Of a stretch of DNA of 64,000 bases, positions 1-64,000 are shown in pieces. Positions within the stretch are counted from its first letter, which is position 1. Each line of letters starts with the position of its first letter. The notes beneath the pieces were generated by a model, which saw only the letters and a list, made by a program, of their open reading frames with translations, did not search any database and had not been told where the DNA came from. Origin of the DNA: Stegostoma tigrinum (lineage: Eukaryota); assembly GCF_030684315.1 (NCBI RefSeq), contig NC_081378.1, positions 24,290,571 through 24,354,570 of the forward strand, given 5' to 3'. Made by a program: the position numbers and the translations under genes.

Positions 1-1330
1 TACCCTGATTCTCAGAAACATCCTTGGAGATTACGCTGCAGCTACAAGGACCAAAGAAAAATACTGTTCCCAGCAAACGGGAGATGAGATTAGGCTCCGG
101 AAATAAGGTGGTATGGAAGTGAAGTGAAGTGAAGTGATCAGGAAGGTGGTATACTCTTGGATATAGTGCTGTAAGAGTTTCATTGATCTCATCAGCATAG
201 AGAGGTGAGAGGTGTGCAATATTCAAGTACCAATCCCCTCATTCTGATCTACCAAGCCTGCTCAGCACTACTCCTCAAACCAACAAGGCTTGTATGGTCA
301 TTCATCCATTTCTCAAGGGAAAAGCTCAGATTCCTATCCGAATACCAGCTCAACATACCCTCATCTTGCCGTTTCCTGGTCATCTTCCACAAAACTATGT
401 GTGCCATCCTCTCAAGTCATTCCATTTTACAGACTCCTAGCTCTGTTCTTTACTTCTTGCAGGAGATTAGAGGGAAGAACAAGGGCGAGGCAGAGAACCA
501 GGTGGGCCCTCGGTCATTTTCTTCAAAAGTCAGTGACAATGCACTGGAGATCAGCATGAAAATCATAGGAGGAGGAGAAAGGTGGGAGTTCTCAGATAAC
601 AAGTGCCAGGATTTGATATCATGCTGCACTCAACAAATAACACCTGAGGTCAGTAGTCAATGAAATAACATCCATACAGTAACAAGTTTGAGACTTTTCA
701 TCTCCTGTGCAAAGTTTGAAGCACCTACAGAAGTTGGTACAAGAGGAAGAGGATGACAAAGATGATTCATCTAGTCAGAAGAGGCTGCGCATTCCGTAAA
801 GCACAATCACAAACCTTCCACCTTGTTGGAACTTCAATACAGATAGTCGAGTTGTCACAATAAAATCAGCATCCAAAAAGAAGGAAGCAAGTTTTACATA
901 CAGAGAGATAGCAATGGAAAATAAATTGGGAGGGTGCAGGATTCTCTGATCTCTGCACGGTTGATCATAGATTCAAAACAAATTTGTTAGGGATGGCAGG
1001 GCAGCATTGGGAACAGCAACACAAACTATGCCCTTAGGAATAGTGACAGAACCTTGCAATGCGCACTGAGAGGGAGAAATTGGAGGAATTGAAGTCTCTA
1101 GCTTGAACATTGAGAGATTGCAAAGGCCTGGATGATGCCCACCTCCGTGTGGACAGATGCATGGAACACCAAGAACACAAAGGCAGCAGATTACACATCG
1201 GACCCATACAGTAACTCAGCCAGCTTAATTCAATTAGAAGAAAGCCTGGCTGATCAGCATCTTAGTGAAGTGCAGCAAAGTATCTGGCTTTTGGGTGGCA
1301 GGAAACTGCAGGTAAATATAAGAGGAAAGA
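1..1330 (+). mobile_element. Decayed PIF/Harbinger transposon, Myb/SANT-like accessory ORF region
   Basis: Broken frames at 3-195 read P*FSETSLEI...LFP...SWI*CCKSFIDL, resembling Harbinger Myb/SANT domains (PRFS..LE.L...W.QC.K.F.DL); convergent with the transposase remnant at 1.85-2.7 kb. Right boundary approximate. Confidence 0.55.
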
Positions 1331-1849
1331 AATCATAACCATAAGACGTAGGGCAAAGTAGGACAGTCAGCCCGTGGAGTTTGCTCTACTATTCAATGAG
1401 ATTATGATTGATCTCCTTAGCTTCATTTTATTGTCTTTTTTCCATAACCCTTGATTCCCTTACTGATTAAAAAGGAGTCTCAGCCTTGAGCAAGCCAACA
1501 GCTCTCTGTAGTAAAGAATTCCACAGTCATTAAACAAAATACTCTTACTCCTTCCCTTCACCATCAGCAATGAAAGCCCCACAGGCTGTCTCTTGTGCTG
1601 ATAATAGTTTGTCCATCCACAGATGAATAGTCCTTGATGGAGACCTCAAAAGGTTCCAAAACCCAGAGGATATGGTCACGAGCATCAAAACAAATTTGGA
1701 ATGAGCAGCCTACCTCTAGCTCTCCTGGAATCACAGCAACAAACATAACAGGAAAAGGAACTTTGTTGCTATACAAGGAAAATCACTTTGGTGATTAAAT
1801 GTTTCTTAATTTTTCACTTTTGTCAAAATGTGTGTCATAAGCTTTACTT

Positions 1850-2720
1850 CAAATCGCCACTGTCAGTCATCTCTTCTGTGGCATCTTGCTTATCAAACAC
1901 CCGGTCTGGAGGAAAATGAAATGAGAAGGAAAGACGACAAAGCGCTTGGTGTTAGTGAAATAAAGGGATTACTGACTGCAGAATACTTTGTACAGGGCTG
2001 GGGGATACCTGGATCATATCTTCAGCACCCAAATGGCTTCTTCAAGGACTTCTGTGGCTTTGGTCACACTTTTCCCACATGTCAACGATGTCTTCACAAA
2101 AGTCAGTCATTTTCATAAAAGAAAGCCTTTGTCTCCAAGAAGCCATCCACTGACTTTGTTTGAAGATACAATGATCCATGGAAGACTCGACTGGTAAGAA
2201 TTAAGACATCATGTCATTATCCTTGTTACTTTGCACAGGCAATCTTCTAGAGGTTACACTCCAACAGAATCTTAATTTGGTGAAAGCCTTTTGATTGATA
2301 AAGCCCACTGGTTTGATCTCAGAGCATCATGATTGAACTCATGCAATAATTTAAGGCATTCGGCACAAGTGGGAACAAAACCAACAGTGCAAAGTGAAGG
2401 GTGCTTTTGATCTTGCTGGCCTCATCAACCGCAAAGCTGGCAATAACCTGGAGCTCACCTGACAGATGATCTCGAGTCTTGTAGATTGATGTCTGCAAGA
2501 GTTCACATCAGCCGATCCCGTGAATAGAGAAAAAGTGATTCAAAGTTATGCTGACCATGACTACTCCGCCAAGGCCTCCCCGCCTGGCCCACTAAAAAAA
2601 CAACTTTCACTAGGAGGTTGCAGATGTCAGGGACAACCTGCCACAGAAGTCTGAACCCAAGAAACTGCTGCTAAGTGGTGCTCAGGAAGCTGATCTTTTG
2701 CCCGTATACTTTGTGTTGAG
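1850..2720 (-). mobile_element. Decayed Harbinger DDE transposase (HARBI1-like)
   Basis: Minus-strand remnants FINQK.FH, GWLLGDKGF and EEAI.VLK match the Harbinger motifs NRKGFHS, LLGDxGY and ERxIGxLK; many stops and frameshifts. Confidence 0.7.
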
Positions 2721-3559
2721 AGCATTGCTTCCTCTACTAAAGTCTGAGACAGAAACGTGCAAGTAGCTTTTCGGCTATACAGAAAGCTGACAGCTGCAAA
2801 GTATGTCTCAAAGGCAAAACAAAGTCAAAGACAAAGACAACAGGAATGAGCTCAATCTTGGAAATCACCTCTAAAATATAGAAAGCAACCTCTCAGGATA
2901 AATTTAAGCAAAAGTCTTTCAATTGGGCAAAGCAATAGCAGCCATTGCTCTGAATTTGAAAGGTTTTCTAACCTTTCAATTACACAAACTATTCCTGTTC
3001 CTTCTGTTCCCGTCTCACTAAACTGTCAAGTTACAGAAAACCCAGAAAACCAGTGGTGATCTGGCAGTTAAATATCACATGCAGGGTTAAAGCTGCAGTC
3101 ACCACTGTTCTGTTGACAAGTCATTGTACTCAAAACATTAACCCTGCTTTCTTTCCACGGATGCTGCGAGACCTGTTGAGTTTTGCCAGTTATTTCTGTT
3201 TTTTTTTCAAATTTGCAGTACTTTTATAGTTTGTAGTCAATGAGCTTTTTTGCACGTTTAAATCTCAAAACTGCCTGTCAATCAGGGGTTTACTTGCCCA
3301 CATAAGAATTGCACAAGCTAAAGGGAGGAGAGTAGATTCCTGGCAGAGGGGTATATTTTATTACTTTACTGCCAGCACACTGGCAGAGTGGCTTTTTCAG
3401 CTGCTAAATTGTTTCACCCAGTCTTGCTTTCAGGGGCACTACGGTCCACGTGGTAAGGATGGGGTCAACTATTTTTTCCCTCCTGTTTGTGCCCTCACTA
3501 CCTGCTGCAGACCCAGTATAGCAAAAGTGTTCATTAGAAAGCCAACCAGCTCAAATCAG

Positions 3560-4230
3560 TAGTGCTGCTGTCAAGCTACTGTTGGTGGTAGACAATGAAA
3601 TTCCCCCCCACTAAGCACAAGTTACACACTTGGCATGCTCAGTGCCTTCTCTAAGGGTTATTAAACATGGAGGAGTACTGATTCATCAGCCAAGGGAGAT
3701 GGTATGTGATACTCAACGGGAAGTTTCCTTGTCCATGTTTATCTTGATACCAGGAGGCTTCATACTGTGTTGATTCAATGCGGAGGTCTTCCAGAGCAAC
3801 ACTCTCTCGACTATAGACCATTGAGCCACCACCTCTGTGGGACAAGACATATCTAGGAATAGGATGGTGGTGTCTGGGATATTGATTATTTTAGGCTATG
3901 GCTTGACTAGTCTGTGAGACAGCTCTCCCAGTTTTGAATCTAGCCGTCAGATGTTAGTAAGGACGGCTTTGCAGGCTCAACAGGGCTGTTTCTGCCATTG
4001 TCTTTTCTGATGCCTAGATCGTTGCCAGGTGGTCCATTCGGTTTCATTGCTTTGTTGAGACTTTGTAGCGAGTGATACAACAGAGTGGCTTGCTAGACCA
4101 TTTCAGAGGGAAGTTGAGCCAACTACACTTCTGTGGGTCTGGGGTCACATGTTGAGCAGATTAGGTGAAGGGGGCTGATTTCCCTCCTTGAAGGTCATTA
4201 AATGATCCAGATGGGTTTTTGTGACAATTG
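3560..4230 (-). mobile_element. L2/CR1-clade non-LTR retrotransposon fragment (5'/endonuclease part)
   Basis: Clearly similar to 60180-60900 (e.g. tagtctgtgagacagctctccca, cagggctgtttctgccattgtctttt). Confidence 0.7.
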
Positions 4231-4689
4231 CCAACTGAAGGCAAATTGGCTGCTTTTTGGTGAAGCTACAACAGACAGATAGAACTATAGTTTCAGAGCT
4301 ATTTCACCAACAAAAACTCAACCAATATGTCAACGACTATCCCAATTATTTTACTGCACTGCTGACTTGTTTTTTTTAAAAAAGGCATCTGTTCACTGCA
4401 AGTGCTCTTCAGGAACCTAATTTTGACATACCTTTTTGACAGACTTGGGTTGCAAATGTGTCTCTTTAGGGCCAATAGCTTTGGCACTACATTTGCCAGT
4501 TTAGTAGCAAAATTGACACTGAACTGCTTCTGTTCACATCTAGTGCAGTACCCAAGAGCATCTTGGTTAACAAAGAGGAACATGTACATGCACTGAAAGG
4601 GTGCAGTAATCATGATGTCAGTGGCTAATGCTGATGTGATACTTGACATGCTACTTCTGACCTGATGAAAAGGAGTGGTAAAGCATTCC

Positions 4690-5290
4690 TTTAATATACA
4701 CAGCTAGACAGCCAGTCAGCAGCATGAAGGCCCTTCCACCATAAAGAAGAAACATTAATGTTCAGGTTAGCTCCAGATTGCTTTCTACTGGCTCCGTTGA
4801 GAGCTTGGGGCGGTGTCGGATGTTTGTAGAACTCAATGGCATTTAATAAGATTTGCAGGACGTGGTGCTGTATGTGTGGAAGATGTTGCTGGTTACTGCA
4901 AGGGCTTTCAGCACACCATTTTCTTCCAGATGGTGGGGTTACAGGATTGATCTCTTTTGGTTGCAACGTGAGAGGGGAATAGCGCAAGAGATTGCAAAGA
5001 AGATGAGTTATTTGCAGAGTAAGACAGAAGGAGAACTCCAACCAGGAGGCTTTATCCACCCAAGGTCTTCCAGGGGCACTTCTCTCACCTCCACCTAATT
5101 TGTGTCAGCAAATCTGCTTAAGCTTCATAAAGGGAGTACTCACAGAACTCTTCTATCTCTAGGAACCAGACCTGCAGTCTCAACATGGAGCAAGATGGCC
5201 CTGGTCAATAACTGAAGTTGACAATGCCCCTCAATTGCCGAGACTGGTCCATTTCACAGTTCGTCATCATTTGTCACAAGGAAGTAAATG
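4690..5290 (+). mobile_element. Harbinger transposase N-terminal remnant
   Basis: Frame near 5060-5150 reads PKVFQGHFSHLHL...KGVLTEL, like the HARBI1-type N-terminus; heavily decayed. Confidence 0.4.
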
Positions 5291-6549
5291 AAGGCTCTCG
5301 TGTTAGGAGAGAAGGTTTCATTATGTCCTCTGCATTCACTTGGCTTTGCCAAAATAGCTGCATGGCACCCCAACTCTTATATTCAATGCACTGACCAATT
5401 CAGGCAAGTATACCACACACCTTCTTCACCACCCTGTTTACCTGCAACTCCACTTTCAAGGAACTATGCACCTGCACTCCAATGTCCCTTTGTTTAGTAA
5501 TATTCCTCAGGAACCCCAACATTAAGTGTATAAGTCCTGCCCTGATTTGCCTTACCAAAATGCAGCACCTCTCATTTATCTAAATTAAACTCCTTCTGCC
5601 ACTTTTCTGGAATAGTCACAGCCTGAGGTTTTAATCGTTGGAACCAAAGCCAAATTACATACTTGCATTCTGAATATGCTTCTTTTGTCTCCTCTTCTTT
5701 CTGCTCAAATGCTCAATGGTAAAATGAAACGAAACCATTAAGGTTACCATTCAATACGTATCCTGGCAAACATACAATCTATTTATCTCGCACCAGTAAT
5801 CTGCTCTAATAAGCATTCAGCCAGCACGTTAAATCAGAGGGTGGCTGCCAGGTGAGAAAGATTATCTGCTGGCCAATTGGCTATTGACTCTCCTTCGCAA
5901 CGAAACAACGTAAAGCATGGCTGTTGTAAAATGAAATGCTAGGAGTCTCAAGAAACAGCACTGAGTAGATAAATTTGGGGTGTTGATGTATCAAACCTCA
6001 ACTGTTTTGGAGGAGCCCTGCAGTACTCACCCGAGCGAGCATCTCATTTTGTGGTAACTTGTTAATTTTCCACAGTCTGTCTGTCTGGTTGTGGTTGACC
6101 ACTGGCCACTCGTATACAGGCTTCAACTTTACAATGACAGTATTGATTTTAGTAACGTTAACACAGATATGGACATATGCATCTGTAACACTTTGATTCA
6201 TGAAGACAAATTGAAGAAGGCTGTTTTAATCTGGCCTTGGCCAATTCCCGCAGTAACTTTCATCACTCTGGCTGCTGACAGACGGCTGTGGAGAGGTGTC
6301 AGTAAGGCTCAGTCACTAAAGTCCATGAATTCATCACATACGTTTAAACACTCCGAGCTTGAAGCTCCAGGTTCAAGACTTACCTGCCCTAGAGGTATGT
6401 TACAGCATATCCAGATCTCATGATCTGCCACAGATGCAATGAAAATATTAACCAAAAGACCACTGGTTCCACAAGCACCTCAAGAAGGAATAAAAGGAGG
6501 CATTCACATATCTATGAGCGATAGTAAGAACTGTAAGAGATAGTAAGTT

Positions 6550-6746
6550 AGAGAATAACACAGTGTAGAGCTGGAGGAACACACAGCAGGCCAGGCAGCA
6601 TCAGAGGAGCAGGAAAGCTGACGTTTCAGGTCGGGACCCTTCTTCACAACTTTCTGAAGAAGGGTCCCGGCCCAAAAACATCAGTTTTCCTGCTCCTCTA
6701 ATGCTACCTGGCCTGTGTTCCTCCAGCTCCACACTGTGTTTTCTCT
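6550..6746. mobile_element. Short fold-back Penelope-derived element with two degenerate hammerhead cores
   Basis: Two inverted arms centred near 6650; gtgaagaagggtcccgacctgaaacgtc on minus and ctgaagaagggtcccggcccaaaaacatc on plus. Confidence 0.8.
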
Positions 6747-7707
6747 AATCACACATCTATGGTTGTGATAGGAGTGTATCATATGATTCCAGTTCCCAGG
6801 AATAAAATCCCAGTCTGCCATTGTTCAACCATATCAGTCCTCATTGGCCCTCTTTTATGGACCATCACAGGCTATAACCCTAATGAAGCCTGCTGCCATT
6901 CAGCAATATATTCAGCTGAGATGTATGCCACAATCATTACAATTAAGAGGCAGCACAATGTTTTCCTGCATCACCTTGAACAGATTCATCCATTGTGATT
7001 GAGAGGCTGTCAAACTTTAGTCCCTTATGTTTCAATTTGCAAAGAACAAAGAGCCACTTTTCCAATTAAAAATTACAGCTTGCTTTGATTTACTGCTTAA
7101 ATAGTTCAATATGTAATTCCAGTCTCTAGTGATTTCCTAACAGTAGTGGTCATCTTTCAAACTGACTACATTCTTGTTCACCTACGGTCATGGCCACATG
7201 TTGGAAAAAGACATCTGACACACAGACTCACCCTGCAATGTATGAAATTCCTAATTACTTAGCATTGCAAACCCATCAAGTCTATGCATAATTTTATTTT
7301 CTTTTATCCAAACGCAGCCAAGAACTATAGGGAGAATGGTTTCCTTTAATTTTCATCCTGGCTGAGATGGAACCCACTTTAAATGGTTTCTTTTCCTTGA
7401 ATACATGGCTTCTCAATTTTATGACATCTATGATAAATGTTTAAAAACAGGTATTAAGACTGAACTCATTGGAACAATGTGCCCTGATTATATCTTAGAT
7501 TATTCAGCATATGGAAGACTTGTACTCGTGCAACAGCTATACCCCATGCCAAACTGATCTAGGACATCAATACAAATATTATGTGGCAGTGTGGAAAACT
7601 TCCCCAGGTATGTCGTCCTCACAAAAAACAAAACAAATCCAATCTGACCAATAACTCCCACATCACTCAATTCTCAGCAAAAAATAAAATAAATTGTTGA
7701 CAGTGCT

Positions 7708-7920
7708 TTGAGATAGCACGAACTGCAGATGCTGGAGAATCTGAGATAACAAGGTGTAGAGCTGGATGAACACAGCAGGCCAAGCAGAAGAGGAGCAGGA
7801 AGGCTGTCGTTTCGGGCAGAGATCTGAAGAAGGGTCTAGGCCCAAAACATCAGTCTTCCTGCTCCTCTGATGCTGCTTGGCCTGCTGTGTTCATCCAGCT
7901 CTACACCTTGTTATCTATTA
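7708..7920. mobile_element. Short fold-back Penelope-derived element with TSD
   Basis: Inverted arms; TGACAGTGCT duplicated at 7698-7707 and 7921-7930; plus-strand core ctgaagaagggtctaggcccaaaacatc (GAAA mutated). Confidence 0.8.
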
Positions 7921-7984
7921 TGACAGTGCTATGACATGGGTTGCAGCAGGATTCACCTCCTGACTCTACAGTTTTAGTCTAAAC

Positions 7985-8116
7985 AAAAACTAAGAGAACT
8001 GCAGATGCTGTAAATCAGGAACGAAAACAAAATTGCTAGAAATGCTCAGCAGGTCTGGTAACATCTGTGAAGGAGAAAACAGTTAACATTTCGGGTCTGG
8101 TGACCCTTCCTCAGAT
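7985..8116 (-). mobile_element. Family-2 Penelope-derived terminal fragment with hammerhead core
   Basis: Minus 8114-8085 reads CTGAGGAAGGGTCACCAGACCCGAAATGTT; the arm matches 55465-55775. Confidence 0.7.
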
Positions 8117-10589
8117 CAGTCTAAGTCTAAATATGGACAGAAGAGCTCAATTTGAGAGGTGAAGGGACAGTGGATGCCCTTGGCATCAAGGCAGCATTGG
8201 ACTGGGTGCAGCATAAAGGAGCCTTAGTTAAACAGAAGTAAATGGGAAACTAGAATAAAACTGACCGTTAATAAATAAAATAAGCTAGGTTATCACCAGC
8301 CAACCAACTTACCTCATAGGAAATCAGTGCAGAAATTACTTAGGGTGGTGTTCAAGGATCAACCATTGCAAGGTGTTCATCGACGATCTTCCCTCCGTCA
8401 TAAGATCAGAAACGGTGGTGATTTTTAATAACCACCTGGAAAAACGAAGGCTGCTGGTTTATGGGAACACCATCACTTCTAAGTTTTCTCCCCAAAGTCA
8501 CAAATCATTTTGACTTGGAACAGTCACCGTTCTTTTGTTACCCATTTAAAATTTGGAAACGAACTCCAACAGCATTGTGGGTGTATCTACACCAAATATA
8601 AATGCAATGGTTCAAAGGTGGCAGTTCACCACCATCTTCCTGATGGCAATTATGGAAGGGCAATAAAAACTCATCTTGCCAGTAATGTCCATATCCATTA
8701 AATGAATAATTTAAAAAAAATTTTGGTAAGAGAAAAGCTTTTACAAAATGACGCCCTTGAAAGCTCAAATTTGAAATTCCTTACAGTTAGCTTCTTTTGA
8801 TTTACTTGTAGAACTATAAAGGGTAAAATCTGTGATGAGAAGGCAGTCCTAATATATTGATCAATATATTATTTTAAAAAGCTGACATCCAGATAGATTT
8901 AAGGAAACTGGGGCATCAATAATTATGTGGCTGAACAAAGGTAGTAAGTAAAGAAGAAATAAGTATTTAGCCTAACCTCAGCAGTTATTACATGTTCTCA
9001 ACTGCCTGCCTTCTCTGCAAATTCCATCAGCAAACCCGAAGAATCTATTTCTCAGTGGGCTCAAAGGATACAAGGCTATTGTTTGCCCTTTGCTTGTGAG
9101 CATCTGTGTCCTATTGGAGGAATTATCAGTGGAAGTGAGCTAATAAGCCCCTCAGGTCTCTTTCACCATTCCTTAGGATTGCTGATCAACGACCCTGAAG
9201 CATTTTCCGGTGACATCCCCATTATCCTTGGTATGATTAGTAACTAGAAATCTATCAATCTCTGTATTGAATGTGGTTGAGATTACAAATTCCCTTAGGA
9301 GTAGGTAATTCCAAAAGATTCATTACCCTCCAAATGAAGCTATTTCTCCTAATCTCAAAATGACTCACCCCTTATTCTATGACTGTCTCCTAGTGCTAGG
9401 TCCTTGACCCTCACATCCCCACCAGACACGGGACTCATTCTTTTCACATCATAGTCTATCCTTTTAAGAATTTCTCGGATCTCTTCTCATTCTTGTTAAC
9501 TTTCAACTTGGTTTTCATAGGACAGTCATGCAATCTAAGGAATTAGTCTGGTGCACTTCCACTCTACTCTCGCCATCATAGCTTTATCCTTACTTATGCA
9601 AGGGGGCCAAAAGTACACACAAGTGCCAGATACCAGTTCACCAAGGTTCTGTACAACTAAAGCAAATTAGTTGCAGCCCAAATCTGTAGAAGCACAGCAT
9701 ACTGTGATAAATGACACTGCTAATAGCAAATCTAATCTCCCAACCTGGTATGGTGCTATCCACAGGTAGCAAGACAGAGTCTGTGCAGGAACTGTTCAAT
9801 GGATAAGTGCTAGTTGCCTGAGAGCAGTGCTACACATTGCGTAAATTGTTACATGATGAGTACCCAAAGCAAAAGTGCAAGAATTAAGGAATTAATACGT
9901 ACCAAGAAGAAAGTTGTGAGCTATCACAGTATATTACATCGTCCCTCCTGACGTGATTCTATTTTAACACTTAAATCACATCCTCTGAAAATTCTAACTT
10001 TTTAATCTTATTCACTTTTCAGAATGCCTCCTGAGCTGCACTTTCTATATCAAAATTTAACTAAATTATTAAAGCAGAAGGGTCTTCTTCCTCCCCACAG
10101 CACAGCTTAATATGTCAGGCAATTTTATTCATTGCTAGCATTCCTTTAAATAGTCACAGGCCTTCATGAAATGGCCAATAGATTCTAGGAGTGTCAGACA
10201 GCCTTTTCGTTCTGAGGGCTGGGGTCGAAGGGAGCTTGATCAGTGTCAAGGACTCTCCGTTTGTATGTAAAGGGTGACTTGGAGACAGGATACCAGCCAT
10301 TCTGGAGTTATTTCAGAGATCACAGTTATTGGCAATTGTTTATAATTCCAAAACAGTGTATGAGCCACTGTTCCACAGCTGGGATGCATATGTTAAGTGA
10401 GTTTATGATTCAGGAAAGTCCCCATTTTAGCTTCTTCAAAATTACAGTTTCCAACTAGTATTTGTAAAAGACCAAAGTAAGTTACTACACATAATTTGCC
10501 GATTTCCATCTGTGAAATTATATACTACAAAACATCTTCAGTTCTGGCTGCTGGTAACAACATCAGGGCTTAATATACAAAATGCTTAC

Positions 10590-10728
10590 CATGAATGTTT
10601 CCAAGTTCAATATTGCCAGTAGAAGAGGACAGACTTGAAGATTCAGCATAAATATACTTTGTTTTCAGTGTGCCATCAGTGGTGGAAATATTCATGTTTG
10701 CTCCTTGCAATTTTTCAATTTCTACAAT
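10590..10728 (-). CDS. FAM185A: FAM185A coding exon 4
   Basis: ttcttcAG|...|GTaag, 139 bp; IVEIEKLQGANMNISTTDGTLKTKYIYAESSSLSSSTGNIELGNIH(G) matches recalled human VTIDKLQGSSVTVSTEDGLLKAKYLYTESSFLSSAAGDITLGSVHG; phase continuous with exon 3. Confidence 0.92.
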
Positions 10729-10989
10729 CTGAAGAAAACAATGTGTTATTTCCTCTCATAATTGATAGCACACTTTATTTGGGTCTTGATCCTATCATTA
10801 CTATCCCTGCATTTGTGCAGCGGTAGGATAGGGATAAAATGCAGTTGTCTGAGGGCTGTTGCAGCATAATGACAGTGGCCCATCTCTAAGCCAGAACGTC
10901 TAAATTCAAAGCCTCAGCTGGTGTGTCATAACATCGCTGAACAGGTTGGTTTGGAAAGATGTTAACTACACTTGTGCACCAGATCGCTT

Positions 10990-11580
10990 TCACATTTGTT
11001 ATATCTAGAGGACTAGACTGTAAGAATGCAGAAATTATGCTGCAGTGAGACAAAAACCCTGGTTAGACTCCACATGGAGTACTATCAGCAGATCTGGCCA
11101 CCATACCCGAGGAAACAAATTGGAGGGGTATGATGTAGGCTTGCGACAGTGAGTCCTGGACTTCAGACGTTATATTATGGAGGAGAGATTATACAAGTCG
11201 GGCCTCTTTGCTTTAGGATTTAGAAGGTTAAGGGGCGATCTCTTTGAAATCTTCGAGATACTAACAGGAACACAGAGTAAAGATAAACAATGTCCAATGG
11301 CTGGGGATTGCAGAAGTGGGGGCAAAGTCAGAATTAGGGCCAGACCACTCAGGAGACACATTAGGAAGCACTTCTATGCATCAAGGGTGGGAGAGATTTG
11401 GAACTCTCTTCCATAAATGGCAGTCGATGCTATATCAGTTCAATTTAAATCGGAGATAACACTTCATTAACAAACATATTTAAGCATATGGGCCAAAATC
11501 AGGATACAAGCCACACATCAGCCATAAAATTACTGAATGGCAACACAGACTCAAGGGGCTGAGGCTTAAAGCAAACTCCT
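10990..11580 (+). mobile_element. CR1-type LINE 3' fragment
   Basis: ORF 11177-11416 EERLYKSGLFALGFRRLRGDLFEIFEIL...IWNSLP is the CR1 ORF2 C-terminus. Confidence 0.8.
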
Positions 11581-11839
11581 AATCACGTACCAGGAGACGG
11601 GACAGAGAGAGACCAATAGAGAGGTTGGTGCAGCAGCAAGGGATTGAGGTTTGAGGGATGAGGGCCAGACAGTAGAGTCAGTGTTGAGAGAGATGGAGGA
11701 AGGGGAGAGGGGTTGGGGCAGATAGGGAGACAACAGAGAGAAGTAATAAAAATAGAGAGAGAGCGGCAGTTAAGATGGTAAAAAATGTCCTGCCAGGTTT
11801 CTAAAATGGACATAAAATGATCCTCAAGTATTACTCTCA

Positions 11840-12090
11840 AGAACAACAGGGCATTATTCCCAGTGGCCCGATCAGTATCTTGCCCTCAAAACAATATCAC
11901 ACGCACAAATAAATCAGATTATTTTGGTCCTCTTCCCATTGCTGTTTGCAGGAGTATGCTGCAGAAAAACTGGCTGCCACACTTCTCACGTTACAGCCAT
12001 GACCACATTTCAAATACTACTTCATTAGTAAAACACTTCTGGGTGACCCAGAGTTACGAAAGGTGCCACACAGAAGCACGCTTTCTGTAA
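11840..12090 (+). mobile_element. Ancient Deu-domain-like SINE remnant
   Basis: cagattatttt...cattgctgtttgcaggag...tggctgcc...gaaaggtgc pattern recalled from Deu-domain SINEs; similar remnants near 45820-45955 and 57770-58150. Confidence 0.45.
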
Positions 12091-12559
12091 CTGTCAAGGG
12101 GAGTAGAAAGAAGAGTTTGTTTAAAGAAAAGCAAGCTATTAAGATATGTATCAATTCTCTATTAAATTATTTCTACGTTTCAGTTGAAGCTGGCATTGTT
12201 CCACACTTTTTTGTTATTCTTGAACTAAATTTTTGGGCATATGAAGAGGGTTCATGGTGCAAAGTAAAACCGGTCATTAATGGGAAAAAAGCTACTGCAG
12301 TTGCATAGATAATCGTTAGCAGCGTGAAGAGCTCAGTAAATAAATCTCATAATTGAATGAGGAAAATAATAGTATTTCTACATTACATTCCTAACATTTC
12401 AATTGGGAATATTAGCTGAACAATATTCCTTTGGAATATGCAGGGAGTTTTACCATTGGTCTTTAAATGTGCCACAGCTTTAACATCCCACATCAGGGTT
12501 TCCAGACTGGGAGGCAGGGCAGCAAAGACTCAAAGAGAGTATACCAGCATGGATCAGAA

Positions 12560-13240
12560 CGGTTGATCCACTGGATTCAAAGCTTCTGCAGAAATGGAAA
12601 GGAGACTTAACCCTCGTGTTCTCTCATTCTTACTTAGTGGTGCTGACAGAGGACCAGTGGATGGAAGTGAGGTGATATTTCTCAAGGATGGGTGTGACAG
12701 GGCAGCCTCTTAAATCAAGCAGGAATGCATGGAAGAGGCCAGAAGGTAATCAGCAGAAGTGTGATCCCTCCAACCTGGGTATAAATGCATCAAGTGAATC
12801 AAGGACCTCAGGAAGGCCAGCAAGGTGAGTGAGTGCCACAATACTTTCAAGTTCTAAGCTTCACATGACTGTTTTACACAATTCCTCAGAACACACATTG
12901 CATCTCCAGTTGCTCCTCTTGCCACGCACCTCCTCATATCCCCTCTGGACAACCACAACTTACATTCACCCTCACCTTTTCTGTCATCTCAATCACCTAT
13001 GGCTTATGCTTTTATTCCCTCTTCTCCACATCATTTCTACCATTCACATTTCTGCTTTCTCTCTAAGCAGAGCAAGTGTACTCAAATTTCAGGTAAAGGA
13101 GACATGGGGCGGAGTGGGAGGTGGACTTCCTCCTCAATGCTTATTGGAAGTACATGTCCGTCAGGTCCACCATAAAGGAAGTATTATTCAGAGAGGCTGC
13201 AGATGTCAGCAACAATCTCTCATGATAGTTGAAGCTTCCT
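12560..13240 (+). mobile_element. Harbinger Myb/SANT-like ORF remnant
   Basis: acctgggtataaatgcatcaagtgaatcaaggacctc resembles TW.QC.K.IKDL, followed by a GTGAGT donor; organised like 1-600. Confidence 0.45.
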
Positions 13241-15324
13241 GAGACATCAGTGTTCAACAGGACCAGACCAGTTAATCCTCAGCTTCTGGATACACAGCGG
13301 GGTCTTCACCTCCTTAGAACTGGATCTCTATTCTATTCTCTCTGCCTTGTGAAAAGGCATTTTGTTGAGAAGGCTTGTTGTGTTACTTCCCTTGTTGCTC
13401 AGAGGTCCAAGCTATAGCTGCACAAGTTGCTTATCATACTGCAATGAACGCTAACTGCAAAGGAGTTAGTATGAATGAATGTATACTTTAAAACAATTGA
13501 AAGTAACTCCAAAGAGCATCAAAATTGACATTTCATGTAGTAATTTCAGTCTATAAAGGCAAAGTCAAACAAAAGTTTAACAAATTCAGTCTTAAAACAT
13601 GCCAGTTTCATAGAACTTGTTGCTGTGCTCTCATGTCACGGACCCTCACAAAATACAGTGAACTTTGTGAATCCATTTACCAGCTGTTCAAACCCGATTG
13701 CAGTGTTAAAGTAAAACTTCATTATTTATTTGAATAACTTTCACAGCTGCTGCAAGGGGAAGCTCCACATACTGTCACACTTGGAAGTGGGCAGGATAAT
13801 GGTGAGTCCTTGGCACGATGCCACGTTTTGATGATTTAACACCCGGTTTCTCTTCCTTTGTGTATTTGTATTCCCAAATACAAATGTTCCTTTACACCAT
13901 GTGCATTTTCACTTTCTAAGTGATGTTAGAGTTATTTTATCCCTCTAAAATATATCTATTTAGTCTACATAAAAATTCATTGGCAGAATGGACATACAAT
14001 TGGCAAGTTTATTAATACCTTCTTGAAATTTGTTGTAGCTCCCTCAGTGTTGTCCACCTTTCTTACTTAGGTAATGTATGTAAGTTCAGAAATTTTGTTT
14101 GATTCCCAGTAAATACATTAGTTATGTCAACTGCGAACAATGACATTCCCAACACTAATTTTTGTGAATCCTACTTTCTACTGCTTTGAACAGCCACTCT
14201 TCACTCATACTCTCTGCTCTTTAGTCAGTCAACTATTCATTCTGCAGTTGCCCCAATTCTGCATGCTCTGATTTCACCATTAATCCAACATATGATACCC
14301 TATGTAAGGCATTCTGAAGATAGAAATATATTACATATACTGCATTACCTCTGTTTCCTCTATGTTACCTCTTCAAAGAATTCTGTAAAAATTTGAAGAA
14401 CAAAATATTCCTTTGAAATCCAAGAGACAGTTCATTACTATATTTTTGGTTGAGATGATTTTCTATTTTCTCCTTTAGTAGGGACTCAAATATATTTTAT
14501 CTACAGTTAGTTCTAAGCTGACTGGTTCATTTTGCTCTGGATATGATAGATCTCTCATCTTAAACAAAGGTATTATGGTCCAGATATTCAAATCAGAATA
14601 GGAAACCCTATTTTTGATTCTCATCAGATTAAAGTTACCATTAATGCTAAAATGACTTCTGTGTTGGAAATTCCTTGTCAGGAGCCTCCTGTTACAAATC
14701 TCCTGTCTAAGAATTGACAAACCAAACAATGCCTTAATTTTGTCAGTTTGCCCTGTTCTGGGAATTAAATGCCCAGCAGCACAACCGGTCATTTTGACAG
14801 TCCCTGTGAAAGGTTAAGTGTGTAAGGTAAGTGATGGGGTAGGGTGCAAAGCTAGATTTGTGAAGCAGATTTTACAGGAAGTCTGGGTTGTGTTGGTCAG
14901 ATCAAGGGGTCAACTGTCAGAGTGGGATTCCCAGGTCTCACAAAATTGGAGTGTCTGGACAGGGAGCAAACTTTGTGATTTCCCACAAGGGGGAACTAAA
15001 AGTCAGTTTAATAGCCATATCCAAGAGTGAGAATAGTTTTTGGTCCTCCAACTTTTCCTACATCATAATAAGCCTAAATCCGCTAGTTTCCAATTGTAAA
15101 AATGAGTGATTTCAAAGCGTTTCAAATGCAGGGAAGTTGTCCATCGGAGTTTTTAACTTCCTCAAAATTCCCCAAAGAGTCTGTTGAATTGAGAATCCTG
15201 CATCATTCCAATGTGCAACTCCAGTCCACAATCCTGCAATGACCATCTAGCCATCAGAATATCTGCAGTTACCATCTATTTTTCAAGTTTATTTAGGATG
15301 CAATTTGTCTAGATTGGGTTTGAT

Positions 15325-15880
15325 CGTAAGACATAAGAGCAGAAGCAGGTCTTTCAGCCCACTGAGACTGCTCCACCATCCAACGAGATAACAGTGGATC
15401 TGATATTCCTTCACTTACTTGCATTTAACTTCAATTTCTTTACTTATTTTCTTTAGGGTCATAGCCACATAGTCATACAGCATGGAAACAGACCTTTCAG
15501 TCCAACCAGTCCATGCTGACACAATCCCAAACTATATTAGCCCCACCTGCCCGATCCTGGCCCATATCCCTCCAAACCTTTCCTATTCATGTATCTTTCC
15601 AATTCCCAGCACTTCCTCAGGAAGTTCATTCCACATGCGAACCACCCGCCGTGTAAAGAATTTGCCCCTCTCGTCTTTTTTAACATCTCTCTCCTTGCAC
15701 CTTAAAAATTTGCCCCCTGTTCTGGAGAAAAGACAATTACCTTTAACTCCATCTAAACCCCTTTTATAAACTTCTATAAGGTCACCTCTCAAACTCCTAC
15801 ACTTCAATGATAAACATCCCAGCCTATCCAGCCTTCCTTTGTAATTCAAACATCCATACCCAGCGTCATCCTGGTAAGTC
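15325..15880 (-). mobile_element. CR1-type LINE 3' fragments
   Basis: ORF 15583-15849 RLDRLGCLSLKCRSLRGDLIEVYK...FFTRRVVRMWNELP. Confidence 0.85.
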
Positions 15881-16479
15881 TCTTAAAAATGTCTATCTCA
15901 GCCCCAAGTATACTTAAGCAATCGCCTTCTATGGTTGAAAAAAAATTCTACAAATCCACTACTTTCCAACAGAAGTTCCTCGTCGCTTTCTTGAAAGGGC
16001 GATTCCTGAGTCTGAGATTGTGCACTCTCCAGCAAGGTGTAAACAACCTGTCTGCATCTACATTGTCAAGTCCCTTAAGAATACTGTGTGCTTCAATAAA
16101 TTTGGCTGTAAATATTCTAAATTCCAAATGACCACTGGCCGCCCTATACTCAACCTCTCCTCAGACGTTCTCTTCGTAATTAGGATCAGTTTAGTGAATG
16201 ATTTGAACTTATCCAGAATTTGATTAATTCATTTTAAATATAATTGCATAATTGTTAGCCTGTTGATGTCATGTGCACTTGTTCTGCATCCAGGGTAAAT
16301 ACTGAAGCAAAATAATTGTAACATTCCCACCATTTTGTCATCACTTTGAATTCCCACAAAAGCAACCTTCTAACCTGGCTTGTCACATATTTGAAGGGAT
16401 TGTTTACCTTATAGTTCATGTGCATCATAACACCCTAATCATTAAATGCTGTAAAATAAAATGACTTCCTTTAACGTAC

Positions 16480-16572
16480 TCCTTTATTAGAGGTCTGTAT
16501 GTCCACATTTCCATGGATTGTTCCTCGACAGATCACTTTTCCACCTTTGCTATGGACTTGGACCTTATGGGC
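16480..16572 (-). CDS. FAM185A: FAM185A coding exon 3
   Basis: attcAG|...|GTacgt, 93 bp, phase 0-0; AHKVQVHSKGGKVICRGTIHGNVDIQTSNKG vs recalled human GQKLHVQTKGGKVICLGTVYGNIDIHASDKS. Confidence 0.92.
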
Positions 16573-19364
16573 CTGAATAGGATAAAAGACAAAACCAGAA
16601 ATCATGCATTCATCAATGAACAAAATCTTCAAAAAGTATAATATTTCTATACAAGGTAGCAAATTGGAATTTATTCTAAACAACCTTGAACCCAACCCAA
16701 TCAGGTTTCCTACAGATTTATTGTTTTAATCCTGACAACCTTAAGGTTTGTCAATGTGGGGAAAAAAAGGAATTGAACATAATCTGAAAATAACCTGCTG
16801 GAGCTACTGTCACAATATAAAATGTCTAATGTCTTCCCAGTACGGCAATACATTGGTTGAACTTTCTGGTCTGTACTCCTGGCATTATTTTGCTTTGTTG
16901 TTGTTGATAGTTCAGTCTGAAAAGATGAGAGGATTTTAAAAAGATTTTAATTCAAAGAGAAAATGATTGAACAGGGAAATTAAGTGACAGGAAGAGAATT
17001 ATGTACCTATTTTCGTACATGAACCATTAGAAGCCTGTGAACACGAGACCCAGCATTGACATGAAGGGCTAAATGGCCTTCTTTATTTTAAGTTTCCACA
17101 TTCCCTACAGTGTTAAATTCAGTAAGATCTGATCAGTTAGTGGAATTTACAAGCGACTAGAAGTGCAAGGTGTGGCATTGCATTAAAACATCTGAAAAAA
17201 ACTAAGTATGCCAAGATTCTGCTGAGGGACTACTGGGCTAATGTGAAAAAAAAATAGATTTCATATATAGTTAGCACATAACTTGGCAGTTTCTTTCTAA
17301 ATATCACTAGGGAGAAGAAAACATACAAGAGATGAAAAGAGTTGTAAGAGACAGAATAAAGCTCAATGGGTCAGAACAAGTTAATAATTTTCTGGGAAGA
17401 GAAACAGTAACAAAAATAATATTTGAATTAATATTATGTATGAGAACAAGAGTAAGGCAAACTTTGAAGACATGATAAATCAATCAACCTCAGTACAGTG
17501 GTTAGTAGCTAAGTCTACAAACAGTGGAAAATATGTAAAGAAGCATGGTATGATTTAGAAACAGAACATTTCCTTAAAAGGATAGGCTCCAATGAGTTGT
17601 TATAACACAAATGGTCAACAAGTCTGGCCAGGGACAGGTTCTAGCTTAGGCAAACAGAAGGATAAGTGGAAATACAACTATGAGCTATATAAAGCCACAA
17701 AAGTATACAAAAAGGAAAAACCATTATCACAAAAATTAAACCAAAAATATTTAAAAGATATCAAAGCTAACAGCAAATTTAATAAGTGCATTAAGCAAGT
17801 GTGGTGTTAGGGAATACATAGCTACCTAAAAAGGTAGGTGTAGACAGAACAATAACAGGCAAGTTTTTTGAAGGAGTATTTTGCATTATTTTCAAAGTTA
17901 AAAAGGACTCATTACACAAGAGTCAAAAATAAGCTGAGGAAGGGATGTTGGTGAATTTAACACAGGAAAAAAAGACGGTATTGAAGAAAATAACGTGAGT
18001 TATGATAGAAACTACAGTGTTGAATAAAGAATTTTCCAAAATGTATCTAGATTCAATTATTAGACCTTTGGTTTAAAGCATACCACTCCATTATATGAAA
18101 TAGAAAGGAGATCGCATCAAGGTAATTGTGACCCAGTAATCATGAGGAAGTTATTGAAATTAGTGAAAGAATGAAAAGTGCATGAAGATCATTTTTGTTA
18201 AGGAAGACCACACCAACTAATCTGTATGAAATATTTTAAAGCAGTCATGAACATGATTGATAAAGACTACCTATGTATGCTATCAATACTGACCTGAGCA
18301 CTGCCAAATAGGAAGACATAGGACTGAAACTTTCGATCTTGCATGCTTCAGAACAAATGCAAAAATGCATAATTTCAGACAAACCATCACAACTATTTAT
18401 ATTACACGAGAAAAGGAGGTCGCTGTTTTAGGTATTTCCAAGGATCAAACAACCATGAACTACAGGTCCTCCTAGCTTCCAGGTAATTCAAAAAGTGCAA
18501 AACTCGCAACATATTCTGTTAGTTGGTACAGAATGCAATCCTGCAAATGATTCATCGATAGCTTCTACTATTTAAAAAAGCTCACTACAGGATCAACTGA
18601 TTATCTTAAATTGGTTGTTAAGAAGCTATTAGCACACTTAGGGTTGTTCAAGAAGTGCTATCCAAACAGAGAAGCACTTGTTTTGCAAGCATGAACTCTG
18701 CCTATTATAAATCAAAGGAACATGTGCAAGACTCAATCAGCCAATCACTGGGATTTATGGCCTGCTTGCTTGGCATCATGCCAGCACTGAAATTGATACA
18801 TGATGTTGCTCAATTCTGTAGTACATAGAACATCTTTTTGGACTGATTGCAACATCCTGTTAATGGAAACTTTCACTTCTATAGCAAATGCAAAGCAGCT
18901 GAGTGAAACAGCTTGCTTAGCCCGTTGTTCATATTTTTTGAGATACTTTACATTTCCCAGGCAATCTGAAGTAAACCAGACACTCATCAGGTAGGAAAAT
19001 GGGGATCCACAGTTCATTTGCAAGTTTTGACATAACACAACAACGAATCATCTGATCAAGATAGCCAATGTCCCAACATACTACCTCTGCTGTGCTCTAT
19101 TTCTACATCAAGCTTGCAAGATGAGCAAGGGCCTATTTAGAAGATAACTGATAAGGCCAATCTTATTACAATAAGTTATATGCAGTGCAACATGTATATT
19201 GACCAGTGAAGCTAGGCTTGTAATAAACAGTAATGAAGAACCAACTAGCAGGTTTCTCAATTATCATGTCAAAACAAAAGTAGAGCATCAGACTATCTGC
19301 TCCTCAGTAGGACGACAAGGTTAATTCTATTATAACAAGATTACACAAGCAGCTTAAACTATAA

Positions 19365-19570
19365 AAGCAAAATACTTTGGATGCTGGAAATCTGAAATAA
19401 AAAGCAAGCAGCAGAGTGACAGCATAATGGAAAGAGAAACAGAGTTAATGTTTCAAGTTCAAAATGAAGTTCTGACAAGGTATCATAGTGAATTTGAAAT
19501 GTCAACTGTTTCTCTTCCCACAGCTGCTGCCTGGCCTGCCGAATGTTTCCAACAATCTATTTTTATTTCA
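19365..19570. mobile_element. Old degenerate fold-back Penelope-derived element
   Basis: gatgctggaaatctgaaataaaa...gagttaatgtttc and ...aatgtcaactgtttctct...gctgctgcctggcctg...ttttatttca form imperfect inverted arms related to family 2. Confidence 0.55.
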
Positions 19571-21236
19571 ATTAGAATATTGGATGTAACCAAATATAAT
19601 GAGATAAGAGGTGTAGGAAGTATCATCATATAAAACTTTTAAAAATTCCAATGAGGTTTGTGGAAAGAAAAATATATAACTGCACCACCAAGAGTATACA
19701 TTCAGTCAAACATTATTTTTCTCATTAACAATTAGCTAATCAATCTTCACGGTCTTTGTGTCAACTGTCAGCAACACAATTGAGAGCTGTATGTGTGAGC
19801 TTTATTAGTATAATAGAAGTGATATTTTTAAAAATATATACAAAGGAAAAATTGTGGCAGAGAGTTACTAAAGTTTTGTTTCATTGACTTTCAGTTTCTA
19901 TTTTCATTATTACATTGAAAAATTATATAGACATTTGATGCATAATCCAGACAATTACATTAAAAACCTGTTTTGTGAAATCAAACAGATGGTTGTAACA
20001 TTCTTAGGACAGAATAGATCATTTATGTTTCATTGAATCAGTATCACTTGTAGTCGATTAGGTTACCCTGCCTTTTTATTAGAATAATAGACTTGGAGGT
20101 AATTTAAAAAATCCTGTTTATTTGAAAGTATACTGACTCTTAGAAAATTTTCTGTGGCAAACAAAACAAACTAGAAACAAAATATCCACAATTGGCAAGG
20201 CTTAATTTCTAAAACTATTTTATCTAAGATCAACATCAGATGTATTTACAGGATGGCCGTTGGTATTGAACATTTATTTTAAATGGCAGTAAAGTCCTGA
20301 ACAAAAATTTTCATGGCTCAGGATCCCTTTCCTGGGACCGAGTTTGAAACCTCAACCTAAACCAGCTTCTGATCTTACTAATTAGAAAAAAATTTCATTC
20401 GCAGTTAGAACACATTGGAGTGAAGGAACACGGATTCACAAAAAAGGATCAAACTATCAAATCACTCAGACTCACCATATTAATCTACAAACTGAGTACA
20501 TTTAAAAGTTACACTAATAAATAGCATAGTTTCACTCCTGTGCCCCATAATAGGGAATGGGATCCTGCTGAGAGACACTGGCCTTCCTTTGGTTTATTTA
20601 TGTAATAGTAAAAGACAGATCTCAGAAGAATAAAATGGAGGACATGAGAATCCTTTCGATGATTCCACTACAGCCAAGGAACACATTATATATTTTGTCC
20701 TTCCAAACATTAACTATGGAAGATTACGGAGTAACATTTGTGGCTAATGAGGATGGTTCCTGAGTAAATTCACTAAAAGAGTAAAAACACCATTCAATTT
20801 TTCTTACTATGCTTTGGTGACAACACATTAAGCAACTCTACCGACAACACTGTTTAACAATAAATGCAACCGGAACAATGACACCTGAATAATTACTGAT
20901 ACAGTGAAAAATATTAAAAATGTAAATTCTTGCATAAGATTAAAAATTCCACCTCCCATTAGCAATCTTAAAGTGACACTTATGCTCAGGAAGCACATGG
21001 CCCAAAGTGTTTTCCCTCCCATCTAATCCAGACAGTTGGAGAACTAGCAAGAGGTTGGAAACACCAGCAGCGAAAGTACTGTGATTTGCAACTGAAACAA
21101 AATACAAAAAGCATGATTTTTGCTCCCCTAGGTACTTCATGCTTTAAATCACAAGCTTGTTGGAAACATTCTACAGAAGTCCAAACAATCCTTGCTCAGA
21201 ATAATCAAATTCAAACTGTATATCTGTTGTTATTTG

Positions 21237-21418
21237 AGATAATGGGCACTGCAGATGCTGGAGAATCCAAGATCACAAAGTGTGAAGCTGGATGAACACA
21301 GCAGGCCAAGCAGCATCTCAGGAGCACAAAAGCTGACATTTTGGGCCTAGACCCTTCATCAGAGAAACCAGAGATGCTGCCTGGCCTGCTGTGTTCATCC
21401 AGCTTCACACTTTTTTTA
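21237..21418. mobile_element. Short fold-back Penelope-derived element, 12-bp TSD
   Basis: TGTTGTTATTTG at 21225-21236 and 21419-21430; minus core ctgatgaagggtctaggcccaaaatgtc (CpG-decayed). Confidence 0.85.
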
Positions 21419-21619
21419 TGTTGTTATTTGTTTGTTAACTATTCCCCCTGGTGGTACATTTCTGTAATTGAGGTTCTGGTTTGCTTAATAATATTAATAC
21501 TCCTATGAATGTTGTGCTATAAAAAGTGTGTTTTGCATTATTCTATTTTTATGTTTTGAATTAATATCACATAATATCATGTGTACCTGAAAAGGGTTTC
21601 ACAATAAACCTGTGGATAT

Positions 21620-22390
21620 TTGTGGCTATGACAATTTCATTTTTCATAAAAGGTCAGAGATAGTTTAGGTAGGCTAATCGGAATGTATTTAAGTTGGGAG
21701 ATTTTAAAAACGACTGAATAAAGCAAACAGCTGTGCAATTTCAGTGTAAGGTTAGGGATTAATTTATTTTCTTTTTTAATTAGATGAAACACTAGTACCT
21801 TGTGGAAAGAAAAACATTTTTAGTTTAAGTTTGTGAAGTTTTTAAAATTTTTGGCTGAAGCTGGATGCGTAAAATAGTTGCCTCAGAGAAAGGGTTCACA
21901 GTAAGATTGTTAATAAAGAGGTTCTTGGGGTGAGTTAGTTTTAAAATTGCAGACCAAAGCCAGTTACAAGTCTGAAGGATTATGTGAAGTTGGCAAAGTC
22001 TAAGCTTGATTATATGAAGAGTCCAAGGAAGTCTCCCTAGACAGAGATGGAAATCACAACTAAATTAAGCCCTAATGATGTGACAGAGAAGGAAATCCTC
22101 TGTGGAGTGAGTAATGTAAAAGGGTTGTTCATAACATTTAATAGAATATTTCTGCATGTGTTTTGAAATCTTTACATGTGTTGGGTGCAAATAGTTTGGT
22201 TAATTCTATTTTATCCACATTTCCTTTGTAATAATATGCTTGTTTTCTTGTTAAATTCAAATTTACAGCATAGTGTTGTGTTTCGTTAAAAGATCACCTT
22301 GTTAAAAATAAAAACCCCACAAAGTGACGTATCAAGCCAGATTTCAATTCGGGATCTGGTTTGTCCAGTAACATCAGCTGGGATCGTATG
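21620..22390 (+). mobile_element. Possible solo LTR
   Basis: AT-rich and non-coding; starts tgtgg and ends ...gtccagtaacatcagctgggatcgta, resembling a Gypsy-type LTR end; no second copy in the window to confirm. Confidence 0.3.
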
Positions 22391-22867
22391 AATTGGCATT
22401 CTCTTTAAATAAAAATCAAACAGATAACTTAATTTTTAGCTCACATTTGAAGTATTCCCGACAAATTGGAATGTCATCAAGATTTACAAACAGGTGCTTC
22501 CAGTATCAAGTACATACAAGCTTATGAAACTTTAAACTCTCGTTCACCTACAAGAACTCCTTGGGGTAAAATTGTTTGCAACACTAAGCCAGCAATATAC
22601 ACTACGTTCTGCATAAATCTCACCATTCATAAATAGTTTCAAAAACTTTCCTTATTTTCTAATCAGACTGAACAAACACATGGGTAAAGCAGGGGAGGCT
22701 TAGCTAATGGCTCCTTCACAGAAGTAGCTATACTTTTCCACATCAAGCACAAACTTTGGGTTTACTAAGACATCGGTCAATAATACACTGTTTCAGTAGT
22801 TAAATACTAAAATATTTATTTCCAAAATCCATTTGTATTGTAAACACTGCAGGATTTCTTTGCCCTC

Positions 22868-24505
22868 TATTCACTCGTGAGACATTGATGTCGCTGGCAG
22901 GACCAGCATTTTCCCCTGATCTCTAGTTACCCTTGAGCAGGTGGTGGTGAGCAGTCTTCTTGAACCACTGCAGTCCACATGCCATAGTTTGACTCTCAAT
23001 GCCGTTCGAGAGGGTATTCCGGGAGTTTGAACCAGCAACGGGAGATATTTGTAAGTCAGGATGGTGACTGACTCGGAGGTGAACTTACAGATGGGGCTGT
23101 TGCCATATATCTTCTGTCCTTGTGATTCTAGATGAAAGTGGTCATGGGCTCGATAGGTGCTATCTGAGGATCTTTGGCAAATTTCGGCCATGAATCATGT
23201 AGATGGTACATAGTACTACTACTGAGCATCAGTGGAGACACCGATTAGCACCACATCCACAGACAAGGAAGTGGCTGCTTTGTTCTGCATGATGTCAAGC
23301 TTCTCGAGTGCCGCTGGAGCTGCACTAATCCACAAAAGTGAGGAATATTCTGTCACGTGTGCCTTGTAAACAGAGGTTAGGCTTTGGAGGGGCCTGTAGC
23401 CAAGTTACTCACTATAGTATTCTCAGCCACTGACCTGTTCTTTTCACCACTGTATTCAAAATGGAAGCTCCAGCTGAGTTTCTGGTAACTCCCAGGTTGT
23501 GATAGTGGGGATTTGGCAACGGTCACACCATTGCATGTGAAGGAGCAATGGTTAGAGATGGTCATTGCCTGGCACTTGTGGTGTGAATATTACTTGCCAT
23601 TTGTCAAGCCCACGATACAAGGTCTTGTTGCATTAAGCCACGGGCTGTTTCAGAATCTGATGAGTTGCGAATGGTGCTTAAAACGCACAGTGAATATCCC
23701 CAGGTCTGACCTCGTGATGAAGCAGCTGAAGATGGCTGGATCTAGGACATTACCAGGAGGAACTCTTGCAGAGACATTCTGGTGCGGAGATGACTGATAT
23801 CCACCAACCGCAACCATCTATGTGCCATGTATGTCTCCAGGTAGAGGACAGTGATCCTTGACTTCTAGTGCTTCGTGATACCAAAATAGGTCAAATGCAG
23901 CCTCGATATTAGGGGCTGTTACTCTCACCTCCCCTCTTTTGCCCATAATTTGAACCAAGGCTGCAACGAGATCAGGAGCCAAGTGGTGCTGGTGAATCCA
24001 AACTGGGCATCGGTGAGCAGGTGCTGCTTGATAATACTGTTGATTCACCTTACATCACTCCACCGAAGAGAGTAGACTGATGGGGTGATAATTGTTTGGG
24101 CTATAGCTACACTGGAATAGCTACGTTAGGACAGTGGCAAATTCTGAAAAACAAGGTCTTCAGCACCATTGCCAGAATGTTGTCAGGGTCTGTAGCCTTG
24201 ACAGTATCTAGTGCTTCCAGCTGTTTCTTGATAACACATGGAGTGTATCTGGCTGATGTGCTGGACTCTCCCATCATTGAGGAAGGGGATATTTGAACAG
24301 CCTCCTCCTCTGGTAAGTTGTTTCATCAGCCACCACCGTTCATGACTAGATGCAATAGCACTGTCGTACTCTGATCCGATCTATTAGTTCAAAGATCACT
24401 GAGCTTTGTCAGGCACTTGCTGTTTTTGCTCTTTGGCACCCAAGTAGTCCTGTTTTGTAGCTTCACTAGGTTGGCACCTTGATTTATTAATGCCGCAGAG
24501 ACCAT
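22868..24505 (-). mobile_element. L2/CR1-clade non-LTR retrotransposon fragment (RT to 3' end)
   Basis: Remnants HLAPDLVAALVQ...GEVRVTA.NIEAAFD (RT motif region) and EATKQDYL shared with 59678-60268. Confidence 0.75.
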
Positions 24506-24629
24506 ATGGAGATTGTAAAGGAGGATGAGCAGCAGGGAATTGGAGAGAGGTCTCCCATCCTCCTTGACCCTCCTGGAAAAGGAACCACTCCTCAGTGTCA
24601 CAAAGAAGAGGAGATGAAACCCTCCTGAT

Positions 24630-25606
24630 AATTAAACCAAAACACAAGCCCCCAATCTGGTTATGCCAGAAGTAGAGGTTCCCTTATAATTAAACCCGAA
24701 ACACCCAGAGAAGCTCACCTCACCTTTGAGCTATTTTTAAAAAAAAGTGGTTAAAATGAAAAGAAAATCCCTGATATTTACTTTATAAGTGACGAGTGAC
24801 AATTTAATTTATTTAACCCTAACAGTGAACAAATGAACACAATTACTAACAAACCAAACTATTCCTTAACTACTAACTATTCTCTAACTTAAAATTCTAC
24901 TGGTACGCTGTTCCAATAAACACAAGTCCTACTTATATAAACCAAAGTAATAAAGATGATAAATTAAAAAAACCTTAGTTTCTCAAAGTCTACATGCCTT
25001 TCTTCTGCTGTTCTCAAGTCATAAATGCCTTTTATCTTCCCACTGGTCTGGCTGTCAAGGATATTTTCTCTGTGAAGTCTTTGAAGACTCTTTAGGTAAA
25101 AGTGTCATGGTACCTTTTATGGATAGATGATGCTTTCTGAGAGAGCAATTTCTTATGAGAGCACGATGCTTATTTCTCAGATGGCAGTTTGCTCTCACAC
25201 TGATTTTCAAATTCCTCTCCGTACATACCTGGGATGATACATGAATTTTCTTACACTAGCATTAGTCCGAGATGGTCAAAACAGTCAGATTTAAATTCAT
25301 TTGACTTTCAATCGCTTAATGCTTTGTTTAAATTAATTGGCTGATTCCAGCTAATTGCCAAAAACATCAAAACAAGCTCCAGGTTTCCAATCACACAGCC
25401 AATTGATACATGGCGTCCATTTCAGAACTGGCTGTACATCAGCTACATACAGACACTTATTTCTCTCTGTATAAATCGCTAAGCTTAGAAAAGCACTTTA
25501 CTTCTTACAAGGCACCACGCACACTTCTCCCTCTATTAAAAACAGAAAAGAAATTTCTGGCTTCCTGCCTTCCAATTTAGCATTACTCTACATAACTTCG
25601 TAACAT
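24630..25606 (-). mobile_element. Possible LTR / LTR-element leader
   Basis: AT-rich block ending ...cataacttcgtaaca (TG-start on minus), with an internal direct repeat ataattaaacc(a/c)(a/g)aaacac; family not identified. Confidence 0.3.
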
Positions 25607-25823
25607 CAGGAACAGGAGATATAAAAACTATTACCACCCCCTAGCAAGGAGGTACTGGCACACCACTGAAAACCACTCTTCCTGCTCCTAAGCCCCACCA
25701 CAGTCCCCCGCACAACAGGGCTGGGCGCCTCAGACTAAGGTGGCATGGCCATGGAGTTCACTCCCACACCTTAATACCTGGCATGCCCAAGGAGCTGCCT
25801 AACCTGACAGAGACCACAGTGAT

Positions 25824-26767
25824 AACAAAGTGTGGAGGTGGATGAACACAGCAGATCAAGCAGCATCTTAGGAGCACAAAAGCTGATGTTTCGGGCCTAG
25901 ACCCTTCATCTGAAAAGGGGGATGGGGAAGAGGATTCTGAAATAAATAGGGAGAGAGGGGGTGGTGGACCAAAAATAGATAGAGAAGATAGGTGAAGAGG
26001 TAGGGAGGGGATAGGTCAGTCCAGGGAGGACGGATGGATAGGTCAAGGGGCAGGGATGAGCTTAGTAGGTAGGAAATGGAGATGTGGCTTGAGGTGGGAG
26101 GAGGGGATAGGTGAGAGGAAGAACAGGTTAGGGAGGCAGGGACGTTTTGGGATGCAGTGGGGGGAGGGGAGATTTTGAAGCTTGTGAAATTCACATTGAT
26201 ACCACTGAGCCGCAGGGTTCCCAAGCGGAGTATGAGTTGCTCTTCCTGCAACCTTCGGGTGGCATCATTATGACACTGCAGGAAACCCAGGATGGACATG
26301 TCATCTAAGGAATGGGAGGGAGAGTTGAAATGGTTCACGAGTGCGAGGTGCAGTTGTTTATCAAGAACTGAGCGTAGGTGTTCCGTAAAGCGGTCCCCAA
26401 ACCTCCGCTTGGTTTCCCCAATGTAGAGGAAGCCATGCCGGGTACGGCGGATGCAGTATACCACATTGGCAGATGTGCAGGTGAACATCTGCTTGATGTG
26501 GAAAGTCATCTTGGGACCTGGGATGGGGTTGAGGGAGGTGGTGTGGGGGAAAGTGTAGCACTTCCTGCGGTTGCAGGGAAAAGTGCCGGGTGTGGTGGGA
26601 TTGGAGGGGAGTGTGGAGCAGACAAGGGAGTCCCGGAGAGAGTGGTCTCTCTGGAAGGCAGAGAAGGGTGGAGATGGGAAAATGTCGGTGGTGGGGTCAG
26701 ATTGTAGATGGCGGAAGTGTCAGAAGATGATGCGTTGTATCTGGAGGTTGGTAGGGTAGTACGTGAG
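25824..26767 (-). mobile_element. 5'-truncated Penelope-like retroelement (GIY-YIG endonuclease + terminal repeat)
   Basis: ORF 25868-26509 FTCTSANVVYCI...FLYIGETKRRFGDRFTEH...HFN...LGTL..SGIN is a PLE GIY-YIG domain; flanked by gagaccacagtgat (25810-25823) and gagactgcagtgat (26768-26781). Confidence 0.9.
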
Positions 26768-28651
26768 GAGACTGCAGTGATGATGCCCAAGCTGATGGGA
26801 CCCTAGATGGTTGTACAGAAAGTGGGCCTCCTTGTCCCCTCCCAGACCTTTGGGGATTACTTCTCCCAACATGAAGGGTGACCCAGTGCCAGGAGTGGAG
26901 TGGGATTCCGGGCTGCTGCTATCCAGTAGTCCTGAAATTTTAGGTGAAACTGCAGGGGTTACTGCAGGGATGCTCCTGCTATTAACTCCAGGGGTGGGGA
27001 TGAGGCAGAGTTACCAACTGGTTACCCTGGACCACACCACTCCCATACTCACTCAATGTGTGTGTGGAGTTGGAGGTGACAAATTGGAGGAAGATGGGAT
27101 GTCAGTCATGAGCAACAAGTTAGATGAGGTGGTGGGTGATGTGGTGCTCACTGATGATGTCCCTCTCCTCCCTACTAGGATTTTCTACGGAGATGCTGGG
27201 TCAGAGACAGAGTCTGATTAGCAGTGGACTGTTGGGCTCCTTATTGCTACTGCTCCCATTTGCCTTGCAGTAAAAAGCAGCTTGGGGAGTATACAGGATC
27301 ACAGCAGCATTAAGGGTTCCTCTGTAGTGTTTCAGTGAGTTGAACCACCCATAGGTGTAAGTGTTGGTAGGGGAGCTATCTTGTTGGGCCTATCTTTTCA
27401 GCCAGAAATCTTGAGGATTTGTTCTAACTCACAGATAGATCTGGTGGCGCATACCTCATCCTGAACATGTACGTACCTCAGATGGGACCTGAGCTGAAGA
27501 TTCGCTTCTTTGAAACGTTTACTCAGCTCCAAAGATGACAAGGTCATTCTCTTCAGGGGAGGTTTTAATTGGAACCTTGAGCGGAGGAACCATATAAAAT
27601 GAGCTGTATGGTACCCAGATAAGTTCAGTATTGGTGGGGAGTTGAGGGACTTGCTTCACATCTGGTGGAATCTCCATCCCCACTCCATCTTCGGCTTTGT
27701 GGAACTGGAGTGGCAGCATCCAGAAGTGACCACCTCTACATGGAGTTCATAAATGTCCTGCGTTCCAACGGCCTCTGTGCAGTAAGTGCCATTCATCAGT
27801 CACAATCTGGTGTGGGCAGAGCTCATGCCATTTTGCACCAGAGCAAGGTCAATGCACTGGCACTTTAACAATCTAGAGGTCAAGTAATTCTCGGGCTCAT
27901 TCTGTCACTTCTGGATGTTATGGTAAGATGTGGTCTTTTGACAGTAGTACATATGGAGGTCCTGAAGGAAAAAAAAAGTCAGAAATCCAGAATCAAGGAA
28001 TTGGAGAAAGGGGTGCTTGACTCAGAGTCATGTCTCAGTCAGCCAGATGACAATCCAGCCTTGCATGGCGATCGAAGGCAAGGGCATGCTCCAAGACCTG
28101 CATCTCGCCAGGCGCGCATATGAGGTTATGGATCTGGTTGCTTGAAGATCCAGACCACAGTTCTCCCTTCTTCTACTCACTGGAGAAAAGCCTAGGGTCT
28201 TCCAGGAGCACTTCATGCAGTTGGCCAATGACGAATCCCACATCTTAGATTCAGAGGCACTAGAGCTCAAGTAAGGCTCTTCAATTCAGCTTTCTTCTCT
28301 CTGGGATCCATCCGGCAAGGAAACTCAAAACGTTCTGTGGGAGGATCTGCTGTAAGCGAGCCCAGAGGCTTCTGAGAGGCTTAATGCATTCTGATTCTGG
28401 AGGAGCTGACTGCTGTCCTTGACTGGCTCTCCAACACCAAGTCCCCAGGGCTGCATGTTCTGGGACTTGGGTAAAATGTATCACGATCAGAGAGATGCCC
28501 CTTTCTAGGTGCAGAACCATCATTACTCTGATGCCCAAGAAGGGGGTATCTCCATTTGTTGAAGAACTGACATCTGATCTCTCCCTTCACAGATGACAAG
28601 GTCTTTGCCAGGTACTTTCTTCAAGCCTTGGCACAATGCTGGGATCACATG

Positions 28652-28947
28652 ATTAGATTAGATTAAATTCCTTACAGTGTGGAAACAGGTCCCTCGGCCC
28701 AACAAGTCCATACCGCCCTTTGGAGCATCCCACCCAGACCCATCCCCCTAAACACTACCGGCAATTTAGCATGGCCAATCCACCTAGCCTGCACATCTCT
28801 GGACTATAGGAGGAAACCAGAGCACCCGGAGGAAACCCATGCAGACACAGGGAGAATGTGCAAACTCCGCACAGACAGTTGCCGGAGGCTGGAATCGAAC
28901 TCGGGTCCCTGGTGCTGTGAGGCTGCAGTGCTAACCACTGAGCCGCC
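28652..28947 (-). mobile_element. tRNA-derived V-SINE (HE1-like)
   Basis: Minus A box ggctcagtggttag, B box gagttcgattcc, V-domain gagtttgcacattctccc; (TCTAA)n tail. Confidence 0.85.
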
Positions 28948-29329
28948 CCAGATTCAGCCAGACCCAGGCCAGAGCTTTCATGATAACATCCACATGGTTT
29001 GGGACGTGGTCAAAGACAGCTGGTTTGTCAAGCGTCTTTCTCTCCCTTGATCAGGGAAAGGCATTCATCAAGGTGGATCACAACTATCTGTCCAGGATTT
29101 AACACGCTTTGGGGTTCAGGATGCATTTTCTTTTGTTGCTTTGGAGACAAATTCTGTACACTGCTGCATAATATCTAGGGAAGGTTAATGGGTCCGCGAG
29201 CTTCTGGCCAGTCGTATTCTCTCTGGCGGATTCATTCCCTTGCCTCTTGCAGAAACCACAGTCATATCTGGTTCTGCACAAGTTAGAGAAGGGGTTGGTC
29301 CTTTTGTGAGAATCAATGAGAGTAAACAG

Positions 29330-29775
29330 AATCAAAGCCATACAGCACGGAAACAGACTCTTCAGTCCAACCAGTCGAGGCTGAACATAGTCCCAAACTG
29401 AACTAGCCCCAACCCATGTCCCTCCAAACCTTTCCTATTTCTGTATTTATCCAAATGTCTTTTAAACATAATTGTACCTGCATCCACTTGCTAAGGAAGT
29501 TCATTCCAGACATGAACCACCCTCATGTAAAAAAAATTGCCTCTTATGTCAGTTTCAAATCTCTCTCCGCTCACCTTACAGATGTGCCACCTAGTCTTGA
29601 AATTCCCCCATCCTAGTTATCTTTGCCCCTATCATTAACTCTATTTATCTCATTATTTTATACATGTTTATCAGGCCACTAGTCAAACTCCTACGCCCCA
29701 GTGAAAGAGTCCCAGCCAATCCAGCCTTTTTTTAAAACGCAAACCTTCCATAGCTGGCAACATCCTGCTGAATCT
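29330..29775 (-). mobile_element. CR1-type LINE 3' fragment
   Basis: Similar to 15470-15880 (acagcacggaaacagac...cagtccaacc...ggaagttcattcca). Confidence 0.75.
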
Positions 29776-31070
29776 CTTCGGTTTTCTGTCAGGTGTGCAG
29801 CCTCAATTAAGACATGTAGTTCCCGTTCACGAGCGGTCCTACCCTCAGATCTTCTTCTAGGAATTGGGTCTTTTGCTTGGGCCTGATCAAAGTCTGGGAC
29901 ATTACTGGCTTGCTTCACAGCACTCTCCCTGCAGGAGTGGCTTTCATAAAGGAGCCACTGCCCACGAACAGGTTCCTATATCAGCATGTTTCTGCTGGTG
30001 GATGGAGGGGAGGTCTCAGAATGCTGGGCTGACGGAGTCAGAAACCGGTTGATGACAGAGGAAAGGGTGGGATGACAAGTGCAGCTGGCGGAGATGGTAC
30101 CAGTCAAAGTTCAGTTCACGACTTGAGCCATCAATAGACTGGTGGATGAGGTATTCATTCCTGATGCCTCAGACATGCAGCTGGCTTCCAGACAAACTGA
30201 CCCAACTGTCTGGAACTCAACATTAGCCCTATGCAACAGACTCTCCTCAAGGATGCACACTCCACAGTCCGAGTCATCTCAGGAAATCCTCTCCATGCCC
30301 CTTTGAGCAGTATGGAGGCATTTCATGTATGGGCAACTACTGCACATTCTCCAGTTGCCCAGCTTCACCCAATGCAAAGTACATTTAGGTGTGATATTTT
30401 GCCTTCTGATGGCAGAAAACAAAAAAAAAAAAAAAAAAAAAAAACGCCAGTGGAGGGCCCTCTACAAATGGGTTTACCCCTTTTTCATCAGGAATCTGGG
30501 TTGGAGAGTGCTGCATGTGGCAGTCCTGCGAAATCATGGATTGAGTAAGTTCATAAGTTCAGTGGGTGCCAGGCCACATGTAGTTATTGTAGCCTGAAGG
30601 AAATGGTTTTTCACGTATATGTCGAATGTTTCTGTTTGCAGTCTCTCTTAGTATTTTTTGAAGGAGCTGCTCCTTAAATTTTGGTTGCACTTCAGTCCCA
30701 CACTCCTGATCAATGGACACGCAGTGCAGCGAAGAGCAGAAAACTGTTCTTGTGGGTCTGTTCGTGGACCTGGAAAAGTGGCCATCAACAGATCCAGGTA
30801 GTGGGACACTGAGGGACTCATCATTCCTGACTGTCTATCGCTCTTTCATGGTTATGTCTGCATTTGGGCGTCGCAAGAGTGCAAGCAAGAGAGAGAGAGA
30901 GACAGACAGACAGACAGTTCACAATACTCACAGACACAGTAGCTGCCTTTAGAGTCTGGTGGGCACTGTAGAGGCTGGAGTGTATCACCAGCCCAGACAA
31001 TATTATTTTAATTTAGTAAGTTTCTGTTTAATTACACAAGTTTTCTTTCAAATGTAAATGGGACATTGAG

Positions 31071-32225
31071 CATAGAACATAGAACAATACAGCACAGAGC
31101 AGGCCTTTTGGTCCTCGATGTTGCACCAATCTGTGAACTAATCTAAGCCCCTCCCCCTACACTATCCCATCATCATCCATATGCTTATCCAAGGACTGTT
31201 TAAATGCCCCTAATGGGGCTGAGTTAACTACATTGGCAGGCAGGGCGTTCCACGCCCTTACCACTCTCCGAGTAAAGAACCTGCCTTTGACATCCATCTT
31301 AAATCTATCACCCCTCAATTTGTAGCTATGCCCCCTTGTACAAGCTGAAGTCATCATCCTTGGAAAAAGACTCTCACTGTCCACCCTATCTAATCCTCTG
31401 ATCATCTTGTATGTCTCTATTAAATCCCCTCTTAGCCTCCTTCTCTCCAATGAGAACAGACCCAAGTCCCTCAGCCTTTCTTCATACGGCCTGCACTCTA
31501 GACCAGGCAACATCCTGGTAAAATCACCTCTGCACCTTTTCCAATGCTTCCACATCCTTCCTATAATGGGGTGACTAGAACTGCACGTAATATTCCAAAC
31601 GAGGCCACACTAGCGTTTTGTACAGTTGCAGCATGACATCATGGCTCTGGAACTCAATCCCTCTACCTATAAAACCTATCACAGCGTAAGCCTTCTTAAC
31701 AGCACTATCACCCTGGGTGGCAACTTTCAGGGATCTATGTACATGGACACCAAGATCCCTCTGCACATGCACACTACCAAGAATCTTTCCATTGACCCTG
31801 TATTCTGCCTTTCTATTATTCCTCCCAAAGTGAATCACCTCATATTTTTCCGCATTGAATGCCATTTGCAACCTTTCAGCCCAATTCTGCAGGTTGTCCA
31901 AGTCTCCCTGCAACCTGCAACATTCTTCCACGCTGTCCATCACTCCACCGACTTTAGTGTCATCTGCAAACTTACTAACCCATCCACCTATGCCTGTGTC
32001 CAAGTCATTTGGAACCACTGCTGTTTGTCATTTTTATAGAACAGATCCTTGAGGCACACCACCAGTGGCCTAACTCCAGGCTGAATATTTTCCAGCAGCC
32101 ACCACTGGTTGCCTTCTTACAGAAAGCCAGTTTCTAATCCAAACTGCTAAATCTCCCTCAATCCCGTGCCTCTGTATTTTCTCCAATAGCCTACCATGTG
32201 GAACCCTATCAAAGGCTTTACTGAA
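31071..32225 (-). mobile_element. Relatively young 5'-truncated CR1-type LINE (RT C-terminal half)
   Basis: ORFs 31575-32018 (SKFADDTKVGG) and 31157-31555 (LFSLERRRLRGDLIETYK...WNALP); (TTCTATG)n tail at 31071-31086; apparent internal deletion near 32010-32045. Confidence 0.92.
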
Positions 32226-32559
32226 TTTGTGGTTAATTTGTGGTTTATTTTGATACAGTGCCCCAGCAGGGATTATTTCATTATTATTTGACTTCCTGTT
32301 TTAAAGAGTCAGGGAAGCTTTATTCTGTATCCAACGCCACATTGTACCTGTCTTGTGAGTATTTGATAGGGATAGTGTTGGTGGAGCTTTACTTTCAGTT
32401 CAAAGACAGTTTTACTTTTTAAAGGGAGTAGAGAGATCATTACTCTGCATCTCACCCTGTGCTACACCGGTCCTGAGACTGTTTGATACAGTGTTGTGGG
32501 ACAGTTATTTTCTGTTTGAAAGCATCAAAAAAATTAGCTTTACTCTGTCTAATCCTATG

Positions 32560-33160
32560 AATCACACACAGAATCACACAATCAGACACATCAGTCCAAC
32601 TCATCCATGCCAACCAGGTTTCCCAAACTAAATGAATCCTATTTTGCCTGCATTTGGCCTGTCCTCCAAACTTTTCCAATTCGTGTACTTATCAAAATGT
32701 CTTTTAAAATGTTGTAATTGTGCCCACATTCGCCAAATTCTCAGGAAGTTCATTCCACATGCAAATCACCCATCTTAAAAAAAAAAATTTACCCCTTGTC
32801 TTTTTTTAAAATCTCATTCCTCTCAACTTAAATCTGTTCCCTAGTCTTGATATTCCCCATCTGGGGAAAAGACAATCACCATTAACTCGAACAAAACCCC
32901 TCGTTATTTTACATAATTCCAACAGGTTGCCTCAACTTCTGTAGTCTAGTGGAAAAAATGTCCCAGCCTATTTGGCCTTTCTCTAACTCAAACCTGGCAA
33001 ATCTCTTCTGAACCCTCTCCATCTTGATAATATCATTGCTATAACTGGGCAACCAAAAGTGGACGTAGTATTCCAGAAGAAGCCTCACAAATGTTCTGTA
33101 CAACTTTAGCGAAATTCCCCAGCACCAATGCTTAAAAGGACTGAGCAATGAAAGCAAGCA
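32560..33160 (-). mobile_element. CR1-type LINE 3' fragment
   Basis: ORF 32909-33166 LKLYRTFVRLLLEYYVHFWLPSY..DIIKMERVQKRF. Confidence 0.8.
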
Positions 33161-33509
33161 AGCCAAACTGTTCAGAATTTCTGCTCAATCCATGGCAGAT
33201 GGGCACCTGCTGGAGGGGCTCTGGTACTCCACATGGAGCATCTTCTCTACCTGGGAGTCCATCTTTGCCCTGCTGAGAAGTGTTGGCCAGCAAAATTGGC
33301 AAGTGTTGGAAATCAAGGTGAGTACTCACCTAGGCTGCTGGACAAGACAACTGAGCAATCAATGGAGACAAAGTTGAGACGTTTACTTCACGCTGAAAAG
33401 AGTGGAAGAAGCTCTAACTTCAGAGTGAAAGAGTAGTGGAGCTTTATGTTCTAATTACTTTTAGCTTAAAAGAGTAGATATAGCTTTACCCCAATGTTGT
33501 CGTAGATCA

Positions 33510-33815
33510 TAGAAGATCATGGAATCCTTACAGCATGGAAACAGGCCATTTGGCTCAGAGTCCACACCGACCCTCTGAAGAGCATCCCACCCAGACCGAC
33601 CTTTTATCCTATCCCTGCATTTCCCACCCTAAACACTATCGGCAATTTAGCATGGCTAAGCCGCCTCACCTAGACATCTTGACTGTGGGAGGAAAACCAC
33701 ACTGACACAGACAGTACATGCAAACTCCACACGACAGTCACCTGAGGCTAGAATTGAACCTGGGTCCCTGACGCTGTGAGGCAACAGTGCTGAACACTGA
33801 GCCACCATGCTGCCC
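33510..33815 (-). mobile_element. tRNA-derived V-SINE (HE1-like)
   Basis: Minus ggcagcatggtggctcagtgttcag, B box ggttcaattct; similar to 28652-28947. Confidence 0.8.
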
Positions 33816-34490
33816 TGCGAATGTCTAAGTCAGACAGCACAGAAGAAGCATTACTCTAAGTCTAACCCTGTGCAGTCCCTGTCCTGGGACCGTATGATGG
33901 GACAAATGTAGCAGAAACATTACTTCCAGATTTAAAGAGCATGGAAAGCTTTAATTTCTGTTCAAAGCATAGAAGATGCTTTACTTTCGGTTTAAAGGAG
34001 TAAAGAAAGCTTTACTTTTTGTCTAACCCCACACAGTCCCTGTCCTGAGAGGCTTTGTTGGTGACAGTGCAGAAGGAGGATTTACTTTCAGCTTAAAAAG
34101 AGCAGGTAGCTTTACTGACTATCTAATTCCATGCTTTGTGTGTGTTTGGAGTATTTGGCAGGGACAATGCCAAAAGGATTTACTTTCAGTTTAAAAGAGC
34201 AGAATGAAATTTACTCTGTTGTCAACCCTATATTGTACCTGTTTGGAAGTGTTTAATAGGGACAGGGTTGATACTTTCAGTTTAAAAGATTAGCAGGAGC
34301 TTTACTCTGTATCTAACAACGTGTGGTCCCTCTCCTGGGAGTGTAGCCGAAGTATTTTATTAGTCTTGTCAACATTAATTCACTTCCATAATGTTGAAAG
34401 TCCAGTAATTTTGTAGATGTTTCCATTATTTGGAGTCTAAACTAAAACACCAAATGGAAAAACACTCAAAGTTCTGAGAAAAATTTGTAC

Positions 34491-34600
34491 CTTTAATGAG
34501 TTCAGGATACTGTGCCCTTTTTCAGTCTCTACATAGCAGTTATCACTCTCCATTTTTTTTATTTTGACACATCCTTTATGAAAGGTGCTAATGTCCAGGT
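34491..34600 (-). CDS. FAM185A: FAM185A coding exon 2
   Basis: tttgcAG|...|GTacaa, 110 bp, phase 1-0; (D)LDISTFHKGCVKIKKMESDNCYVETEKGHSILNSLK vs recalled human GLDIKSSGSGCVKVQSIEGDNCKIETEHGTSILQSVK. Confidence 0.92.
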
Positions 34601-36470
34601 CTGCAAACAGAAATATGAAGTTTAAAAATGAATTTTAAAAAAGAAAAATCAGTCAAGAGACAACATAAAATCATCTGCTTACATATCTTAAAATACACAG
34701 TACATTTGCAATTATATTCCCATTGCTTTAAAAATGCATTGTATGTAAAATGGGAATGTTTAGTTGAACAAGCTTCTCTATAGTACTAATAGAACAAAAA
34801 ACCTCATCTGGGCCCAGAAGAGCTTAGGGTGAATTGGAATGAGGAAAGATGATAATTTGGAAGAAGATTTACAACTTCCCTGTCATCAACTTTATCAACC
34901 TCTTACCATTAAAAGGGGATATATAGTTCAGAGAACTGTGGATGGATTAGTGATTTGAAAATGGTTGTTTTATACATAAAGATTGAGACTGTATTCATTA
35001 CAGTTTAGAAGAAAGCAAGGTTTGTCTTATTGAAATAAGATTCTGAGGGGACTTCTCAGAGGTGCAGGGAAGAGGTTTCCTTTCAGGGAATCTGTCTAGA
35101 ACTGGGGACAATTTCAAAAGGAGGGGCCTCTCAAGACGAATGAGAAGGAATTTCTTCTCTTGATGGGTCATAAGTCTTTGTAATTGTCTTCCACAGGGAG
35201 CAGGGGAGGCAGGCTCATTGAATATATTCAAATCCAAGTTAGATAACTCTTTGATGCATCAAAAAAATTTACAGATTATGGGAACAGATAGGAAATTGGG
35301 GTTAACACCATAAATTGGTCATAAGCCATAAATGGTGTTGTAGGGTCAAAGGGACCAAGTGGTTTACTCCTACTCATAATTTATGGCCTTACAACATTAA
35401 ACTATTTTCATATGAGAGATAATTTTGCCTAAGTATACCTTGAAGGACGTAGTAAGTCAATCAAAACTCTAATTCCACAGACAAATTAAAAGTTGCATAA
35501 CAACTACTTTTTACCTATCCTTACAAGCCACCCATATAAACTATCTTATTTCACACAAACTTCTAAGGACATAAATAAACACACACAAAAACAACAAACA
35601 AAAATTGACAAAAGACTTTTTCCTCCTCCTCATAGATGCAACTGCTGTGTCATCTGGGTCTTGTCACAGACAGCTGTGGGGCAGAGTTCTTGTGAATATT
35701 TAAGGCTAAGATAGATTCTTGATCAAAAAAAAAAAAAAAAAAAAAAATCGGGGAATCAAGGGTTATGGGGAAAGAGCAGGAAAGCGGACGTGAGGAATAC
35801 TGGATCTGCTATAAATATATTGAAAGACGGATCATGTTTGATGGGCCAAACAGCCTGCTCCTGTTCCTATTTCGTAACGATCTAAGCCTGATCACATGCT
35901 CAAAACTAACTCCAGCAGCTCAAGCACATAAACCTCCCCCCCACCCCCAAAAAATGCTGAAACTCTGAAGCAAAACAGTCAGTAAAGTGATTCTCATAAA
36001 TGAGTCTAATGCTAAAGCATTCGTCCCCTGCTGAACTAAGCGTGTGTATGTTGCATGCACTCTACATAAAACAGCAGTAAGTATTTAATTAACTTGGGAT
36101 CCCCTTAGAATGGGTACTGACAGTGCAACATGTAGATAATTTCCCATTATTTCCATGGCCTTTTTATATTGGTTCCAAAATATCCATGGTAACTTCCAAA
36201 AGCCACTAAAAACGACGACAGGTACACCACTGTTTTAAACACATGGAAACAATTAGCAGATTTACAGAAGCAGCAAAGGAAACATGCCCGGATCCAAATT
36301 GTTTTTATGCTCCGGGCATCACGATCTCTTTTGGATCTCAAACTACTAGGGTTTCGCTGAAAAGACTGGCACCCTTCAAAACAAAAACGGGGATAACACG
36401 ATGTGAGATAATAAAATGTGAGGCTGGATGAACACAGCAGGCCCAGCAGCATCTCAGGAGCACAAAAGCT

Positions 36471-36498
36471 GACGTTTCGGGCCTAGACCCTTCATCAG
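36471..36498 (-). ncRNA. Minimal type I hammerhead ribozyme core
   Basis: CUGAUGA-A-GGGU-CUAG-GCCC-GAAA-CGUC; catalytic core nucleotides intact, but stem I is only about 2 bp locally. Confidence 0.7.
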
Positions 36499-37508
36499 AG
36501 AGGGGGATGGGGTGAGGGTTCTGGAATAAATAGGGAGAGATGGGGAGGCAGACCGAAGATGGAGAGGAAACAAGATAGGTGGAGAGGAGAGTATAGGTGG
36601 GGAGGTAAGGAGGGGATAGTCAGTCCAGGGAAGACGGACAGGTCAAGGAGGTGGGATGAGGTTAGTAGGTAGGAAATGGAGGTGCGGCTTGGGGTGGGAG
36701 GAAGGGATGGGTGAGAGGAAGAACAGGTTAGGGAGGCAGAGACAGGCTGGGCTGGTTTTGGGATGCACTGGGTGGAGGGGAAGAGCTGGGCTGGTTGTGT
36801 GGTGCAGTGGGGGGAGGAGACGAACTGGGCTGGTTTTGGGATGCGGTGGGGGAAAGGGGAGATTTTGAAGCTGGTGAAGTCCACATTGATGCCATTGGGC
36901 TGCAGGGTTCCCAAGCGGAATATGAGTTGCTGTTCCTGCAACCTTTGGGTGGCATCATTGTGGCACTGCAGGAGGCCCATGATGTACGTCATCTAAAGAA
37001 TGGGAGGGGGAGTGGAAATGGTTTGCGACTGGGAGGTGCAGTTGCTTATTGCGAACCATTGCTTATTGCAGGAACAGCAACTCATATTCTGCTTGGGAAC
37101 CCTGCAGCCCAATGGCATCAATGTGGACTTCACCAGCTTCAAAATCTCCGCTTCCCCCGCTGCATCCCAAAACCAGCCCAGTTCGTCCCCTCCCCCCACT
37201 GCACCACATAACCAGCCCAGCTTTTCCCCTCCACCCACTGCATCCCAAAACCAGTCCAACCTGTCTCTGCCTCCCTAACCTGTTCTTCCTCTCACCCATC
37301 CCTTCCTCCCACCCCAAGCTGCACCTCCATCTCCTCCCTACTAACCTCATCCCACCTCCTTGACCTGTCCGTCTTCCCTGGACTGACCTATCCCCTCCCT
37401 ACCTCCCCACTTATACTCTCCTCTCCACCTATCTTCTTTTCTCTCCATCTTCGGTCCGCCTCCCCCTCTCTCCCTATTTATTCCAGAACCCTCACCCCAT
37501 CCCCCTCT

Positions 37509-37536
37509 CTGATGAAGGGTCTAGGCCCGAAACGTC
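37509..37536 (+). ncRNA. Minimal type I hammerhead ribozyme core
   Basis: ctgatgaagggtctaggcccgaaacgtc, identical to the 36471-36498 core. Confidence 0.7.
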
Positions 37537-37649
37537 AGCTTTTGTGCTCCTGAGATGCTGCTGGGCCTGCTGTGTTCATCCAGCCTCACATTTTATTATC
37601 TTGGATTCTCCAGCATCTGCAGTTCCCATTATCACTAACACGATGTGAG

Positions 37650-37828
37650 GCTGGATGAACACAGCAGGCCAAGCAGCATCAGGGGAGCAGGAAAGCTTGA
37701 CGTTTCGGGTCGGGACCCTTCTTCTTTCAAGCTTTCCAGCTCCTTTGATGCTGCTTGGCCTGCTGTGTTCATCCAGCCTCACAGCGTGTTATTTCAGATT
37801 CTCCAGCATCGGCAGTTCCTACTACCTC
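37650..37828. mobile_element. Older fold-back Penelope-derived element (host of the 36408-37635 insertion)
   Basis: Inverted arms; its left end lies at 36393-36407; own degenerate TSD caaaacaaaaacgggg (36377-36392) / caaaacgaaaacaggg (37829-37844). Confidence 0.8.
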
Positions 37829-37868
37829 CAAAACGAAAACAGGGTTCAGTTTCACAAAATGCACTTAC

Positions 37869-38268
37869 CAAACTTTACCGGAGTGACCAAATCGATGCGA
37901 GTATCGCCGCTGATTTTTTCAGAAGTCACCACCATCTGTTTCAGAGCCTTGTCGTACTTCACCAGAACATCGTCCATATTCTCCCCTTGGTTTGGGGAAA
38001 TGAGTTCGACGAAAGCGCGGTCAGCCGACGGGTAGCCGTGCGGGTCCAGCGGCTTCACCGACACATCGCAGGGCAGGCGCACCTTTAAAGAGCCGAAAGG
38101 ATCTACCAGCAGAGTCCAGCGTTTCAAGGCGCTACCCTTGTGCCGGGAGTCCAGGCAGCGGGTGCCCGACACCGACCTCCAAGGCCGCAGACGGGCAAAA
38201 GACGGGCCGCATTCCCTCGGCAAAAGCGCTGACCAGCCTCGGCGGAAAAACAGAGGGAAGGAAGTCAT
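37869..38268 (-). CDS. FAM185A: FAM185A coding exon 1
   Basis: MTSFPLFFRRGW...LKRWTLLVDPFGSLKVRLPCDVSVKPLDPHGYPSADRAFV...VKYD...PVKF|GTaagt vs recalled human LKEWTLQVSPFGRLRARLPCHLAVRPLDPLTYPDGDRVLV...VKYD...PLKF; CpG-rich; Arg-rich N-terminus. An in-frame upstream ATG exists at 38394. Confidence 0.9.
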
Positions 38269-38362
38269 GCCGGAGCCGAAACCAGGGACAGAATACCGGA
38301 TCCTCCACGGCTCAGGAGAAAACCACAACGCCAACTTTCTGTTGTTATGGGTAGAGGAGAAA

Positions 38363-38434
38363 GTGCTGTCGGGAGTTGAAGTCCGCGCACGCATCTTTAA
38401 CCGGACGATTGCGAACTACAATTCCCACAATGCA
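38363..38434. promoter_or_regulatory. Pair of ZNF143/THAP11 (SBS, ACTACA..TCCCA) motifs in the FAM185A CpG-rich promoter
   Basis: AACTACAATTCCCACAATGCA at 38414-38434 (+) and the variant GGACTTCAACTCCCGACAGCAC at 38384-38363 (-). Confidence 0.75.
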
Positions 38435-38487
38435 GTACAAACGGTTGCAGCTGTCCAAGCATTGCAGCGAGCAACGAAGAGCAACTA

Positions 38488-39234
38488 AGATAATAAAATG
38501 TGAGGCTGGATGAACGCAGCAGGTCCAGCAGCATCTCAGGAGCACAAAAGCTGACGTTTCGGGCCTAGACCCTTCATCAGAGAGGGGGAGTGGGAGAGGG
38601 AACTGGAATAAATAGGGAGAGAGGGGGAGGCGGACTGAAGATGGAGAGAGAAGAAGATGGGTGGAGAGGAGAGTATAGGTGGGGAGGTAGGGAGGGGATT
38701 CGTCAGTCCAGGGAAGACGGACAGGTCAAGGAGGTGGGATGAGGTTAGTAGGTAGGAGATGGGGGTGCGGCTTGGGTTGGGAGGAAGAACAGGTTAGGGA
38801 GGCAGAGACGGGTTGGACTGGTTTTGGGATGCAGTGGGTGGAGGGGAAGAGCTGGGCTGATTGTGTGGTGCAGTGGGGGGAGAGGGCGAACTGGGCTGGT
38901 TTAGGGATGCGGTGGGGGAAGGGGAGATTTTGAAGCTGGTGAAGTCCACATTGATACCATTGGGCTGCAGGGTTCCCAAGCGGAATATGAGTTGCTGTTC
39001 CTGCAACCTTCGGGTGGCATCATTGTGGCACTGCAGGAGGTCCATGATGGACATGTCGTCTAAAGAATGGGAGGGGGAGTGGAAATGGTTTGCGACTGGG
39101 AGGTGCAGTTGTTTGTTGCGAACCGAGCGGAGGTGTTCTGCAAAGCGGTCCCCAAGCCTCCGCTTGGTTTCCCCAATGTAGAGGAAGCCACACCGGGTAC
39201 AGTGGATGCAGTATACCACATTGGCAGATGTGCA
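38488..39234 (-). mobile_element. 5'-truncated Penelope-like element (GIY-YIG)
   Basis: ORF 38794-39252 CTSANVVYCIHCTRCGFLYIGETKRRLGDRFAEHLRSV...HF...LGTLQPNGIN with an unbroken frame; same terminal repeat as 36408. Confidence 0.92.
38553..38580 (-). ncRNA. Minimal type I hammerhead ribozyme core
   Basis: Reverse complement reads ctgatgaagggtctaggcccgaaacgtc. Confidence 0.7.
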
Positions 39235-39898
39235 ACTGTCTGTCATGCGCACAATAAAACAAAGAACTCAGGACGCCATAGATCTGAAAGAAGAAGTCGC
39301 TGGCAAAATTCTCAAGCTGGTAGCAACCGTGTGGAGAAAGCAGAGTTAACTCTCTGGTGAACAGATGCTGTCAGACCTGCTGAATTTCGCTAACAATTTC
39401 TGTTTTTGTCGCAGGAATGCACCTGTTCAGATACGTGAATAACACGGCTCTGGAGCAGGTGGGACTTGAACCCGGATCTTCTAATTCAAAAGGAGAAGCT
39501 TTACCACTGTACCCCAATTGTTGATGTCATTCAAAGAAATTTTTACAAAATAAGCGATTTTTCGCGAAATGTCTTCTGATGTAGATCTGCCGAAGGGTTC
39601 ATGCCAAAGGCAGTCCTGCTGTTCATCCAGCTCCACACTTTGTTATCTCTAATTCCCGAAATGTCGCCTTCTCCTTTCCAAGTTATGTTGCCTAGCTTGC
39701 TGTGTTTTGACAGCCTCCTATTTGTCTACCTTGGTTCACAACTGGGTTCAGCGGATTTCTTTTGTATAACTTGAAGGACAGTTGGTGAGAGATTTAAGGC
39801 TGCACAAATATAAATAAAGGAAATGCGTTCGTAGTATCTAAGTCGTATTAACAATTAGTCTGCATTGCATGAGGGAAATGAGTTTATTGTTGGACTTT

Positions 39899-40079
39899 GA
39901 GATAGTAGGAAATGCAGATGCTGGAGAATCTGAGGTTAACAAGGCATAGAGCTGATGAACACAGCAGGTCAGCCAGCATCAGAGGAGCAGGAAGGCTGAC
40001 GTTTCGGGTTTGGACCTTTCCTGCTCCTCTGATGCTGCCTGACCTGCCGTGTTCATCCATCTCGACGCCTTGTTATCTC
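39899..40079. mobile_element. Short fold-back Penelope-derived element next to the CCDC146 promoter
   Basis: Inverted arms; ttattgttgg duplicated at ~39884 and ~40080; centre deleted, so the core is incomplete. Confidence 0.8.
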
Positions 40080-40093
40080 TTATTGTTGGGCCT

Positions 40094-40207
40094 TTCCGGG
40101 TTTCCGGGATTTATTTTAGTAGCTTTGCTATTGGTCCAGATGAATCCCATGTTGCCCAATGGCTGGGTGCGAACTAACTGTGTGTATGGTTGCTATGGAG
40201 ATGACGC
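40094..40207 (+). promoter_or_regulatory. Candidate CCDC146 promoter: ETS cores, CCAAT boxes, RFX X-box with adjacent TGACG
   Basis: ttccggg-tttccggga (~40094-40110), ATTGG (~40130), CCAAT (~40156), GTTGCTATGGAGAT (40189-40202) followed by TGACG. Confidence 0.65.
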
Positions 40208-40259
40208 TTGTTGACCACAAACTGGAAGAGGATCCCGGAGAGTGTCAGCAGCTCCTCAG
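40208..40259 (+). other. CCDC146: Candidate non-coding first exon of CCDC146
   Basis: Follows the X-box and ends CAG|GTacat at 40259/40260; the coding exon at 50078 has an acceptor just before its ATG, so a 5' UTR exon is required. Start is approximate. Confidence 0.5.
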
Positions 40260-40359
40260 GTACATCTCAAAGGCGAGGGCTTCAAATCTAGACGGCGCAG
40301 AACAGAAAAACAAAAATACCAGAAAGGCACCGATTACAGCTTTAATCCACAAACTCTAG

Positions 40360-40860
40360 TGTTGATGTTCTGACCCACACCATCACCAAGTGTGCACCCG
40401 CCCCATGTGGACTGACCACTCCTATCCCACTCACGGCCTTGTCTACACTGACCATCCCCTGGCCTATGTGCACTGACCACCCCACGTCCTGTGTAAACTG
40501 ACAACCTCCGCGCTCTGTGCAATGTCCGCACCGCCGACCTGTGTGCACTGACCACTTCCCCTGCCCTGTGTTCACTGACCACCTCTGCCCTTGCCATGTC
40601 TGCATCAACCCCCAATATGTATTCTGACCACACCTACCCCCCCTCAAAGCCCAGTCTATATTGACACCCCTCCCCTGCCATGTGTGTACTGATCTCCTCC
40701 TGCCCTGTCTGCAATGACCTCTCCCCTGCCATGTATGCACTGACGTCTTCCCTGCCCTGTGTGCATTGATCACCTTCCCTTGCCCTGTGTATAATTACCA
40801 CAGTACCCTGGCACATTGAACCACCATCCTATCCCGACCCTTTGCTCACTCACCTCCTTT
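40360..40860. repeat. Degenerate C-rich minisatellite (~25-27 bp unit)
   Basis: Repeated cactgaccacc..ccctgccctgtgtg-like units. Confidence 0.8.
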
Positions 40861-40902
40861 ATGGAATCAAGAGGTGAATTACCCAATGCAGATTTCTAAG
40901 CT

Positions 40903-41262
40903 CAGAAGCAGAAGTTGCAGGAAAAGCTGAGTTGGTCTGGCAGTGTCTGTTAAGAAAAATCAGTTAACTTTTGGGTCTGGTGGCCCTTCTTCAGAACAGA
41001 CCCAAAATGTTAACTCTGACTCTTAGAACATAGAACAATACAGCGCAGAACAGTCCCTTTGGCCCTTGATGTTGCGCCGACCTGTGAACTAATCTAAGCC
41101 CCTCCCACTACACTATCCCATCATCATCCATATGCTTATCCAAGGACTGTTTAAATGCCCCCTTTTACTTCATAGATGCTACCAGAACCACTGGGCTTTT
41201 CCATTAACTTCTGTGTTGTTTTTTCCTGATTTACAGCATCCACAGTTCTTTCAGTTTTTGTT
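40903..41262. mobile_element. Family-2 fold-back Penelope-derived element containing a CR1 3' end (41023-41162)
   Basis: Arms cagaagttgcaggaaaagctgag... and ...cttttccattaacttctg; the insert is nearly identical to 31080-31210. Confidence 0.75.
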
Positions 41263-41381
41263 TGCAGTGTTCTAAGCCTTGGACTTGCTGTTGTAGCCAC
41301 AGTACTAACATAGCTAGCCTAGTTCAATTTCTGGTCAATAGTGATCTCCAAGATGTTGTTTGTGGTTTTCAGTGATGCTAA

Positions 41382-41690
41382 GGGTGGCACAGTGGCTCAG
41401 CGGTTAGCACTGCAGCCTCATAGCACCAGGGACCCAGGTTCGATTCCAGCCTCGGGTGATTGTATGTGTGGAGTTTGCACATTCTCCCCATGTCTGCGTG
41501 GGTTTCCTCTGGGTGCTCCAGTTTCCTCCCACAGTCCAAAGATGTGTAGGCTAGGTGGATTGGCCATGCAAAATGGCCCGTAGTGTTCAGGGGTGTGTGG
41601 GTTATAGGGGGATGGGTCTGGGTGGGATGCTTCAAGGGGCGGTGTGAACTTGTTTGACTGAAGGGCCTGTTTCCTCACCGGAGGGAATCC
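41382..41690 (+). mobile_element. tRNA-derived V-SINE (HE1-like) inserted in an L2-like fragment (41275-42180)
   Basis: A box tggctcagcggttag, B box ggttcgattcc, V-domain tgtggagtttgcacattctcccc. Confidence 0.88.
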
Positions 41691-42414
41691 AATGCTATTA
41701 AATGTCAAGGGCGGATGGTTGAATTCTCTTACTGGAGATGTAATACTGGGCAAAAATATAACTTGCCTCTTATCAGCCCAAAACTGGATGTTGCTCAGGT
41801 TTTGCTGCTTTTGAATGTACATGGACATATTCAATAGTTGAAGAGTTGCGAATGTTGTTGAACATTATGCAATTGTCAATAAACATCTCCAGCTGAAGAT
41901 GACTGAGGCAAGAACACTACCTTAGGCAACTCCAGCAGTGATGTCATGTGGTTGAGATGGTTTGACCTCCAAGAACCACAGCTATCTTCCTTCGTGCTTG
42001 AATATGACTTCAACCAATGTAGATTCAACCCCTTAGTTCCCATTGACTCTAGTTTGCCAGGGCTTATTGATGCATAATCAGTCAAATACTGCATTGATGT
42101 TGGCAGTCTCAACTCACCTCTGGAGTTCTGTTATTTTGCCCATGTTTGGACCAAGGCTGTAACGATTCAGGAGTTGAGTCAACCATTGTTCACAGTAGGA
42201 GCTGGCAGGATTGCACAGTTTAGATCTAATCTATTGGTTGTAGGTTTACTTCGTTTTGTCTATTAAAAACAGCTTCCATGAAGTGGTCCTGTAATTATGA
42301 TTTTTAAGTGGCCTGCAAGTGAATTGAGGAGGTGTTATGATAGTCATGAAGAGTTGGGAAATGTCAGATGCCAATATCCATTGACAAGGAAGAGCATGAA
42401 TCTAGTGCTTATGG

Positions 42415-42612
42415 ATCAAAAAATGTGGAGCTGGTAAAGCACAGCAGGTTAGACAGTATCCAAGGAGCAGGAGAGTCAATGTTTCGGTTCAAAACCCTTT
42501 GTCAGGCATGAAACATTGACTCTGCTGCTCCTCAGATGCTGTCTGATCTGCTGTACTTTCCAGCTCCACGTTTATTGACTCTAGCTTCCATCATCTGTAA
42601 TCCTTGCTATAT
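42415..42612. mobile_element. Short fold-back Penelope-derived element (divergent subfamily)
   Basis: Inverted arms tgtggagctgg..aagcacagcag / ctgctgtactttccagctccac; flanks ctagtgcttatg / ctagtgcctatg. Confidence 0.7.
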
Positions 42613-44292
42613 CCTAGTGCCTATGTCCTGAGGTGTTGTTTACTGCTGAGCAACATAGAGGCTGCTAACAGCCAACTGTGAACTGAAGTCATCACGAACC
42701 CATTCCAACCAATGTCAAGGTTTTTTGATGTATAGCCTCTTGGTCACGTATGGGTAAAATAGGAAGCTGAATGTTAATGAGGCTTAAGTGGCCATTAATA
42801 AGGTGTTTAACAAGCTGCAATCCCCCTTAACTAGCCACTCGCTATCTCCTAGCAAGAAATTTGCCTCCCCAATTGTAAAAAGCATAAAAGATGCTGCGAC
42901 ATGCTCCTGATGCTGATTGCTGGATTTCTCATCTCCTTTGCAATGAATTTTTGCTATTGGCCAGACTTCTGTAACATTCTGCCCTTAATGTTTTTTTTTG
43001 TATCCATTTTACCTCACTGTTGCCAGCACAGTGATGGTTATCCTTCAATTTAATAGATGGTCGGATGCTCAGGTCTTTTCTTGTAGAACTGATTTCTTTT
43101 AAGTTTTGTGGAATGTTCTGTCTTTTCCTTTCATGAAGAAAGAGAGAAGTGAGGGAGAGAGGATGCAGTATGTTCTCACTCTCTGCTGCTCTTGGCACAT
43201 AGAGCTTTAGCTTAACCAGACTACTGGTCCCAGACAGAATTTTAAGTCAAAAACTTTTGGTGCCTCTCAACAACCACTTCTTTTCGATTTCCGAAAGAAA
43301 CATTGTATGGCACAGCTCATTGTGCAACACTTGTTTACATTGCAAAACTTTTCTGTTTTGTTTTATTAAAGTAACCCAACTTCCGTCTGAGTTTCTGGTC
43401 CAAGAAAAGGTGGCCTCTTACAACTGATCCTTGTGGCTATTAGGCCAGTGTCAGGTGCACAGGTATGGATCACTTGCACTTTCACTGGCACAATGTGAAG
43501 GAACTTTCTCTCCCATAGGGTCTGAATGTCTATGATTCTTGAGAGAGTTGTGGAGAATAGATCAGTGAAAGTATTTAATGAGGTGGTAGAGAGATTTTAG
43601 AAATATCAGGGAGTTGAGGACTATGATGAGCTGTCATGAAAGAAGAGATGTGGTCCGGGGCAGATCATCCATAACCTTGTTGAATGATGGAGCCGTCTTA
43701 AGGAGTCAAAAAGACTACTCCTACCCCATTCTCTTACAGTCTCATGTTCTTGTGGTGATATGATTATCTAATAATAAAAATCTTCAAAAACTATTTTGAT
43801 GAAAATTAGTCAATGTCACAATTTTCAATACCTAAACTGTTATTTAAATTTGAAGAACATTACACAATAATTCGCAATTTGACTTATTTGGTAAGTGTGT
43901 CAGTGACACTTTCATTACATTGCTTTATGAGTCACAATACACTGTTGTAAAAAAATTGCTGTGACTCAATGTTGTTAAATCATGGAAAATAGAGTAAAAG
44001 TACAATAAAGTTTGAAAGCTGGTCCATAGTTCCAAACTCACTGTGTAAAGTATTTATTGGATCACAAAAGGGCCAGAATGAAAAGGTCTGAAAGCTGGTG
44101 ATTCAAGCAGAGACTACCTCAAGATCTAAAACAAACCATGTTCAATTTTATTCAGTTCTGATCTGGACTTCTGTGCTTCCAGGCGTTTAGTTCTGATAAT
44201 ACTGGCCAATTATCACTCAACAAATACAATCCAATTTTGTCCTCAATACTGCCAAAACCTTCTGCTCCTTAACAAATGTAAAATCTTGGGTT

Positions 44293-44412
44293 AATAAAAT
44301 GTGAGGCTGGATGAACACAGCAGGCCCAGCAGCATCCCTGGGCCTGCTGTGTTCATCCGGCCTCACATTTTATTATCTTGGATTCTCCAGCATCTGCAGT
44401 TCCCATTATCAC
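44293..44412. mobile_element. Minimal fold-back Penelope-derived element lacking the ribozyme centre, 14-bp TSD
   Basis: TAAAATCTTGGGTT at 44279-44292 and 44413-44426; near-perfect hairpin. Confidence 0.88.
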
Positions 44413-45245
44413 TAAAATCTTGGGTTCATGTTTTGCTCTCAAATACTGCCCACAATTCACAAGAATTCATCAGCCCCAATCCTCTTGAATCTTTCAATCT
44501 GTTTCCCCAATTTACCAGTTTTCCTACTCCTATGTGTTATGTGCTGCTTCTCTGAGATACAAGCATCAGATACTTTGATTCCCAAGACTTGCAGATGGTA
44601 AGACCATTTCTGTTACTCCTGAATCCCAACATTAACCCACCATTAAGCCTTCAGGCTACCAGGCTTCCTTATCCAGCTCTTGAACATCACCTTTCTTTCA
44701 TTTACTCATGGGATGTTGAAGCAACTGGCTGGGCCAACATTTAATGATGAGATTTAACTTCCCATGAGAAGGCGTTAATGAACTGCATTCTTGAACTGCT
44801 GCAGCCCATGTGGTATAGGTAGATCCACAATGTCATTTGAGTGGCAATGCCAGGATTTTGAATCAGGGACACTGGTACACTGGTATGACAGAATTGCTAG
44901 TCCTCATTTGCCATACTTCTGTAAAGCCCTTGCTTTCATCTTAACATTGTTAGTATTTGTGGAAATGCCTGCAGCCAACATCTTGCTCTGTTTTTGGTTG
45001 ACATTTATGCACCTTCTTGTAACTAGATCTGCCTTTAACCCATTTTCCATGTACAGACCCCTGCTTCATTGCGCTCATTTGCCCCAGCTTCATTATACAT
45101 TTCTTTGTCATTGTGAATCATCTTGAATATTTTATCAGCAAATCCCTGAATAATGTAACAACAACAATAGGAATCCACTCTCTTCTGATGTTATTTATCG
45201 CCTTATAATTGCATTACTGTAAAAATTCTGTGCTACTGTAGAATC

Positions 45246-45261
45246 CCACCAGGTGGCAGTA
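45246..45261 (+). promoter_or_regulatory. Candidate CTCF site
   Basis: CCACCAGGTGGCAGTA matches the CTCF core; upstream ctgtag resembles the upstream module. Motif only. Confidence 0.4.
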
Positions 45262-46849
45262 TGTTCTCAGTGGGATAAATGTGAAGTAAAATCACCAGAG
45301 TCCGACTGGACTGTGTATTTCTGAAGGCAGTGGGGCTGATGAGCCAACTATCATGCTCGGAGGCAGGGCCCTTAAGCCTGCCTGGGATACTGGCATTGAC
45401 CTACCACCAATCCCCGCTACAGTAGCCATCACTTTTCTGCTAATTAGGAGAACTACTAGAAAATTCCAGCCAGCTCCTGTTAACAGCCTTTAATATGCCT
45501 TTAATTGGGTTGGCAACCCACTACATATGGACGAGTTGTCCTGCCACACCTCCGTTCAGCCTCCAGGAAAGTGACTCGGGTATGGATGAGGCCAGGTAAC
45601 TGATAAGAACCCTGACGTTGCAGAATTGATTTCCAATTACCCTTTATTCCCCACCCCAGCAAGCTTACAAGTCAAATTCCTATTGTACTGGGTCTCATCT
45701 GCCAGCTTCTGACATGAGAATGCCATCATATATGATGCTGATTAAGGGCCCAATTTTAACTTGGACAAGTGGATGCACCCATATGCCCTGGTCAATATGT
45801 GACCTCCGACCAACGTGTCTACTGCAGATTATCTTGTCATTATCACATTGCTGTTCCTGCAATATTGCTTTGCAAATTTCCTATGTTCCAACAGAGTGCT
45901 TTGGGAGGTCCTGAGGTTATAAAAGGTGCTCTGTAAATGTAGTGTTTCATTCTTACTAAACGGCATAAGGACCCGCTGTCCTTACAAAATGAAACTGCAT
46001 GACATCCCTTGCGCCATCAGTAATGATGTGTTAGTGGGCTGGAAATCTCTACACATCCACCACTATAAGCCTGCGGTACTGGACAGGAAGTGCTTTGAGG
46101 TAGCTCATTGTCACTGATCCTCCTCTTTCTATCTTTATTTGCTCTGGGTCCTATCCAGCAAATAGTGTTGGAGGATACTGCAGAAGAGACAATGTTCTTG
46201 GATAACAAGATGGTTTACTGCAAAATAGCAATGTACAAGTACAATACTAGGATCCTTGGGAGCAGGTGCATATATATTTGGTCCCTAGGGAGGCTAGAGT
46301 AGAACTCCCTGTCTCCATCTACAGACTGTGTATGACATTCGTAAAAGAAATGTTAACCTTTTTTACAAGTAGTAGTTGATGGTTTTTAAAATTTGTTTCA
46401 GTGCTTTATTGTCCAAATTTTAATCCTTTCTGCTATTTGGCAAGAAATGGACTTGAGGAGAACTTTTTAAATTTGCTTTCTGTGCCAGCTTCTTGGAGCA
46501 AGGACAGAATTTTAACTCCAATTTGGGAGCAAACAAGGTGCAGATGGGGTCAATTGAAAGCTCAAAACTGTGATATCAGATCAGAAACCTGGCATGATCC
46601 CACCCACTTCCAAATTTATCCAGGGCACTTTTGTAGGAGGGGAGAGAAATCTCCATGGAGCTGTTGGATAATTAATTTCAATACAAGAATAGGCAATAAA
46701 TGTGACTTTAACCCAGCATTTTTGTGTTAAGAGCCAGTGCATGGGTTTCTTAAACTGATCCATTGTTCATTGAATCTGACAGTTGTTGTGCTTTTTATGT
46801 GAAAGGTTTGTCCTCGCAGCATTTGGTTAAAGATCCAAGTTTCACTGTC

Positions 46850-49280
46850 ACGTTGGTAGTGGATTGCAAGAAAAGGAGTTTATAGAATATCTATGAGATG
46901 GCTTTTTGGAGCAGCTCGTGGTGGAGCCCGGGAACAGGCAATACTGGATTTAGAGTTGTACAATGAGGCAGACTTGATAAGGCAGCTTAAGGTAAAGGAA
47001 TCCTTAGGAGGCAGTGATCATAAGATGATAGAATTTACTCTGCAATTTGAGAGAGAGAAGATAGGATCAGAGGTAACGGTATTACAGTTGAATAAAGGTG
47101 ACTACAGAAGGTATGAGGGAGGGGCTGGGTAGAATTGACTGGAAGAAGAGCCTAGTGGGAAAGACAGTGGAACAACAATGGCAGGAGTTTCTGGGAGTAA
47201 TTCAGGAGACACAACAAAAATTCATCCCTAGGAAAAAGAAACATCGTACAGGGATGATGAGGCAACCCTGGCTGACTAAGGAAGACAGGGATAACATAAA
47301 AGCAAAAGAGAAAGCATATAATCTGGCAAAGGGCAGTGGAAAACCAGAGGACAGGGAAGCTTACAAAGACCAACAGAGGGCAACAAAAAAAGAAATAAGA
47401 AGGGAGAAGATTCAATATGAGGGTAAGTTAGCTGGTAATATAAGTGAAGACTGTAAGTTTCTTTAGATATATAAAGGACAAAAGAGAGGCAAAGGTGGAC
47501 ATTGGACCACTGGAAAATGACGGTGGAGAGATAGTAGTGGGGAACAAGGAAATGGCTGAGGAACTGAATAATCACTTTGTGTCAGTCTTCACAGTGGAAG
47601 ACTCAGGTAATATCCCAAAAATTCAAGAGAGTCAGGGGACAGAGCTGAGTATCATGGCCATTAACAAGGAAAAGGTGCTAGTAAAACTGATTGGCCCGAA
47701 GGTGGACAAATCACCTGGACCAGATGGACTACACCCCAGAGTAAGAAGATAGGTGAAGAGATAGTGGAAGCGTTAGTGGTGATCTTTCAGGAATCACTAG
47801 AGTCAGGGGATTCCCAGAGGACAGGAAAATGGCTAACATGACACCCCTGTTTAAAAAGGGAGTAAGGCAAAAGACGGAAAATTACAGGCTGATTAGCCTA
47901 ACCTCAGCCATGGGTAAGATTTTGGTGTCCATTGTAAAGGATGAGATTGCTGAATATTTGGAAGTCTATAGTAAAATAGGGCAAAGTCAGCACGGTTTCA
48001 TCAACAGGAGGTTATGCTTTTCTGCTAGAATTCTTTGAGGAAGTAATGAGCAGGGTAGACCAAGGAGAGCCAATGGATGTTATCTGCCTGTTATCTATCT
48101 TCAAGAAGGCCTTTGATAAGGTGCCACGCAGGAGGGTGCTGAGTAAGATAAGGGCCCCATGGTGTTAGAGGCAAGGGGTTAGCATGGATATAAGATTGGC
48201 TGTCTGGCAGAATGTAGAGAATGTGGATAAAAGGGTGTTTCTCAGGATGGCAGCCAGTGACAAGTGAAGTTCCGCAAGGGTCAGTTCTGGGACCACAATT
48301 TTTCACTTTGTACATTAATGATCTAGATGAAGGAACTGTGGGCATTCTGGCTAAGTTTGCAGACAGTACAAAGACAGGTGGAGGGACAAGTAGTATTGAG
48401 GAGGTGGTGAGGCTGCAGAAGGATTTGAACAGGTTAGCAGAGTGGTCAAAAGAAATGGTAGATGGAGGACAACTGGGAAAGTGTGAGGTCATGCACTTTG
48501 TAAGAAGAATAAAAGTTTCGACTATTTTCTAAATGGGGAGAAAATTCAGAAGTCTGAAGTGCAAAGAGACTTGGGAGTTCTAGTCCAGGATTCTCTCAAG
48601 GTAAAGTTGCAGGTTGTGTCAGTAGTCAGGAAGGCAAATACAATGTTGACATTTATTTTGAGAGGACTTGAATATACAAGCAGGGATGTGCTACTGAGGC
48701 TTTATAAGGCTCTAGTCAGGCTACATTTGGAGTATTGTGTGCAGTTTTGGGCCCCATATCTCAGGAAGGATGTACTGGCCCTGGAGCAAGTTCAGAGGAC
48801 GTTCAGAAGAATGGTCCCAGGAATGGAATGCTTAACATATGATGAATGTTTGAGGACTCTGGGACTATACTCATTGGAGTTTAGATGGATGATGGGGGGA
48901 TATAATTGAAGTTTTCAGAATACTGAATGGCCTGGACAAAGTGGATGTTGGGAAGATGCTTCCATTGGTAGGAGAGTCTGGGACCCAAGAGAACAGCCTT
49001 AGAGTAAAGGAAAGACCTTTTAGAATGGAGTTAAGGAGAAACTACTTCAGCTAGAGAGTGGCGAATCTATGGAGTTCACTACCACAGAAGACTGTGCAAG
49101 CCAGGTCATTGATTATATTTAAGACTGAGATAGATAGGTTCTTGATTATCAGGGGGATCAAGGGTTACGGGGAGAAAGCAGGGCAATGGGATTGAGGAAC
49201 GTATCAGCCATGATTGAATGGCAGAGCAGCCTCAGTGGGTCAAATGGCCTAATTTCTGATCCTGTGTCTTAAGGTCTTAT
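46850..49280 (+). mobile_element. CR1-type LINE ORF2 (endonuclease end, RT, 3' UTR), decayed
   Basis: ILDL...LGGSDH, KSPGPDGLHPRV, NYRLISLTS, VPQGSVLGPQFFTLYINDL, KFADSTK, LEYCVQFWAP; frameshifted. Confidence 0.93.
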
Positions 49281-50082
49281 GATTCACAGCTGACTTATAA
49301 CTTTCTGACATAGCAAGAACTGCAGAGTTCTTTCTGAGTTGTGCACTGACCTTGGACTTCACTCACTTTAATCTGATTTTTCCAGTTGTCAACCTTTGCT
49401 AAAATATGGGAGCAACTCTTTTTTGGACCTTTGTTAAAGAACAAGACGAGCTGCATCAACAATACTTGGAACGGCAACAATTTCAATTGCATACCAGATG
49501 CTTTCTCATCAAATACATAGCTGTTCATAGGACAGATGGGATTGAAACAGTTGTCCAACATGAAGGTTATACTCCCAACCAGGGCCTAAAGAAGTAGAGT
49601 CTGCTTTCATGATATCCCTGAGGACCCATACCTCATCAAATTCAGAATTTCATAGAAGGACATTGCCAGCACCTGCAACTTCCTGAAGCAAAGCTGCTTT
49701 CACTGTGGACTTAGTAGTATGAATTGCAGTTACTATCAAGTTAGCTGTCACTGTAGATCCATCCATGGCTTTGTGTTCTTTCCCTAAATTTGTGCTTTTT
49801 TTTCTCTCATGCAAGGAGAGAAAACAGTGTCATGATCATGAGAAATGAATTGTGCAGAGAGGAGGTTGTTGCACCAATTATGAGATGTCAGATAAATGTC
49901 ATTATTAGCCGATCAGTTGGGTATGTGAGGATGTGTCTGGAGAATGAGGAATGAATGGAGCTGCAAAGTTTGTTGGCCTGTGGGGTGCTGTACAGGAGAA
50001 TGCTGGGGAAGTCAGACTGTGGTTGTTAGCAATAATTTATATAATAATTAATATTTAATATTTATATAATACGCCAGGAGAT

Positions 50083-50226
50083 ATGAGTGAAGAGGAAAAG
50101 AAATCAGAAGATGATATTGACGAAGATGATGAAGAAACCATCACAGCTGTAGCCCCAGCAATAACCCTTCAAGAAGAGGAACCTGCAGATGTGTCTACAA
50201 GTCCTGCTTTTCAGTGCCTGGATGAA
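50083..50226 (+). CDS. CCDC146: CCDC146 first coding exon
   Basis: Acceptor ccAG at 50076-50077, ATG at 50083, donor GAA|GTaagt; MSEEEKKSEDDIDEDDEETITAVAPAITLQEEEPADVSTSPAFQCLDE vs recalled human ...EPIYAIVPTINIQDERFVDLSETPAFIFLHE; synteny with FAM185A and FGL2. Confidence 0.85.
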
Positions 50227-51529
50227 GTAAGTTCTCGTCTATGTTTACACTATTTAATGTTTCTGTGTGGCTTTAAATATGGAGGATATTTTGCTTGAAC
50301 TTATCTTGCTCTTAAAATCTTGGGTATTACTTTGATTTTTAATAGTGTAACATAGCGGGATAGCAAATCAGCAACTTATCTCACATCACCTTGTGACTTT
50401 TACTCCTTTTGACTGTGGATAAAGATGATTCAGGAAATGGTGAATGGGAAAGAGATAACTGGAGAATAGTCGATGAAGTCAGAATGAAATTGTGGTTGAG
50501 ACAGGATGATGCAAGTGTATGAATTCTGCAGTTTCAGTTAGCTTGGCGGGAAATAACAGACAAATATTTCCAGTTCCTGGGAACTGGATCAACAAGTGAT
50601 CTTACTGGCCTTGGAAGAGAATTGGATGATGGTTAAAAATACCAAAAAAGAAAAGCAACCAACTTTCTCTACAATAAACAGTTTTAAGAACAGATGTTGC
50701 AACAGCAAGAGTTAAGTTCAAGTTACATAACTCTGCAGACTCCACCAAATAAAACCAAAAACAATTGACCAAGGGCAGTTCAATAAACCTAGTTGCTAGT
50801 TCTTCTACCATCCCAGATTTTTACCAATGCTAAAGGAAGGGAGGGAGACAATCTTGTCTTATCCTCTGCTATGGTTAGTTTATTACTCAGAGTTAATGAC
50901 ATTAGTTATAGGACCAAATGGTCCTATGTTATCTAGCGGGGTTGGGGAGGTTAGGTGGGGTTAGCAGTGAAAGGAGGAAAGGTGGAGGCACCATACCAAC
51001 TTGTTGCAGATGAGAAGAAGTTACTGGAAATTTCAATGTGACTACCTTCTTAACCTTGTCTTCTTTTGTGACTTTTCTACTTCAGTGGTCTTAATCATTG
51101 ACAAGTCATCAATTAATTTAATCCATCATCCCTACATCACCCCTTCTCAGACATCCTTTTGTTTCTAATGCATTGCACTTTAACATCATTAATTACTTTT
51201 CAGTATAAAGACTTGCATAGTTCTTTTCTACACATCATGAACCTATAAACAACAAAAAAGTTAATTTATTTTAATGTATTGGTTGAGGGAGGAATTTGGC
51301 GAGAAAACTGGACAAACCAACGGCTCTTGAATGACATATATGTAAATAGAATAGATCACACCATTATCTGCAATTGCTTGCTTTATTATAGATATGCTTG
51401 TTTTGTTTAAGAGCTGTACAGAGTTTTACAGAGCTTGTGACAGGCCTCAGTGCTTATGGTAAACATATCATATTGAGAATAGCTTAAAAGCCAAGTGCAG
51501 CTTTTTTACATATCTTTCAAAAACAGTAT

Positions 51530-51655
51530 AGAAGAAGGGTCCAGATCCGAAACATCAGCCTTCCTGCTCCTCTGATGCTGCTTGGCCTGCTGTGTTCATC
51601 CAGCTCTACACCTTGTTCTTTCAGATTCTCCAGCATCGGCAGTTCCTACTATCGC
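51530..51655 (+). mobile_element. Single-arm Penelope-derived terminal fragment
   Basis: gaagaagggtccagatccgaaacatcagccttcctgctcc...ctccagcatcggcagttcctactatc. Confidence 0.75.
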
Positions 51656-53108
51656 TAGCACAATGTAGTTATTTTGATTCTTTCATTGGTACCTTTCTAA
51701 CAATTAAACATATTTACAATTGTTACAACTCTCTGGCCTTAACATTAAATTGCTGAGTAAATTATGCAAAGTAATATGTTAACAGTGGACAAGCATTTTT
51801 AATAACAAGGTATTCAGTGCAATCAGTAGAAGAGATATATTTAAAGCTAAAATAATCAATCTGAATACTTTTTAAAATAGCACAGTTAATTGGAAATTTC
51901 TATTGTCTGCTCTAATTGAAGTTACGAAATGATTCATCAGTATTACAATAGTTCTCCTGAAGTTAATTCCAGCTAAATTTCTTTTAGATTAATTCTTCAT
52001 TGAAAATTCTATTTAAGCATATACCTGAAATTCTTCAAAATGGAATTAAAAAGTACATACTTTGTTTCCACCCAACTACTTAAAAAATGAGGGTGTAAAA
52101 ATTAATTTATCCCCTTTTATAGGCAAAGATTTAGAGCTGTAGGCAGCCTGCACCCCAACTGTCAGGCCTGAGACATGGATGGCCCATTTCAACATTTGGC
52201 ATGCTGCCAGTACCTATTGACCTTAATTACACTCATTAATAACCATTACAAATATTTTACACCCACATATACACGTCTTCCTTTAACATGTTCTCTGTTG
52301 ACAAGAACGTATATTTACATTTTATTTAATGTTTTAAGATGCTTTTTAAAGTTATACAAAATCCAATGTTGAATTGTAGAGCAACTACTAAAACTTTGGT
52401 TCAAAAGATGTGGTTTTGAGAAGATTTTAAAGTCCAGAAACATGCAGAGACAGTAAGGTTCAAAAAGTACTTCCAAGATAATGGAAGGCATTGCGATCAA
52501 TTATAGAGAAAAGTGGCAGAAGATGGCATAGGATGCCAGTCAGAAGACTGAAAAGTGTGGGAGAGGCGACAAGGTAAAGGTAGGGCAAAGCAAGGTCTTG
52601 GATGGATCTGAAAATGAGTACCAGGACTTAAAATTCAGTATGGACAAATGTAGATCAACAAGGACATTCTGATAGATGATCAAGATTTAGTGTAAAAAAG
52701 AATATGAATGGGTGACATTTTAACATGCTGTACTTAATATAAATTAGAGAATAGGAAACTAGCCAGGAGCGACTGAACAACTCAAGAGATGTGAAATATA
52801 TATAAGATATTTTTAGTACACATGCACTTGAAAGTAAGGCCTTTCTTCAGAGATAGAGTTTGAAGCTCTAGATCAAATAATACACTGATATGTGAACAAT
52901 CTGAATCACCCTGAGTAAGTAATTGAGGATACAGTTGAAGTTGGTGGAAAAGAAGTAAAGTGAGGTAGGAAACTATGGCTTGATCTTCCTAGTACTTGGC
53001 TAGAATAAGCTTTGATGCACAGGTGATTTTATTTCAGAGAAGTATTCTGACGTTATAGAAATAGCTAGAGGCTGTCAGAAATGATAAAGAATAAAGCTGG
53101 ATGTCACT

Positions 53109-53114
53109 TTTATT
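53109..53114 (-). terminator. Candidate FGL2 polyadenylation signal
   Basis: AATAAA on minus about 100 nt after the stop codon; more distal sites are possible. Confidence 0.35.
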
Positions 53115-53216
53115 GCAGTTTATGCGGTACAATACAGCTCTTAAAATGATTACACAGTGAAAGCACTCCAATATCATGTTTAAAATAATTCGGCAATTTT
53201 TTTTGTTGCTACATAC

Positions 53217-53917
53217 CTATGGCTTAAACGTCTTAGGCCTAATGAGCATTCTTACTGACTTAAAAGGCTGACGATAGCCATTCAGAATTTCATTTGCTGC
53301 ATTGTGCCAAGTGCCCCAATAAATACCATTTCGTATGCCTTTGTAGGGTTTTTTATAATATTTGCCATTGAGATTAGCTGACATACAAGCATCAAACCAC
53401 CAACCAGAGCCATAATATGCCCCACAGTTACCCAAAGAATAGTTATCATTATCTTTATCTTTGGTGGTGAAATATTTTTGATCATGGTTGTAATTCTTGT
53501 CATTATGCAGTGCATCACCAGCTGTGCCTGAAAACCCATTAACATTCAGGCGATAATAATGATCTTCATCTGCAACGAAGAATTGATCGTATGAGGCATA
53601 TTCTTTGATGCCGTTCCAGTCTTCTAGTTCAATTCTCAAAATCATTTCCTTGGATTCTGTCAAAAAATGTATTTTGTCATTTCCCAACCAAAATTCTGTT
53701 GAGAGATTCCCAAAACCATTTTTGTATTCAGCCCACGTGCGATTAAAATTGACACTACCATCTTTGCGAGACTGCAGTACTGTCCAACCACCATTCTCAG
53801 TTTTCATATCACAATAAACTGGAAAACTTTCATTAAAGCGTTGGGCAATTACATAGATGCCGCTTTTCTGCTGTTTGAGTCTGTAATAGCCTGAGCAATC
53901 TTCAGGAAATTTTATGG
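53217..53917 (-). CDS. FGL2: FGL2 exon 2 (fibrinogen-related domain)
   Basis: ctttcAG acceptor; FPEDCSGYY...SGIY...VYCDMKTENGGWTVLQSRKDGSVNFNRTW...EFWLGNDKIH...NCGAYYGSGWWFDACMSANLNGKYY...GIYWGTW...IRPKTFKP*. Confidence 0.95.
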
Positions 53918-54362
53918 CTGAAAGAAAGGACAGAACTAGGTCATTAACTTTATCTTTTAAATCATACCAGCTGAATTATGACCTATTTATACGTATATAT
54001 TACAATAATCTTTCACAAAATTAAATACGGCACATATAGAATGGAGAAACCTTCTATTACAAAAGTCATTCTAAACAAGTAAATACCAGGCAGAACTTTA
54101 AAAATTCTTAAATAAAATCTTAATTGATGATGATCTGTGCTTTAGCAGTGTTTCAAAATTCTACTTTCCTAACAATGAAATGATTTGGAAATTAATCAAA
54201 AATGATTACACAAAAAGGGTCAAAATGCAAATTTTTCTCAGTTCTTTACTCATAATACTATCTTATTCATCTGCACAGTAAATGCTATGTCGACAAACTA
54301 CTTCCCTATTTTTGTGGTTTTAAGAAAGCCCAGTATTCACAAAAGCATTTCGACAAACAATA

Positions 54363-54592
54363 TAATAAAATGTGAGGCTGGATGAACACAGCAGGCCAAG
54401 CAGCATCTCAGGAGCACAAAAGCTGATGTTTCGGGCCTAGACCCTTCTCCAGGGAGACCTGTCTCTCTGATGAAGGGTCTAGGCCCGAAACGTCAGCTTT
54501 TGTGCTCCTGAGATGCTGCTTGGCCTGCTGTGTTCATCCAGCCTCACATTTTATTATCTTGGAATTCTCCAGCATCTGCAGTTCCCATTATC
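54363..54592. mobile_element. Young fold-back Penelope-derived element in the FGL2 intron, 13-bp TSD
   Basis: TCGACAAACAATA at 54350-54362 and 54593-54605; near-perfect ~85-bp arms. Confidence 0.9.
54467..54494 (+). ncRNA. Minimal type I hammerhead ribozyme core
   Basis: ctgatgaagggtctaggcccgaaacgtc is intact; the opposite-arm copy reads CUGGAGA (mutated). Confidence 0.7.
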
Positions 54593-55462
54593 TCGACAAA
54601 CAATACTTGGCTACAGCGAGCGACACACAAGTTATGCACTTACATGACAGGGTAATACAAACTAATTGTGTCTGCAAACAGAGCAAAATTTGCCGACAGT
54701 TTTAAAGATAAAGATGGACTCTTCAATAAAAGTAAGATTTCCTGTATATAGGCAAAATCAATAGAAGCAACTTCTGCCATTAAATATAAACAACATGCGT
54801 TGGGTGCAATTTGGTATCTGTAGGCCTCAAGATATACTTTAATAGTAAAAGTTTCAGTTCAGAGTTAATCTAAAAAAGAGGCATTTCGTTTGTAAAGAGA
54901 GTGGATGTAGGACATGCTTTATAGTAATTTCTAGTAAGCAGACAATCTTGGCAAAATGAAGTGCTTAGGCCTTGATGATGATTTGTTTCTTTTTAAGTAT
55001 ATTTATTTACTGTATTATTTTTCCTGTTGCCTAACATGCCAATAATGCCTGGCAGTTTTGGATAGGAGGTCACAGGGCCAGGTGTAGACTGTGAATGCAA
55101 CCTCACAGTCCTCCATACTTGTCCATTTGAATCATACCCAGAGTTGAAATCAAGCCCAAAGCTCAGGTTGTCTTTTAGACTTTTCTGATAATATGGCATG
55201 CAGCATGGTAACTATCTGCAAGATCACAACATTGCAAAAGTAAGGGGCGTGAAAATTAGGATTTGGGTAAGGGTAATTATTGGGTAAGAAAATTTGTCTC
55301 AATGTTTCTCCAGAAGTCCTAATTTTAAATGATATTATTAAAAATAGATAGCTTGGTAATTTACTGTACAAAATGTTTGCATTTATGAATATTCACATTA
55401 ATTTGCTGTGATGAAAGTCACAAAAAACCCTCAGTTTGCAATGCAACTGACATTAAAATTAA

Positions 55463-55773
55463 AAACTTAAAGAACTGTGAATGCTGTAAATCGGAAACAA
55501 AAACAGAAATTGCTGGAAGAGCTCAGGAGGTCTGGCAGCATCTCTGGAGAGAAATGCTGTAAATCGGAAACAAAAACAGAAATTGCTGGAAGAGCTCAGG
55601 AGGTCTGGCAGCATCTCTGGAGAGAAATCAGAGTTAATGCTTTGGGTTGAGTGACCCTTTCCCAGAGGAAAGGTTCTGAGGAAGGGTCACCAGACCTGAA
55701 ACATTAACTCTGATTTCTCTCCAGAGATGCTGCCAGACCTCCTGAGCTCTTCCAGCAATTTCTGTTTTTGTTT
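55463..55773. mobile_element. Family-2 fold-back Penelope-derived element, 16-bp TSD, internal 73-bp tandem duplication
   Basis: CTGACATTAAAATTAA at 55447-55462 and 55774-55789; duplicated unit starting at 55481 and 55554. Confidence 0.88.
55676..55706 (+). ncRNA. Family-2 hammerhead core
   Basis: gguu-CUGAGGA-A-GGGUC-ACCA-GACCU-GAAA-CAUU-aacu; a 4-bp stem I is possible; CAUU is probably CpG-decayed from CGUU. Confidence 0.55.
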
Positions 55774-56158
55774 CTGACATTAAAATTAATCAGCTTGATG
55801 TAATTTTTAGCTGATGTGAATGCACACATTAGTGAAATATTTAATCTTGTGTCAATTTACAATTTACATATTATTGCAAAATCCAGTTGAATTGAAAATT
55901 GAAAATTTGGAAAATCAAATAATATGTATTAATATTTGACAATTTATCAGGTGACAAAGTTTCGTTCATTTTGTAGTATAGATAAGATCCATGAATCAAA
56001 GTATTGCATTGTTCAGTTTGTCCATGGAAACGTAATTCTAGAATTTCAAGTTTACATCTACTTATAATGGGGGAGAAAATTAGCATAATATTTAACACTA
56101 TGACTCCTGGTAGTATTGATAGTTTTGTATACAATATTTCATGCACAGATTAACTTAC

Positions 56159-56750
56159 TGAGTTGACCTTGAGCTTCACAAGTTGTAGAACACTTGTTGT
56201 TCAGTGTATTCACTGTATAGTTAATTTTTGAAAGCTCCTTGTTAATGTGGTGCAAAACATTGTCCATATTCAGAATACTGATCCGTTCTAAACGACCCTG
56301 AAGCACATTGATTTGATTTTTGGCATTCTTTAATAAACCTGTTAGCTTAGTAATTTTCTCCTCCAACAATGATATTCTATTGGTATCCTTTCTTCCATAC
56401 TCTATATTTCCAGTAGCTTGCTTATGACTAATAGGCTTTTTCTGTTTTGCTTCCAGCCATCTATTCTTCATCTTATTGACTGTTGCTGTTAGACTTTTCA
56501 CTTGTTTGACAGTCTGTTTGAGGAGTTTTGTCTCTTTAGGTAGCTGAAAGGTGAGAGGTGGAAGATTGAGCTTGTAATGACAGACTTCATCTTCATCGCA
56601 TTCTGTGCGCTTCAGCTTGATGGCACAGGCTCCCAATTCGTTTCTTCCTGTGGAATTTGTGAATCTGCTGGTACTGCTGTATTCCACAGGAACTTCAATA
56701 CAAAGTACTAATCCAACATTCAGGAAAAAGAATGCAACGGCAGTCTTCAT
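56159..56750 (-). CDS. FGL2: FGL2 exon 1 (signal peptide + coiled coil)
   Basis: MKTAVAFFFLNVGLVLC signal; GACAIKLK...C...CHYKLNLPPLTFQLPK...LKNAKNQINVLQGRLE...LNMDNV...KCSTTC; donor A|GTaagt phase 1 joins exon 2 in frame (1293 nt, 430 aa). Confidence 0.93.
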
Positions 56751-56830
56751 TGTATCTGCAAACGTTTCACTAACAGTGAAAGCAAAAACGCTTTAAAGCT
56801 ATCAATGCCGTACTGTCAGTTCCTCAGCAC

Positions 56831-56890
56831 TGACTTACGGGGAAGTCACTGCGCAAGCTGCTAATGATTTAAATACTGTAGGTGGGTGTT
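56831..56890 (-). promoter_or_regulatory. FGL2 core promoter candidates
   Basis: TATTTAAA at 56875-56868 and CACCCACC just upstream; palindrome TGACTT-acgggg-AAGTCA (56831-56848) containing GGAAGT and TTCCCCGTAA. Confidence 0.45.
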
Positions 56891-58692
56891 CAGTTGTGAT
56901 ATCTATCTGTCAGTCTTCATTATTGACAGTCACTTAGCCTGCCTACATGAATTGAAAATTACCTCAGTTATAAAACAGTATGTTGGAGCATTTTATATTT
57001 TAACAGAATGTAAATACTGTTTTTCTGATTTAAATATGCATACTGCACACTTCTGTTGCAAACAAACATGCCAGAGACTTAACCTGTGGGGCATTTTCGT
57101 GGACATTAATAGATAACCAAAATGGTTTTTGCACCATACGTGTGCATTTTTTGGGGAAAACACGAAGGTACTTTTCCTCTTGGTGGAGAGATCAAAGAGC
57201 AGTAGTATAGATTTAAAAAGGGGGCAAGAGTTTGAGAGGGGAAATGAAGGTGATGGGAGTCCGGAACTCATTGTCTAAAAGAGCGGTAGAGACAGAAATA
57301 CTCATAACATTTGTGAAGTATGTAGATGTGCACTTGCGGTGCCAGAGCGTACTAAACTATGGGCCAAGTGCTGGAAAATGAGATTAGAATATAAGGTGCT
57401 TATTTTTGAGCAGTGCAGACTTGATTGGCCAAAGACGTTTCTCCGTGCTGCAGATCTCAATGCATCCATGACACACAATACGATGTTGGTAAGGTCATTA
57501 ATGTATAAATATTGTATCTCAGCTGGAACCATACAAACCAAACAAATGATGTCGTGTTAGCTCTGCCATTTTGAAACTCGACATTCCAGTAAATGCATTC
57601 TTGTAAATACTCACAATTAAACTTGTAAGCAGATACAGGAAGAATCACCCCACCTGTGATAGTCAATGGGATCTTCAGACATTTAGAAGCTCATTGCTGT
57701 TCCACCTCTCTGGCTGCTGGTTTAATTCTTCAAATGAAGCACTGATTTGGTTGGTAGATTTTAAAAGAGAATAGAGAAATTTGAATTTATACAGTGCTTT
57801 TCATCACAAGGCCATCTGGAGTGCTTCATAACATTTAAAATACTTCTAAGGTTTAATAACTTTGAAAATGTAGGCTATGTGGCAGTCAGCTTCTCAAGAC
57901 AGCAATCTAATAACAACCAACTAAACTGTTTCTAGTCTGTTGGTTGAGAAATATGCATTGGCCAGGTGATTGAATGAATCCAGTGCTGTTCTTCAGAATA
58001 GTGCTATGGGTTCTTTTGCGTATATTGATGAGGCCTCGGGAGAACACAGCTTCATGCCTCATTCAAAAAGCAAAAAAATCTGATAGTGCATGCTTCCTTA
58101 ATGCTGCATGAAGTGCCAACCTAGACATTTGCATTTAGGTCTTGGCTTAAGAGCAGAGACAGGAACAGGAACAGGCCATTCAGCTATCTAGCCTGTGCCA
58201 CCATTCAATTAGATCATGGCTGGTCATCCACCACTTCCTTGCCTTCTTATCTCCTTTTCCCTTCATCTCAGCAGTCTGCAGAGATCTGTCAATTTCTATC
58301 TTGAACATACTCAATGATTGAACTTCCATGAACCTCTGAGGCAGAGAATTCCAAACTTTTGTCACACTGAGTAAAGAAATTCCTCTTCATTTAAGTTTTT
58401 GAACTCATAACATTCTAACTCAGGCATGCTCTGTCATTCATTCACAGCATGAGAGCGCCACTGGCCAGGTCAGAATTTATTGCCCATATATCCAGCAAGT
58501 ATACCAACTAAGCCACCTGTTATTGACAGGGGAGAGAATAAATTGAATTATCTTCTTCAGACCATACACAGAGATTTTTAAAAAAATTCATCTTAGTTGT
58601 TTTCCCTTTTGCTCACACCATCCGGGCAGGATTCATATGGACAAAAAGAGAGGACTGGGAGATTTCACTCGTTGACTTCACTTACTCCACTT

Positions 58693-59510
58693 ATAGAGTC
58701 ATAGAGTCCTACAGCTGGGAGACAAGCCCTTCGACACAAACTGATCTGTGCTGACCAAAGTATCCATCCACGCTAACCCCATTTACTTGCACTTGGCCCA
58801 TATCCTTCTAAACCTTTCCTATCCATGTATTTGTCCAAATGCCTTTTAAATGTTGTTCACGCACCCAACTCAACCACTTCCCCTGGCAGCTTATTTCATA
58901 TGCATACCATCCTCAGTGTAAAAATGTTGCCCCTCAGGTTCCCATGTATTCTTTCCCCTCCTACTTTAAACTGATGCCCCCTTGTCTTTGATTCCCCAAC
59001 CCTTGGAAAAAGACATCCTAACCATGCCTGCCACGATCCTATACACTTCTATAAGATCCCCCTTCAGTCTCCTAGCGTCTAAAGAAAAAAGTCTGAGCTT
59101 GTCCAGCCTGTCCCTATAACTCAATCCCCTGAGTCCTGGCAATATCCTTGTAAATCTCCTTGTAAATCTCCTCTGCACTCTTTCCAGATTAATAACATCC
59201 TTCCTAGAGCAAGGTGACCGAAACGGAACACTATACGCCAAGTGCAGCCTCACCAATGTCCTGTACAGCTGCAACATAATTTCCCAACTTCTATACACAA
59301 TGCCCTGACTGATGAAGGCCAGTGTGCCAAAAGCCTTCTTTATTGCCCAGTGACTCCACTTTCAGAGAACCGTGCACCTGAACTCCAAAGTGCCTCTGTT
59401 CCAATGCACTCCTTAAGGCCCTAACATTCATCATGAAACTCCTTGATTTGACTTTCCAAAATGCAACACCTCACATTTAGCTATATTAAGCTCCATTTAC
59501 CATTTCTCGG
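58693..59510 (-). mobile_element. CR1-type LINE 3' fragment
   Basis: ORF 58966-59298 LQLYRTLVRLHL...LERVQRRFTRRFTRILPG (12-bp internal duplication)...RRLKGDLIEVYR. Confidence 0.88.
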
Positions 59511-59529
59511 TACTCTTTCTCAGCTTTAT

Positions 59530-61040
59530 TTTTATTCATTCATGGGATGTGGGCAGCTCGTCCAGTGAGTTGTTTAATTGTCTACCACTATTTACGACTG
59601 GATGTAGCAGGACTGCAGAGCATAGATCTGATCCGTTGGTTGTGGGATTGCTTAGCTCTGTCTATCACTTGCTGCTTTCACTGTTTGATGTACAAGTAGT
59701 CCTGTTTGGTGGCTTCATCAGGTTGATACCTCATATTCAGGTATGCCTGGCGCTGCTCCTGGCATGCCCTCCTGCACTCTTCATTGAACCAGGGTTGATC
59801 CCCTGGCTTGATAGTAATGCTTGAGTGGGCGAAATGCTGGGCCATGAGGTTACAGATTGTGCTGGAACACAATTCTGCTGCTGTTGATGGCCCACAGCGC
59901 CTCATAGATGCCCAGCCTTGAGTTGCTAGATCTGTGAGAACTCTGTCCTGTTTAGCACAGTGATAGTGCCACACAACACGATGGAAGTTATTCTCAATGT
60001 GAAGGCAGGACTTTGTCTCCATAAGGGCTATGCAACAGTCACTCTTACTGATACTGTCATGGACAGATGCAACTGCGGCTGGCAGATTAATAAGGATGAG
60101 TAAGTATGTTTTCCCACTCGTCGGTTCCCTCACCACCTGCTGTAGACGCAGTCTAGCAGCTATGTCCTGTGGGACACACCCAGCCCAAACAGTAGTACTG
60201 CTGCCGAGCCATTGTTGCTGGTGGACATTGAAATCCTCCACCCAGAGTACGTTTTGTGCCCTTGCCATCCTCAGTGCTTCCTCTAAGTGTTGTTCAACGT
60301 TGAGGAGCGCTGATTCAGCTGATGAGGGAGGATAGTATGTGGTAATCAGCAGATGGTTTCTTTCCCATATTTAACTTGAAGCCATGAGACTTCATGGGGT
60401 CTGGAGTCAATGTTGAGGACTCCTAGAGCAACTCCCTCCTGACTCTCTACCGCTGTGTTGCCTCCTTTGCTGGGTCTGTCCTGCTGGCGGGACAGGACAT
60501 ATCCAGGGATGGTGATGGTGGTGTCTGGAAAGTTGTAAGGTAAGATTCTGTGAGTATGACTATGTTAGGCTGTTGCTTAACTAGTCTGTGAGACAGCTCT
60601 CCCAAGTTTGGCACTAACCACCGGATATTAGTGAGGAGGACTTTGCATGGTCGACAGGGCTGTTTCTGCCATTGTCTTTTCCAGTGTCTAGGTCAATGCC
60701 AGGTGATCCGTCCAGTTTCATTTCTTTGAGTCATTGTAGTGATTGGTACATCTGAGTACGTACTAGGCCATTTCAGAGAGCAGTTGAGAGTCAACCACAT
60801 TGCTGGAGGTCTGGAGTCACATGTAGGCCAGACCAGGGTGGCAGATTTGCTCCCTTGAAGGGGATTAGTAAAACAGATGGGGTTTTCCGACAATCGGCAA
60901 TGACTTCATGGTGATCAAGAGATTCCCAATTCCAGACCTTTTTTCTGAATTCCAATTCCACCATCTGCCAAGGTGGAATTCGAACCTGGGTCCCCTGGAT
61001 TAATCGTCTCGCGATAATACAACTCGGCCATCGCCTACCC
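59530..61040 (-). mobile_element. L2/CR1-clade non-LTR retrotransposon, AP-endonuclease region plus 5' SINE-like head
   Basis: ORF 59678-60268 NVLWVEDFNVH..WLGSS...QVVREPT...SDC...QPWFNEECRRA; B-box-like ggttcgaattcc near 60975-60990. Confidence 0.82.
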
Positions 61041-61855
61041 TAGGTGGATCAATATTCACCTAGCCCTGTGATCTACCACTCAAACGTCCAGAGAGGATTG
61101 GCATTTTGGGTGGCGGAAGAAAAAAATTACAGTAAATAAATAAACTTAAAAGAAACAAATGATCAAGAAGCCTCGATTTATGTTTTCATTTGTCAAATTT
61201 ATCTGCTAACCTGAAGTTATGGTGAAGCATAATCCTTCACCCACTCGCTCTCCAAATGAAATGCTTCCTTTTATATTTCCCATTGAATGTATCAATCTTA
61301 ACAAGCAGACTGAGTATTAGCAAATAACTAGATTCTTACCAAACTAAATCAACAGAAATTAGAGTTACAGTTAATCTCTTTGAGATGGCGAGAGTGTTTG
61401 AACCTATAAATATTCCTGGAAAAGTCTGCAAACAATTGGTTTTTATCCATGGAGCTGGGTTCCAGTGTTCACCTTGGGAGACAAATGGAATTGTTATCAT
61501 CTCAAGTATAAAGAAGTTAACCTTATATGCCTCAGATTAAAACTATTGCACTGTATAATTCATTGCATTAGTGCCGTTTCAAGAATAATGCGTTTCAATA
61601 TCTCCCTTTTATTCCTAACCTCTGCTAGGGACATATAGTATTGCGTTTTCTTTTGTGGTAGTTTGACTACAATGTCCACAGAACAGAAGGGTGTGAAATT
61701 CCATGAGGATGATCTGAACCCTGGCCGTGTAATGGATGTAGTCAATTTACATCATATATTTGGCAGAGGCCAGGCAAAGCCCATTTTAAAAATTAAACCA
61801 GCAAGTATAGCTTTTAAAGTAATTTATAATCTCTCTTCATCTTTTGTGGAAATAA

Positions 61856-62075
61856 TAGACCATAAGACCATAAGACATAGGAGTGGAAGTAAGGCCATTC
61901 GGCCCATCAAGCCCACTCCGCCATTTAAATCATGGCTGATGGGCATTTCAACACAACTTCCCTGAACTCTCCCCGTAGCCCTTGATTCCTTTTGAGATCA
62001 AGAATTTGTCGATCTCTGCCTTGAAGTCATCCAACATCCCGGCCTCCACTGCACTCTGCAGCAATGAATTCCAAT
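61856..62075 (-). mobile_element. CR1-type 3' UTR fragment
   Basis: (CATAAGAC)n tail and ggccattcggcccatcaag motif as in the other CR1 ends. Confidence 0.7.
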
Positions 62076-64000
62076 AATGTTCCTGAGGCTCTTAGAGGAA
62101 AAAGCAAATTCTATTTTTTCGCATGTTTTCTTGCAGAAAAAATGGAAAAGAAGTGTATATGTTCAGTCTGTGATTCACTTTTGAAAGTCAAAGAGACAAA
62201 TAAGTAAATGCAACAAAATAACTGACAACAGGTAACGTGAGTGAAACAATCTGCCATTGGGTGCTTTTTATTTTTGAGGCATTTCAAAGGGCACCAGCTT
62301 GCTTGGAGACTCTCAATCTTATTTTTCTAAAATGCTCTTAACATTTTCCTGTTCCACTTGTGGTTTTCTGTTTGCTTACGTAAATCATCAAGTTTTCTAA
62401 GAACACGCTACAATTGTTGAATCCAGCAATCATGTTTTATCCACCTCTGAAAGGCTGCTAGGGCTTTTTCAAGGCCAAGAAACATGACCTCTGGTATAAC
62501 TCTACCTTGATGAAATAACGTTGAGATTTCTCTTGCTCTGAGAATAACTGGGACTTGCCAGTACCCTTTTAAAAGGTTAGTTATGCTGAAATAGGCTCAG
62601 TGACCCATCTTGTCTACACAGTGAATTTTTTTAAAAATCCCAAACAAGGTGGCCAATCTTTCCATTGCTGTTTGATCAGCAGTGCTAACTGGTCATTTAA
62701 CTCCAAGATTCCAGTGTCAGCCAGCCTGGCAGTCAAATGGGGAAGCCTCTAGCCCATCCTTCCCAGCTGACTTCTCCTGACTCCCTCTGACAGACATTCA
62801 CCAGTTTACTGGGCTTTGTGTTTAACTTTTTAAACTCAACAGTTTTTTTTATTTCATTCTATTACTCGCCTGCCCAGAGAGCAAGTAAGAGTCAATCACA
62901 TTGTGTGGGTCTGGAGTCACATGTAGGCCAGACCAGGTAAAGACTTTGGTGAACCAGGAGAGTTTTTTTTCCCAAAAGTTAACAATGGTTTAATGGTCAT
63001 CATTAGAATTCTAATTGCTGATTTTTATGAATTCAAATTCCACAATCTGCCGTGGTGAGATTTGTACCCAATTCACTAGAACATTACCTGGATTTCTGGA
63101 TTAATAGTCTATCAATATTACCACTCGACCCTCTTCAACTCCTTTGTGGTTGTGACACGTGTGGTGGAACTTCAGGGTGTTAACTTTCCCTTTTTAGTTA
63201 CTTTGCGTACGCATGTATCCTCAATACCGTTAAGATGCTACTGCCTTCTGCTACTGGCTGTTCAGCTGTTGCTGCACTACTCTGCAGCTCCTTAACTAGT
63301 CGAGGCAACTTCCTCACCATGTCTATCTGGGAATTTTCTCTTCTCTGTCTAAATCTGAAGACATTGTATTGACTAGCCTGACCTCTTATTCATCCAGTAG
63401 AAGTGTAGACTACTCCCCTTTCAATCTTTTCTGCTCTGTTTGGGACATTTCTGCATCTTTGTTCTGTCTTATATCCTTTGGGACACTCAGAGTGGTTGGG
63501 CCAGATTTAACTGCTCACTCTGCAACTTCCACTTGGTAAGGCAGCCTGTTTACCAGTTTTGGGTTTATTTTGGAATCTCTGCGGTGTCTCTATGTGTCTT
63601 TGAAATGGTTAATTTGGACAGCCAGACCTGCTGTTCATTGTTAGGGCACAGACTCCTGTCAGTCTGGGTAAGGCAGGTTTAACACCAACTGTGAATCTAT
63701 TTGGGAAATTTTCAATCTCCCTCTAAATGCTGTAAGGTTTCAACTAGCTTGACTTCCTGATCTTCCAGCAGGGTACAAATTCCTTTCCTTTTAAATCAAG
63801 CTAATGTAGCTTCTTCACCAGCTGTAGGATATTTGGAAACGTCTTAACCTCCCGCTAATTATAAAAAAAAACAGCTTCTGTTAGCCTGACACCCTGTTCT
63901 CCAGCAGGGCTTCCTTCCTTTCAAATTTTCTGGCTGGGTTTGGGAGCATTTTGCATCTCTCTTCTTCTTGGGGAAGGAAGTTTCTGCTAGCCATAGTTTG

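Follow-up and report, generated by a model that had tools for sequence, protein, structure and literature searches.

The window, a 64-kb stretch of the Stegostoma tigrinum genome, holds 19 insertions of the terminal repeat (pLTR) of Penelope-like elements (PLEs), i.e., one per 3.4 kb (Table 1). Thirteen of them are head-to-head fold-backs (12 short and 1 long), five are single arms, and one consists of two direct pieces. An initial annotation had placed the repeat at 14 sites, mostly as paired inverted copies and at a density of about one per 4 kb; all 14 sites hold the PLE terminal repeat, and our counts agree with both the prevalence of inverted pairs and the high density. Profile HMMs built from the window itself gave 34 matches at E ≤ 1, compared with 1 in the reversed window used as a control, and added two insertions (3.1 kb and 39.6 kb) and the displaced remainder of the 40.9 kb arm (41.16 kb). 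Three copies, at 25.8, 36.4, and 38.5 kb, are long. Sequence comparison of the copies in the window separated them into about five lineages (A-E), rather than the single family previously assumed, and lineages B-E are present in the window as short copies only. E16 sits between two exons of a fibrinogen-domain gene, and E17 lies in the same intron.

Table 1. PLE insertions and reference features in the window. Signed numbers are positions relative to the predicted cleavage site (position 0).
Feature	Position	Strand	TSD	Description
E0	3104..3225	+		Old single-arm pLTR, lineage C-like; starts at core's 5' edge
E1	6517..6748		6504-6516 / 6749-6761	Lineage B fold-back; both arms reach core's 5' edge (-27, -31); left side with tail fragments only
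E2	7712..7916		7698-7711 / 7921-7934	Lineage B fold-back; left arm with tail, end about -11; right arm start -28
E3	7984..8116	-	7969-7983 / 8117-8131	Lineage C single arm; tail and intact core; 5' end at core edge
E4	19363..19570		No clear TSD	Old lineage E fold-back; left arm with tail; right start -30
E5	21237..21418		21225-21236 / 21419-21430	Lineage A fold-back; arm with tail to -30, other from +13
E6	25824..26767	-	25810-25823 / 26768-26781	Long 5'-truncated lineage A copy; linker Zn-finger region, GIY-YIG endonuclease, 3' UTR, hammerhead, pLTR; no tail
E7	36408..37635		Perfect 14 bp	Long (1.2 kb) lineage A fold-back; apex within endonuclease ORF (37057-37066); right arm with tail; nested in left arm of E8
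Reference minimal type I hammerhead (E7), predicted	37506..37538	+		C3 37509; helix II 37517-37521 / 37525-37529; cleavage after 37536 (position 0)
~35-nt tail (E7)	37602..37635	+		Between 3' termini 37601 and 37633, which correspond to the two RT start sites of the anole element
E8	36389..37824 (main part 37637-37824)		36373-36388 / 37825-37840	Lineage B fold-back; E7 nested in left arm, which extends to -25; arm with tail from -1
E9	38487..39231	-		Long 5'-truncated lineage A copy; GIY-YIG with CxxC between GIY and YIG; intact core; no tail
E10	39256..39409		No clear TSD	Old C-like fold-back; left arm with tail; apex at 6-nt palindrome around cleavage site
E18	39610..39736	+		Tandem of two short pLTR pieces in direct orientation; complete core absent
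E11	39894..40079		39884-39893 / 40080-40089	Lineage B fold-back; arm with tail to about -19, other from +4
E12	40902..41262		40887-40901 / 41263-41277	Lineage C fold-back; left arm to -30; right arm, with tail, from -14, split by ~140 bp repeat 41022-41161
E13	42414..42613		42402-42413 / 42614-42625	Lineage D fold-back; left arm to -28; arm with tail from -10
E14	44293..44412		Perfect 14 bp	Lineage A fold-back without hammerhead; arms to +14 and +25; right arm with tail
E15	51528..51655	+	No clear TSD	Lineage B single arm with tail; start -26
E16	54363..54589		54347-54362 / 54590-54605	Young lineage A fold-back; both arms to -31; right arm with tail
E17	55463..55773		Perfect 16 bp	Lineage C fold-back; arms end -28 and -30; left tail with ~48 bp internal duplication

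The coding remnants in the long copies were used to classify the source element. In E6 and E9, the endonuclease frame terminates upstream of the UTR and pLTR, which is the layout of EN+ PLEs. The Pfam GIY-YIG model matched E9 (E = 2.6e-4, 21.7 bits) and E6 (E = 1.4e-3, 19.3 bits), both just under the cut-off of 22.6. The CxxC motif between GIY and YIG is present in E9 and in all five aligned homologues and has decayed in E6; together with two invariant histidines in the endonuclease alignment, it forms the CCHH motif. The endonuclease fragment is 85% identical to a whale shark protein and 81% identical to a zebra shark protein, and these homologues align over the RT, the linker Zn-finger, and GIY-YIG. 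The window itself contains no RT; the alignment of P0001, the shark protein with 85% identity, to relatives that carry an RT extends over the YIDD motif. The linker CX2-5CxxC Zn-finger that marks the Neptune/Nematis type is complete in P0001 and three distant relatives, and its last cysteine is altered in E6 and P0002. A search of viral contigs with the shark RT-EN protein found no relative. As predicted from its sequence, the source element is a Neptune/Nematis-type GIY-YIG PLE. These results support the initial identification of the repeats as Penelope-like termini with a minimal hammerhead, mobilized by a GIY-YIG element. The short copies are almost certainly pLTR-only insertions of Neptune/Nematis-type carpet-shark PLEs, each independent and probably dead on arrival. 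They are not a new class, and the architecture has already been published for PLEs (PMC8557442, PMC3846280, PMC11167929, PMC4209133).

A strict scan for the hammerhead core returned seven matches in the window, six of them inside PLE insertions, compared with a mean of 0.75 over 20 shuffles. The core boxes, helix II, the extra base after position 9, and G10.1-C11.1 are all present, as in the minimal type I fold. Helix II cells are paired in 92.6% of cases and the entire predicted structure in 88.5%, compared with 4-58% when the structure is slid along the alignment. Three of seven helix pairs change on both sides, a level that 83 of 500 shuffles also reach, i.e., there is no excess of covariation. 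The core has decayed in most short copies, and E14 lacks the hammerhead altogether. The Rfam search of the window produced no hammerhead model at E ≤ 1, and all 15 of its matches were to miRNA models that fell short of the gathering threshold. For lineage A, visual inspection ruled against a type III layout, in which the cut would lie 5' of C3, because the near-all-pyrimidine upstream tract is unable to form helix I. Scanning viral and prokaryote contigs for the core pattern gave no match, and a 20-nt pLTR pattern matched two metagenome contigs with unrelated flanks.

Target site duplications (TSDs) of 10-16 bp, which had been claimed for many copies, flank 13 of the 19 insertions. When flank pairs were compared with random flank pairs, using zones picked by eye, the TSD was significant (P ≤ 0.02) in 12 of 17 insertions tested; it was no better than chance at 19.4, 38.5, 39.3, 51.5, 3.1, and 39.6 kb. 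The copy at 40.9 kb (E12) has a 15 bp TSD with two mismatches once its full extent is taken. Arm alignment also confirmed the extra ~35-nt tail reported on one arm. In 12 of the 13 fold-backs, a full tail of about 32-35 nt is carried by exactly one of the two arms, and none of the 13 has two tails (P = 0.002 compared with independent even odds). Among the 9 asymmetric fold-backs, the arm with the tail reaches less far at the apex in 7 and farther in only 2 (P = 0.18). In the consensus fold, the tail is tentatively paired with +15..+23, in a helix that has only one compensatory case (12 rows, with that of E14 including apex sequence). Single-arm RNA was no more stable than shuffles (z = -0.02).

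The 5' ends of the arms are concentrated at the 5' edge of the core: 14 of 30 fall at -33..-25, none between -34 and -460, and 4 beyond. Each end was placed manually on the alignments, with an uncertainty of 2-3 nt either way, and the 9-nt window was defined with the ends already known. E0, found after this tally, likewise starts at the core's 5' edge. The offset of the fixed end from C3 is alike in five lineages despite differing upstream letters, with the upstream extent of lineages B-E, which have no long copy in the window, bounded by the apex linker only. In lineage A, a long C/T tract lies directly upstream of C3. The initial placement of the apex at or just past the core was right in that the apex is non-random with respect to the ribozyme, but the position is mostly 25-33 nt 5' of the cleavage site.

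We then placed public contigs on the E7 arm and counted loose 5' ends with long unlike flanks. Among the loose-end rows listed, which leave out 1,572 and are compatible with a pile at the cleavage site, position 37508 had at least 670 contigs in set X1, 169 in set X9 (another shark species), and 19 in set X5. The flanks had a median of 255 letters (X1 and X9) or 111 letters (X5), with an agreement of 0.37-0.43. The known 3' termini gave the same signature in X1, with at least 422 contigs at 37601 and at least 937 at 37633. A fourth set, X20, had no 37508 row among the rows listed. Since placement was done at 85% likeness, ends of lineage B are counted at the lineage A alignment limit. Contig depth rises across the hammerhead; depth is unfit for ranking parts of a stretch.

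No junction-spanning string is common to two apexes among the 13 fold-backs, and no head-to-head joint appeared among the 15 of 246 joints listed in public contigs. Since each of the 13 apex junctions is different, a master family is not supported, and neither is the proposed class of fold-back mini-elements spreading from masters. Copies of a non-autonomous fold-back family or MITE have a common internal junction, symmetric termini, and a common TSD length. We rejected this assignment given 0/13 common apexes, the asymmetric tail, and TSDs of 10-16 bp. In L1-type twin priming, the inverted part is copied from a different, upstream stretch of RNA; it was rejected because both arms copy the same 3' stretch. 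The initial annotation had reasoned that apexes both unique and random relative to the ribozyme would indicate ordinary truncations: they are unique (13/13) but not random, with 14/30 arms at the core's 5' edge. The two arms of one element are mutually closest in E1, E2, E4, E7, E13, E16, and E17; a mutual best match was not found in E5, E10, E11, and E14. The apexes of E16 and E17 carry short inverted templated inserts.

Dual priming with run-off cDNAs and end-joining is the most likely mechanism, with slightly better than even support, and we consider the explanation as a whole, identity plus dual-priming run-off, reasonably probable. The GIY-YIG endonuclease would nick both target strands 10-16 nt apart, consistent with the observed TSDs. 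Each nick would prime cDNA synthesis from one of two internal starts, at +65 and +97, which coincide with observed 3' termini; use of one site per strand would place the tail on one arm. When priming occurs on the pLTR at the transcript's 5' end, the cDNA would run off 1-6 nt upstream of C3, at the observed fixed end, which would represent the transcription start. Priming on a downstream pLTR would instead yield long copies, and the 1.2 kb copy E7 has the same anatomy as the short fold-backs, with its apex in the endonuclease ORF. Same-sense cDNA ends are unable to anneal as complements, and we propose that they are joined through microhomology, often with short templated inserts, producing the unique head-to-head junctions observed. 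The hammerhead would be copied uncut and would not set the end.

Several of these steps resemble those of the Poseidon element PAc of Anolis carolinensis (Frangieh et al. 2024, PMC11167929). In the available portions of that study, both strands are cleaved and extended, two internal RT starts downstream of the hammerhead bound the tail, the protein is a predicted dimer, uncut RNA is the main template, and hammerhead mutants still insert; two-strand nicking and extension on uncut RNA are what we propose for the shark. PAc also inserts into its own pLTR, as E7 has done in E8. Unlike the shark elements, PAc belongs to another clade, its two-strand cleavage in vitro being that of a Poseidon and not a Neptune element, and the portions available describe neither fold-back products nor a fixed 5' run-off end. 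An internal promoter or initiator-like motif is described for the pLTR in the accessible parts of PMC2377424 and PMC3846280. In D. virilis, 46 nt and a 75-nt intron separate the transcription start from the hammerhead downstream, which places the two apart and counts against the fixed end being a start. It is possible, but somewhat doubtful, that shark PLEs start transcription at the hammerhead's 5' edge and that a protein dimer primes both strands on the same RNA, giving paired "strong-stop"-like run-off cDNAs.

The fixed end might also arise if the RT falls off its template once it reaches the pyrimidine-rich 3' UTR just before the core, where the cDNA is G-rich, so that the copies are ordinary 5' truncations with a hot spot. 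This requires no promoter at the fixed end and fits both the C/T tract of lineage A and the 4/30 arms that pass the fixed end and end far upstream. A stall should smear across the tract, however, and no arm end falls within the 430 nt that tract and UTR span (-34 to -460); the offset from C3 is also the same in five lineages with different upstream letters. We consider such drop-off unlikely. Snap-back, in which a palindrome lets the cDNA, or an antisense template, fold over and be copied into a second arm (Arkhipova 2013), was proposed for rotifer PLEs from palindromes at head-to-head junctions, according to the accessible part of PMC3846280. The 6-nt palindrome at the E10 apex, the inverted inserts of E16 and E17, and the near-identical arms of one element are in its favor. 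In the 7/9 asymmetric fold-backs whose tail arm is the shorter at the apex, though, simple sense-templated snap-back is excluded because the longer, first-made arm lacks a tail that the second arm carries, and self-priming seems quite unlikely overall.

It would be very unlikely that the solo pLTRs, which span about 95-130 nt from hammerhead to tail, act as non-autonomous elements of SINE type with an internal promoter, copied in trans; in the boldest version of this reading, a ~125-nt solo pLTR would retain both promoter and priming site and be a mobile unit in its own right. Each new insertion would make its own apex, a reading with which unique apexes are compatible at that same low likelihood. 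The fixed 5' and 3' ends in public contigs, the short-only lineages B-E in the window, and the derivation of tandem retrozymes from pLTRs (bioRxiv 10.64898/2026.07.22.740005) are consistent with such elements, as is the ability of pLTRs alone to move other DNA in rotifers (PMC3846280, available part). Against this, the anole protein requires an RNA that extends to +172 of the ORF, ~55 nt beyond the start sites at 111-118 (PMC11167929, available portions), a region that short copies would lack; a transcribed fold-back buries its pLTR in duplex; and contigs of X9 and X20 connect B-type pLTRs with an upstream UTR (loose ends 37501 and 37505), so long partners exist. Finally, the initial annotation had suggested that truncation is set by ribozyme cleavage. 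Four arms (E8 right, E10 both, E11 right) do end ≤5 nt from the cleavage site, and in one minor X1 joint the end of the tail is connected to 37537, the base that directly follows the cut. These 4 of 26 short arms equal the chance expectation (4.5 under a uniform spread), and their ends sit on microhomologies. Moreover, 19 of the 26 retain sequence 5' of the cleavage site that is absent from the cleaved 3' product, and therefore cleavage does not set the end. The anole RNA-seq, in the portions of PMC11167929 available, has no reads beginning or ending at the cut. With 0/13 apexes common, it is extremely improbable that cleavage makes the RNA 5' end and fixes truncation, or that a fold-back master is amplified as a unit.

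In the accessible parts of Craig et al. 2021 (PMC8557442) and Arkhipova et al. 2013 (PMC3846280), canonical EN+ PLE units share with the shark elements a C-terminal GIY-YIG with CxxC, a linker Zn-finger, a pLTR with hammerhead, adjacent inverted 5'-truncated head-to-head pLTRs, a 30-40 bp tail at one end, TSDs of variable length, and solo pLTRs. Unlike those units, the shark unit is usually two pLTRs without an ORF, at one per 3.4 kb, and its 5' end is fixed at the hammerhead's 5' edge; elsewhere, the available passages present pLTRs as tandem copies with variable truncation (PMC8969392) or state family lengths with no reference to the ribozyme. The predicted hammerhead shares a short helix I, the extra base between 9 and 10.1, the G10.1-C11.1 pair, and the palindromic 15.2-16.2 with metazoan PLE minimal type I hammerheads (Cervera and De la Pena 2014, PMC4209133). 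The accessible text of that paper reports thousands of scattered motifs per genome and, in Schistosoma, opposite-strand pairs 100-700 bp apart; it names no sharks and holds no analysis of apex position or tail asymmetry. Non-LTR retrozymes, found in one chondrichthyan, are likewise non-coding and pLTR-derived with a type I hammerhead (bioRxiv 10.64898/2026.07.22.740005). In contrast to these direct tandem arrays with at least two hammerheads per strand, the shark copies are head-to-head pairs or single arms, and none of the 19 insertions is such an array. A literature search with most subscription papers outside its scope found no paper on shark PLE fold-backs or a hammerhead-fixed 5' end.

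The origin of PLE inverted repeats and tails has been named as unresolved in the field (PMC8557442). If dual priming is correct, the genome would be a very large fossil record of the reaction, enough to map the transcription start, and could settle how these inverted repeats and tails form. If genome-wide, the fixed 5' end and one-sided tail would discriminate between dual priming and the published self-priming and would provide an exact test for the existing in vitro system. For the host, near-perfect hairpins of ~100 bp in introns could make double-stranded RNA, and they could be mis-annotated as MITEs or miRNA precursors (15/15 Rfam matches were to sub-threshold miRNA models).

The long Penelope-like element (PLE) copies at 25.8, 36.4, and 38.5 kb (E6, E7, and E9) carry, in coding-strand order, a linker zinc finger, a GIY-YIG endonuclease, a pyrimidine-rich UTR, a minimal hammerhead, 65 nt of pLTR, and an optional tail. 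The endonuclease fragment at 26168-26719 matched a whale shark-named protein at 85% and a zebra shark-named protein at 81%. Because CxxC lies inside the GIY-YIG domain and the linker has CX2-5CxxC, both Neptune/Nematis-type marks in the available portion of PMC8557442, the motifs assign the element to that type, the two clades being taken as one pair. The predicted hammerhead has the traits described for the minimal hammerheads of PLEs (PMC4209133, in excerpt). A strict core scan of the window found six intact cores in PLE copies and one outside them, with 0.75 expected per shuffle; the lone core (10501-10541, minus strand) is within that chance rate. Helix pairing was register-specific (88.5% in register vs. 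4-58% when slid). Helix covariation showed no excess over shuffles, and an Rfam search of the window gave no hammerhead match. The domain order and the six cores bear out the Penelope terminal repeats, hammerhead, and GIY-YIG element recognized in the initial annotation, and the insertions belong to the EN+ PLE class.

Self-comparison and alignment recovered the repeat at all 14 places where it had been reported, and a pLTR profile search (34 matches in the window vs. 1 in the reversed window) added copies at 3.1 and 39.6 kb. With the three long copies, the total is 19 insertions: 13 fold-backs, in which two head-to-head arms meet at an apex, 5 single arms, and 1 direct pair. The target site duplications (TSDs) of 10-16 bp expected at many copies stand out in 13 of the 19 (12 of 17 tested at p ≤ 0.02, plus that of fold-back E12, identified separately); for the other 6, none was better than chance. 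The dozen or more insertions described as a single family do exist, but the insertions sort into about five lineages. Nested in the pLTR of another copy, E7 is a fold-back of 1.2 kb whose apex lies within the ORF, with a 14 bp TSD and the tail seen in the short copies; it shows that the short elements are the small end of one PLE process.

This anatomy has precedents in the literature. PLEs typically come with a neighbouring inverted copy that is truncated at its 5' end, and with a tail of 30-40 bp on one side (PMC8557442; PMC8969392). Rotifer PLEs show head-to-head inverted pLTRs, 8-10 bp TSDs, and solo pLTRs, and self-priming has been proposed (PMC3846280). Schistosoma has minimal hammerhead pairs 100-700 bp apart on opposite strands (PMC4209133). 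The insertions are real, abundant, and of a known kind. Our literature search returned no account of a fixed 5' end or of shark PLE fold-backs, and PMC5753468 contained nothing relevant; Dfam and Repbase probably include these families. MITE and twin-priming inversion identities were rejected. So was a non-LTR retrozyme identity: retrozymes have same-strand tandem hammerheads, according to excerpts of a reference that covers one chondrichthyan (bioRxiv 10.64898/2026.07.22.740005), whereas the shark insertions contain none.

In 12 of 13 fold-backs a single arm carried the full tail, and no fold-back had it on both arms (p = 0.002 vs. independent even odds), in keeping with the earlier description of an extra ~35-nt tail usually carried by one arm. 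The exception, E1, has tail fragments only. At its start (6517-6548) the last ~16 nt of the tail occur twice as short repeats, with the middle of the tail absent, possibly reflecting abortive starts or template jumps. At the apex, the tail arm was shorter in 7 fold-backs, longer in 2, and about equal in 3 (p = 0.18). The two arms were mutual closest matches in 7 of the 11 fold-backs compared, E8 and E12 having contributed one arm each.

We then tallied the ends of 30 arms from 17 insertions, assigned by hand and excluding the later-found E0 and E18, relative to the cleavage site (position 0, after 37536 in the E7 arm), with C3 at about -27. Fourteen ended between -33 and -25 and none from -34 to -460, with 4 lying beyond that gap. 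Of the others, 5 stopped in helix II, 4 no more than 5 nt from the cut, and 3 farther downstream. This core-edge enrichment (p about 2e-6) is descriptive, as the interval was picked after the ends were known; E0, outside the tally, likewise begins at the core edge. The apex had been placed at or just past the hammerhead core; ends near the cut were at chance (4 observed vs. 4.5 expected).

Contigs from four public runs of four studies were aligned to the E7 arm at 85% likeness; X1 is from the window's species, and possibly the window's source, and X9 is from a second species. Loose 5' ends clustered at 37508, the base immediately preceding C3, in at least 670 contigs of X1, 169 of X9, and 19 of X5, with no pile-up among the matches listed for X20. 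The flanks at these ends were long, mutually unlike, and A/T-rich, and both 3' termini had the same signature in X1 (at least 422 contigs at 37601 and at least 937 at 37633). Position 37537 did not appear among the 24 rows listed, beyond which there are 1,572 more, and the count covered part of X1. Because the letters just upstream differ in lineage B, we place the true 5' end at 37505-37508, and because the loose ends represent single-arm insertions, this fixed end is independent of fold-back formation. Minor joints linked the tail end to 37537, the first base after the cut, and 37546 to 37507, at the fixed 5' end; these are possible end-to-end template jumps. Across 37066-37636, A>G accounted for 27 of the 145 positions that differ in X5 and for 20 of the 251 that differ in X1 (Fisher p = 0.002). 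As X5 is a run of unrecorded kind and this sequence belongs to a repeat family, the excess is no more than a lead for A-to-I editing.

No junction-spanning string was common to any two of the 13 apexes, which were also distinct within lineages A (4/4), B (4/4), and C (3/3). Among the 15 joints listed of 246 in the contigs, opposite-strand joints were tail-side only (52 at 37600/37633 and 31 at 37601/37636). Neither the unique apexes nor the tail-side joints lend support to a fold-back master family. The check suggested for a mini-element class, identical apex junctions at different loci, likewise found no example among the 13, a small sample that, with 15 of 246 joints listed, limits the power of the comparison. 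Inspection of the junctions by eye revealed microhomologies of 3-6 nt, a palindrome in E10, and short templated inserts in E5, E7, E12, E16, and E17. The E7 borders (36394-36407 and 37636-37649) place that insertion at the first RT start site of another copy's pLTR; this site and the tail-side joints both point to the element inserting into the end of its own pLTR.

The mechanism proposed here builds on the staggered TSDs, the pair of 3' termini, the single fixed 5' end, the tails confined to one arm, and the unique apexes. Work on a related clade has established that both strands are primed, from two internal sites, with uncut RNA as template. In the available portion of PMC11167929, an anole element in vitro had both target strands cut and extended, RT started at two internal sites bounding the tail, and uncut RNA served as template, the ribozyme being dispensable. 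Promoters are located within pLTRs (PMC2377424, in excerpt). In the shark element, one RT start site would be used per target strand, priming on the 5' pLTR would give cDNAs that run off where the transcript begins, and microhomology may join the two cDNA ends. In lineages A and B, the base lying four positions ahead of C3 agrees with consensuses of the initiator type, only a hint given how short these are.

Other routes to such structures can be weighed against this two-site priming. If cleavage set the ends, as had been suggested for the truncation point, arms should not extend past the cut, but 19 of 26 short arms include sequence 5' of it, which could not have been copied from a cleaved 3' product; cleavage therefore does not set the arm end. 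In the transcript of a fold-back, both hammerheads would lie within a duplex of ~100 bp, so the hairpins are unlikely ribozyme substrates. Self-priming is another rival; the 7 fold-backs with the shorter tail arm cannot arise when a single sense-templated cDNA simply snaps back. RT drop-off at the pyrimidine tract and a SINE-like solo pLTR are further rival explanations.

Other features of the window
Feature	Position	Strand	Remarks
Two-exon gene, C-terminal fibrinogen domain	53217-56792	-	Pfam E 8e-80; presumably FGL2-like
Repeat of ~140 bp splitting the E12 right arm	41022-41161		Further copies in window; presumably a LINE end
Decayed LINE-type RT/endonuclease fragments	31157-32039, 47092-48909		Judged by eye
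Decayed LINE-type RT/endonuclease fragment	58966-60370		Exo_endo_phos_2 at 59678-60370, E 2.5e-5
Repeated ~300 bp element	28667-29050, 41381-41864		Presumably a shark SINE
187-codon open frame between E8 and E9	37852-38415	-	No Pfam match; possibly a host exon

The intron of the fibrinogen-domain gene contains two near-perfect PLE hairpins, E16 and E17, which would form dsRNA in its pre-mRNA. The fixed 5' end and the strictly one-sided tail together offer a modest, testable clue to how PLEs replicate.
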